This document shows positions 1 to 64,000 of a stretch of DNA of 64,000 bases, in pieces. The translations under genes and the position numbers were made by a program. The notes beneath the pieces are model-generated. The model ran no database searches. It worked only from the letters and a program-made list of their open reading frames with translations, and had not been told where the DNA came from. How positions within the stretch are numbered: the stretch's first letter is position 1; every line of letters starts with the position of its first letter. The stretch covers positions 13,707,140-13,771,139 of the forward strand of contig NC_081404.1 in NCBI RefSeq assembly GCF_030684315.1, read 5' to 3'. This DNA comes from Stegostoma tigrinum (lineage: Eukaryota).

Positions 1-2020
1 CAGATACAGAACACATGTGTCAATGTGCAATTGGAGGGCGGTCCGAAATTCGATGTCGAGGAGCTCCTCGCCAATGCCAGGAGGCAGTACGAAGCCTGCG
101 CCCAGCAGAGCCGCGAGGAAGCGGAAACTTGGAAACAAACCAAGGTGAAGATTACGTGTCGCTGTCGCGTTCTTATCCAGCGGGCTGCAAAGTGAACTGT
201 GGGACTAACGTGTTCCCAATGTCTGTTTGCAGATGCAGGAACTGGCCATGGCGTCTGGACAATGTGGCGATGATCTCAATATGCTGAAGTCAGAGATTAA
301 ACAGTCGACAGATCAAATCCGGAAACTGAAAGCATCCATCGATGCCCTGAAAAAGGAGGTAGGCAAAGGTGTGAAAGCGAACAGGGTATGGGAAACGGTT
401 GTAAATATCTGTACGTCTCTTTTACTCTCTCTGTCTTACCTCTCTGTCCGACATTATTATCGGGAAGGCAATAAGGGGATAGGATCAGCTCGGCTGGGTT
501 CTTTTCTGACAACGTGGGGGGTCTGACTGCTGTCCTTTCCGATTGGAATCAGTGGCTGGCCAGTCACGCCGTCCTCCGCAAATCATTGCGCGGGGCGGGA
601 GCGTTTTGCCTCGGTGTCGTTCTGAACACTGAGCTGACCCCAGTAAATACTGAAGAAACTGGCCGAATGAATATTTATGTTCCTCAGCGTCTGAAACTGG
701 AAGATGCAATCCGAGAAGCAGAGGAACGCGGCGAGAATTCTCTGAAAGACTCTCGGATGAGGATTAGCGAACTGGAAGAGGCCATCTTGAGAGCCGGGCA
801 AGAGCTTTCCAAACAAGCCAGGGAGTACGAACAGCTGGTGGGCATCAAGCTTGCACTGGACATTGAAATTGGGACCTACAAGAAAATGCTGGAGGGAGAG
901 GAGGCAAGGTAAGATCAGGGCCAGTCGCTAATCGCAGCCATCACATTGAGTCCCGTGCTGGCAAATTGCAGTCCGTCCTTGCAGTTGACTGGTAGCTCTG
1001 GTCTCTGAGAATGGAATGGACTGCAGGCACTGGGAGTGACAATCACTTCATTATCTACATGTCCCGGGTAAAGGTCAGCTGTCCCGTTCCTCACGCTCCC
1101 ATGGCCTGCTGGCCCCTGCTGCCTGTGACAGCAGCACCTAAAGACTGGGCACTTTGCCTGAGGCGAAGGAAGCTGACAGTGCCCTTTCAGAAGTGCATCC
1201 CAGCAGATGTCAGAGTCTCTGGGTGAGGGAGGAACTTGGGAAAACGGAGTGAAAGGGTGACTGTGATTTCCTGCAATTTCCTGCTGCGATCTGAGTGTGT
1301 TTCATTTCTCAACAGGATGGCAAGTGGGGTTAAAACCCTCAACATCCAGCAAGTCCAGAGCCAAGGTAAGAGAATTTGCGGTCCAAGTGAAGTGTGATGA
1401 TTCTTTCTGGTCAGGTTCTGCTCAGCTTCATTCCAATCAGCCATCATCATTTCCCACCTTCAACATCAGATGCTTGTATCATTTGGCCTTGTCAAATGAT
1501 CGGTAATCACCAGCCCTTGCCAGCCTACTTCACATCCCTGATTGACATCACCCAACCAGCTTTCAGTTCATGAGGCTCCAATTCTAAGAATTCCGTCTGT
1601 CAGCATTTCCTTCATTCTCCTTCCCAGTCGCCTCCTTCAAGGGCTAGATTTTCCGCATGCTTTTTCTCATCGTCCTGATGGATTTATAGGGTTTCAAATT
1701 GTTTCTTGGAGAAAGCGGCTGCAAAACATCTAGGGCTGTCGTACTTTGCGAAAGATACAACACAAATTGAGTTACTTTATCATTTTGCAATTATACTTTC
1801 AATTGTAGCACCAAGATGACAAGAAAAGTTTTTTTTTTTCTCTCTCTGTGCCCCTTTGACAGGTGGTTTGCAACAAGGCTTGGGTTGGGGAGCTGGATCA
1901 TCTTCCTATGAGACCTCACTGAGTTCAAGTGGCTCGTACGCGAGCAACAGAGCGACGGTGGGTGGACGAACCACGTATGAGGTGTCGAGCACAGGACTCA
2001 GTCAACAAGGGATCATTTGA
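1..2020 (+). CDS. Type II keratin-like intermediate filament gene, copy A (5' part outside window; exons 5-9)
   Basis: Exons <1-144, 233-358, 688-908, 1316-1365, 1863-2020 (TGA 2018-2020), all with GT-AG borders. Helix-termination motif [20 protein letters not shown] and a Gly/Ser-rich tail. Confidence 0.93.
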
Positions 2021-2205
2021 AACCATCAGTGCCTCCCAGCCGTTCATTGTCAGAGGTTATACTTTCCCTCAGTACTGTTTTTAGAGCGGTGGTTGACATC
2101 TTTATATTCACTTCATGTCTGCTACTCGGAATGACTGCATTAACCTGTTCACGTTTCATACTTAAATGACATGAAGTCTACAGCGACATCTTCATCAGTT
2201 GACAA

Positions 2206-2211
2206 AATAAA
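2206..2211 (+). terminator. Polyadenylation signal, copy A
   Basis: AATAAA ~185 nt after the stop, followed by a GT-rich downstream element (GTTTGGGTTTGTGGG). Confidence 0.7.
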
Positions 2212-2863
2212 GTAAACTTTGTGAAAGTTTGGGTTTGTGGGAAATGCAGTCAGGACGTTCACACTGTATTTGTTGGTATCTTTAAAATGGGAATTAAAGC
2301 AAAGCTTTCGCTGTTGAACTCTGTTTCACTTTGATGTGTAATTTTGTTCGTTGATTTACCTTATGGCATTGCTGTCCGGCTGAATAAACGTGTAAACTGC
2401 ACAACTCGATTGCTTTTTGAGCAGCACAATGTTAAATGAATGAAAAGGACAATGCTCATCCATTGTTGTGTAATTCAAGAAGTGCCCACTCCAATATCGT
2501 TACATTTCCACAAGTATGATGACACGTAGAAAGACGTCTTTGTAGTTAGCATGTCGGCACAAATACCCCAACACTGAAAATAAGCTGTCAGCCTGAATGA
2601 AACTATTCAGTCCAACATCAGTGAAACCACTGTTGTGAATCTGACCAGATTCCCTCAAAATATTTTACCAACTTATCTAGACCTTCACTCGTTCTGATCA
2701 GAAATGTAAATATAATGTGTGTGTCCCAAATGAACTACGACTCATCAAACCACATGATGTTAAGCTCTACTTAAAATACAACCAAGGAAGGAAGCATTTG
2801 GAATAACAACTGTATTGGAAATCTTCATAGAAGAATAAATACAGTAATTATTACTTACTTCCT

Positions 2864-3150
2864 TATAGAGATTTATAAAATCATGAGGGGCATGGATCGG
2901 GTGAATACCCAAAGTTTTTTCCCTAGGGTGGGGGAAGTTCAAAACTTTAAGGTGAAAGGGGAAAGATATTGAAGGGACCTCAGGGGAACGTCTTCACGCA
3001 GAGGGTGATGCGTGTTATGGAATGAGCTACCGGAAGAGGTGGTGGTGGCTGGAACAATTGCAACATTTAAAAGGCATTTGGATGGATATATGAATGAGGG
3101 GTGCTGGCAAATGGGACTAGATTAATTTAGCATATCTGGGCAGCATGCAC
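2864..3150 (+). mobile_element. Decayed 3' fragment of a CR1-clade LINE (also at ~19013-19299 and ~35157-35443)
   Basis: Degenerate ORF2 C-terminus (LIEIYKIMRGMDRVN...FTQRV...WNELPEEVV...TFKRHLD), homologous to 7930-8195. Confidence 0.75.
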
Positions 3151-3361
3151 ATAGGGAAGGGGCCAAATCAAAATATGGAGCGGGAAGGGGAGATGAGGCA
3201 CTCTAACCGCTGCTATGTCTACTTTTCTCTAAAGACACTAGAATATTGGTGAACACCTATCCAAGTACACCTAGGCATGAATGTAACTGCAGGCAGGAGT
3301 GATATGGACCAGTCAACAGTTGACAACGACAACAACAACGCTGGAAAAGCTCAGCAGGTCT

Positions 3362-3539
3362 GAAAAAGACAATGTTGACGTGAAGAATATTGAGATACAG
3401 GCTATTAGACTAGATGGGATTAAGGTTCACAAGGAGGAAGTGTTAGCAATTCTGGAATATGTGAAAATAGATAAGTCCCTGGGCCTGATGGGATGTATCC
3501 TAGGATTCTCTGGGAAGCTAGGGAGGAGATTGTAGAGCC
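3362..3539 (+). mobile_element. Short internal CR1 ORF2 fragment (also at ~19511-19688 and ~35655-35832)
   Basis: Encodes EIQAIRLDGIKVHKEEVLAILEYVKIDKS, closely similar to 6625-6803 of the larger CR1. Confidence 0.75.
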
Positions 3540-3670
3540 AGAGAGATAGTAGGAACTGCCGATGTTGGAGAATCTGAGATAACACTGTGTGAAGCTGGAT
3601 GAACACAGTGGACCAAGCAGCATCAGAGGAACTGGAAAGCTTGACATTTTGGGTCGGGACCCTTCTTCTG
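3540..3670. repeat. Possible Penelope-like terminal-repeat remnant (related piece at ~3335-3362)
   Basis: GAACTGCCGATGTTGGAGAATCTGAGATAAC...GCAGCATC...TTGACATTTTGGGTCGGGACCCTTCTTC resembles, from memory, an abundant chondrichthyan repeat. No coding evidence. Confidence 0.3.
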
Positions 3671-4408
3671 TTCACAATAATCCATACATGATCTGACCAC
3701 AGCCTTATACAGCCTTAGCAAAACATCTCTGCTACTATATTCTGGCACTTGAAATGAATGCCAACATTGTATTTGCCTTCCTAACTGCCAACTGAACTTG
3801 CATGTTAACCGTTAGGGAATCCTGCACTAACACTCATAAATGACTTTATGCTTCAGATTTCCAATGCCTTTCCCCAATTTATGAAACAGTCTACTTTTAT
3901 TTATTTTACCAAAGTGCATAGTATCACGTTTTCCCACATTGGATTCTATCTCCCACTTCTTTGCCCATTCTCTTAGTCTCTCCAGGACCTTTGCAGCCTG
4001 CCTTCTGCAACTGTATTCGGGTCACCTGCAAATTTAGCAACAGTGCCCTCAGCTGTTTTGTCCAAATCGTATATTGTGGATAGTTGTGATCCCTACAGGA
4101 CTCCACTAGTCATCAGCTGAAAAAGATCCGTTTATCTTCACTCACTGCTTTCTGCCACTCACATTCTATCCATGCCAGTACCTTGCGCCAACACATGGGG
4201 CCTTATTTTATTTAGCAAGCTCCTGCATGGTACCTTGTCAAAAGCTTTCTGGAAATCCAAATAGATCACACCCCGGCTCTCTTTTGTCTAATTTGCTCCT
4301 CAAAGAATTCTAACAGAATTGTCAGGTGTGACTTCCCCTTAATGAAACCAAGCTGACTCAGCTGTATTTTCCCATGCACTTACAAGTACTCTGCAAACTC
4401 ATCCTTAA

Positions 4409-4722
4409 GGGCGGCATGGTGGCTCAATGGTTCGCACTGAGCCTCGCAGCACCTGGGACCCAGGTTCAATTCCAGCCTCAGGTGACTGTCTGTGTGGAGT
4501 TTGCACGTTCTCCCCATGTCTGCATGGGTTTCTTCCGGGTGCTCTGGTTTCCTCCCACAGTCCAAAGGTGTGCAGGCTGGATGGATTGTCCATGCTAATT
4601 CCCGTAGTGTTCAGGGGTGTGTGGGTTATAGGGGGGATGGGTCTGGGTGGGATGCTTCAAGGGGCAGTGTGGACTTGTTGGGCCAAAGGGCCTGTTTCCA
4701 CTCTGTAGGGAATCTAATCTAA
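4409..4722 (+). mobile_element. tRNA-derived SINE (HE1 / V-SINE-like)
   Basis: Pol III A box TGGCTCAATGG at 4420-4430, B box GGTTCAATTCC at 4463-4473, V-domain-like core GTCTGTGTGGAGTTTGCACGTTCTCCCC...GGTTTCCTCCCACAGTCCAAAG, CR1-like tail GGGCCAAAGGGCCTGTTTCC and (AATCT)n end. Confidence 0.88.
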
Positions 4723-4793
4723 TAATGGATTCTAAAATCTTACAAATGACTGAAGTCAGGTTTTCCAGCCTGTAGTTTCCTGTCTTCTGCCTC

Positions 4794-5232
4794 AAAGAAC
4801 AAAGAAAATTACAGGACAGGAACAGGCCCTTCAGTCTTCCAAGCCTGTGCCAATTTCCAGATCCTCCATCTAAACCTGTCACTTAATTTCCAAGAATCTG
4901 TATCCCTCTGCTCCCTGCCTCTACTAGCTCCGTTGGCAACGCATTCCAGGCACCTACCACCCTCTGAGGTAAGAACTTTCCACGCATATGTCCCTCAAAC
5001 TTTTCCTCTCCCACCTTGAAATCGTGACCCTTAGTAATTGAGTCCTCCACTCTGGGAAAAAGCTTTTTCCTATCCACGCCTTGAATTGAATCTTCCAAAG
5101 TGCATCACCCCGCATTTGCCTGAATTGAACTCCATCTGCCATTTCTCCGCCCAACTCTCCAATCTATCCATATTGTGCTGCATTCTCCAACAGTCCCCTT
5201 CACTATCTGCTCCTCCACCAAACTTAATGCCG
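4794..5232 (-). mobile_element. Short internally deleted CR1 nested in the older CR1 (also at 20943-21381 and 37087-37525)
   Basis: 3' tail at 4794, ORF2 C-terminus (GVDRKKLFP...QRVVGAWNALP) joined near 5080 to a WQMEFN...CGVMHFG segment. Flanked by an 8 bp direct repeat TCTGCCTC at 4786-4793 and 5233-5240. Confidence 0.8.
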
Positions 5233-5536
5233 TCTGCCTCCCTCCCTTCTTAAACAGGAATGTTACATTAGCCATTTTCCAATCCTCTGGGACCCTTCCT
5301 GACTCCAGTGACCCCTGAAAAATCACCACCAATAGCTTTATAATCTCTTCAGCTGTCTCCTTCATCAGGACTCGGAGATGTAATACATTTGATCCAAGCA
5401 ATTTATCCGCCTTCAGAAATTTCAACTTCTACAGCACCATTGCCTTCATGATGGCCACTACACTCACCTCTGCCCCTGATTTTCTTGAGGTTCTGGTATG
5501 CTGCTGGTATCTTCTACGGTGCAAACTGATACAAAA

Positions 5537-8280
5537 TGGATAGAGCAGGGACAGGAACGGTTGTTGCAGGTTCCGGGATTTAGATGTTTCAGTAAGAACA
5601 GAGAAGATGGTAAAAGGGTCGGAGGTGTGGCATTGTTGGTCAAGGGCAGTATTACAGTTGCAGAAAGGATGTTTGGGGACTCCTCAACTGAGGTAGTATG
5701 GGCTGAGGTTAGAAACAGGAAAGGAGAGGTCACCCTGTTGGAAGTTTTCTATAGGCCTCCGAATAGTTCCAGAGACGTAGAGGAAAGGATAGCAAAGATG
5801 ATTCTCGATAGGAGTGAGAGAGACAGGGTAGTTGTCATGGGGGACTTCAACTTTCCAGATATTGACTGGGAACACTATAGTTCAAGTACTATAGATGGGT
5901 CAGTTTTTGTCCAGTGTGTGCAGGAGGGCTTCCTGACACAGTATGTAGATAGGCCAACAAGGGGCGAAGCCACATTAGATTTGGTACTGGGTAATGAGCC
6001 CGGCCAGGTGTTAGATTTGGAAGTAGGTGAGCACTTTGGTGATAGCGATCACAATTCTGTTATGTTTACTTTAGTGATGGAAAGGGATAGGTGTATACCA
6101 CTGGACAAGAGTTATAGCTGGGGGAAAGGCAGTTACGATGCGTTTAGGCAAGATCTAGGGAGCATAGGATGGGGAAGGAAATTGCAGGGGATGGGCACAT
6201 TGGAAATGTGGAGCTTCATCAAGGAAAAGCTCCTGTGTGTCCTAGGTAAGTATGTACCTGTCAGGCAGGGAGGATGCTGTAGAGTGCGGGAACTGTGGTT
6301 TACGAAGGAGGTGGAATCTCTGGTCAAGAGGAAGAAGAAGGCTTATGTTAGGATCAGATGTGAAGGCTCAGTTAGGGCACTTGAGGGCTACGAGGTAGCC
6401 AGGAAAGACCTAAAGAGAGAGCTCAGAAGAGCCAGGAGGAGACATGAGAAGTTGTTGGCAGATAGGATCAGGGTAAACCCTAAGGCTTTCTATAGGTATT
6501 TAAGGAATAAAAGAATGACGAAAGTAAGATTAGGCCCAATCAAGGATAGTAGTGGTAAGTTTTGTGTGGACTCAGATGAGATAGGGGAAGCGCTAAATGA
6601 ATATTTTTCAACAGTATTCACTCTAGAAAACGACAATGTTGTCGAGGAGAATACTGAGATACAGGCTACTAGACTAGGTGGGATTGAGGTTCACAAGGAA
6701 GAGGTATTAGAAATCCTACAGAGGGTGAAGATAGATAAGTCCCCTGGGCCAGATGGGATTTATCCTCGGATCCTCTGGGAAGCCAGGGAGGAGATTGCCG
6801 AGCCTTTGGCATTGATCTTTAACTCGTCATTGTCTGCAGGAATAGTGCCAGATGACTGGAGGATAGCAAATGTGGTTCCCCAGTTCAAGAAGGGGAGTAG
6901 AGACAACCCTGGTAATTATAGACCAGTGAGCCTTACCTCAGTTGTTGGTAAAGTGTTGGAAAAGGTTATAAGGGATAGGATTTATGATCATCTAGAAAAG
7001 AATAAATTGATTAGGGATAGTCAGCACGGTTTTGTGAAGGGAAGATCGTTCCTCACAAACCTTATTGAGTTCTTTGAGAAGGTGACCAAACAGGTAGATG
7101 AAAGTAAACCGGTTCATGTGGCGTATATGGATTTCAGCAAGGTGTTCGATAAGGTTCCCCACAGTAGGCTATTGTACAAAATGCAGAGGAATGGAATTGT
7201 GGGAGATATAGCAATTTGGATCGGAAATTGGCTTGCTGAAATAAGACAGAGGGTGAGTTGATGGGAAATGTTCATCCTGGAGACCAGTTACTAGTGGTGT
7301 ACCACAAGGGTCGGTGTTGGGTCCACTGCTGTTTGTCATTTTTATAAATGACCTGGATAAGGGTGTAGAAGAATGGGTTAGTAAATTTGCAGATGACACT
7401 AAGGTCGGTGGAGTTGTGGATAGTGACGAAGGATGCTGTAGGTTGCAGAGAGACATAGATAAGCTTCAGAGCTGGGCTGAGAGGTGGCAAATGGAGTTTA
7501 ATGCAGACAAGTGTGAGGTGATGCACTTTGGTAGGAGTAACCAGAAGGCAAAGCACTGGGCTAATGCTAAGATTCTTAGTAGTGTAGATGAGCAGAGAGA
7601 TCTCGGTGTCCATGTACACAGATCCTTGAAAGTTGCCACCCAGGTTGACAGGGCTGTTAAGGAGGCATACAGTGTTTTAGCTTTTATTAATAGAGGGATC
7701 GAGTACCGGAACCAAGAGGTTATGGTGAAGCTGTGCAAAACTCTGGTGCAGCCGCACTTGGAATATTGTGTACATTTCTGGTCACCGCATTGTAAGAAGG
7801 ATGTGGAAGCTTTGGAAAGGGTGCAGAGGAGATTTACTAGGATGTTGCCTGGTATGGAGGGAAGGTCTTACGAGGATAGGCTGAGGGACTTCAGGCTGTT
7901 TTCATTAGAGAGAAGAAGGTTGAGAGGTGACTTAATTGAAACATCTAAAATAATCAGAGGGTTAGATAGGGTGGATAGGGAGAGTCTTTTTCCTCGGATG
8001 GTGATGGCGAGCACGAGGGGGCATAGCTTTAAATTGAGGGGTGAAAGATATAGGACAGATGTCAGAGGTAGTTTCTTTACTCAGAGAGTAGTAAGGGAAT
8101 GGAATGCTTTGCCTGCAACAGTAGAAGATTCGCCAACTTTCGGTACATTTAAGTCGTCATTGGACAAGCATATGGACGTAAATGGAATAGTGTAGGTCAG
8201 ATGGGCTTGAGATCGGTATGACAGGTCGGCACAACATCGAGGGCCGAAGGGCCTGTACTGTGCTGTAATGTTCTATGTTC
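5537..8280 (+). mobile_element. 5'-truncated CR1 LINE, ORF2 (APE endonuclease plus RT) with one frameshift near 7255
   Basis: ORFs 5498-7261 and 7314-8195: [47 protein letters not shown]. 3'UTR GGGCCGAAGGGCCTGT and ATGTTCT-type tail. Confidence 0.95.
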
Positions 8281-8490
8281 CTGTGGCAATACAGAAGCAT
8301 CCCATAAGCAACATCCATTGGTTAAAGGGAAAATTCAGACACAGATTCTCACACACATTTCTCCAGTCTAGGAGGGAAATATCACCCGGAGAAAATACAA
8401 AGAAAGTAGCGACCCGGAGACATTCACTCAAGCTCCCAACTCTGTTGAGACTCCAACAGCTTCTGATGCTGCATGAAAAAGTCCCGAAAT

Positions 8491-10680
8491 CTATAGACAA
8501 TAGACAATAGCTACTGGAATCGGCCATTCGGCACTTCGAGCCACCACCCCCATTCGTTATGATCACGGATGATCATCCACAGTCAGTATCCTGTTCCTGC
8601 CTTCTCCCCATAACCCTGGATTCCACTGTCTTTAAGAGCTAATATCTATCTCTTTCTTCAAAGCATCCAGAGAGTTAGCCTCCACTGCCATCTTGGGCAG
8701 AGCATTCCATATATCCACCAGTCTCTGACTAAAGAAGTTTCTCCTCAACTCTGTTCTAAATGGCCTAGCCCTTATTTTTAAACTGTGTCCTCTGGTTCTG
8801 GACTCACCCGTCAGCGGAAACATGCTTCCTGCCTCCAAAGTCTCCAATCCCTGAATAAACTTATACGCCTCAATCAGATCCACTCTCATCATTCTCAGCT
8901 CAAGTGTAAACAAGCACAGTCGCTCCAATCTTTCAACATCCGATAGTCCCGCCATTCTGGGAATTGACCTCGTGAGCCTACACTGTACTCCCTCAATAGC
9001 AACAATGTCCTTCCTCAAATTTGGAGACCAAAACTGCACACAAAACTCCAGGTGCAGTCTCACCAGGGCCCTGTACAGCTGAAGAAGGACCTCTTTGCTC
9101 CGACACTCAATTCCTCTTGTTATGAAGGCCAGCATGTAATTAGCTTTCTTCACTGCCTGCTGTACCTGCATGCTTGCTTTCATTGGCTAATTGACAAGAA
9201 CACCTAGGTCTCGTTGTACTTCCCCTTTACCGAAATTGACTCCATGGAGGTAGAAATCTGCCTTCCTGTTCTTGCCACCAAAGTGTATAACTGCACATTT
9301 ATCCACATTAAACTGCATCTGCCATGCATCCGACCTCTCAACCAACTTGTCCAAGTCACCCTGTAGTCTCAAAACATCCTCCTCACATTTCACACTGCCA
9401 CCCAACTTTGTGTCATCTGCAAATTTGCTAGTAATACTTTTAATGCCTTCATCTATATCATTAATATATATCATAAACAGCTGCGGTCCCAGCACCGAAT
9501 CTTGTGGTACCCAACTGGGCAATGCCTGCCATCCGAAAGGGTTGTGTTTATCACTACACTTTGCTTCCTGTCAGCCAGCCAATTTTCAGTCCAACTCAGT
9601 ATTTTGCCCCCAATACCATGTGCCCCAATTTTGTTCACCAATCTCCGATGTGGGACTTTATCAAAGGCTTTCTGAAAGTCCAGGTACACCACATCCACTG
9701 TTTCTCCCTTAACCATCTTCAGAGATAGATTCTCCAAAAAATCCAGAAGATTAGTCAAGCACGATTTCCCCTTCGTAAATCCATGCTGACTCTGACCGAT
9801 TCTGTTCCTGCTATCCAAATGAATCGTAATTTCATCTTTTATAATTGACTCCAGCATCTTTCCCACCACTGATGTCAGGCTAACCGGTCTATCATTTCCT
9901 CTTTTCCCTCTCCCTCCTTTCTTGAAAAGTGCGACAACATTTGCCAGCCTCCCATTCACAGGAACTGATCCTGAATCTATAGACCCTTGGAACATAATTA
10001 CCAACGAGTCCACAATTTCTGGAGCCACCTCCTGAAGTACCGTGGGATGCACACCATCAGGTCCCGGGGACTTATCGGCCTTCAGACCGAACAGTCTATC
10101 CAACACCTTTTCCTGCCTAAGAGAAATACCCTTCAGTTCGTCCATTACCCTAGGTCCTTCAGCCACTATTGCATCTGGGAGATTTCTTGTGTCTTCCCTA
10201 GTGAAGACAGATCTAAAGTACCTATTCAATTCTTCCTCCATTTCCTGGTTCCCCATGTTCAATTCACCCGTTTCTGACTTCAAGGGCCCAATTTTAGTCT
10301 GAACCATTTTTTTTTCTTTTCACATCGCTAAAAAAGCTTTTACTATCCTCCTTTATATTTTTGGCCAGTTTTCTTTCATAGCTCATTTTTTCACTGTTTA
10401 TTGCCTTTTTACTTATCGGCTGTTGCTCTTTAAAAGCTTCCCAGTCCTCCCGCTTCCCACTCATCTTTGCTATGTTATACTTCTCTCTTATCTTTATGCA
10501 GTCCTTAACTTGACTCGTCAGCCATGAGCTGATCCTGCACCTTCTGCATGATATCCAGAAATACCTGCCACTGTTGTTCCACTGCCATCCGTGCGAGGGG
10601 ATTGTACTATTGAACTTTGGCCAGCTCCTCCCATATAGCTGCATAGTTCCCTTCATTCAACTCAATGCTGACACATCCGG
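8491..10680 (-). mobile_element. 5'-truncated, decayed CR1 LINE of a second subfamily
   Basis: Broken ORF2 pieces 8632-9183, 9187-9522, 9471-10307, 10294-10656 ([31 protein letters not shown]); (CTATTGT)n tail at 8491-8510. Confidence 0.92.
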
Positions 10681-12955
10681 AACGGACCCCACCTCTTCAG
10701 GCTTTATTTTTTTCAAAATCCAAGACTTTATCACCTGTTTACTAAAAAGGGTCTTGATGAGCCAGCTCCAAACCTCTGCCTTACAATGTCTCCGAGAGCA
10801 CACAGGACAAAATAACCTCTTCAAATGACAGCACACCATTCAGTACACCACCGCCGAAACCGCTCAGTTCACACTCACGGAAACTAATGAGTGCACCATC
10901 CTTGAAAGCACCCCGGCACCATCACTGAAACTGCGCAATACCCCAGTATTGATACATCCTGGCTGTCAATTAGCTGAGTCGGCTGGGCAGTTGTTTTGCG
11001 ATGCAGATTGATGGCAGCAGCACGCGTCGAGCCCGTGCAGTGCCTGCGACCACCTTGCCGATCCTGCCTTCTCAAGCTTCCGTCTTGCCTGAGGCATGGT
11101 GACCCGCTGGTTAAGCTGACAACCAGTTTTCCCTCACTGTATTGCAGGCACTTTCCGCCCGAACTGTGTGAGCCGGCACTGCACGCACACCTAGTTTGAA
11201 GGCAAGACAGCAGAGTAACATTTCTGTCTTTTGCAATGATGTGTTCAATGATTGCAATTCTCTGGTTTTGCGAGACTGTGTCGAGGCACAGAAGCAAACA
11301 TGTTGGTGCTGATAACACACATCCATATCCCGACATGATGTTGCATGGTGTGCATTGAGGAAGTGCTGCACCATGAGCAGACAAACGGAAGTCGCTGCTG
11401 CATGCAATATTCACAGATCTGCTGCACAGACATTAGTTTTGCGTCACAAGGATTTTTAGGGCTCCCGTTCCGTCTTTCGTGACATGGTCAAGGTGCTTCC
11501 GCTAAGTCGTTGGTTTGCGCTCAGTGGACAGATGGCCACCGGGTCAAAGCAGGATGAGTTTGCAGCTGCATGACACCTTCACTTTCTGGCTGTGTGTATA
11601 ATGCTGTTCCCTTTTGAACAGTCTCACGTTGCCGCGATACGCAGCACCCTCCCTGACATGACCCAGCACCAACGGCAGCTGCTTTGGGCCTGGCCTCAAA
11701 CATTTCCATTCCCATTGAGCACTTGTGCTTTTCAGCAAAATGGAAGCTACAAATGGCAGCTCTTTCAGACGTGCGTTCTGTGTGTCTAACTGAGTCTGCA
11801 CCTGCCCACTTATCCCCCGAGCTGCAAGGATATCTGGTCAATAGGTCAGCATTTCCGGGGAACCGACACTTTCCCATTCACATCCAGCCTTCCGCGGATT
11901 ATCGTCTCCCCACTGATATATTCAGCTGTCCCCCAGGGCCTTTTCACTTTTCTCATCACCATTATGTTCGTAGCCCTTTTCCCGCAGCACTGGCAACCGA
12001 ATACCCGCCACCTAACCCTGACTTTCTGTGGATGGACACCTCACATTGACCGTGGTGCACCACTTCAGCTGCTTCGCTGTGCAGCCCTGATCAATGAGTG
12101 ACCAGAACCCTGACTGATACTTCTGCAGCTCTGCTACTCTGTTCCTGTGTCTCGCTGGACTGATTGCAATGGATCCACGCGGCTGACCAGAGCCAACTCT
12201 CCAGGCTGCACTGCTATGGGCCACCGAACCGTCAGCACTCTAAGCGCCTCACACCTTGCCCAAGCCCCTGGACTGATATCATAGACAGCCCAGAACTTTA
12301 CAAATCCCAAAGGCGTTATTCATGTCGCCAGATTGCACACCTTCCAATTATACCGTTTTGGTACTGCAACGCATTCTTTGCCTTGCATCACAGCGGCATC
12401 CACTAGCTCCCTCAGGCTTCATTCTGCCTTATTTATTTACTTTTATTGTAAATAATCAACACTGCTCTTCCCGATAAGCTCATTATAACACTGTAGTGAA
12501 GTTTTCTAATATTCACGAAGCCTTACAATCCCTGAAACATCTGTTCAATTTAAACAGTGGTGAACAAAATACTCAACGTCCCCATTTGACTGGAATGTCA
12601 CCATTTATTTAACCATGTGTTTGGGGGTTTGGTGGTTGTACAATGTGGTGGGTGTAATGGTGCACAGCGCTCAATTCCCATGGGCTCTCTGCCCGCTCTC
12701 ACGCAATCTTCCATTGCTAATTTTCATGAGACTGCCCAAGTCAGAAAAGCAGCTCGTCGCTCTCTCCAAACTCCGTCATTCACCAAACTCCAAGGTCCAG
12801 ATCGTGTTGCAAGTTGCACTCAGTGACCAGCTGCCTTCCAATCTCATTGATTTCCAGAAACTGCGACTAAGATCATTCGTGGGTGGGAGCCTGAGACTTG
12901 CTTGCTGGTCTGGCCATATCCAAGATTCAGACGCGACCAGAAAAGCTGCAAACTG

Positions 12956-13480
12956 ATCATAGAACATAAAACATAGAACATTACAGCACAGTACAGGCCC
13001 TTCGGACCTCGATGTTGTGCAGACCTGTCATACCGATCTTCAGCCCATCTAACCGACACTATTCCATGTACGTCCATATGCTTGTCCAATGACGACTTAA
13101 ATGTACCTAAAGTTGGCGAATCTACTGCCGTTGCCAGCAAAGCGTTCCTTTCCCTTACTACTCTCTGAGTAAACAATCTACCTCTGACATCTGTCCCATA
13201 TCTTTCACCCCTCAATTTCAAGCTCTGACCCCTCGTGCTCGCCGTCACCATCCTAGGAAAAAGGCTCTCCCTATCCACCCTATCTAACTCTCTGATTAGT
13301 TTATATGTTTGAATTAAGTCACCTCTCAACCGTCTTCTCTCTGATGAAAACAGCCTCAAGTCCCTCAGCCTTACCTCGTAAGACCTTCCCTCCATACCAG
13401 GCAACATCCTAGTAAATCTCCTCTGCACCCTTTCCAGAGCTTCCACCTCCTTCTTACAATGCGGTGACCAGAACTGTTCA
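12956..13480 (-). mobile_element. Short 5'-truncated CR1, same subfamily as 5537-8280
   Basis: ORF2 C-terminus FWSPH.KKEVEALERVQRRFTRMLPG...LDKHMD and (ATGTTCT)n tail. 7 bp target-site duplication CAAACTG at 12949-12955 and 13481-13487. Confidence 0.92.
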
Positions 13481-14339
13481 CAAACTGCACTGTAAAGTTC
13501 GTTGTGTATATTCAGACGCTGTGACACGACTGTGCAGCAAGTAGGACTGCAACTCAGGCCTCCTTACTCAGAGCTAGGGACATTCCCACCACATCACCAA
13601 AGCGCTGAACTTTCCATTTGATGCTGCTTGTGGAAGAGAAGGCGCTGGAGATCCTGTGAATTCACCCGTTTCACCAGTTGGTGGAGCCTCTGGAACACAG
13701 TCCTCGGGAACTGCGCGACTGTGCAAAGGGGATCGTTCCAAGCGCCTCTCACACACTTCTTGCTCGCTGCATCCTGTCACCCGCACCCCCCAACAAGCAC
13801 CAAACCAACTCAGCGCTCGAACGCTGTCAGCAAGGCACTTAACAACTTCGAATCATACGTTCAACATCAGAAACACGATCCAAGAGGCAGATTTTTATGT
13901 TCAAAATGTATTCGAAGAAAGGCACGCACTATTTGGGAGGAGACAGTGGCGAATGTGCAAAGAGGGCAGAGGTGGAGGAATGCCCAGAATGTCTGAGGGT
14001 TGGAGGGAGCCCAAACAGGGAGAAAGAAAAGTGGGTTCGGGACCAGAAGGAGTGTCCGAACATGGAGGGGTGCGCGGGTCGACCGGGATTTGCGAAATCC
14101 CGGCTATGAAGTGAATGGGGAAAGCTGGATGTGGGTAATGGGTTGGCAAAGGGGTGACCATTCAGGAGAAGATGCGGTTGAAGCAGGGACTGCCCAGTTG
14201 AGAAAAGGCCTGAAACAGCTGACGATGTAAAATGGGGTGGTGGTTAGGAGGAGTGGGCGGTGTTGGAGAACCTTGGACTGATTGCAAGTGGCGAGCTAAG
14301 CAAAGAATCAGGTGTTGGCGCTCGGCAAAGGTGCAGGTC

Positions 14340-14470
14340 CCACCTCTCCTCCCCGGCCCAGGGGCACAGGGCGGCGGCTGGTTCCTCCCCTCTCCGGTTT
14401 GCTCCATTCTGGGCGGTTCCTTGTCAACAGACAGCCCCTTGGCCAACCCAGACTCACACGGACATAAAAG
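14340..14470 (+). promoter_or_regulatory. Putative keratin proximal promoter, copy B (GC boxes plus TATA-like CATAAAA)
   Basis: GGGCGG boxes at ~14370 and 14411; CATAAAA at 14463-14469, ~110 nt upstream of the ATG, followed by a (CT)n leader. Confidence 0.6.
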
Positions 14471-14519
14471 CAGCCGAGTCCGTCCTCAGCTCCACCGAGC
14501 CGTTCACGTTCTGACTGTG

Positions 14520-14543
14520 CTCTCTCTCTCTCTCTCTGTCTCT
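14520..14543 (+). repeat. (CT)n microsatellite in keratin 5' leader, length-variable between copies (also ~30670, ~46813, ~61811)
   Basis: Direct reading: copy D is shorter, copy E is longer and interrupted by CA. Confidence 0.85.
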
Positions 14544-14577
14544 GCGAGTCTGTGTCTACGTCGTGAAAAACCTCGAA

Positions 14578-17500
14578 ATGACATCGAAAATCATCAGCAG
14601 CACCACCAGCAGCACCTCCCGCAGCAGCAGGAGCCGAGGGGGAGGCCCAATTGGCGGAGCAGCCGGGTTTTCCACTGGACTGATCCTGTCGGGAAGCGGA
14701 GGGGGTGTTCGGGGACCCAGGAGCTCCCAAAGTGTCATCCTGAGACCGACACAGTCCGTTTCAAGCGCCCGAATCTCCCGAGGCTCGGTGTTGGGCTCCA
14801 GCAGATATGGTGGCGGCGGTGGATCGAGCTTCAGCCGAATAAGTGTCGGTGCGGCTGGTTTAGGCTCAATGGGCTACCGGGGATATGGGGGAGGTATGTC
14901 TCAAGGGCTGATCCAGAGAACCGCTGCCCTGGACCTGAGCACCCCTTTGCCTCAAATCGATACCACCCAGCGGGCTATCCGAGTGGAGGAGAGCAAGCAG
15001 CTTCAGGGACTCAATAACCAGTTCGCGGACTTCGTTGGCAAGGTAATGTTCAGTGCTGTCCAGGCGGGTGGGTTTGTCAAATACGTCCTCCGTGTCGTTT
15101 TCTCTCGTGCCTTGTGGTGTCCGTCGCAACGTCTAACTATCTGTCTCTCCATCTCACCCCGCCAGGTTCGGTATTTGGAAAGGATCAATACTGAGCTGAA
15201 TATCAAACTGAAACTTCTGCAGGATCAAGGCGAATACAAATCCAACATCGAGAGCATGTTCCAGGTCTACATTGACAATCTGAAGAAACAACTGGAGGCA
15301 CTTGGCCAGGAGAAGCTGAGGTTCGAGGCAGACCTGGTCCAAATGCAAGCTCTGGTCGAGGACTATAAGGGCAAGTAAGTGAGCTGCAGCTGAGTTTAGT
15401 CACGGGTTGCTTCGGAGGCGGGTTCGTGTCCGAACCAAACAGAAATACCAGGGACAGAATGAGTTCGCTTTGCCAAACCGGTAGAATGACAGCTGACGGA
15501 ATTGTCCGCAGCATTGCCATGTAGACCGAACCGAACTGCACAGGGCTGTGCCGCTTCTCGTCTGCGCGCTCGTTTGATTGAAGTGGGAGCACGGCTGATG
15601 CTTCCGACAACATCGTCTGACAGTGTGTGTCTTGTGTCGGAACCGAAAGGTAACGACTAGCGGAGACAGAGACAAAACAGGGACGGTGATAGGGATCAGG
15701 CTGAAAGACTGAGCATCGGTAAAACAATCTCTTTCGTTCCAGGTACGAAGATGAAATCAACAAGCGGACAGAAATGGAAAATGAGTTTGTCCTGGTCAAG
15801 AAGGTGACTTTTATAACGATGCGCGGTACAGATCCCCGTTTGCGGCGACTTTTGCTCACTTTTATCAATGCATTTCCTCCCTCTGCTCTTTAGGATGTTG
15901 ATGACTCGTACATGAGCAAAGTGGAGCTGGAAGCTAAACTGGAAGGTCTGACAGATGAAATCGATTTCCTGCGGTCTATCTATGAAGAGGTAAACACGTG
16001 GCAATGCTCGGGCTGTTATCGTTTTCTGATCTGCTTTCCATTCGAGTCTCATGCAATGTAGCCCGAATGGTTTTCAATCACCTTGCAATCTTCATCCGCC
16101 TCCCCGCCCCCGCCCACATGTAGGAAATCCGGGAGCTGCAAGCCCAGATACAGAACACATGTGTCAATGTGCAATTGGAGGGCGGTCCGAAATTCGATGT
16201 CGAGGAGCTCCTCGCCAATGCCAGGAGGCAGTACGAAGCCTGCGCCCAGCAGAGCCGCGAGGAAGCGGAAACTTGGAAACAAACCAAGGTGAAGATTACG
16301 TGTCGCTGTCGCGTTCTTCTCCAGCGGGCTGCAAAGTGAACTGTGCGACTAACGTGTTCCCAATGTCTGTTTGCAGATGCAGGAACTGGCCATGGCGTCT
16401 GGACAATGTGGCGATGATCTCAATATGCTGAAGTCAGAGATTAAACAGTCGACAGATCAAATCCGGAAACTGAAAGCATCCATCGATGCCCTGAAAAAGG
16501 AGGTAGGCAAAGGTGTGAAAGCGAACAGGGGGTGGGAAACGGTTGTAAATATCTGTACGTCTCTTTTACTCTCTCTGTCTTACCTCTCTGTCCGACATTA
16601 TTATCGGGAAGGCAATAAGGGGATAGGATCAGCTCGGCTGGGTTCTTTTCTGACAACGTGGGGGGTCTGACTGCTGTCCTTTCCGATTGGAATCAGTGGC
16701 TGGCCAGTCACGCCGCCCTCCGCAAATCATTGCGCGGGGCGGGAGCGTTTTGCCTCGGTGTCGTTCTGAACACTGAGCTGACCCCAGTAAATACTGAAGA
16801 AACTGGCCGAATGAATATTTATGTTCCTCAGCGTCTGAAACTGGAAGATGCAATCCGAGAAGCAGAGGAACGCGGCGAGAATTCTCTGAAAGACTCTCGG
16901 ATGAGGATTAGCGAACTGGAAGAGGCCATCTTGAGAGCCGGGCAAGAGCTTTCCAAACAAGCCAGGGAGTACGAACAGCTGGTGGGCATCAAGCTTGCAC
17001 TGGACATTGAAATTGGGACCTACAAGAAAATGCTGGAGGGAGAGGAGGCAAGGTAAGATCAGGGCCAGTCGCTAATCGCAGCCATCACATTGAGTCCCGT
17101 GCTGGCAAATTGCAGTCCGTCCTTGCAGTTGACTGGTAGCTCTGGTCTCTGAGAATGGAATGGACTGCAGGCACTGGGAGTGACAATCACTTCATTATCT
17201 ACATGTCCCGGGTAAAGGTCAGCTGTCCCGTTCCTCACGCTCCCATGGCCTGCTGGCCCCTGCTGCCTGTGACAGCAGCACCTAAAGACTGGGCACTTTG
17301 CCTGAGGCGAAGGAAGCTGACAGTGCCCTTTCAGAAGTGCATCCCAGCAGATGTCAGAGTCTCTGGGTGAGGGAGGAACTTGGGAAAACGGAGTGAAAGG
17401 GTGACTGTGATTTCCTGCAATTTCCTGCTGCGATCTGAGTGTGTTTCATTTCTCAACAGGATGGCAAGTGGGGTTAAAACCCTCAACATCCAGCAAGTCC

Positions 17501-18168
17501 AGAGCCAAGGTAAGAGAATTTGCGGTCCAAGTGAAGTGTGATGATTCTTTCTGGTCAGGTTCTGCTCAGCTTCATTCCAATCAGCCATCATCATTTCCCA
17601 CCTTCAACATCAGATGCTTGTATCATTTGGCCTTGTCAAATGATCGGTAATCACCAGCCCTTGCCAGCCTACTTCACATCCCTGATTGACATCACCCAAC
17701 CAGCTTTCAGTTCATGAGGCTCCAATTCTAAGAATTCCGTCTGTCAGCATTTCCTTCATTCTCCTTCCCAGTCGCCTCCTTCAAGGGCTAGATTTTCCGC
17801 ATGCTTTTTCTCATCGTCCTGATGGATTTATAGGGTTTCAAATTGTTTCTTGGAGAAAGCGGCTGCAAAACATCTAGGGCTGTCGTACTTTGCGAAAGAT
17901 ACAACACAAATTGAGTTACTTTATCATTTTGCAATTATACTTTCAATTGTAGCACCAAGATGACAAGAAAAGTTTTTTTTTTTCTCTCTCTCTCTGTGCC
18001 CCTTTGACAGGTGGTTTGCAACAAGGCTTGGGTTGGGGAGCTGGATCATCTTCCTATGAGACCTCACTGAGTTCAAGTGGCTCGTACGCGAGCAACAGAG
18101 CGACGGTGGGTGGACGAACCACGTATGAGGTGTCGAGCACAGGACTCAGTCAACAAGGGATCATTTGA
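14578..18168 (+). CDS. Type II keratin-like gene, copy B, complete, 9 exons, 516 aa
   Basis: Exons 14578-15042, 15166-15374, 15743-15803, 15894-15989, 16124-16288, 16377-16502, 16832-17052, 17460-17509, 18011-18168 give 1551 nt in frame, all introns GT-AG. Exon sizes 209/61/96/165/126/221 match type II keratin genes. Motifs [55 protein letters not shown]; Ser/Gly/Arg-rich head. Confidence 0.95.
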
Positions 18169-18353
18169 AACCATCAGTGCCTCCCAGCCGTTCATTGTCA
18201 GAGGTTATACTTTCCCTCAGTACTGTTTTTAGAGCGGTGGTTGACATCTTTATATTCACTTCATGTCTGCTACTCGGAATGACTGCATTAACCTGTTCAC
18301 GTTTCATACTTAAATGACATGAAGTCTACAGCGACATCTTCATCAGTTGACAA

Positions 18354-18359
18354 AATAAA
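18354..18359 (+). terminator. Polyadenylation signal, copy B
   Basis: AATAAA with a GT-rich downstream element. Confidence 0.7.
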
Positions 18360-20557
18360 GTAAACTTTGTGAAAGTTTGGGTTTGTGGGAAATGCAGTCA
18401 GGACGTTCACACTGTATTTGTTGGTATCTTTAAAATGGGAATTAAAGCAAAGCTTTCGCTGTTGAACTCTGTTTCACTTTGATGTGTAATTTTGTTCGTT
18501 GATTTACCTTATGGCATTGCTGTCCGGCTGAATAAACGTGTAAACTGCACAACTCGATTGCTTTTTGAGCAGCACAATGTTAAATGAATGAAAAGGACAA
18601 TGCTCATCCATTGTTGTGTAATTCAAGAAGTGCCCACTCCAATATCGTTACATTTCCACAAGTATGATGACACGTAGAAAGACGTCTTTGTAGTTAGCAT
18701 GTCGGCACAAATACCCCAACACTGAAAATAAGCTGTCAGCCATGAATGAAACTATTCAGTCCAACATCAGTGAAACCACTGTTGTGAATCTGACCAGATT
18801 CCCTCAAAATATTTTACCAACTTATCTAGACCTTCACTCGTTCTGATCAGAAATGTAAATATAATGTGTGTGTCCCAAATGAACTACGACTCATCAAACC
18901 ACATGATGTTAAGCTCTACTTAAAATACAACCAAGGAAGGAAGCATTTGGAATAACAACTGTATTGGAAATCTTCATAGAAGAATAAATACAGTAATTAT
19001 TACTTACTTCCTTATAGAGATTTATAAAATCATGAGGGGCATGGATCGGGTGAATACCCAAAGTTTTTTCCCTAGGGTGGGGGAAGTTCAAAACTTTAAG
19101 GTGAAAGGGGAAAGATATTGAAGGGACCTCAGGGGAACGTCTTCACGCAGAGGGTGATGCGTGTTATGGAATGAGCTACCGGAAGAGGTGGTGGTGGCTG
19201 GAACAATTGCAACATTTAAAAGGCATTTGGATGGATATATGAATGAGGGGTGCTGGCAAATGGGACTAGATTAATTTAGCATATCTGGGCAGCATGCACA
19301 TAGGGAAGGGGCCAAATCAAAATATGGAGCGGGAAGGGGAGATGAGGCACTCTAACCGCTGCTATGTCTACTTTTCTCTAAAGACACTAGAATATTGGTG
19401 AACACCTATCCAAGTACACCTAGGCATGAATGTAACTGCAGGCAGGAGTGATATGGACCAGTCAACAGTTGACAACGACAACAACAACGCTGGAAAAGCT
19501 CAGCAGGTCTGAAAAAGACAATGTTGACGTGAAGAATATTGAGATACAGGCTATTAGACTAGATGGGATTAAGGTTCACAAGGAGGAAGTGTTAGCAATT
19601 CTGGAATATGTGAAAATAGATAAGTCCCTGGGCCTGATGGGATGTATCCTAGGATTCTCTGGGAAGCTAGGGAGGAGATTGTAGAGCCAGAGAGATAGTA
19701 GGAACTGCCGATGTTGGAGAATCTGAGATAACACTGTGTGAAGCTGGATGAACACAGTGGACCAAGCAGCATCAGAGGAACTGGAAAGCTTGACATTTTG
19801 GGTCGGGACCCTTCTTCTGTTCACAATAATCCATACATGATCTGACCACAGCCTTATACAGCCTTAGCAAAACATCTCTGCTACTATATTCTGGCACTTG
19901 AAATGAATGCCAACATTGTATTTGCCTTCCTAACTGCCAACTGAACTTGCATGTTAACCGTTAGGGAATCCTGCACTAACACTCATAAATGACTTTATGC
20001 TTCAGATTTCCAATGCCTTTCCCCAATTTATGAAACAGTCTACTTTTATTTATTTTACCAAAGTGCATAGTATCACGTTTTCCCACATTGGATTCTATCT
20101 CCCACTTCTTTGCCCATTCTCTTAGTCTCTCCAGGACCTTTGCAGCCTGCCTTCTGCAACTGTATTCGGGTCACCTGCAAATTTAGCAACAGTGCCCTCA
20201 GCTGTTTTGTCCAAATCGTATATTGTGGATAGTTGTGATCCCTACAGGACTCCACTAGTCATCAGCTGAAAAAGATCCGTTTATCTTCACTCACTGCTTT
20301 CTGCCACTCACATTCTATCCATGCCAGTACCTTGCGCCAACACATGGGGCCTTATTTTATTTAGCAAGCTCCTGCATGGTACCTTGTCAAAAGCTTTCTG
20401 GAAATCCAAATAGATCACACCCCGGCTCTCTTTTGTCTAATTTGCTCCTCAAAGAATTCTAACAGAATTGTCAGGTGTGACTTCCCCTTAATGAAACCAA
20501 GCTGACTCAGCTGTATTTTCCCATGCACTTACAAGTACTCTGCAAACTCATCCTTAA

Positions 20558-20871
20558 GGGCGGCATGGTGGCTCAATGGTTCGCACTGAGCCTCGCAGCA
20601 CCTGGGACCCAGGTTCAATTCCAGCCTCAGGTGACTGTCTGTGTGGAGTTTGCACGTTCTCCCCATGTCTGCATGGGTTTCTTCCGGGTGCTCTGGTTTC
20701 CTCCCACAGTCCAAAGGTGTGCAGGCTGGATGGATTGTCCATGCTAATTCCCGTAGTGTTCAGGGGTGTGTGGGTTATAGGGGGGATGGGTCTGGGTGGG
20801 ATGCTTCAAGGGGCAGTGTGGACTTGTTGGGCCAAAGGGCCTGTTTCCACTCTGTAGGGAATCTAATCTAA
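20558..20871 (+). mobile_element. HE1 / V-SINE-like SINE, spacer 2 copy
   Basis: Copy of 4409-4722 at +16149. Confidence 0.88.
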
Positions 20872-21685
20872 TAATGGATTCTAAAATCTTACAAATGACT
20901 GAAGTCAGGTTTTCCAGCCTGTAGTTTCCTGTCTTCTGCCTCAAAGAACAAAGAAAATTACAGGACAGGAACAGGCCCTTCAGTCTTCCAAGCCTGTGCC
21001 AATTTCCAGATCCTCCATCTAAACCTGTCACTTAATTTCCAAGAATCTGTATCCCTCTGCTCCCTGCCTCTACTAGCTCCGTTGGCAACGCATTCCAGGC
21101 ACCTACCACCCTCTGAGGTAAGAACTTTCCACGCATATGTCCCTCAAACTTTTCCTCTCCCACCTTGAAATCGTGACCCTTAGTAATTGAGTCCTCCACT
21201 CTGGGAAAAAGCTTTTTCCTATCCACGCCTTGAATTGAATCTTCCAAAGTGCATCACCCCGCATTTGCCTGAATTGAACTCCATCTGCCATTTCTCCGCC
21301 CAACTCTCCAATCTATCCATATTGTGCTGCATTCTCCAACAGTCCCCTTCACTATCTGCTCCTCCACCAAACTTAATGCCGTCTGCCTCCCTCCCTTCTT
21401 AAACAGGAATGTTACATTAGCCATTTTCCAATCCTCTGGGACCCTTCCTGACTCCAGTGACCCCTGAAAAATCACCACCAATAGCTTTATAATCTCTTCA
21501 GCTGTCTCCTTCATCAGGACTCGGAGATGTAATACATTTGATCCAAGCAATTTATCCGCCTTCAGAAATTTCAACTTCTACAGCACCATTGCCTTCATGA
21601 TGGCCACTACACTCACCTCTGCCCCTGATTTTCTTGAGGTTCTGGTATGCTGCTGGTATCTTCTACGGTGCAAACTGATACAAAA

Positions 21686-24429
21686 TGGATAGAGCAGGGA
21701 CAGGAACGGTTGTTGCAGGTTCCGGGATTTAGATGTTTCAGTAAGAACAGAGAAGATGGTAAAAGGGTCGGAGGTGTGGCATTGTTGGTCAAGGGCAGTA
21801 TTACAGTTGCAGAAAGGATGTTTGGGGACTCCTCAACTGAGGTAGTATGGGCTGAGGTTAGAAACAGGAAAGGAGAGGTCACCCTGTTGGAAGTTTTCTA
21901 TAGGCCTCCGAATAGTTCCAGAGACGTAGAGGAAAGGATAGCAAAGATGATTCTCGATAGGAGTGAGAGAGACAGGGTAGTTGTCATGGGGGACTTCAAC
22001 TTTCCAGATATTGACTGGGAACACTATAGTTCAAGTACTATAGATGGGTCAGTTTTTGTCCAGTGTGTGCAGGAGGGCTTCCTGACACAGTATGTAGATA
22101 GGCCAACAAGGGGCGAAGCCACATTAGATTTGGTACTGGGTAATGAGCCCGGCCAGGTGTTAGATTTGGAAGTAGGTGAGCACTTTGGTGATAGCGATCA
22201 CAATTCTGTTATGTTTACTTTAGTGATGGAAAGGGATAGGTGTATACCACTGGACAAGAGTTATAGCTGGGGGAAAGGCAGTTACGATGCGTTTAGGCAA
22301 GATCTAGGGAGCATAGGATGGGGAAGGAAATTGCAGGGGATGGGCACATTGGAAATGTGGAGCTTCATCAAGGAAAAGCTCCTGTGTGTCCTAGGTAAGT
22401 ATGTACCTGTCAGGCAGGGAGGATGCTGTAGAGTGCGGGAACTGTGGTTTACGAAGGAGGTGGAATCTCTGGTCAAGAGGAAGAAGAAGGCTTATGTTAG
22501 GATCAGATGTGAAGGCTCAGTTAGGGCACTTGAGGGCTACGAGGTAGCCAGGAAAGACCTAAAGAGAGAGCTCAGAAGAGCCAGGAGGAGACATGAGAAG
22601 TTGTTGGCAGATAGGATCAGGGTAAACCCTAAGGCTTTCTATAGGTATTTAAGGAATAAAAGAATGACGAAAGTAAGATTAGGCCCAATCAAGGATAGTA
22701 GTGGTAAGTTTTGTGTGGACTCAGATGAGATAGGGGAAGCGCTAAATGAATATTTTTCAACAGTATTCACTCTAGAAAACGACAATGTTGTCGAGGAGAA
22801 TACTGAGATACAGGCTACTAGACTAGGTGGGATTGAGGTTCACAAGGAAGAGGTATTAGAATTCCTACAGAGGGTGAAGATAGATAAGTCCCCTGGGCCA
22901 GATGGGATTTATCCTCGGATCCTCTGGGAAGCCAGGGAGGAGATTGCCGAGCCTTTGGCATTGATCTTTAACTCGTCATTGTCTGCAGGAATAGTGCCAG
23001 ATGACTGGAGGATAGCAAATGTGGTTCCCCAGTTCAAGAAGGGGAGTAGAGACAACCCTGGTAATTATAGACCAGTGAGCCTTACCTCAGTTGTTGGTAA
23101 AGTGTTGGAAAAGGTTATAAGGGATAGGATTTATGATCATCTAGAAAAGAATAAATTGATTAGGGATAGTCAGCACGGTTTTGTGAAGGGAAGATCGTTC
23201 CTCACAAACCTTATTGAGTTCTTTGAGAAGGTGACCAAACAGGTAGATGAAAGTAAACCGGTTCATGTGGCGTATATGGATTTCAGCAAGGTGTTCGATA
23301 AGGTTCCCCACAGTAGGCTATTGTACAAAATGCAGAGGAATGGAATTGTGGGAGATATAGCAATTTGGATCGGAAATTGGCTTGCTGAAATAAGACAGAG
23401 GGTGAGTTGATGGGAAATGTTCATCCTGGAGACCAGTTACTAGTGGTGTACCACAAGGGTCGGTGTTGGGTCCACTGCTGTTTGTCATTTTTATAAATGA
23501 CCTGGATAAGGGTGTAGAAGAATGGGTTAGTAAATTTGCAGATGACACTAAGGTCGGTGGAGTTGTGGATAGTGACGAAGGATGCTGTAGGTTGCAGAGA
23601 GACATAGATAAGCTTCAGAGCTGGGCTGAGAGGTGGCAAATGGAGTTTAATGCAGACAAGTGTGAGGTGATGCACTTTGGTAGGAGTAACCAGAAGGCAA
23701 AGCACTGGGCTAATGCTAAGATTCTTAGTAGTGTAGATGAGCAGAGAGATCTCGGTGTCCATGTACACAGATCCTTGAAAGTTGCCACCCAGGTTGACAG
23801 GGCTGTTAAGGAGGCATACAGTGTTTTAGCTTTTATTAATAGAGGGATCGAGTACCGGAACCAAGAGGTTATGGTGAAGCTGTGCAAAACTCTGGTGCAG
23901 CCGCACTTGGAATATTGTGTACATTTCTGGTCACCGCATTGTAAGAAGGATGTGGAAGCTTTGGAAAGGGTGCAGAGGAGATTTACTAGGATGTTGCCTG
24001 GTATGGAGGGAAGGTCTTACGAGGATAGGCTGAGGGACTTCAGGCTGTTTTCATTAGAGAGAAGAAGGTTGAGAGGTGACTTAATTGAAACATCTAAAAT
24101 AATCAGAGGGTTAGATAGGGTGGATAGGGAGAGTCTTTTTCCTCGGATGGTGATGGCGAGCACGAGGGGGCATAGCTTTAAATTGAGGGGTGAAAGATAT
24201 AGGACAGATGTCAGAGGTAGTTTCTTTACTCAGAGAGTAGTAAGGGAATGGAATGCTTTGCCTGCAACAGTAGAAGATTCGCCAACTTTCGGTACATTTA
24301 AGTCGTCATTGGACAAGCATATGGACGTAAATGGAATAGTGTAGGTCAGATGGGCTTGAGATCGGTATGACAGGTCGGCACAACATCGAGGGCCGAAGGG
24401 CCTGTACTGTGCTGTAATGTTCTATGTTC
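21686..24429 (+). mobile_element. 5'-truncated CR1 LINE, spacer 2 copy
   Basis: ORFs 21647-23410 and 23463-24344, same frameshift. Confidence 0.95.
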
Positions 24430-24639
24430 CTGTGGCAATACAGAAGCATCCCATAAGCAACATCCATTGGTTAAAGGGAAAATTCAGACACAGATTCTCA
24501 CACACATTTCTCCAGTCTAGGAGGGAAATATCACCCGGAGAAAATACAAAGAAAGTAGCGACCCGGAGACATTCACTCAAGCTCCCAACTCTGTTGAGAC
24601 TCCAACAGCTTCTGATGCTGCATGAAAAAGTCCCGAAAT

Positions 24640-26829
24640 CTATAGACAATAGACAATAGCTACTGGAATCGGCCATTCGGCACTTCGAGCCACCACCCCC
24701 ATTCGTTATGATCACGGATGATCATCCACAGTCAGTATCCTGTTCCTGCCTTCTCCCCATAACCCTGGATTCCACTGTCTTTAAGAGCTAATATCTATCT
24801 CTTTCTTCAAAGCATCCAGAGAGTTAGCCTCCACTGCCATCTTGGGCAGAGCATTCCATATATCCACCAGTCTCTGACTAAAGAAGTTTCTCCTCAACTC
24901 TGTTCTAAATGGCCTAGCCCTTATTTTTAAACTGTGTCCTCTGGTTCTGGACTCACCCGTCAGCGGAAACATGCTTCCTGCCTCCAAAGTCTCCAATCCC
25001 TGAATAAACTTATACGCCTCAATCAGATCCACTCTCATCATTCTCAGCTCAAGTGTATACAAGCACAGTCGCTCCAATCTTTCAACATCCGATAGTCCCG
25101 CCATTCTGGGAATTGACCTCGTGAGCCTACATTGCACTCCCTCAATAGCAACAATGTCCTTCCTCAAATTTGGAGACCAAAACTGCACACAAAACTCCAG
25201 GTGCAGTCTCACCAGGGCCCTGTACAGCTGAAGAAGGACCTCTTTGCTCCGACACTCAATTCCTCTTGTTATGAAGGCCAGCATGTAATTAGCTTTCTTC
25301 ACTGCCTGCTGTACCTGCATGCTTGCTTTCATTGGCTAATTGACAAGAACACCTAGGTCTCGTTGTACTTCCCCTTTACCGAAATTGACTCCATGGAGGT
25401 AGAAATCTGCCTTCCTGTTCTTGCCACCAAAGTGTATAACTGCACATTTATCCACATTAAACTGCATCTGCCATGCATCCGACCTCTCAACCAACTTGTC
25501 CAAGTCACCCTGTAGTCTCAAAACATCCTCCTCACATTTCACACTGCCACCCAACTTTGTGTCATCTGCAAATTTGCTAGTAATACTTTTAATGCCTTCA
25601 TCTATATCATTAATATATATCGTAAACAGCTGCGGTCCCAGCACCGAATCTTGTGGTACCCAACTGGGCAATGCCTGCCATCCGAAAGGGTTGTGTTTAT
25701 CACTACACTTTGCTTCCTGTCAGCCAGCCAATTTTCAGTCCAACTCAGTATTTTGCCCCCAATACCATGTGCCCCAATTTTGTTCACCAATCTCCGATGT
25801 GGGACTTTATCAAAGGCTTTCTGAAAGTCCAGGTACACCACATCCACTGTTTCTCCCTTAACCATCTTCAGAGATAGATTCTCCAAAAAATCCAGAAGGT
25901 TAGTCAAGCACGATTTCCCCTTCGTAAATCCATGCTGACTCTGACCGATTCTGTTCCTGCTATCCAAATGAATCGTAATTTCATCTTTTATAATTGACTC
26001 CAGCATCTTTCCCACCACTGATGTCAGGCTAACCGGTCTATCATTTCCTCTTTTCCCTCTCCCTCCTTTCTTGAAAAGTGCGACAACATTTGCCAGCCTC
26101 CCATTCACAGGAACTGATCCTGAATCTATCGACCCTTGGAACATAATTACCAACGAGTCCACAATTTCTGGAGCCACCTCCTGAAGTACCGTGGGATGCA
26201 CACCATCAGGTCCCGGGGACTTATCGGCCTTCAGACCGAACAGTCTATCCAACACCTTTTCCTGCCTAAGAGAAATACCCTTCAGTTCGTCCATTACCCT
26301 AGGTCCTTCAGCCACTATTGCATCTGGGAGATTTCTTGTGTCTTCCCTAGTGAAGACAGATCTAAAGTACCTATTCAATTCTTCCTCCATTTCCTTGTTC
26401 CCCATGTTCAATTCACCCGTTTCTGACTTCAAGGGCCCAATTTTAGTCTGAACCATTTTTTTTTCTTTTCACATCGCTAAAAAAGCTTTTACTATCCTCC
26501 TTTATATTTTTGGCCAGTTTTCTTTCATAGCTCATTTTTTCACTGTTTATTGCCTTTTTACTTATCGGCTGTTGCTCTTTAAAAGCTTCCCAGTCCTCCC
26601 GCTTCCCACTCATCTTTGCTATGTTATACTTCTCTCTTATCTTTATGCAGTCCTTAACTTGACTCGTCAGCCATGAGCTGATCCTGCACCTTCTGCATGA
26701 TATCCAGAAATACCTGCCACTGTTGTTCCACTGCCATCCGTGCGAGGGGATTGTACTATTGAACTTTGGCCAGCTCCTCCCATATAGCTGCATAGTTCCC
26801 TTCATTCAACTCAATGCTGACACATCCGG
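24640..26829 (-). mobile_element. Decayed CR1 LINE, spacer 2 copy
   Basis: ORF pieces 24781-26805, copy of 8491-10680. Confidence 0.92.
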
Positions 26830-29105
26830 AACGGACCCCACCTCTTCAGGCTTTATTTTTTTCAAAATCCAAGACTTTATCACCTGTTTACTAAAAAGGG
26901 TCTTGATGAGCCAGCTCCAAACCTCTGCCTTACAATGTCTCCGAGAGCACACAGGACAAAATAACCTCTTCAAATGACAGCACACCATTCAGTACACCAC
27001 CGCCGAAACCGCTCAGTTCACACTCACGGAAACTAATGAGTGCACCATCCTTGAAAGCACCCCGGCACCATCACTGAAACTGCGCAATACCCCAGTATTG
27101 ATACATCCTGGCTGTCAATTAGCTGAGTCGGCTGGGCAGTTGTTTTGCGATGCAGATTGATGGCAGCAGCACGCGTCGAGCCCGTGCAGTGCCTGCGACC
27201 ACCTTGCCGATCCTGCCTTCTCAAGCTTCCGTCTTGCCTGAGGCATGGTGACCCGCTGGTTAAGCTGACAACCAGTTTTCCCTCACTGTATTGCAGGCAC
27301 TTTCCGCCCGAACTGTGTGAGCCGGCACTGCACGCACACCTAGTTTGAAGGCAAGACAGCAGAGTAACATTTCTGTCTTTTGCAATGATGTGTTCAATGA
27401 TTGCAATTCTCTGGTTTTGCGAGACTGTGTCGAGGCACAGAAGCAAACATGTTGGTGCTGATAACACACATCCATATCCCGACATGATGTTGCATGGTGT
27501 GCATTGAGGAAGTGCTGCACCATGAGCAGACAAACGGAAGTCGCTGCTGCATGCAATATTCACAGATCTGCTGCACAGACATTAGTTTTGCGTCACAAGG
27601 ATTTTTAGGGCTCCCGTTCCGTCTTTCGTGACATGGTCAAGGTGCTTCCGCTAAGTCGTTGGTTTGCGCTCAGTGGACAGATGGCCACCGGGTCAAAGCA
27701 GGATGAGTTTGCAGCTGCATGACACCTTCACTTTCTGGCTGTGTGTATAATGCTGTTCCCTTTTGAACAGTCTCACGTTGCCGCGATACGCAGCACCCTC
27801 CCTGACATGACCCAGCACCAACGGCAGCTGCTTTGGGCCTGGCCTCAAACATTTCCATTCCCATTGAGCACTTGTGCTTTTCAGCAAAATGGAAGCTACA
27901 AATGGCAGCTCTTTCAGACGTGCGTTCTGTGTGTCTAACTGAGTCTGCACCTGCCCACTTATCCCCCGAGCTGCAAGGATATCTGGTCAATAGGTCAGCA
28001 TTTCCGGGGAACCGACACTTTCCCATTCACATCCAGCCTTCCGCGGATTATCGTCTCCCCACTGATATATTCAGCTGTCCCCCAGGGCCTTTTCACTTTT
28101 CTCATCACCATTATGTTCGTAGCCCTTTTCCCGCAGCACTGGCAACCGAATACCCGCCACCTAACCCTGACTTTCTGTGGATGGACACCTCACATTGACC
28201 GTGGTGCACCACTTCAGCTGCTTCGCTGTGCAGCCCTGATCAATGAGTGACCAGAACCCTGACTGATACTTCTGCAGCTCTGCTACTCTGTTCCTGTGTC
28301 TCGCTGGACTGATTGCAATGGATCCACGCGGCTGACCAGAGCCAACTCTCCAGGCTGCACTGCTATGGGCCACCGAACCGTCAGCACTCTAAGCGCCTCA
28401 CACCTTGCCCAAGCCCCTGGACTGATATCATAGACAGCCCAGAACTTTACAAATCCCAAAGGCGTTATTCATGTCGCCAGATTGCACACCTTCCAATTAT
28501 ACCGTTTTGGTACTGCAACGCATTCTTTGCCTTGCATCACAGCGGCATCCACTAGCTCCCTCAGGCTTCATTCTGCCTTATTTATTTACTTTTATTGTAA
28601 ATAATCAACACTGCTCTTCCCGATAAGCTCATTATAACACTGTAGTGAAGTTTTCTAATATTCACGAAGCCTTACAATCCCTGAAACATCTGTTCAATTT
28701 AAACAGTGGTGAACAAAATACTCAACGTCCCCATTTGACTGGAATGTCGCCATTTATTTAACCGTGTGTTTGGGGGTTTGGTGGTTGTACAATGTGGGTG
28801 GGTGTAATGGTGCACAGCGCTCAATTCCCATGGGCTCTCTGCCCGCTCTCACGCAATCTTCCATTGCTAATTTTCATGAGACTGCCCAAGTCAGAAAAGC
28901 AGCTCGTCGCTCTCTCCAAACTCCGTCATTCACCAAATTCCAAGGTCCAGATCGTGTTGCAAGTTGCACTCAGTGACCAGCTGCCTTCCAATCTCATTGA
29001 TTTCCAGAAACTGCGACGAAGATCATTCGTCGGTGGGAGCCTGAGACTTGCTTGCTGGTCTGGCCATATCCAAGATTCAGACGCGACCAGAAAAGCTGCA
29101 AACTG

Positions 29106-29630
29106 ATCATACAACATAAAACATAGAACATTACAGCACAGTACAGGCCCTTCGGACCTCGATGTTGTGCAGACCTGTCATACCGATCTTAAGCCCATCT
29201 AACCGACACTATTCCATGTACGTCCATATGCTTGTCCAATGACGACTTAAATGTACCTAAAGTTGGCGAATCTACTGCCGTTGCAGGCAAAGCCTTCCTT
29301 TCCCTTACTATTCTCTGAGTAAAGAAACTACCTCTGACATCTGTCCCATATCTTTCACCCCTCAATTTCAAGCTATGCCCCCTCGTGCTCGCCGTCACCA
29401 TCCTAGGAAAAAGGCTCTCCCTATCCACCCTATCTAACTCTCTGATTAGTTTATATGTTTGAATTAAGTCACCTCTCAACCGTCTTCTCTCTGATGAAAA
29501 CAGCCTCAAGTCCCTCAGCCTTACCTCGTAAGACCTTCCCTCCATACCAGGCAACATCCTAGTAAATCTCCTCTGCACCCTTTCCAGAGCTTCCACCTCC
29601 TTCTTACAATGCGGTGACCAGGACTGTTCA
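29106..29630 (-). mobile_element. Short CR1, spacer 2 copy
   Basis: Same element and CAAACTG TSD. Confidence 0.92.
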
Positions 29631-30489
29631 CAAACTGCACTGTAAAGTTCGTTGTGTATATTCAGACGCTGTGACACGACTGTGCAGCAAGTAGGACTGC
29701 AACTCAGGCCTCCTTACTCAGAGCTAGGGACATTCCCACCACATCACCAAAGCGCTGAACTTTCCATTTGATGCTGCTTGTGGAAGAGAAGGCGCTGGAG
29801 ATCCTGTGAATTCACCCGTTTCACCAGTTGGTGGAGCCTCTGGAACACAGTCCTCGGGAACTGCGCGACTGTGCAAAGGGGATCGTTCCAAGCGCCTCTC
29901 ACACACTTCTTGCTCGCTGCATCCTGTCACCCGCACCCCCCAACAAGCACCAAACCAACTCAGCGCTCGAACGCTGTCAGCAAGGCACTTAACAACTTCG
30001 AATCATACGTTCAACATCAGAAACACGATCCAAGAGGCAGATTTTTATGTTCAAAATGTATTCGAAGAAAGGCACGCACTATTTGGGAGGAGACAGTGGC
30101 GAATGTGCAAAGAGGGCAGAGGTGGAGGAATGCCCAGAATGTCTGAGGGTTGGAGGGAGCCCAAACAGGGAGAAAGAAAAGTGGGTTCGGGACCAGAAGG
30201 AGTGTCCGAACATGGAGGGGTGCGCGGGTCGACCGGGATTTGCGAAATCCCGGCTATGAAGTGAATGGGGAAAGCTGGATGTGGGTAATGGGTTGGCAAA
30301 GGGGTGACCATTCAGGAGAAGATGCGGTTGAAGCAGGGACTGCCCAGTTGAGAAAAGGCCTGAAACAGCTGACGATGTAAAATGGGGTGGTGGTTAGGAG
30401 GAGTGGGCGGTGTTGGAGAACCTTGGACTGATTGCAAGTGGCGAGCTAAGCAAAGAATCAGGTGTTGGCGCTCGGCAAAGGTGCAGGTC

Positions 30490-30620
30490 CCACCTCTCCT
30501 CCCCGGCCCAGGGGCACAGGGCGGCGGCTGGTTCCTCCCCTCTCCGGCTTGCTCCATTCTGGGCGGTTCCTTGTCAACAGACAGCCCCTTGGCCAACCCA
30601 GACTCACACGGACATAAAAG
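30490..30620 (+). promoter_or_regulatory. Putative keratin proximal promoter, copy C
   Basis: CATAAAA at 30613-30619 and the same GC boxes as copy B. Confidence 0.6.
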
Positions 30621-30727
30621 CAGCCGAGTCCGTCCTCAGCTCCACCGAGCCGTTCACGTTCTGACTGTGCTCTCTCTCTCTCTCTCTGTCTCTGCGAGTC
30701 TGTGTCTACGTCGTGAAAAACCTCGAA

Positions 30728-33700
30728 ATGACATCGAAAATCATCAGCAGCACCACCAGCACCTCCCGCAGCAGCAGGAGCCGAGGGGGAGGCCCAATTG
30801 GCGGAGCAGCCGGGTTTTCCACTGGACTGATCCTGTCGGGAAGCGGAGGGGGTGTTCGGGGACCCAGGAGCTCCCAAAGTGTCATCCTGAGACCGACACA
30901 GTCCGTTTCAAGCGCCCGAATCTCCCGAGGCTCGGTGTTGGGCTCCAGCAGATATGGTGGCGGCGGTGGATCGAGCTTCAGCCGAATAAGTGTCGGTGCG
31001 GCTGGTTTAGGCTCAATGGGCTACCGGGGATATGGGGGAGGTATGTCTCAAGGGCTGATCCAGAGAACCGCTGCCCTGGACCTGAGCACCCCTTTGCCTC
31101 AAATCGATACCACCCAGCGGGCTATCCGAGTGGAGGAGAGCAAGCAGCTTCAGGGACTCAATAACCAGTTCGCGGACTTCGTTGGCAAGGTAATGTTCAG
31201 TGCTGTCCAGGCGGGTGGGTTTGTCAAATACGTCCTCCGTGTCGTTTTCTCTCGTGCCTTGTGGTGTCCGTCGCAACGTCTAACTATCTGTCTCTCCATC
31301 TCACCCCGCCAGGTTCGGTATTTGGAAAGGATCAATACTGAGCTGAATATCAAACTGAAACTTCTGCAGGATCAAGGCGAATACAAATCCAACATCGAGA
31401 GCATGTTCCAGGTCTACATTGACAATCTGAAGAAACAACTGGAGGCACTTGGCCAGGAGAAGCTGAGGTTCGAGGCAGACCTGGTCCAAATGCAAGCTCT
31501 GGTCGAGGACTATAAGGGCAAGTAAGTGAGCTGCAGCTGAGTTTAGTCACGGGTTGCTTCGGAGGCGGGTTCGTGTCCGAACCAAACAGAAATACCAGGG
31601 ACAGAATGAGTTCGCTTTGCCAAACCGGTAGAATGACAGCTGACGGAATTGTCCGCAGCATTGCCATGTAGACCGAACCGAACTGCACAGGGCTGTGCCG
31701 CTTCTCGTCTGCGCGCTCGTTTGATTGAAGTGGGAGCACGGCTGATGCTTCCGACAACATCGTCTGACAGTGTGTGTCTTGTGTCGGAACCGAAAGGTAA
31801 CGACTAGCGGAGACAGAGACAAAACAGGGACGGTGATAGGGATCAGGCTGAAAGACTGAGCATCGGTAAAACAATCTCTTTCGTTCCAGGTACGAAGATG
31901 AAATCAACAAGCGGACAGAAATGGAAAATGAGTTTGTCCTGGTCAAGAAGGTGACTTTTATAACGATGCGCGGTACAGATCCCCGTTTGCGGCGACTCTT
32001 GCTCACTTTTATCAATGCATTTCCTCCCTCTGCTCTTTAGGATGTTGATGACTCGTACATGAGCAAAGTGGAGCTGGAAGCTAAACTGGAAGGTCTGACA
32101 GATGAAATCGATTTCCTGCGGTCTATCTATGAAGAGGTAAACACGTGGCAATGCTCGGGCTGTTATCGTTTTCTGATCTGCTTTCCATTCGAGTCTCATG
32201 CAATGTAGCCCGAATGGTTTTCAATCACCTTGCAATCTTCATCCGCCTCCCCGCCCCCGCCCACATGTAGGAAATCCGGGAGCTGCAAGCCCAGATACAG
32301 AACACATGTGTCAATGTGCAATTGGAGGGCGGTCCGAAATTCGATGTCGAGGAGCTCCTCGCCAATGCCAGGAGGCAGTACGAAGCCTGCGCCCAGCAGA
32401 GCCGCGAGGAAGCGGAAACTTGGAAACAAACCAAGGTGAAGATTACGTGTCGCTGTCGCGTTCTTCTCCAGCGGGCTGCAAAGTGAACTGTGCGACTAAC
32501 GTGTTCCCAATGTCTGTTTGCAGATGCAGGAACTGGCCATGGCGTCTGGACAATGTGGCGATGATCTCAATATGCTGAAGTCAGAGATTAAACAGTCGAC
32601 AGATCAAATCCGGAAACTGAAAGCATCCATCGATGCCCTGAAAAAGGAGGTAGGCAAAGGTGTGAAAGCGAACAGGGTATGGGAAACGGTTGTAAATATC
32701 TGTACGTCTCTTTTACTCTCTCTGTCTTACCTCTCTGTCCGACATTATTATCGGGAAGGCAATAAGGGGATAGGATCAGCTCGGCTGGGTTCTTTTCTGA
32801 CAACGTGGGGGGTCTGACTGCTGTCCTTTCCGATTGGAATCAGTGGCTGGCCAGTCACGCCGCCCTCCGCAAATCATTGCGCGGGGCGGGAGCGTTTTGC
32901 CTCGGTGTCGTTCTGAACACTGAGCTGACCCCAGTAAATACTGAAGAAACTGGCCGAATGAATATTTATGTTCCTCAGCGTCTGAAACTGGAAGATGCAA
33001 TCCGAGAAGCAGAGGAACGCGGCGAGAATTCTCTGAAAGACTCTCGGATGAGGATTAGCGAACTGGAAGAGGCCATCTTGAGAGCCGGGCAAGAGCTTTC
33101 CAAACAAGCCAGGGAGTACGAACAGCTGGTGGGCATCAAGCTTGCACTGGACATTGAAATTGGGACCTACAAGAAAATGCTGGAGGGAGAGGAGGCAAGG
33201 TAAGATCAGGGCCAGTCGCTAATCGCAGCCATCACATTGAGTCCCGTGCTGGCAAATTGCAGTCCGTCCTTGCAGTTGACTGGGAGCTCTGGTCTCTGAG
33301 AATGGAATGGACTGCAGGCACTGGGAGTGACAATCACTTCATTATCTACATGTCCCGGGTAAAGGTCAGCTGTCCCGTTCCTCACGCTCCCATGGCCTGC
33401 TGGCCCCTGCTGCCTGTGACAGCAGCACCTAAAGACTGGGCACTTTGCCTGAGGCGAAGGAAGCTGACAGTGCCCTTTCAGAAGTGCATCCCAGCAGATG
33501 TCAGAGTCTCTGGGTGAGGGAGGAACTTGGGAAAACGGAGTGAAAGGGTGACTGTGATTTCCTGCAATTTCCTGCTGCGATCTGAGTGTGTTTCATTTCT
33601 CAACAGGATGGCAAGTGGGGTTAAAACCCTCAACATCCAGCAAGTACAGAGCCAAGGTAAGAGAATTTGCGGTCCAAGTGAAGTGTGATGATTCTTTCTG

Positions 33701-34313
33701 GTCAGGTTCTGCTCAGCTTCATTCCAATCAGCCATCATCATTTCCCACCTTCAACATCAGATGCTTGTATCATTTGGCCTTGTCAAATGATCGGTAATCA
33801 CCAGCCCTTGCCAGCCTACTTCACATCCCTGATTGACATCACCCAACCAGCTTTCAGTTCATGAGGCTCCAATTCTAAGAATTCCGTCTGTCAGCATTTC
33901 CTTCATTCTCCTTCCCAGTCGCCTCCTTCAAGGGCTAGATTTTCCGCATGCTTTTTCTCATCGTCCTGATGGATTTATAGGGTTTCAAATTGTTTCTTGG
34001 AGAAAGCGGCTGCAAAACATCTAGGGCTGTCGTACTTTGCGAAAGATACAACACAAATTGAGTTACTTTATCATTTTGCAATTATACTTTCAATTGTAGC
34101 ACCAAGATGACAAGAAAAGTTTTTTTTTCTCTCTCTCTCTGTGCCCCTTTGACAGGTGGTTTGCAACAAGGCTTGGGTTGGGGAGCTGGATCATCTTCCT
34201 ATGAGACCTCACTGAGTTCAAGTGGCTCGTACGCGAGCAACAGAGCGACGGTGGGTGGACGAACCACGTATGAGGTGTCGAGCACAGGACTCAGTCAACA
34301 AGGGATCATTTGA
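30728..34313 (+). CDS. Type II keratin-like gene, copy C, complete, 515 aa (one Ser codon deleted in head)
   Basis: Exons 30728-31189, 31313-31521, 31890-31950, 32041-32136, 32271-32435, 32524-32649, 32979-33199, 33607-33656, 34156-34313. Splice sites and frame intact. Confidence 0.95.
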
Positions 34314-34498
34314 AACCATCAGTGCCTCCCAGCCGTTCATTGTCAGAGGTTATACTTTCCCTCAGTACTGTTTTTAGAGCGGTGGTTGACATCTTTATAT
34401 TCACTTCATGTCTGCTACTCGGAATGACTGCATTAACCTGTTCACGTTTCATACTTAAATGACATGAAGTCTACAGCGACATCTTCATCAGTTGACAA

Positions 34499-34504
34499 AA
34501 TAAA
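34499..34504 (+). terminator. Polyadenylation signal, copy C
   Basis: AATAAA with a GT-rich downstream element. Confidence 0.7.
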
Positions 34505-36701
34505 GTAAACTTTGTGAAAGTTTGGGTTTGTGGGAAATGCAGTCAGGACGTTCACACTGTATTTGTTGGTATCTTTAAAATGGGAATTAAAGCAAAGCTT
34601 TCGCTGTTGAACTCTGTTTCACTTTGATGTGTAATTTTGTTCGTTGATTTACCTTATGGCATTGCTGTCCGGCTGAATAAACGTGTAAACTGCACAACTC
34701 GATTGCTTTTTGAGCAGCACAATGTTAAATGAATGAAAAGGACAATGCTCATCCATTGTTGTGTAATTCAAGAAGTGCCCACTCCAATATCGTTACATTT
34801 CGACAAGTATGATGACACGTAGAAAGACGTCTTTGTAGTTAGCATGTCGGCACAAATACCCCAACACTGAAAATAAGCTGTCAGCCTGAATGAAACTATT
34901 CAGTCCAACATCAGTGAAACCACTGTTGTGAATCTGACCAGATTCCCTCAAAATATTTTACCAACTTATCTAGACCTTCACTCGTTCTGATCAGAAATGT
35001 AAATATAATGTGTGTGTCCCAAATGAACTACGACTCATCAAACCACATGATGTTAAGCTCTACTTAAAATACAACCAAGGAAGGAAGCATTTGGAATAAC
35101 AACTGTATTGGAAATCTTCATAGAAGAATAAATACAGTAATTATTACTTACTTCCTTATAGAGATTTATAAAATCATGAGGGGCATGGATCGGGTGAATA
35201 CCCAAAGTTTTTTCCCTAGGGTGGGGGAAGTTCAAAACTTTAAGGTGAAAGGGGAAAGATATTGAAGGGGCCTCAGGGGAACGTCTTCACGCAGAGGGTG
35301 ATGCGTGTTATGGAATGAGCTACCGGAAGAGGTGGTGGTGGCTGGAACAATTGCAACATTTAAAAGGCATTTGGATGGATATATGAATGAGGGGTGCTGG
35401 CAAATGGGACTAGATTAATTTAGCATATCTGGGCAGCATGCACATAGGGAAGGGGCCAAATCAAAATATGGAGCGGGAAGGGGAGATGAGGCACTCTAAC
35501 CGCTGCTATGTCTACTTTTCTCTAAAGACACTAGAATATTGGTGAACACCTATCCAAGTACACCTAGGCATGAATGTAACTGCAGGCAGGAGTGATATGG
35601 ACCAGTCAACAGTTGACAACGACAACAACAACGCTGGAAAAGCTCAGCAGGTCTGAAAAAGACAATGTTGACGTGAAGAATATTGAGATACAGGCTATTA
35701 GACTAGATGGGATTAAGGTTCACAAGGAGGAAGTGTTAGCAATTCTGGAATATGTGAAAATAGATAAGTCCCTGGGCCTGATGGGATGTATCCTAGGATT
35801 CTCTGGGAAGCTAGGGAGGAGATTGTAGAGCCAGAGAGATAGTAGGAACTGCCGATGTTGGAGAATCTGAGATAACACTGTGTGAAGCTGGATGAACACA
35901 GTGGACCAAGCAGCATCAGAGGAACTGGAAAGCTTGACATTTTGGGTCGGGACCCTTCTTCTGTTCACAATAATCCATACATGATCTGACCACAGCCTTA
36001 TACAGCCTTAGCAAAACATCTCTGCTACTATATTCTGGCACTTGAAATGAATGCCAACATTGTATTTGCCTTCCTAACTGCCAACTGAACTTGCATGTTA
36101 ACCGTTAGGGAATCCTGCACTAACACTCATAAATGACTTTATGCTTCAGATTTCCAATGCCTTTCCCCAATTTATGAAACAGTCTACTTTTATTTATTTT
36201 ACCAAAGTGCATAGTATCACGTTTTCCCACATTGGATTCTATCTCCCACTTCTTTGCCCATTCTCTTAGTCTCTCCAGGACCTTTGCAGCCTGCCTTCTG
36301 CAACTGTATTCGGGTCACCTGCAAATTTAGCAACAGTGCCCTCAGCTGTTTTGTCCAAATCGTATATTGTGGATAGTTGTGATCCCTACAGGACTCCACT
36401 AGTCATCAGCTGAAAAAGATCCGTTTATCTTCACTCACTGCTTTCTGCCACTCACATTCTATCCATGCCAGTACCTTGCGCCAACACATGGGGCCTTATT
36501 TTATTTAGCAAGCTCCTGCATGGTACCTTGTCAAAAGCTTTCTGGAAATCCAAATAGATCACACCCCGGCTCTCTTTTGTCTAATTTGCTCCTCAAAGAA
36601 TTCTAACAGAATTGTCAGGTGTGACTTCCCCTTAATGAAACCAAGCTGACTCAGCTGTATTTTCCCATGCACTTACAAGTACTCTGCAAACTCATCCTTA
36701 A

Positions 36702-37015
36702 GGGCGGCATGGTGGCTCAATGGTTCGCACTGAGCCTCGCAGCACCTGGGACCCAGGTTCAATTCCAGCCTCAGGTGACTGTCTGTGTGGAGTTTGCACG
36801 TTCTCCCCATGTCTGCATGGGTTTCTTCCGGGTGCTCTGGTTTCCTCCCACAGTCCAAAGGTGTGCAGGCTGGATGGATTGTCCATGCTAATTCCCGTAG
36901 TGTTCAGGGGTGTGTGGGTTATAGGGGGGATGGGTCTGGGTGGGATGCTTCAAGGGGCAGTGTGGACTTGTTGGGCCAAAGGGCCTGTTTCCACTCTGTA
37001 GGGAATCTAATCTAA
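36702..37015 (+). mobile_element. HE1 / V-SINE-like SINE, spacer 3 copy
   Basis: Copy of 4409-4722 at +32293. Confidence 0.88.
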
Positions 37016-37829
37016 TAATGGATTCTAAAATCTTACAAATGACTGAAGTCAGGTTTTCCAGCCTGTAGTTTCCTGTCTTCTGCCTCAAAGAACAAAGAAA
37101 ATTACAGGACAGGAACAGGCCCTTCAGTCTTCCAAGCCTGTGCCAATTTCCAGATCCTCCATCTAAACCTGTCACTTAATTTCCAAGAATCTGTATCCCT
37201 CTGCTCCCTGCCTCTACTAGCTCCGTTGGCAACGCATTCCAGGCACCTACCACCCTCTGAGGTAAGAACTTTCCACGCATATGTCCCTCAAACTTTTCCT
37301 CTCCCACCTTGAAATCGTGACCCTTAGTAATTGAGTCCTCCACTCTGGGAAAAAGCTTTTTCCTATCCACGCCTTGAATTGAATCTTCCAAAGTGCATCA
37401 CCCCGCATTTGCCTGAATTGAACTCCATCTGCCATTTCTCCGCCCAACTCTCCAATCTATCCACATTGTGCTGCATTCTCCAACAGTCCCCTTCACTATC
37501 TGCTCCTCCACCAAACTTAATGCCGTCTGCCTCCCTCCCTTCTTAAACAGGAATGTTACATTAGCCATTTTCCAATCCTCTGGGACCCTTCCTGACTCCA
37601 GTGACCCCTGAAAAATCACCACCAATAGCTTTATAATCTCTTCAGCTGTCTCCTTCATCAGGACTCGGAGATGTAATACATTTGATCCAAGCAATTTATC
37701 CGCCTTCAGAAATTTCAACTTCTACAGCACCATTGCCTTCATGATGGCCACTACACTCACCTCTGCCCCTGATTTTCTTGAGGTTCTGGTATGCTGCTGG
37801 TATCTTCTACGGTGCAAACTGATACAAAA

Positions 37830-40573
37830 TGGATAGAGCAGGGACAGGAACGGTTGTTGCAGGTTCCGGGATTTAGGTGTTTCAGTAAGAACAGAGAAGA
37901 TGGTAAAAGGGTCGGAGGTGTGGCATTGTTGGTCAAGGGCAGTATTACAGTTGCAGAAAGGATGTTTGGGGACTCCTCAACTGAGGTAGTATGGGCTGAG
38001 GTTAGAAACAGGAAAGGAGAGGTCACCCTGTTGGAAGTTTTCTATAGGCCTCCGAATAGTTCCAGAGACGTAGAGGAAAGGATAGCAAAGATGATTCTCG
38101 ATAGGAGTGAGAGAGACAGGGTAGTTGTCATGGGGGACTTCAACTTTCCAGATATTGACTGGGAACACTATAGTTCAAGTACTATAGATGGGTCAGTTTT
38201 TGTCCAGTGTGTGCAGGAGGGCTTCCTGACACAGTATGTAGATAGGCCAACAAGGGGCGAAGCCACATTAGATTTGGTACTGGGTAATGAGCCCGGCCAG
38301 GTGTTAGATTTGGAAGTAGGTGAGCACTTTGGTGATAGCGATCACAATTCTGTTATGTTTACTTTAGTGATGGAAAGGGATAGGTGTATACCACTGGACA
38401 AGAGTTATAGCTGGGGGAAAGGCAGTTACGATGCGTTTAGGCAAGATCTAGGGAGCATAGGATGGGGAAGGAAATTGCAGGGGATGGGCACATTGGAAAT
38501 GTGGAGCTTCATCAAGGAAAAGCTCCTGTGTGTCCTAGGTAAGTATGTACCTGTCAGGCAGGGAGGATGCTGTAGAGTGCGGGAACTGTGGTTTACGAAG
38601 GAGGTGGAATCTCTGGTCAAGAGGAAGAAGAAGGCTTATGTTAGGATCAGATGTGAAGGCTCAGTTAGGGCACTTGAGGGCTACGAGGTAGCCAGGAAAG
38701 ACCTAAAGAGAGAGCTCAGAAGAGCCAGGAGGAGACATGAGAAGTTGTTGGCAGATAGGATCAGGGTAAACCCTAAGGCTTTCTATAGGTATTTAAGGAA
38801 TAAAAGAATGACGAAAGTAAGATTAGGCCCAATCAAGGATAGTAGTGGTAAGTTTTGTGTGGACTCAGATGAGATAGGGGAAGCGCTAAATGAATATTTT
38901 TCAACAGTATTCACTCTAGAAAACGACAATGTTGTCGAGGAGAATACTGAGATACAGGCTACTAGACTAGGTGGGATTGAGGTTCACAAGGAAGAGGTAT
39001 TAGAATTCCTACAGAGGGTGAAGATAGATAAGTCCCCTGGGCCAGATGGGATTTATCCTCGGATCCTCTGGGAAGCCAGGGAGGAGATTGCCGAGCCTTT
39101 GGCATTGATCTTTAACTCGTCATTGTCTGCAGGAATAGTGCCAGATGACTGGAGGATAGCAAATGTGGTTCCCCAGTTCAAGAAGGGGAGTAGAGACAAC
39201 CCTGGTAATTATAGACCAGTGAGCCTTACCTCAGTTGTTGGTAAAGTGTTGGAAAAGGTTATAAGGGATAGGATTTATGATCATCTAGAAAAGAATAAAT
39301 TGATTAGGGATAGTCAGCACGGTTTTGTGAAGGGAAGATCGTTCCTCACAAACCTTATTGAGTTCTTTGAGAAGGTGACCAAACAGGTAGATGAAAGTAA
39401 ACCAGTTCATGTGGCGTATATGGATTTCAGCAAGGTGTTCGATAAGGTTCCCCACAGTAGGCTATTGTACAAAATGCAGAGGAATGGAATTGTGGGAGAT
39501 ATAGCAATTTGGATCGGAAATTGGCTTGCTGAAATAAGACAGAGGGTGAGTTGATGGGAAATGTTCATCCTGGAGACCAGTTACTAGTGGTGTACCACAA
39601 GGGTCGGTGTTGGGTCCACTGCTGTTTGTCATTTTTATAAATGACCTGGATAAGGGTGTAGAAGAATGGGTTAGTAAATTTGCAGATGACACTAAGGTCG
39701 GTGGAGTTGTGGATAGTGACGAAGGATGCTGTAGGTTGCAGAGAGACATAGATAAGCTTCAGAGCTGGGCTGAGAGGTGGCAAATGGAGTTTAATGCAGA
39801 CAAGTGTGAGGTGATGCACTTTGGTAGGAGTAACCAGAAGGCAAAGCACTGGGCTAATGCTAAGATTCTTAGTAGTGTAGATGAGCAGAGAGATCTCGGT
39901 GTCCATGTACACAGATCCTTGAAAGTTGCCACCCAGGTTGACAGGGCTGTTAAGGAGGCATACAGTGTTTTAGCTTTTATTAATAGAGGGATCGAGTACC
40001 GGAACCAAGAGGTTATGGTGAAGCTGTGCAAAACTCTGGTGCAGCCGCACTTGGAATATTGTGTACATTTCTGGTCACCGCATTGTAAGAAGGATGTGGA
40101 AGCTTTGGAAAGGGTGCAGAGGAGATTTACTAGGATGTTGCCTGGTATGGAGGGAAGGTCTTACGAGGATAGGCTGAGGGACTTCAGGCTGTTTTCATTA
40201 GAGAGAAGAAGGTTGAGAGGTGACTTAATTGAAACATCTAAAATAATCAGAGGGTTAGATAGGGTGGATAGGGAGAGTCTTTTTCCTCGGATGGTGATGG
40301 CGAGCACGAGGGGGCATAGCTTTAAATTGAGGGGTGAAAGATATAGGACAGATGTCAGAGGTAGTTTCTTTACTCAGAGAGTAGTAAGGGAATGGAATGC
40401 TTTGCCTGCAACAGTAGAAGATTCGCCAACTTTCGGTACATTTAAGTCGTCATTGGACAAGCATATGGACGTAAATGGAATAGTGTAGGTCAGATGGGCT
40501 TGAGATCGGTATGACAGGTCGGCACAACATCGAGGGCCGAAGGGCCTGTACTGTGCTGTAATGTTCTATGTTC
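37830..40573 (+). mobile_element. 5'-truncated CR1 LINE, spacer 3 copy
   Basis: ORFs 37791-39554 and 39607-40488, same frameshift. Confidence 0.95.
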
Positions 40574-40783
40574 CTGTGGCAATACAGAAGCATCCCATAA
40601 GCAACATCCATTGGTTAAAGGGAAAATTCAGACACAGATTCTCACACACATTTCTCCAGTCTAGGAGGGAAATATCACCCGGAGAAAATACAAAGAAAGT
40701 AGCGACCCGGAGACATTCACTCAAGCTCCCAACTCTGTTGAGACTCCAACAGCTTCTGATGCTGCATGAAAAAGTCCCGAAAT

Positions 40784-42973
40784 CTATAGACAATAGACAA
40801 TAGCTACTGGAATCGGCCATTCGGCACTTCGAGCCACCACCCCCATTCGTTATGATCACGGCTGATCATCCACAGTCAGTATCCTGTTCCTGCCTTCTCC
40901 CCATAACCCTGGATTCCACTGTCTTTAAGAGCTAATATCTATCTCTTTCTTCAAAGCATCCAGAGAGTTAGCCTCCACTGCCATCTTGGGCAGAGCATTC
41001 CATATATCCACCAGTCTCTGACTAAAGAAGTTTCTCCTCAACTCTGTTCTAAATGGCCTAGCCCTTATTTTTAAACTGTGTCCTCTGGTTCTGGACTCAC
41101 CCGTCAGCGGAAACATGCTTCCTGCCTCCAAAGTCTCCAATCCCTGAATAAACTTATACGCCTCAATCAGATGCCCTCTCATCATTCTCAGCTCAAGTGT
41201 ATACAAGCACAGTCGCTCCAATCTTTCAACATCCGATAGTCCCGCCATTCTGGGAATTGACCTCGTGAGCCTACACTGCACTCCCTCAATAGCAACAATG
41301 TCCTTCCTCAAATTTGGAGACCAAAACTGCACACAAAACTCCAGGTGCAGTCTCACCAGGGCCCTGTACAGCTGAAGAAGGACCTCTTTGCTCCGACACT
41401 CAATTCCTCTTGTTATGAAGGCCAGCATGTAATTAGCTTTCTTCACTGCCTGCTGTACCTGCATGCTTGCTTTCATTGGCTAATTGACAAGAACACCTAG
41501 GTCTCGTTGTACTTCCCCTTTACCGAAATTGACTCCATGGAGGTAGAAATCTGCCTTCCTGGTCTTGCCACCAAAGTGTATAACTGCACATTTATCCACA
41601 TTAAACTGCATCTGCCATGCATCCGACCTCTCAACCAACTTGTCCAAGTCACCCTGTAGTCTCAAAACATCCTCCTCACATTTCACACTGCCACCCAACT
41701 TTGTGTCATCTGCAAATTTGCTAGTAATACTTTTAATGCCTTCATCTATATCATTAATATATATCGTAAACAGCTGCGGTCCCAGCACCGAATCTTGTGG
41801 TACCCAACTGGGCAATGCCTGCCATCCGAAAGGGTTGTGTTTATCACTACTCTTTGCTTCCTGTCAGCCAGCCAATTTTCAGTCCAACTCAGTATTTTGC
41901 CCCCAATACCATGTGCCCCAATTTTGTTCACCAATCTCCGATGTGGGACTTTATCAAAGGCTTTCTGAAAGTCCAGGTACACCACATCCACTGTTTCTCC
42001 CTTAACCATCTTCAGAGATAGATTCTCCAAAAAATCCAGAAGATTAGTCAAGCACGATTTCCCCTTCGTAAATCCATGCTGACTCTGACCGATTCTGTTC
42101 CTGCTATCCAAATGAATCGTAATTTCATCTTTTATAATTGACTCCAGCATCTTTCCCACCACTGATGTCAGGCTAACCGGTCTATCATTTCCTCTTTTCC
42201 CTCTCCCTCCTTTCTTGAAAAGTGCGACAACATTTGCCAGCCTCCCATTCACAGGAACTGATCCTGAATCTATAGACCCTTGGAACATAATTACCAACGA
42301 GTCCACAATTTCTGGAGCCACCTCCTGAAGTACCGTGGGATGCACACCATCAGGTCCCGGGGACTTATCGGCCTTCAGACCGAACAGTCTATCCAACACC
42401 TTTTCCTGCCTAAGAGAAATACCCTTCAGTTCGTCCATTACCCTAGGTCCTTCAGCCACTATTGCATCTGGGAGATTTCTTGTGTCTTCCCTAGTGAAGA
42501 CAGATCTAAAGTACCTATTCAATTCTTCCTCCATTTCCTGGTTCCCCATGTTCAATTCACCCGTTTCTGACTTCAAGGGCCCAATTTTAGTCTGAACCAT
42601 TTTTTTTTCTTTTCACATCGCTAAAAAAGCTTTTACTATCCTCCTTTATATTTTTGGCCAGTTTTCTTTCATAGCTCATTTTTTCACTGTTTATTGCCTT
42701 TTTACTTATCGGCTGTTGCTCTTTAAAAGCTTCCCAGTCCTCCCGCTTCCCACTCATCTTTGCTATGTTATACTTCTCTCTTATCTTTATGCAGTCCTTA
42801 ACTTGACTCGTCAGCCATGAGCTGATCCTGCACCTTCTGCATGATATCCAGAAATACCTGCCACTGTTGTTCCACTGCCATCCGTGCGAGGGGATTGTAC
42901 TATTGAACTTTGGCCAGCTCCTCCCATATAGCTGCATAGTTCCCTTCATTCAACTCAATGCTGACACATCCGG
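40784..42973 (-). mobile_element. Decayed CR1 LINE, spacer 3 copy
   Basis: ORF pieces 40925-42949. Confidence 0.92.
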
Positions 42974-45248
42974 AACGGACCCCACCTCTTCAGGCTTTAT
43001 TTTTTTCAAAATCCAAGACTTTATCACCTGTTTACTAAAAAGGGTCTTGATGAGCCAGCTCCAAACCTCTGCCTTACAATGTCTCCGAGAGCACACAGGA
43101 CAAAATAACCTCTTCAAATGACAGCACACCATTCAGTACACCACCGCCGAAACCGCTCAGTTCACACTCACGGAAACTAATGAGTGCACCATCCTTGAAA
43201 GCACCCCGGCACCATCACTGAAACTGCGCAATACCCCAGTATTGATACATCCTGGCTGTCAATTAGCTGAGTCGGCTGGGCAGTTGTTTTGCGATGCAGA
43301 TTGATGGCAGCAGCACGCGTCGAGCCCGTGCAGTGCCTGCGACCACCTTGCCGATCCTGCCTTCTCAAGCTTCCGTCTTGCCTGAGGCATGGTGACCCGC
43401 TGGTTAAGCTGACAACCAGTTTTCCCTCACTGTATTGCAGGCACTTTCCGCCCGAACTGTGTGAGCCGGCACTGCACGCACACCTAGTTTGAAGGCAAGA
43501 CAGCAGAGTAACATTTCTGTCTTTTGCAATGATGTGTTCAATGATTGCAATTCTCTGGTTTTGCGAGACTGTGTCGAGGCACAGAAGCAAACATGTTGGT
43601 GCTGATAACACACATCCATATCCCGACATGATGTTGCATGGTGTGCATTGAGGAAGTGCTGCACCATGAGCAGACAAACGGAAGTCGCTGCTGCATGCAA
43701 TATTCACAGATCTGCTGCACAGACATTAGTTTTGCGTCACAAGGATTTTTAGGGCTCCCGTTCCGTCTTTCGTGACATGGTCAAGGTGCTTCCGCTAAGT
43801 CGTTGGTTTGCGCTCAGTGGACAGATGGCCACCGGGTCAAAGCAGGATGAGTTTGCAGCTGCATGACACCTTCACTTTCTGGCTGTGTGTATAATGCTGT
43901 TCCCTTTTGAACAGTCTCACGTTGCCGCGATACGCAGCACCCTCCCTGACATGACCCAGCACCAACGGCAGCTGCTTTGGGCCTGGCCTCAAACATTTCC
44001 ATTCCCATTGAGCACTTGTGCTTTTCAGCAAAATGGAAGCTACAAATGGCAGCTCTTTCAGACGTGCGTTCTGTGTGTCTAACTGAGTCTGCACCTGCCC
44101 ACTTATCCCCCGAGCTGCAAGGATATCTGGTCAATAGGTCAGCATTTCCGGGGAACCGACACTTTCCCATTCACATCCAGCCTTCCGCGGATTATCGTCT
44201 CCCCACTGATATATTCAGCTGTCCCCCAGGGCCTTTTCACTTTTCTCATCACCATTATGTTCGTAGCCCTTTTCCCGCAGCACTGGCAACCGAATACCCG
44301 CCACCTAACCCTGACTTTCTGTGGATGGACACCTCACATTGACCGTGGTGCACCACTTCAGCTGCTTCGCTGTGCAGCCCTGATCAATGAGTGACCAGAA
44401 CCCTGACTGATACTTCTGCAGCTCTGCTACTCTGTTCCTGTGTCTCGCTGGACTGATTGCAATGGATCCACGCGGCTGACCAGAGCCAACTCTCCAGGCT
44501 GCACTGCTATGGGCCACCGAACCGTCAGCACTCTGAGCGCCTCACACCTTGCCCAAGCCCCTGGACTGATATCATAGACAGCCCAGAACTTTACAAATCC
44601 CAAAGGCGTTATTCATGTCGCCAGATTGCACACCTTCCAATTATACCGTTTTGGTACTGCAACGCATTCTTTGCCTTGCATCACAGCGGCATCCACTAGC
44701 TCCCTCAGGCTTCATTCTGCCTTATTTATTTACTTTCATTGTAAATAATCAACACTGCTCTTCCCGATAAGCTCATTATAACACTGTAGTGAAGTTTTCT
44801 AATATTCACGAAGCCTTACAATCCCTGAAACATCTGTTCAATTTAAACAGTGGTGAACAAAATACTCAACGTCCCCATTTGACTGGAATGTCGCCATTTA
44901 TTTAACCATGTGTTTGGGGGTTTGGTGGTTGTACAATGTGGTGGGTGTAATGGTGCACAGCGCTCAATTCCCATGGGCTCTCTGCCCGCTCTCACGCAAT
45001 CTTCCATTGCTAATTTTCATGAGACTGCCCAAGTCAGAAAAGCAGCTCGTCGCTCTCTCCAAACTCCGTCATTCACCAAACTCCAAGGTCCAGATCGTGT
45101 TGCAAGTTGCACTCAGTGACCAGCTGCCTTCCAATCTCATTGATTTCCAGAAACTGCGACTAAGATCATTCGTGGGTGGGAGCCTGAGACTTGCTTGCTG
45201 GTCTGGCCATATCCAAGATTCAGACGCGACCAGAAAAGCTGCAAACTG

Positions 45249-45773
45249 ATCATAGAACATAAAACATAGAACATTACAGCACAGTACAGGCCCTTCGGAC
45301 CTCGATGTTGTGCAGACCTGTCATACCGATCTTCAGCCCATCTAACCGACACTATTCCATGTACGTCCATATGCTTGTCCAATGACGACTTAAATGTACC
45401 TAAAGTTGGCGAATCTACTGCCGTTGCCAGCAAAGCGTTCCTTTCCCTTACTACTCTCTGAGTAAACAATCTACCTCTGACATCTGTCCCATATCTTTCA
45501 CCCCTCAATTTCAAGCTCTGACCCCTCGTGCTCGCCGTCACCATCCTAGGAAAAAGGCTCTCCCTATCCACCCTATCTAACTCTCTGATTAGTTTATATG
45601 TTTGAATTAAGTCACCTCTCAACCGTCTTCTCTCTGATGAAAACAGCCTCAAGTCCCTCAGCCTTACCTCGTAAGACCTTCCCTCCATACCAGGCAACAT
45701 CCTAGTAAATCTCCTCTGCACCCTTTCCAGAGCTTCCACCTCCTTCTTACAATGCGGTGACCAGAACTGTTCA
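45249..45773 (-). mobile_element. Short CR1, spacer 3 copy
   Basis: Same element and TSD. Confidence 0.92.
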
Positions 45774-46632
45774 CAAACTGCACTGTAAAGTTCGTTGTGT
45801 ATATTCAGACGCTGTGACACGACTGTGCAGCAAGTAGGACTGCAACTCAGGCCTCCTTACTCAGAGCTAGGGACATTCCCACCACATCACCAAAGCGCTG
45901 AACTTTCCATTTGATGCTGCTTGTGGAAGAGAAGGCGCTGGAGATCCTGTGAATTCACCCGTTTCACCAGTTGGTGGAGCCTCTGGAACACAGTCCTCGG
46001 GAACTGCGCGACTGTGCAAAGGGGATCGTTCCAAGCGCCTCTCACACACTTCTTGCTCGCTGCATCCTGTCACCCGCACCCCCCAACAAGCACCAAACCA
46101 ACTCAGCGCTCGAACGCTGTCAGCAAGGCACTTAACAACTTCGAATCATACGTTCAACATCAGAAACACGATCCAAGAGGCAGATTTTTATGTTCAAAAT
46201 GTATTCGAAGAAAGGCACGCACTATTTGGGAGGAGACAGTGGCGAATGTGCAAAGAGGGCAGCGGTGGAGGAATGCCCAGAATGTCTGAGGGTTGAAGGG
46301 AGCCCAAACAGGGAGAAAGAAAAGTGGGTTCGGGACCAGAAGGAGTGTCCGAACATGGAGGGGTGCGCGGGTCGACCGGGATTTGCGAAATCCCGGCTAT
46401 GAAGTGAATGGGGAAAGCTGGATGTGGGTAATGGGTTGGCAAAGGGGTGACCATTCAGGAGAAGATGCGGTTGAAGCAGGGACTGCCCAGTTGAGAAAAG
46501 GCCTGAAACAGCTGACGATGTAAAATGGGGTGGTGGTTAGGAGGAGTGGGCGGTGTTGGAGAACCTTGGACTGATTGCAAGTGGCGAGCTAAGCAAAGAA
46601 TCAGGTGTTGGCGCTCGGCAAAGGTGCAGGTC

Positions 46633-46763
46633 CCACCTCTCCTCCCCGGCCCAGGGGCACAGGGCGGCGGCTGGTTCCTCCCCTCTCCGGCTTGCTCCAT
46701 TCTGGGCGGTTCCTTGTCAACAGACAGCCCCTTGGCCAACCCAGACTCACACGGACATAAAAG
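46633..46763 (+). promoter_or_regulatory. Putative keratin proximal promoter, copy D
   Basis: CATAAAA at 46756-46762 and the same GC boxes. Confidence 0.6.
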
Positions 46764-46866
46764 CAGCCGAGTCCGTCCTCAGCTCCACCGAGCCGTTCAC
46801 TTTCTGACTGTGCTCTCTCTCTCTCTCTCTCTGCGAGTCTGTGTCTACGTCGTGAAAAACCTCGAA

Positions 46867-49800
46867 ATGACATCGAAAATCATCAGCAGCACCACCAGCA
46901 GCACCTCCCGCAGCAGCAGGAGCCGAGGGGGAGGCCCAATTGGCGGAGCAGCCGGGTTTTCCACTGGACTGATCCTGTCGGGAAGCGGAGGGGGTGTTCG
47001 GGGACCCAGGAGCTCCCAAAGTGTCATCCTGAGACCGACACAGTCCGTTTCAAGCGCCCGAATCTCCCGAGGCTCGGTGTTGGGCTCCAGCAGATATGGT
47101 GGCGGCGGTGGATCGAGCTTCAGCCGAATAAGTGTCGGTGCGGCTGGTTTAGGCTCAATGGGCTACCGGGGATATGGGGGTGGTATGTCTCAAGGGCTGA
47201 TCCAGAGAACCGCTGCCCTGGACCTGAGCACCCCTTTGCCTCAAATCGATACCACCCAGCGGGCTATCCGAGTGGAGGAGAGCAAGCAGCTTCAGGGACT
47301 CAATAACCAGTTCGCGGACTTCGTTGGCAAGGTAATGTTCAGTGCTGCCCAGGCGGGTGGGTTTGTCAAATGCGTCCTCCGTGTCGTTTTCTCTCGTGCC
47401 TTGTGGTGTCCGTCGCAACGTCTAACTATCTGTCTCTCCATCTCACCCCGCCAGGTTCGGTATTTGGAAAGGATCAATACTGAGCTGAATATCAAACTGA
47501 AACTTCTGCAGGATCAAGGCGAATACAAATCCAACATCGAGAGCATGTTCCAGGTCTACATTGACAATCTGAAGAAACAACTGGAGGCACTTGGCCAGGA
47601 GAAGCTGAGGTTCGAGGCAGACCTGGTCCAAATGCAAGCTCTGGTCGAGGACTATAAGTGCAAGTAAGTGAGCTGCAGCTGAGTTTAGTCACGGGTTGCT
47701 TCGGAGGCGGGTTCGTGTCCGAACCAAACAGAAATACCAGGGACAGAATGAGTTCGCTTTGCCAAACCGGTAGAATGACAGCTGACGGAATTGTCCGCAG
47801 CATTGCCATGTAGACCGAACCGAACTGCACAGGGCTGTGCCGCTTCTCGTCTGCGCGCTCGTTTGATTGAAGTGGGAGCACGACTGATGCTTCCGACAAC
47901 ATCGTCTGACAGTGTGTGTCTTGTGTCGGGACGGAAAGGTAACGACGAGCGGAGACAGAGACAAAACAGGGACGGTGATAGGGATCAGGCTGAAAGACTG
48001 AGCATCGGTAAAACAATCTCTTTCGTTCCAGGTACGAAGATGAAATCAACAAGCGGACGGAAATGGAAAATGAGTTTGTCCTGGTCAAGAAGGTGACTTT
48101 TATAACGATGCGCGGTACAGATCTCCGTTTGCGGCGACTTTTGCTCACTTTCATCAATGCATTCCCTCCCTCTGCTCTTTAGGATGTTGATGACTCGTAC
48201 ATGAGCAAAGTGGAGCTGGAAGCTAAACTGGAAGGTCTGACAGATGAAATCGATTTCCTGCGGTCTATCTATGAAGAGGTAAACACGTGGCAATGGTCGG
48301 GCTGTTATCGTTTTCTGATCTGCTTTCCATTCGAGTCTCATGCAATGTAGCCCGAATGGTTTTCAATCACCTTGCAATCTTCATCCGCCTCCCCGCCCCC
48401 GCCCACATGTAGGAAATCCGGGAGCTGCAAGCCCAGATACAGAACACATGTGTCAATGTGCAATTGGAGGGCGGTCCGAAATTCGATGTCGAGGAGCTCC
48501 TCGCCAATGCCAGGAGGCAGTACGAAGCCTGCGCCCAGCAGAGCCGTGAGGAAGCGGAAACTTGGAAACAAACCAAGGTGAAGATTACGTGTCGCTGTCG
48601 CGTTCTTATCCAGCGGGCTGCAAAGTGAACTGTGGGACTAACGTGTTCCCAATGTCTGTTTGCAGATGCAGGAACTGGCCATGGCGTCTGGACAATGTGG
48701 CGATGATCTCAATATGCTGAAGTCAGAGATTAAACAGTCGACAGATCAAATCCGGAAACTGAAAGCATCCATCGATGCCCTGAAAAAGGAGGTAGGCAAA
48801 GGTGTGAAAGCGAACAGGGGGTGGGAAACGGTTGTAAATATCTGTACGTCTCTTTTACTCTCTCTGTCTTACCTCTCTGTCCGACATTATTATCGGGAAG
48901 GCAATAAGGGGATAGGATCAGCTCAGCTGGGTTCTTTTCTGAACGCGTGGGGGGTCTGACTGCTGTCCTTTCCGATTGGAATCAGTGGCTGGCCAGTCAC
49001 GCCGCCCTCCGCAAATCATTGCGCGGGGCGGGAGCGTTTTGCCTCGGTGTCGTTCTGAACACTGAGCTGACCCCAGTAAATACTGAAGAAACTGGCCGAA
49101 TGAATATTTATGTTCCTCAGCGTCTGAAACTGGAAGATGCAATCCGAGAAGCAGAGGAACGCGGCGAGAATTCTCTGAAAGACTCTCGGATGAGGATTAG
49201 CGAACTGGAAGAGGCCATCTTGAGAGCCGGGCAAGAGCTTTCCAAACAAGCCAGGGAGTACGAACAGCTGGTGGGCATCAAGCTTGCACTGGACATTGAA
49301 ATTGGGACCTACAAGAAAATGCTGGAGGGAGAGGAGGCAAGGTAAGATCAGGGCCAGTCGCTAATCGCAGCCATCACATTGAGTCCCGTGCTGGCAAATT
49401 GCAGTCCGTCCTTGCAGTTGACTGGGAGCTCTGGTCTCTGAGAATGGAATGGACTGCAGGCACTGGGAGTGACAATCACTTCATTATCTACATGTCCCGG
49501 GTAAAGGTCAGCTGTCCCGTTCCTCACGCTCCCATGGCCTGCTGGCCCCTGCTGCCTGTGACAGCAGCACCTAAAGACTGGGCACTTTGCCTGAGGCGAA
49601 GGAAGCTGACAGTGCCCTTTCAGAAGTGCATCCCAGCAGATGTCAGAGTCTCTGGGTGAGGGAGGAACTTGGGAAAACGGAGTGAAAGGGTGACTGTGAT
49701 TTCCTGCAATTTCCTGCTGCGATCTGAGTGTGTTTCATTTCTCAACAGGATGGCAAGTGGGGTTAAAACCCTCAACATCCAGCAAGTCCAGAGCCAAGGT

Positions 49801-50457
49801 AAGAGAATTTGCGGTCCAAGTGAAGTGTGATGATTCTTTCTGGTCAGGTTCTGCTCAGCTTCATTCCAATCAGCCATCATCATTTCCCACCTTCAACATC
49901 AGATGCTTGTATCATTTGGCCTTGTAAATTGATCGGTAATCACCAGCCCTTGCCAGCCTACTTCACATCCCTGATTGACATCACCCAACCAGCTTTCAGT
50001 TCATGAGGCTCCAATTCTCGGAATTCCTTCTGTCAGCATTTCCTTCATTCTCCTTCCCAGTCGCCTCCTTCAAGGGCTAGATTTTCCGCATGCTTTTTCT
50101 CATCGTCCTGATGGATTTATAGGGTTTCAAATTGTTTCTTGGAGAAAGCGGCTGCAAAACATCTTGGGCTGTCGTACTTTGCGAAAGATACAACACAAAT
50201 TGAGTTACTTTATCATTTTGCAATTATACTTTCAATTGTAGCACCAAGATTACAAGAAAAGTTTTTTTTTCTCTCTCTCTCTCTGTGCCCCTTTGACAGG
50301 TGGTTTGCAACAAGGCTTGGGTTGGGGAGCTGGATCATCTTCCTATGAGACCTCACTGAGTTCAAGTGGCTCTTACGCGAGCAACAGAGCGACGGTGGGT
50401 GGACGAACCACGTATGAGGTGTCGAGCACAGGACTCAGTCAACAAGGGATCATTTGA
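46867..50457 (+). CDS. Type II keratin-like gene, copy D, complete, 516 aa (Gly>Cys at end of exon 2)
   Basis: Exons 46867-47331, 47455-47663, 48032-48092, 48183-48278, 48413-48577, 48666-48791, 49121-49341, 49749-49798, 50300-50457. Splice sites and frame intact. Confidence 0.95.
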
Positions 50458-50642
50458 AACCATCAGTGCCTCCCAGCCGTTCATTGTCAGAGGTTATACT
50501 TTCCCTCAGTACTGTTTTTAGAGCGGCGGTTGACATCTTTATATTCACTTCATGTCTGCTACTCGGAATGACTGCATTAACCTGTTCACGTTTCATACTT
50601 AAATGACATGAAGTCTACAGCGACATCTTCATCAGTTTACAA

Positions 50643-50648
50643 AATAAA
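50643..50648 (+). terminator. Polyadenylation signal, copy D
   Basis: AATAAA with a GT-rich downstream element. Confidence 0.7.
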
Positions 50649-51509
50649 GTAAACTTTGTGAAAGTTTGGGTTTGTGGGAAATGCAGTCAGGACGTTCACA
50701 CTGTATTTGTTGGTATCTTTAAAATGGGAATTAAAGCAAAGCTTTCGCTGTTGAACTCTGTTTCACTTTGATGTGTAATTTTGTTCGTTGATTTACCTTA
50801 TGGCATTGCTGTCCGGCTGAATAAACGTGTAAACTGCACAACTCGATTGCTTTTTGAGCAGCACAATGTTAAATGAATGAAAAGGACAATGCTCATCCAT
50901 TGTTGTGTAATTCAAGAAGTGCCCACTCCAATATCGTTACATTTCGACAAGTATGATGACACGTAGAAAGACGTCTTTGTAGTTAGCATGTCGGCACAAA
51001 TACCCCAACACTGAAAATAAGCTGTCAGCCATGAATGAAACTATTCAGTCCAACGTCAGTGAAACCACTGTTGTGAATCTGACCAGATTCCCTCAAAATA
51101 TTTTACCAACTTATCTAGACCTTCACTCGTTCTGATCAGAAATGTAAATATAATGTGTGTGTCCCAAATGAACTACGACTCATCAAACCACATGATGTTA
51201 AGCTCTACTTAAAATACAACCAAGGAAGGAAGCATTTGGAATAACAACTGTATTGGAAATCTTCATAGAAGGATAAATACAGTAATTATTACTTACTTCC
51301 TGTGCCAATACAGAAGCATCCCATAAGCAACATCCATTGGGTAAAGGGAAAATTCAGGCACAGATTCTCACACACATTTCTCCAGTCTAGGAGGGAAATA
51401 TCACCCGGAGAAAATACAAAGAAAGTAGCGATCCGGAGACATTCACCCAAGCTCCCAACTCTGTTGAGACTCCAACAGCTTCTGATGCTGCATGAAAAAG
51501 TCCCGAAAT

Positions 51510-53699
51510 CTATAGACAATAGACAATAGCTACTGGAATCGGCCATTCGGCCCTTCGAGCCAGCACCCCCATTCGTTATGATCATGGCTGATCATCCACA
51601 GTCAGTATCCTGTTCCTGCCTTCTCCCCATAACCCTGGATTCCACTGTCTTTAAGAGCTAATATCTATCTCTTTCTTCAAAGCATCCAGAGAGTTGGCCT
51701 CCACTGCCATCTTGGGCAGAGCATTCCATATATCCACCACTCTCTGGATAAAGAAGTTTCTCCTCAACTCTGTTCTAAATGGCCTAGCCCTTATTTTTAA
51801 ACTGTGTCCTCTGGTTCTGGACTCACCCGTCAGCGGAAACATGCTTCCTGCCTCCAAAGTCTCCAATCCCTGAATAAACTGATACGCCTCAATCAGATCC
51901 CCTCTCATCATTCTCAGCTCAAGTGTATACAAGCCCAGTCGCTCCAATCTTTCAACATCCGATAGTCCCGCCATTCTGGGAATTGACCTCGTGAGCCTAC
52001 ACTGCACTCCCTCAATAGCAACAATGTCCTTCCTCAAATTTGGAGACCAAAACTGCACACAAAACTCCAGGTGCAGTCTCACCAGGGCCCTGTACAGCTG
52101 AAGAAGGACCTCTTTGCTCCGATACTCAATTCCTCTTGTTATGAAGGCCAGCATGTAATTAGCTTTCTTCACTGCCTGCTGTACCTGCATGCTTGCTTTC
52201 ATTGGCTAATTGACAAGAACACCTAGGTCTCGTTGTACTTCCCCTTTACCCAAATTGACTCCATGGAGGTAGTAATCTGCCTTCCTGTTCTTGCCACCAA
52301 AGTGTATAACTGCACATTTATCCAAATTAAACTGCATCTGCCATGCATCCGTCCACTCAACCAGCTTGTCCAAGTCACCCTGTATTCTCAAAACATCCTC
52401 CTCACATTTCACACTGCCACCCAACTTTGTGTCATCTGCAAATTTGCTAATATTACTTTTAATGCCTTCATCTATATCATTAATATATATCGTAAACAGC
52501 TGCCGTCCCAGCACCGAATCTTGTCGGTCCCCACTGGGCAATGCCTGCCATTCCGAAAGGGACCTGTTTATCACTACACTTTGCTTCCTGTCAGCCAGCC
52601 AATTTTCAGTCCAACTCAGTATTTTGCCCCCAATACCATGTGCCCTAATTTTGTTCACCAATCTCCGATGTGGGACTTTATCAAAGGCTTTCTGAAAGTC
52701 CAGGTACACCACATCCACTGTTTCTCCCTTAACCATCTTCAGAGATACATTCTCCAAAAATTGCAGAAGATTAGTCAAGCACGATTTCCCCTTCGTAAAT
52801 CCATGCTGACTCTGACCTATTGTGTTCCTGCTATCCAAATGAATCGTAATTTCATCTTTTATAATTGACTCCAGCATCTATCCTACCACTGACGTCAGCC
52901 TATCCGGTCTATCATTTCCTCTTTTCCCTCTCCCTCCTTTCTTGAAAAGTGCGACAACATTTGCCAGCCTCCAATTCACAGGAACTGATCCTGAATCTAT
53001 AGAACCTTGGAACATAATTACCAACGAGTCCACAATTTCTAGAGCCACCTCCTGAAGTAGCGTGGGATGCACACCATCAGGTCCCGGGGACTTATCGGCC
53101 TTTAGACCGAACAGTCTATCCAACACCTTTTCCTGCCTCTGAGAAATACCCTTCAGTTCGTCCATTACCCGAGGTCCTTCAGCCGCTATTGCATCTGGGA
53201 GATTTCTTGTGTCTTCCCTAGTGAAGACAGATCTAAAGTACCTATTCAACTCTTGCTCCATTTCCTTGTTCCCCATTATCAATTCACCCGTTTCTGACTT
53301 CAAGGGCCCACTTTTAGTCTGAACCATTTTTTTTTCTTTTCACATCGCCAAAAAAGCTTTTTCTATCCTCCTTTATATTTTTGGCCAGTTTTCTTTCATA
53401 GCTCATTTTTTCTCTGTTTATTGCCTTTTTACTTATCGGCTGTTGCTCTTTAAAAGCTTCCCAGTCCTCCCGCTTCCCACTCATCTTTGCCATGTTATAC
53501 TTCTCTCTTATCTTTATGCAGTCCTTAACTTGACTCGTCAGCCATGAGCTGATCCTGCACCTTCTGCATTATATCCAGAAATACCTGCCACTGTTGTTCC
53601 ACTGCCATCCGTGCGAGGGGATTGTACTATTGAACTGTGGCCAGCTCCTCCCATATAGCTGCATAGTTCCCTTCATTCAACTGCAATGCTGACACATCC
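51510..53699 (-). mobile_element. Decayed CR1 LINE, spacer 4 copy (more diverged, different lesions)
   Basis: ORF pieces 51651-52202, 52206-52877, 52878-53327. It lacks the frameshift at ~9520 of spacers 1-3 but has its own stop at 52878. Confidence 0.92.
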
Positions 53700-55579
53700 G
53701 GAACGGACCCCACCTCTTCAGGCTTTATTTTTTTCAAAATCCAAGACTTTATCACCTGTTTACTAAAAAGGGTCTTGATGAGCCAGCTCCAAACCTCTGC
53801 GTTACAATGTCTCCGAGAGCCCACAGGACAAAATAACCTCTTCAAATGACAGCACACCATTCAGTACACCACCGCCGAAACCGCTCAGTTCACACTCACG
53901 GAAACTAATGAGTGCACCATCCTTGAAAGCACCCCGGCACCATCACTGAAACTGCGCAATACCCCAGTATTGAAACATCCTGGCTGTCAATTTGCTGAGT
54001 CGGTTGGGCAGTTGTTTTGCGATGCAGAGTGATGGCAGCAGCACGCGTCGAGCCCGTGCAGTGCCTGCGACCATCTTGCCGATCCTGCCTTCTCAAGCTT
54101 CCGTCTTGCCTGAGGCATGGTGACCCGCTGGTTAAGCTGACAACCAGTTTTCCCTCACTGTATTGCAGGCACTTTCCGCCCGAACTGTGTGAGCCGGCGC
54201 TACACGCAGACCCAGATTGAAGGCAAGACAGCAGAGTAACATTTTGAGGGCACATTGGCGCACACCTGTTTGTCAATATTTCTGTCTTTTGCAATTATGT
54301 GTTCAATGATTGCAATTCTCTGGTTTTGCGAGACTGTGTCGAGGCACAGAAGCAAGCATGTTGGTGCTGATAGCACACATCCATATCCCGACATGATGTT
54401 GCATGGTGTGCATTGAGGAAGTGCTGCACCATGAGCAGACAAACGGAAGTCGCTGCTGCATGCAATATTCACAGATCTGCTGCACAGACATTAGTTTTGC
54501 GTCACAAGGATTTTTAGGGCTCCCGTTCCGTCTTTCGTGACATGGTCAAGGTGCTTCCGCTAAGTCGTTGGTTTGCGCTCAGTGGACAGATGGCCACCGG
54601 GTCAAAGCTGGATGAGTTTGCAGCTGCATGACACCTTCACTTTCTGGCTGTGTGTATAATGCTGTTCCCTTTTGAACAGTCTCACGTTGCCGCGATACGC
54701 AGCACCCTCCCTGACAGGACCCAGCACCAACGGCAACAGCTTTGGGTCTGGCCTCAGACATTTCCATTCCCATTGAGCACTTGTGCTTTTCAGCAAAATG
54801 GAAGCTACAAATGGCAGCTCTTTCAGACGTGCGTTCTGTGTGTCTAACCGAGTCTGCACCTGCCCACTTATCCCCCGAGCTGCAAGGATATCAGGTCAAT
54901 AGGCCAGCATTTCCGGGGAACCGACACTTTCCCATTCACTTCCAGCCTTCCGCGGTTTATCGTCTCCCCACTTATATATTCAGCTGTCCCCCAGGGCCTT
55001 TTCACTTTACTCACCACCATTGTGTTCGTCGCCCTTTTCCCGCAGCACTGGCACCCGAATACCCGCCACCTAACCTTGACTTTCTGTGGATGGACACCTC
55101 ACATTGACCGTGGTGCACCACTTCAGCTGCTTCGCTGTGCAGCCCTGATCAATGAGTGACCAGAACCCTGACTGATACTTCTGCAGCTCTGCTACTCTGT
55201 TCCTGTGTCTCGCTGGACTGATTGCAATGGATCCACGCGGCTGACCAGAGCCAACTCTCCAGGCTGCACTGCTATGGGCCACCGAACCGTCAGCACTCTA
55301 AGCGTCTCACACCTTGCCCAAGTCCCTGGACTGATATCATAGACAGCCCAGAACTTTACAAATTCCAAATGTGTTATTAATGTCGCCAGATTGCACACCT
55401 TCCAATTATACCATTTTTGTACTGCAACGCATTCTTTGCCTTGCATCACAGCGGCATCCACTAGCTCCCTCAAGCTTCATCCCGTCTTATTTAGAATATA
55501 GAACATAGAACAGTACAGCACAGAACAGGCCCTTCAGCCCACAATGTTGTGCCGACCATTGATCCTCATGTATGCACCC

Positions 55580-58480
55580 TCAAATTTCTGTGACCATATA
55601 CATGTCCAGCAGTCTCTTAAATGACCCCAATGACCTTGCTTCCACAACTGCTGCTGGCAATGCATTCCATGCTCTCACAACTCTCTGTGTAAAGAACCCA
55701 CCTCTGACATCCCCTCTATACTTTCCTCCAACCAGCTTAAAACTATGACCCCTCGTGCTAGCCATTTCTGCCCTGGGAAATAGTCTCTGGCTATCAACTC
55801 TATCTATGCCTCTCATTATCTTGTATACCTCAATTAGGTCCCCTCTCCTCCTCCTTTTCTCCAATGAAAACAGACCGAGCTCAGTCAACCTCTCTTCATA
55901 AGATAAGCCCTCCAGTCCAGGCAGCATCCTGGTAAACCTCCTCTGAACCCTCTCCAAAGCATCCACATCTTTCCTATAATAGGGCGCCCAGAACTGGACG
56001 CAGTATTCCAAGTGCGGTCCAACCAAAGTTTTAAAGAGCTGCAACAAGATCTCACGACTCTTAAACTCAATCCCCCTGTTAATGAAAGCCAAAACACCAT
56101 ATGCTTTCTTAACAACCCTGTCCACTTGGGTGGCCATTTTAAGGGATCTATGTATCTGCACACCAAGATTCCTCTGTTACGCCACGCTGCCAAGAATCCT
56201 ATCCTTAATCCTGTACTCAGCTTTCAAATTCGACCTTCCAAAATGCATCACCTCGCATTTATCCAGGTTGAACTCCATCTGCCACCTCTCAGCTCATCTC
56301 TGCATCCTGTCAATGTCCCGCTGCAGCCTACAACAGCCCTCTACACTGTCAACGACACCTCCGACCTTTGTGTCGTCTGCAAACTTGCTGACCCATCCTT
56401 CAATTCCCTTGTCCAAGTCATTAATAAAAATTACAAACAGTAGAGGCCCAAGGACAGAGCCCTGTGGAACTCCACTCACCACTGACTTCCAGGCAGAATA
56501 TTTTCCTTCTACTACCACGCGCTGTCTTCTGTTGGCCAGCCAATTCTGTATCCAAGCAGCTAAGTTCCCCTGTATCCCATTCCTCCTGACCTTCTGAATG
56601 AGCCTACCATGGGGAACCTTATCAAATGCCTTGCTGAAGCCCATATACACCACATCCACAGCTCGACCCTCATCAACTTTTCTAGTCACATCCTCAAAAA
56701 ACTCGATAAGGTTTGTAAGGCATGACCTACCCCTCACAAAGCCGTGTTGACTGTATTTGATCAAGCCATGCTCTTCCAGATGGTCATAAATCTTATCCCT
56801 CAGAATCCTTTCTAACACCTTGCAGACGACAGACGTGAGACTTACTGGTCTATAATTGCCGGGGATTTCCCTATTTCCTTTCTTGAAGAGAGGAATTACA
56901 TTTGCCTCTCTCCAGTCCTCAGGTACGACTCCAGTGGACAGCGAGGATGCAAAGATCTTCGCAAGTGGCGAAGCAATTGCATTTCTCGCTTCCCAAAGCA
57001 GCCGAGGACAAATCTGATCCGGGCCTGGCGACTTGTCAATCTTAATGTTTGACAAAATTTTCAGCACATCAGCTTCCTCTATCTCTATCCCTTCCAGCAT
57101 GCACACCTGCTCTTCAAAGGTTACATTCACTACAAAGTTCGTTTCTTTCGTAAAGACAGAAGCAAAAAACTCATTTAGGGCTTCCCCTACCTCCTCAGGC
57201 TCCACACACAAGTTCCCTATGCTATCCCTGATCGGCCCTACTCTTTCTTTGATCATTCTCTTATTCCTCACGTAAGTGTAAAATGCCTTTGTGTTTTCCC
57301 GGATTCCTTCTGCCAAGCCTTTCTCGTGCCCCCTCCTGGCTCTCCACAGACCATTTTTGAGCTCCTTCCTTGCCTGCATGTAATCCTCTCTCGCTGAGCT
57401 TGACCCTAGCTTCCTCCACCTTATGTAAGCTACCTTCTTCCTTTTCACAAGAAGCTCCACCGCTCTCGTCATCCAAGGTTCCTTAATCTTACCCCTTCTT
57501 GCCTGTCTCAGAGGGACATATTTACTCATCACTCCCAACAACTGTTCCTTAAACCGTCTCCACATGTCTATAGTTCCCTTACCATGGAACAATTGCTCCC
57601 AGTCCATGCTTCCTAACTCATGTCTAAACGCATCATAGTTTCCTCTTCCCCAATTAAATATCCTCCCATTTTGCCTAATCCTCTCCTTCTCCATAGCTAT
57701 GTAGAATGTGAGGCAGTTATGGTCACTATCACCAAAATGCTCTCCCACCACAAGATCTGATACCTGCCCCGGCTCGTTTCCGAGCACCAATTCTAGAATG
57801 GCCTCTCCCCTCGTCGGCCTGTCAACGTACTGCGTTAGGAAACCCTCCTGAACACACCTTACAATAACAGCTCCATTCAAATCTTCTGCTCGAAGGAGGT
57901 TCCAATCAATATCAGGAAAGTTGAAGTCACCCATTACAACAACCCTACTAAATCCACACTTTTCCAAAATCTGTCGACCTCTGCTTTCTTCAATCTCCCT
58001 GCTGCTATTGGGGGGCCTGTAGTAAACCCCTAACGAGGTGACTACTCCTTTGCTGTTCCTAATTTCCACCCATACTGACTCAGTAGGCAGATCTTCCTCG
58101 ACAAAGGAAGCTTCTGTAGCTGTGATACCCTCTCTGATTAGTAGTGCTACACCCCCTCCTCTTTTTCCCCCCTCCCTATTCTTTTTAAATGTTCTAAACC
58201 CTGGAAGATCCAGCAACCATTCCTGCCCATGAGAAACCCATGTCTCTGTTATGGCCACAACATCATAGCACCAGGTACTGATCCATGCTCTAAGTTCATC
58301 ACTTTTATTCCTGATACTCCTTGCATTAAAGCAAACACACTTTAACCGATCCCTTGGTTCCTTCCCAGGAAAATCCTTCCCACTAGCTGGTCTACCTCTT
58401 GCTACTGCCTCACCTGCATCAACGCTCACCTCTGGTATACAGCTCAGGTTCCCACCCCTCTGCCATACTAGTTTAAACCC
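55580..58480 (-). pseudogene. CR1 ORF2 (APE endonuclease plus RT), inactivated
   Basis: [43 protein letters not shown]. Stops at 56294-56296 and 56177-56179; YMDFSK has become YMGFSK at 56639-56641. Confidence 0.92.
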
Positions 58481-59404
58481 TCTCGAACTACTCGAGCGAA
58501 CCTTCCACCCAGGACATTGGTCCCCTTCCAGTTCAGATGCAACCCGTCCTTCTTGTACAGGTCCCACCTTCCCCAGAAGGCATCCCAATTATCTACATAT
58601 CTGAAGCCCTCCCTCCTACACCAGCTGCGTAGCCACGTGTTCAGCTGCGCCCGCTCCCTGTTCCTTGCCTCGCTATCTCGTGGCACTGGTAGTAACCTAG
58701 AGAACACTACTCTGTTCGTCCTGCTCTGCAGCTTCCATCCTAACTCCCTGAAATCACTTTTTATATCTTCAATCCTATTTCTGGCCATATCATTTGTGCC
58801 AATATGTAACACGATTTCTGGCTGTTCGCCCTCCCCTTTTAGAACCTTATACACCCGATCGGAGACGTCCCGGACCCTGGCACCGGGGAGGCAACATACC
58901 TTCCGGGAATCCCGATCTTGCCCACAAAATCTCCTGTCGATTCCCCTAACTATCGAGTCCCCTACCACGAGTACTTTTCTATTCTGCCCCCTTCCCTTCT
59001 TTGCCACACAGTGTCAGGCTCAGTGCCAGAGAACTGACGACTATGGCTTTCCTCTGGTAGGTCATCCCCCCCAGCAGTATCCAAAACGGTATACTTATTG
59101 CTGAGGGGAATGTCCACAGGGGATCTCTGCGCTGTGTGTCTGTCCCCTTTCCTCCCCCTAACTGTAACCCATCTATCCTCGTCCTGAGCCTTAGGAGTGA
59201 TCAACTCCCGATAACTCCTCTCAATTACCCCCTCTGCCTCCCGATGATCCGTAGTTCATCCAGCTCCAGCTCCACTTCCCTAACACGGTTCTCAAGGAGC
59301 TGGAGTTGGGTGCACTTCCCGCAGATGTAGCCAGCGGAGACGTGTGCCACGTCTCCCAACTGCCACATTCTGCAGGAGGAGCAAGCAACTGCCCTAGCAT
59401 CCAT
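58468..59404 (-). pseudogene. CR1 ORF1 (CxxC...CxxC zinc finger, leucine zipper, SGNH/GDSL esterase), two frameshifts
   Basis: MDARAVACSSCRMW...YICGKCTQLQLLENRVREVELELDEL and esterase blocks VVGDSIVR, LPGARV, HIGTND, DGLHLN. Frame changes near 59240 and 59010. Confidence 0.88.
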
Positions 59405-60246
59405 ACCCCACTTATCTGAACACCCACTCAATACTAAAGAAGAAAGCTTACGTCAAATAATAATAACAAATTAATAACAAACTTATATTCAATAGAGAAA
59501 GTTTAGAATGAACCTTACCTTATTAACTAGGTTAGAGGAGGAGGGCGGGTGGGAGACTCTACAGTTGTAGAGTCTCGGGTTTAGCCGCCTCGCTGATATA
59601 GATGGTCACTGCTTTCCTTCCCGGCTGCCCCTCTGGTCCTCGTCACTTCCTCCGCTGTTCCCGCTCCTTCTCTGAAAGAGGAAAAACACCGCTGCCCGCT
59701 ACCGGTAAGTAGTTTTAAAAATTTATTTACTTTTATTGTAAATAATCAACACTGCTGCTCCCAGTAAGCTCATTATAACACTGTAGGGAAGTTTTCTAAT
59801 ATTCACGAAGCCTTACAATCCCTGAAACATCTGTTCAATTTAAACAGTGGTGAACAAAATACTCAACGTCCCCATTTGACTGGAATGTCACCATTTATTT
59901 AACCGTGTGTTTGGGGGTTTGGTGGTTGTACAATGTGGGTGGGTGTAATGGTGCACAGCGCTCAATTCCCATGGGCTCTCTGCCCGCTCTCACGCAATCT
60001 TCCATTGCTAATTTTCATGAGACTGCCCAAGTCAGAAAAGCAGCTCGTCGCTCTCTCCAACCTCCGTCATTCACCAAACTCCAAGGTCCAGATCGTGTTG
60101 CAAGTTGCACTCAGTGACCAGCTGCCTTCCAATCTCATTGATTTCCAGAAACTGCGACTAAGATCATTCGTGGGTGGGAGCCTGAGACTTTCCTGCTGGC
60201 CTGGCCATGTCCAAGATTCAGACGCGACCAGAAAAGCTGCAAACTG

Positions 60247-60771
60247 AACATAGAACATAAAACATAGAACATTACAGCACAGTACAGGCCCTTCGGCCCT
60301 CGATGTTGTGCAGACCTGTCATACCGATCTTCAGCCAATCTAACCGACACTATTCCATGTACGTCCATATGCTTGTCCAATGACGACTTAAATGTACCTA
60401 AAGTTGGCGAATCTACTGCCGTTGCAGGCAAAGCGTTCCTTTCCCTTACTACTCTCTGAGTAAAGAAACTACCTCTGACATCTGTCCCATATCTTTCACC
60501 CCTCAATTTAAAGCTATGCCCCCTCGTGCTCGCCGTCACCATCCTAGGAAAAAGGCTCTCCCTATCCACCCTATCTAACTCTCTGATTATTTTATATCTT
60601 TCAATTAAGTCACCTCTCAACCGTCTTCTCTCTGATGAAAACAGCCTCAAGTCCCTCAGCCTTACCTCGTAAGACCTTCCCTCCATACCAGGTAACATCC
60701 TAGTAAATCTCCTCTGCACCCTTTCCAGAGCTTCCACCTCCTTCTTACAATGCTGTGACCAGAACTGTACA
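60247..60771 (-). mobile_element. Short CR1, spacer 4 copy
   Basis: Same element and TSD. Confidence 0.92.
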
Positions 60772-61630
60772 CAAACTGCACTGTAAAGTTCGTTGTGTAT
60801 ATTCAGACGCTGTGACACGACTGTGCAGCAAGTAGGACTGCAACTCAGGCCTCCTTACTCAGAGGTAGGGACATTCCCACCACATCGCCAAAGCGCTGAA
60901 CTTTCCATTTGATGCTGCTTGTGGAAGAGAAGGCGCTGGAGATCCTGTGAATTCACCCGTTTCACCAGTTGGTGGAGCCTCTGGAACACAGTCCTCGGGA
61001 ACTGCGCGACTGTGCAAAGGGGATCGTTCCAAGCGCCTCTCACACACTTCTTGCTCGCTGCATCCTGTCACCCGCACCCCCCAACAAGCACCAAACCAAC
61101 TCAGCGCTCGAACGCTGTCAGCAAGGCACTTAACAACTTCAAATCATACGTTCAACATCAGAAACACGATCCAAGAGGCAGATTTTTATGTTCAAAATGT
61201 ATTCGAAGAAAGGCACGCACTATTTGGGCGGAGACAGTGGCGAATGTGCAAAGAGGGCAGAGGTGGAGGAATGCCCAGACTGTCTGAGGGTTGGAGGGAG
61301 CCCAAACAGGGAGAAAGAAAAGTGGGTTCGGGACCAGAAGGAGTGTCCGAACATGGAGGGGTGCGCGGGTCGACCGGGATTTGCGAAATCCCGGCTATGA
61401 AGTGAATGGGGAAAGCTGGATGTGGGTAATGGGTTGGCAAAGGGGTGACCATTCAGGAGAAGATGCGGTTGAAGCAGGGACTGCCCAGTTGAGAAAAGGC
61501 CTGAAACAGCTGACGATGTAAAATGGGGTGGTGGTTAGGAGGAGTGGGCGGTGTTGGAGAACCTTGGACTGATTGCAAGTGGCGAGCTAAGCAAAGAATC
61601 AGGTGTTGGCGCTCGGCAAAGGTGCAGGTC

Positions 61631-61761
61631 CCACCTCTCCTCCCCGGCCCAGGGGCACAGGGCGGCGGCTGGTTCCTCCCCTCTCCGGCTTGCTCCATTC
61701 TGGGCGGTTCCTTGTCAACAGACAGCCCCTTGGCCAACCCAGACTCACACGGACATAAAAG
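61631..61761 (+). promoter_or_regulatory. Putative keratin proximal promoter, copy E
   Basis: CATAAAA at 61754-61760 and the same GC boxes. Confidence 0.6.
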
Positions 61762-61876
61762 CAGCCGAGTCCGTCCTCAGCTCCACCGAGCCGTTCACGT
61801 TCTGACTGTGCTCTCTCTCTCTCACTCTCTCTCTCTGTCTCTGCGAGTCTGTGTCTACGTCGTGAAAAACCTCGAA

Positions 61877-63801
61877 ATGACATCGAAAATCATCAGCAGC
61901 ACCACCAGCAGCACCTCCCGCAGCAGCAGGAGCCGAGGGGGAGGCCCAATTGGCGGAGCAGCCGGGTTTTCCACTGGACTGATCCTTTCGGGAAGCGGAG
62001 GGGGTGTTCGGGGACCCAGGAGCTCCCAAAGTGTCATCCTGAGACCGACACAGTCCGTTTCAAGCGCCCGAATCTCCCGAGGCTCGGTGTTGGGCTCCAG
62101 CAGATATGGTGGCGGCGGTGGATCGAGCTTCAGCCGAATAAGTGTCGGTGCGGCTGGTTTAGGCTCAATGGGCTACCGGGGATATGGGGGAGGTATGTCT
62201 CAAGGTCTGATCCAGAGAACCGCTGCCCTGGACCTGAGCACCCCTTTGCCTCAAATCGATACCACCCAGCGGGCTATCCGAGTGGAGGAGAGCAAGCAGC
62301 TTCAGGGACTCAATAACCAGTTCGCGGACTTCGTTGGCAAGGTAATGTTCAGTGCTGCCCAGGCGGGTGGGTTTGTCAAATGCGTCCTCCGTGTCGTTTT
62401 CTCTCGTGCCTTGTGGTGTCCGTCGCAACGTCTAACTATCTGTCTCTCCATCTCACCCCGCCAGGTTCGGTATTTGGAAAGGATCAATACTGAGCTGAAT
62501 ATCAAACTGAAACTTCTGCAGGATCAAGGCGAATACAAATCCAACATCGAGAGCATGTTCCAGGTCTACATTGACAATCTGAAGAAACAACTGGAGGCAC
62601 TTGGCCAGGAGAAGCTGAGGTTCGAGGCAGACCTGGTCCAAATGCAAGCTCTGGTCGAGGACTATAAGGGCAAGTAAGTGAGCTGCAGCTGAGTTGAGTC
62701 ACGGGTTGCTTCGGAGGCGGGTTCGTGTCCGAACCAAACAGAAATACCAGGGACAGAATGAGTTCGCTTTGCCAAACCGGTAGAATGACAGCTGACGGAA
62801 TTGTCCGCAGCATTGCCATGTAGACCGAACCGAACTGCACAGGGCTGTGCCGCTTCTCGTCTACGCGCTCGTTTGATTGAAGTGGGAGCACGGCTGATGC
62901 TTCCGACAACATCGTCTGACAGTGTGTGTCTTGTGTCGGGACGGAAAGGTAACGACGAGCGGAGACAGAGACAAAACAGGGACGGTGATAGGGATCAGGC
63001 TGAAAGACTGAGCATCGGTAAAACAATCTCTTTCGTTCCAGGTACGAAGATGAAATCAACAAGCGGACGGAAATGGAAAATGAGTTTGTCCTGGTCAAGA
63101 AGGTGACTTTTATAACGATGCGCGGTACAGATCTCCGTTTGCGGCGACTTTTGCTCACTTTCATCAATGCATTCCCTCCCTCTGCTCTTTAGGATGTTGA
63201 TGACTCGTACATGAGCAAAGTGGAGCTGGAAGCTAAACTGGAAGGTCTGACAGATGAAATCGATTTCCTGCGGTCTATCTATGAAGAGGTAAACACGTGG
63301 CAATGGTCGGGCTGTTATCGTTTTCTGATCTGCTTTCCATTCGAGTCTCATGCAATGTAGCCCGAATGGTTTTCAATCACCTTGCAATCTTCATCCGCCT
63401 CCCCGCCCCCGCCCACATGTAGGAAATCCGGGAGCTGCAAGCCCAGATACAGAACACATGTGTCAATGTGCAATTGGAGGGCGGTCCGAAATTCGATGTC
63501 GAGGAGCTCCTCGCCAATGCCAGGAGGCAGTACGAAGCCTGCGCCCAGCAGAGCCGTGAGGAAGCGGAAACTTGGAAACAAACCAAGGTGAAGATTACGT
63601 GTCGCTGTCGCGTTCTTATCCAGCGGGCTGCAAAGTGAACTGTGGGACTAACGTGTTCCCAATGTCTGTTTGCAGATGCAGGAACTGGCCATGGCGTCTG
63701 GACAATGTGGCGATGATCTCAATATGCTGAAGTCAGAGATTAAACAGTCGACAGATCAAATCCGGAAACTGAAAGCATCCATCGATGCCCTGAAAAAGGA
63801 G
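61877..63801 (+). CDS. Type II keratin-like gene, copy E (exons 1-6; continues beyond window)
   Basis: Exons 61877-62341, 62465-62673, 63042-63102, 63193-63288, 63423-63587, 63676-63801. The window ends inside intron 6. Confidence 0.93.
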
Positions 63802-64000
63802 GTAGGCAAAGGTGTGAAAGCGAACAGGGGGTGGGAAACGGTTGTAAATATCTGTACGTCTCTTTTACTCTCTCTGTCTTACCTCTCTGTCCGACATTAT
63901 TATCGGGAAGGCAATAAGGGGATAGGATCAGCTCAGCTGGGTTCTTTTCTGAACGCGTGGGGGGTCTGACTGCTGTCCTTTCCGATTGGAATCAGTGGCT

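Follow-up and report, generated by a model that had tools for sequence, protein, structure and literature searches.

The window, by which we refer to the entire stretch of 64,000 nucleotides of Stegostoma tigrinum DNA that was analyzed, contains five type II keratin gene copies arranged head to tail. The first-pass annotation had reported at least five such nine-exon copies, and these are indeed present in the sequence, though only three of the five are complete and the other two are cut by the window ends. The gene copies are as follows:

1-2020, + strand: keratin copy A, exon 5 (truncated at the window start) through exon 9 and the stop codon
14578-18168, + strand: keratin copy B in full (9 exons, 516 amino acids)
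14578-15042, 15166-15374, 15743-15803, 15894-15989, 16124-16288, + strand: copy B, exons 1 to 5
16377-16502, 16832-17052, 17460-17509, 18011-18168, + strand: copy B, exons 6 to 9
30728-34313, + strand: keratin copy C, complete, 515 amino acids, 3-nt in-frame deletion in exon 1
46867-50457, + strand: keratin copy D, complete, 516 amino acids, G224C, recombinant
61877-63801, + strand: keratin copy E, exons 1 to 6; the window stops inside intron 6

Alignment of the window with itself gave a match of 35.2 kb at 99.64% identity (offset 16,144) and a second one of 19.0 kb at 99.64% (offset 32,291). Short tandem repeats were ruled out as the source of this periodicity, with only 4 trivial rows obtained, and an Rfam scan of the 64-kb window returned 0 matches. 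The exons of the keratin gene measure 465/209/61/96/165/126/221/50/158 nucleotides, with phases 0,2,0,0,0,0,2,1, and agree with the standard type II keratin layout, in which there are nine exons and the internal ones measure about 209-215/61/96/165/126/221. The claim that no visible exon carries a lesion proved correct, since 38/38 visible exons across the five copies are open and 67/67 splice sites are GT-AG (donors GT, 34/34; acceptors AG, 33/33); the number of pseudogenes is 0. Each visible promoter (4/4) has three GC boxes together with a TATA-like box, and AATAAA is found in 4/4 visible 3' ends. The five copies all differ from one another in sequence, and their proteins are 99.8 to 100% identical, copy C having one Ser fewer in a CAG repeat. 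Simple patterns for AP-1 or p63-type sites had no match in unit B; one GRHL-like 8-mer was noted in the 3' UTR of this unit, using a simple pattern without chance control.

The array is built from two unit types, type 1 of 16.1 kb and type 2 of 15.0 kb. The first-pass annotation had described units of ~16 kb, which is accurate for A to D (periods of 16,148, 16,145, and 16,144) but not for D-E (15,010), the period thus being non-uniform. It had also mentioned copy-specific SNPs and TE insertions. The former agrees with the five distinct sequences, whereas the TEs are not copy specific: the three A-D spacers carry an identical set of elements, and the D-E spacer alone differs. The spacer features are the following:

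2864-8277, no strand: spacer block 1, made of TE fragments (5.4 kb), in type-1 units only, bounded by 5-bp microhomology
5489-8195: LINE ORF2 inside block 1, frameshift near 7260
8278-12430, no strand: spacer block 2, common to both unit types, LINE remnant and unannotated sequence
about 8630-10650, - strand: LINE remnant in block 2
12431-14577, + strand: 5' flank of copy B, with a LINE 3' fragment (12960-13480), three GC boxes, and a TATA-like box at 14463
19013-28579, no strand: B-C spacer, blocks 1 and 2, type 1
35157-44723, no strand: C-D spacer, blocks 1 and 2, type 1
51302-55493, no strand: block 2 of the D-E spacer, 2.7% diverged from type-1 spacers, without block 1
55494-59720, - strand: near-full-length LINE, in the D-E spacer only, with an apparent 5-bp target duplication
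58468-59013, - strand: ORF1 of the D-E LINE, GDSL-esterase
56294-58588, - strand: ORF2 of the D-E LINE, endonuclease-RT, separated by a break from a C-terminal piece at 55580-56176

Nine ORFs were scanned in the unannotated part of the spacer (about 10500-12950); the only match was a sub-threshold one to THAP (E=0.026), and this part was treated as non-coding.

The intermediate-filament rod PF00038 was matched on three exon stretches of the window and covers positions 1-313 of 313 in the database model P0002. Fragment matches in the PDB were much stronger for type II K5 (E=1e-32) and K1 (E=4e-30) than for type I K10 and K14 (E about 1e-7), the top row being full-length vimentin, which scores by length, and nearly all named entries among the matches listed were type II keratins. 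In the tree, which took in no other shark type II paralogues and is hence silent on grouping with bony-vertebrate K8, the window protein is sister to that of the whale shark, an orectolobiform. Rod identity is 92% to the whale shark and 71% (218/309) to the basking shark; Scyliorhinus stellaris Q9YH07 (P0015) falls in the same clade, with 196/309 rod residues identical. Judged by these sequence comparisons, the window protein is a member of the elasmobranch "KRT8-like" type II lineage.

The C-terminal tails show a different pattern from the rods. For the final 30 residues of copy B, matches were confined to orectolobiform relatives (z 13-26), and no K8-type tail was found in copy B (z below 1 for K8 tails). 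P0002 shares 308/309 rod residues with copy B versus 13/45 tail residues; its tail is K8-like (z 3-6), and its last exon is common to skates and a devil ray. Similarly, Mobula hypostoma and M. birostris are identical at 306/309 rod and 13/43 tail positions, so that in both pairs two ancient tail types sit on nearly identical rods. The last exon of P0002 is absent from the window (tblastn; six peptide words and one overlapping word in six frames) and is therefore not an alternative exon inside the unit. With the P0002 tail alone as query, the 130 candidates yielded P0002 itself and, beyond that, just a marginal match in the whale shark. P0002 pairs a D-type rod with this last exon missing from the window.

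Variable coding sites among the copies are mostly synonymous (7/357 versus 1/1191 non-synonymous; P=2e-4). The synonymous rate equals the intron rate (P=0.49), and variable sites are less frequent in coding sequence (8/1548) than in introns (31/2036; P=0.005). There were 216 substitution columns against 10 indel events, and, except possibly for two 1-bp indels, none of the latter is a simple homopolymer run-length change, the usual long-read error. Because 7 SNPs are synonymous and only 1 is non-synonymous, the differences between copies look biological. Transitions account for only 90/216 substitutions, which was counted against our main reading; their share is equally low in 2/3 LINE-copy comparisons. 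Copies A, B, and C differ from each other by 0.02-0.36%, in the range of the allelic diversity given for the epaulette shark (pi 0.002) in the accessible part of PMC10587355. As A to C differ no more than shark alleles do, the copy number is not exact from the assembly alone. Nearly every coding SNP sets D and E apart from A, B, and C. Within the latter group we observed a single synonymous SNP and a single in-frame deletion; with so few changes, the evidence for selection is limited to the ABC/D/E splits.

The distal 5' flank of copy D differs from B at 2/1069 and from E at 29/1069 sites, and its introns differ from E at 3/1002 and from B at 25/2040 sites. Copy D appears to be a crossover product between the two unit types; mis-phased reads could mimic mosaics. 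The 25 informative sites form 3 runs, a clustering equaled in 0/100,000 shuffles. Two intervals were delimited:

45790-47350 (approximate), no strand: switch in copy D from type 1 (B-like) to type 2 (E-like), inferred crossover point
29285-29378 (approximate), no strand: tract in the distal 5' flank of C, six sites common to E and a paralogous LINE

The second interval is a probable conversion tract; it sits in a LINE fragment, and any genomic LINE copy could be the donor. Concerted evolution, proposed in the first-pass annotation, gains support from the mosaic informative sites, recombinant copy D, and the high identity within the lineage as compared with 71% between shark orders. Dating the array by the epaulette shark mutation rate was abandoned, since its tenfold confidence interval in the accessible text (PMC10587355), together with conversion, renders ages meaningless.

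In the white shark, five of 8 type II keratins are near-identical in the rod and have one run of locus numbers (PMC11850651). Inspection by eye of the supplement alignment of this article showed 0-4 differences in about 308 rod residues among XP_041036172-176, and its main text contains no remark on these near-identical copies for the terms searched. Based on sequence, the five copies are of the same lineage as the window gene. By eye, their distance from one another is roughly the same as that from the basking shark protein, and one expansion with slow evolution therefore fits that order. The window has no type I gene; among 8 white shark type I rods compared there is only one near-identical pair, a weak parallel to the type I expansion predicted in the first-pass annotation. 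A true KRT8 orthologue would be expected head to head with krt18; in the white shark, a different, diverged type II gene has a locus number adjoining that of a krt18-like gene, number adjacency being no proof of position. Sawfish has a cluster of four type II genes. Whale shark, little skate, M. hypostoma, and S. stellaris each have a single-member 90% cluster, and that of P0002 has 6 members, counts that may mix isoforms, alleles, and species and served as hints only. No description of a near-identical keratin array in sharks was found in the open-access literature searched. The multi-copy state occurs in two shark orders alongside an ancient second tail; independent expansions also fit.

Considering these data, a real array of no fewer than 3 copies per haplotype is very probable, and ongoing concerted evolution is likely. 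Our preferred reading, which we hold to be rather probable, is that of a tandem array whose copies are homogenized through unequal crossover and conversion, with purifying selection keeping them intact. Misaligned meiotic pairing of the 15-16 kb units would lead to unequal crossovers, by which entire units are gained, lost, or joined to one another, as shown by the two unit types, recombinant copy D, and the near-identity of the three type-1 spacers. Patchwork may also come from shorter conversion tracts; the clustered incompatible sites are observed, and the mechanism is inferred. Under purifying selection the protein would stay the same, with drift affecting synonymous sites, introns, and spacers, as shown for the ABC/D/E splits. 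Since the white shark, too, has this lineage in several near-identical copies, the arrangement would be old or recurrent in sharks. The copies may co-express one protein and so supply type II chain in bulk to the filaments of epithelia, probably of the epidermis. Type II keratins form obligate heteropolymers with type I keratins, and the array product would pair with type I chains encoded elsewhere. Whether dosage itself was selected appears evenly balanced.

Neutral copy-number drift by birth and death is the strongest alternative, although an unlikely one. It would involve young local duplications in a TE-rich region, repeated separately across shark lineages, with copies intact only through youth and the synonymous bias inherited from two older copies. 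This agrees with the just 1-5 differences per 5414 sites between block-1 spacers, the split of coding SNPs between D, E and A, B, C, the single-member 90% clusters in several species, and the low shark mutation rate stated in the accessible part of PMC10587355. However, the white shark has five near-identical copies of the same lineage, the window has five copies without a pseudogene, and the visible protein of E is unchanged even though the D-E spacer is 2.7% diverged and has its own LINE. We consider it improbable that a two- or three-copy locus was inflated by false haplotype duplication or by mis-phased reads, which would also have created the mosaics. The allele-level identity of A, B, and C would be accounted for, and P0002, if a chimera, would show read or annotation ambiguity at the locus, but five distinct sequences imply at least three copies per haplotype, most of the differences are substitutions and are biased toward synonymous sites, and an independent species has the same pattern; the earlier argument against a trivial assembly duplication is thus upheld. 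Very improbable is that copies were kept for diversification, a homogenized rod with different last exons or promoters per tissue, which the two ancient tails on near-identical rods would favor, as 4/4 visible last exons encode an identical protein, proximal promoters differ at 9/1074 sites, and the second tail is absent from the unit.

Under the preferred reading of a homogenized array under purifying selection, the data suggest that sharks multiply and homogenize a type II keratin gene rather than diversify it, the course mostly taken by land vertebrates. More tentatively, elasmobranchs may have had their main type II keratin as a dosage-amplified array under concerted evolution since before the shark-ray split, with exons 1-8 continually homogenized and the last exon in two forms. 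The ancestral K8-type tail would then belong to an edge copy, or else be a distal alternative exon, and the amplified copies would have the fast-evolving tail. If so, the epidermal cytoskeleton of sharks would be built from one amplified rod with exchanged tails, unlike the paralogue diversification of tetrapods. The usual account, in the accessible part of bioRxiv 10.1101/2020.05.06.063123, ties paralogue diversification to land life, with constant copy number in fish. To this, a homogenized type II gene that is multi-copy in at least two orders of sharks adds a second mode, in which copies are amplified but do not diverge; it would go unnoticed in short-read assemblies and after filtering at 99% identity. 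This opens two questions to public data, namely, selection on keratin-chain dosage and the origin of epidermal type II keratins from a K8-like ancestor.

Concerted evolution of keratin paralogues is already known. According to the accessible part of PMC5540548, mammalian K6A/B/C and K81/83/86/87 group by species, which was attributed to concerted evolution, and conversion was significant in 3/19 groups; the first-pass view of keratin clusters as normally made up of diverged paralogues was thus overstated. These mammalian sets comprise two to four genes amid many diverged neighbors, whereas the window repeats whole 15-16 kb units with TE-filled spacers at 97-99.98% identity. The chondrichthyan type II cluster 2 (bioRxiv 10.1101/2020.05.06.063123, as far as accessible) likewise has several tandem type II genes; its flanking markers krt18, eif4b, and faim2 are absent from the window, which holds only the array. 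There, Kimura and Nikaido describe keratin copy number as constant from shark to coelacanth, judged from the elephant shark, and the accessible main text has no near-identical array, unlike the window. The five white shark copies XP_041036172-176 resemble the window in number and lineage but are known from protein data rather than unit structure. Two keratins of S. stellaris, the simple-epithelial K8 and a type II "K1" of the epidermis, were reportedly cloned by Schaffeld et al. in 1998; Q9YH07, named keratin 8 in UniRef, may be this "K1". Arrays of rDNA, histone, and feather corneous-beta-protein genes consist of head-to-tail units with spacers, are homogenized by unequal crossover, and yield abundant products. 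They contain tens or hundreds of copies, compared with five in the window and five in the white shark, so that "rDNA-like" overstates the scale, and, unlike them, the window array repeats a spliced nine-exon gene.

The window holds intact keratin copies in tandem, with two unit types, one recombinant copy and a protein under constraint. Self-alignment revealed a 35.2 kb match at 99.64% with an offset of 16,144 bases, and successive units measured 16,148, 16,145, 16,144 and then 15,010 bases. The gene model, assembled from splice sites, comprises nine exons (phases 0,2,0,0,0,0,2,1) encoding 516 residues. Of the five head-to-tail copies (A to E), B, C and D are complete, and A and E are truncated by the window edges. 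The intactness noted in the first-pass annotation was borne out, as every visible exon (38) is open and every visible splice site (67) canonical; each of the four visible promoters has a TATA-like box together with three GC boxes, and AATAAA occurs in each of the four visible 3' ends. Copy C has lost 3 nt in frame within a CAG repeat, and copy D carries a single replacement, G224C. Intron 1 (window 15043-15165 in copy B, plus its copies) is 123 nt long, in frame and stop-free, so that the reading frame stays open from exon 1 across the intron into exon 2. Its retention would add 41 residues to coil 1A, an insert absent from the relatives' proteins.

Three spacers (A-B, B-C and C-D) have two blocks in common: a TE block of 5.4 kb, with differences at just 1-5 of 5414 sites, and a second block of 4.15 kb, with differences at 7-10 of 4153. 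The D-E spacer lacks the TE block, with a 5-bp microhomology at the junction, and its second block differs from those of the other spacers at 113-114 of 4148 sites. TE insertions, previously described as copy-specific, thus mark two unit types rather than single copies. Two spacer features are as follows.

55494-59720: LINE of 4.2 kb, own to the D-E spacer; ORF1 GDSL-type, ORF2 (endonuclease-RT) broken
11521-11877, minus strand: sub-threshold THAP match (E=0.026)

The LINE, which is near full length, encodes a GDSL esterase in ORF1 and retains long open stretches of ORF2; it is judged to be a fairly young shark retroelement, presumably CR1-type. A putative tRNA-derived SINE-like element (window ~4407-4720 and its copies) resembles the shark HE1 SINE. 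Another spacer stretch of ~1.8 kb (~10650-12430 and its copies), in which Pfam matches only the sub-threshold THAP, is perhaps a decayed DNA transposon.

Copy D unites the two unit types. Its distal 5' flank is B-like (2/1069 differences from B, 29/1069 from E) and its introns are E-like (3/1002 from E, 25/2040 from B). Comparison of B, C, D and E gave 25 informative sites (17 joining D with E, 7 C with E and 1 B with E); they form just 3 runs, and none of 100,000 shuffles was as clustered. This mosaic and clustering are the expected residue of unequal crossover plus short conversion, which would have caused the array pattern. The site-sharing tract in the distal 5' flank of copy C sits in a LINE fragment, and a paralogous LINE agrees at the six tract sites, so any LINE copy may have been the donor.

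Mosaics can also arise from mis-phased reads, and the differences among A, B and C (0.02-0.36%) may be allelic, being similar to those of epaulette shark alleles (pi 0.002 in the available part of PMC10587355); coding SNPs chiefly split D and E from the remaining copies. Against this stand five copies with five distinct sequences, implying at least three copies per haplotype, and between-unit changes comprising 216 substitution columns versus 10 indel events. Furthermore, 7/357 synonymous versus 1/1191 non-synonymous sites were variable (P=2e-4), whereas random errors would be ~77% non-synonymous, and the synonymous rate equals that of introns. We conclude that the array is real and that its protein is under constraint. 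Transitions make up just 90/216 substitutions between units, and A/C-G/T changes 67. Two of three LINE-copy comparisons gave equally low transition figures (0.48 and 0.67; the third, 1.78), and the low share is therefore tentatively read as a local trait.

Pfam recognised a filament rod in the gene, and solved K5 and K1 fragments outscored K10 and K14 by far against its protein, which classifies it as a type II keratin. Among the matches listed, the closest named protein was the whale shark 'KRT8-like' (87.7% overall, rod 285/309), followed by bamboo and epaulette sharks. A 28-row tree was built with copy B and, from 121 database proteins listed, P0002, P0008, all 19 named chondrichthyan matches and 6 bony-vertebrate matches, leaving out the remaining bony-vertebrate and the unnamed matches. 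The window gene was sister to whale shark inside a well supported orectolobiform clade, nested in an elasmobranch clade whose branching order approximates the species tree; Q9YH07, a Scyliorhinus stellaris type II keratin, falls in the clade of the window gene. In the alignment, type II keratins of bony vertebrates retain a tryptophan at the end of coil 1A that is missing from the elasmobranch lineage, whose coil 1A (copy B residues 137-175) is divergent, with coil 1B still K8-like. True K8 orthology of this lineage is only a possibility: the array tail is not K8-like, and the white shark locus number adjoining that of the krt18-like gene belongs to a different type II gene (available part of the PMC11850651 supplement).

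The database model P0002 is the same as copy D up to the end of exon 8; its final exon (residues 465-520) differs and was not found in the window. This tail is homologous to the tails of two skates (Leucoraja and Amblyraja) and of a devil ray (Mobula hypostoma), at z 10-14. Its homology to elephant shark and to K8 of bony vertebrates is weaker (z 3-6), and it is unrelated to the array tail. Models from two Mobula species are split in the same way (rod 306/309, tail 13/43). For an ancient tail to sit on an array-identical rod, either an edge gene and the array would have exchanged exons 1-8 by conversion, or the last exon would be a distal alternative one. P0002 may instead be an annotation chimera; otherwise its K8-type last exon lies outside the window. 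An ancient shared rod with two tails is, in our estimation, a rather doubtful model.

For white shark and sawfish we used Table S3 and the alignment in the accessible part of the PMC11850651 supplement. Eight white shark type II keratins are listed, seven in a single run of locus numbers. Compared by eye, five of these eight have 0-4 differences, at six variable sites in all, over ~308 positions of the rod, and they agree with P0006 of basking shark; the remaining three have diverged. For sawfish the listing gives four type II genes, in a single run. The accessible main text of PMC11850651 mentions no shark tandem or identical copies, concerted evolution or gene conversion. Rod identity between window and lamniform is 71%, and rods are homogeneous inside a lineage and diverged between lineages. 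Judged by eye, white shark copies lie roughly as near to basking shark as to one another, which would fit a single expansion in lamniforms followed by slow evolution equally well. Database cluster sizes, hints only as membership is not resolved, were 12, 7, 5, 4, 4, 4, 3 and 3 in several elasmobranchs, 2 in five others, and 1 in whale shark, little skate, M. hypostoma and S. stellaris. P0006, the basking shark representative, has a 12-member cluster and a longest contig of just 210 kb, as might be expected if the array sat on an unplaced scaffold. The arrangement is more widespread than the first-pass annotation could have known, but smaller than its label 'rDNA-like' implies.

That annotation had also predicted a type I expansion, of which the eight white shark type I rods examined in the supplement hold a weak echo, namely one near-identical pair with six differences.

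XP_041029365 and XP_041029409: near-identical white shark type I pair, by eye
XP_041033366 and XP_041033373: second white shark type I pair, long near-identical stretches amid divergence, by eye

These pairs suggest that conversion may also act among shark type I genes.

The window copies would be co-expressed, supplying the type II chain in bulk. In catshark, Schaffeld et al. reportedly described, in 1998, a single type II keratin of the epidermis, which Q9YH07 may be. According to the available parts of the sources, genes labelled krt8 and krt18 are expressed in dogfish skin epithelial and mucosal nuclei (PMC13558645) and shark skin mucus contains a KRT8-like protein (PMC10707392), labels that do not single out the window paralogue.

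As far as their accessible text goes, PMC8733776 states of chondrichthyan keratins only that they are near the K8 and K18 ancestors, and PMC1896152, PMC2174949, PMC9079066 and PMC10620051 do not treat keratin arrays. The literature searched, in the parts accessible outside subscription papers, described no whole-unit, near-identical shark keratin array. Multi-gene type II clusters of cartilaginous fish were already known (bioRxiv 10.1101/2020.05.06.063123, available part) and, like the window, contain several genes, whereas near-identical repetition of whole units is the window's feature. Concerted evolution, as read for the window array, was likewise already known among mammalian keratins (PMC5540548, available part).
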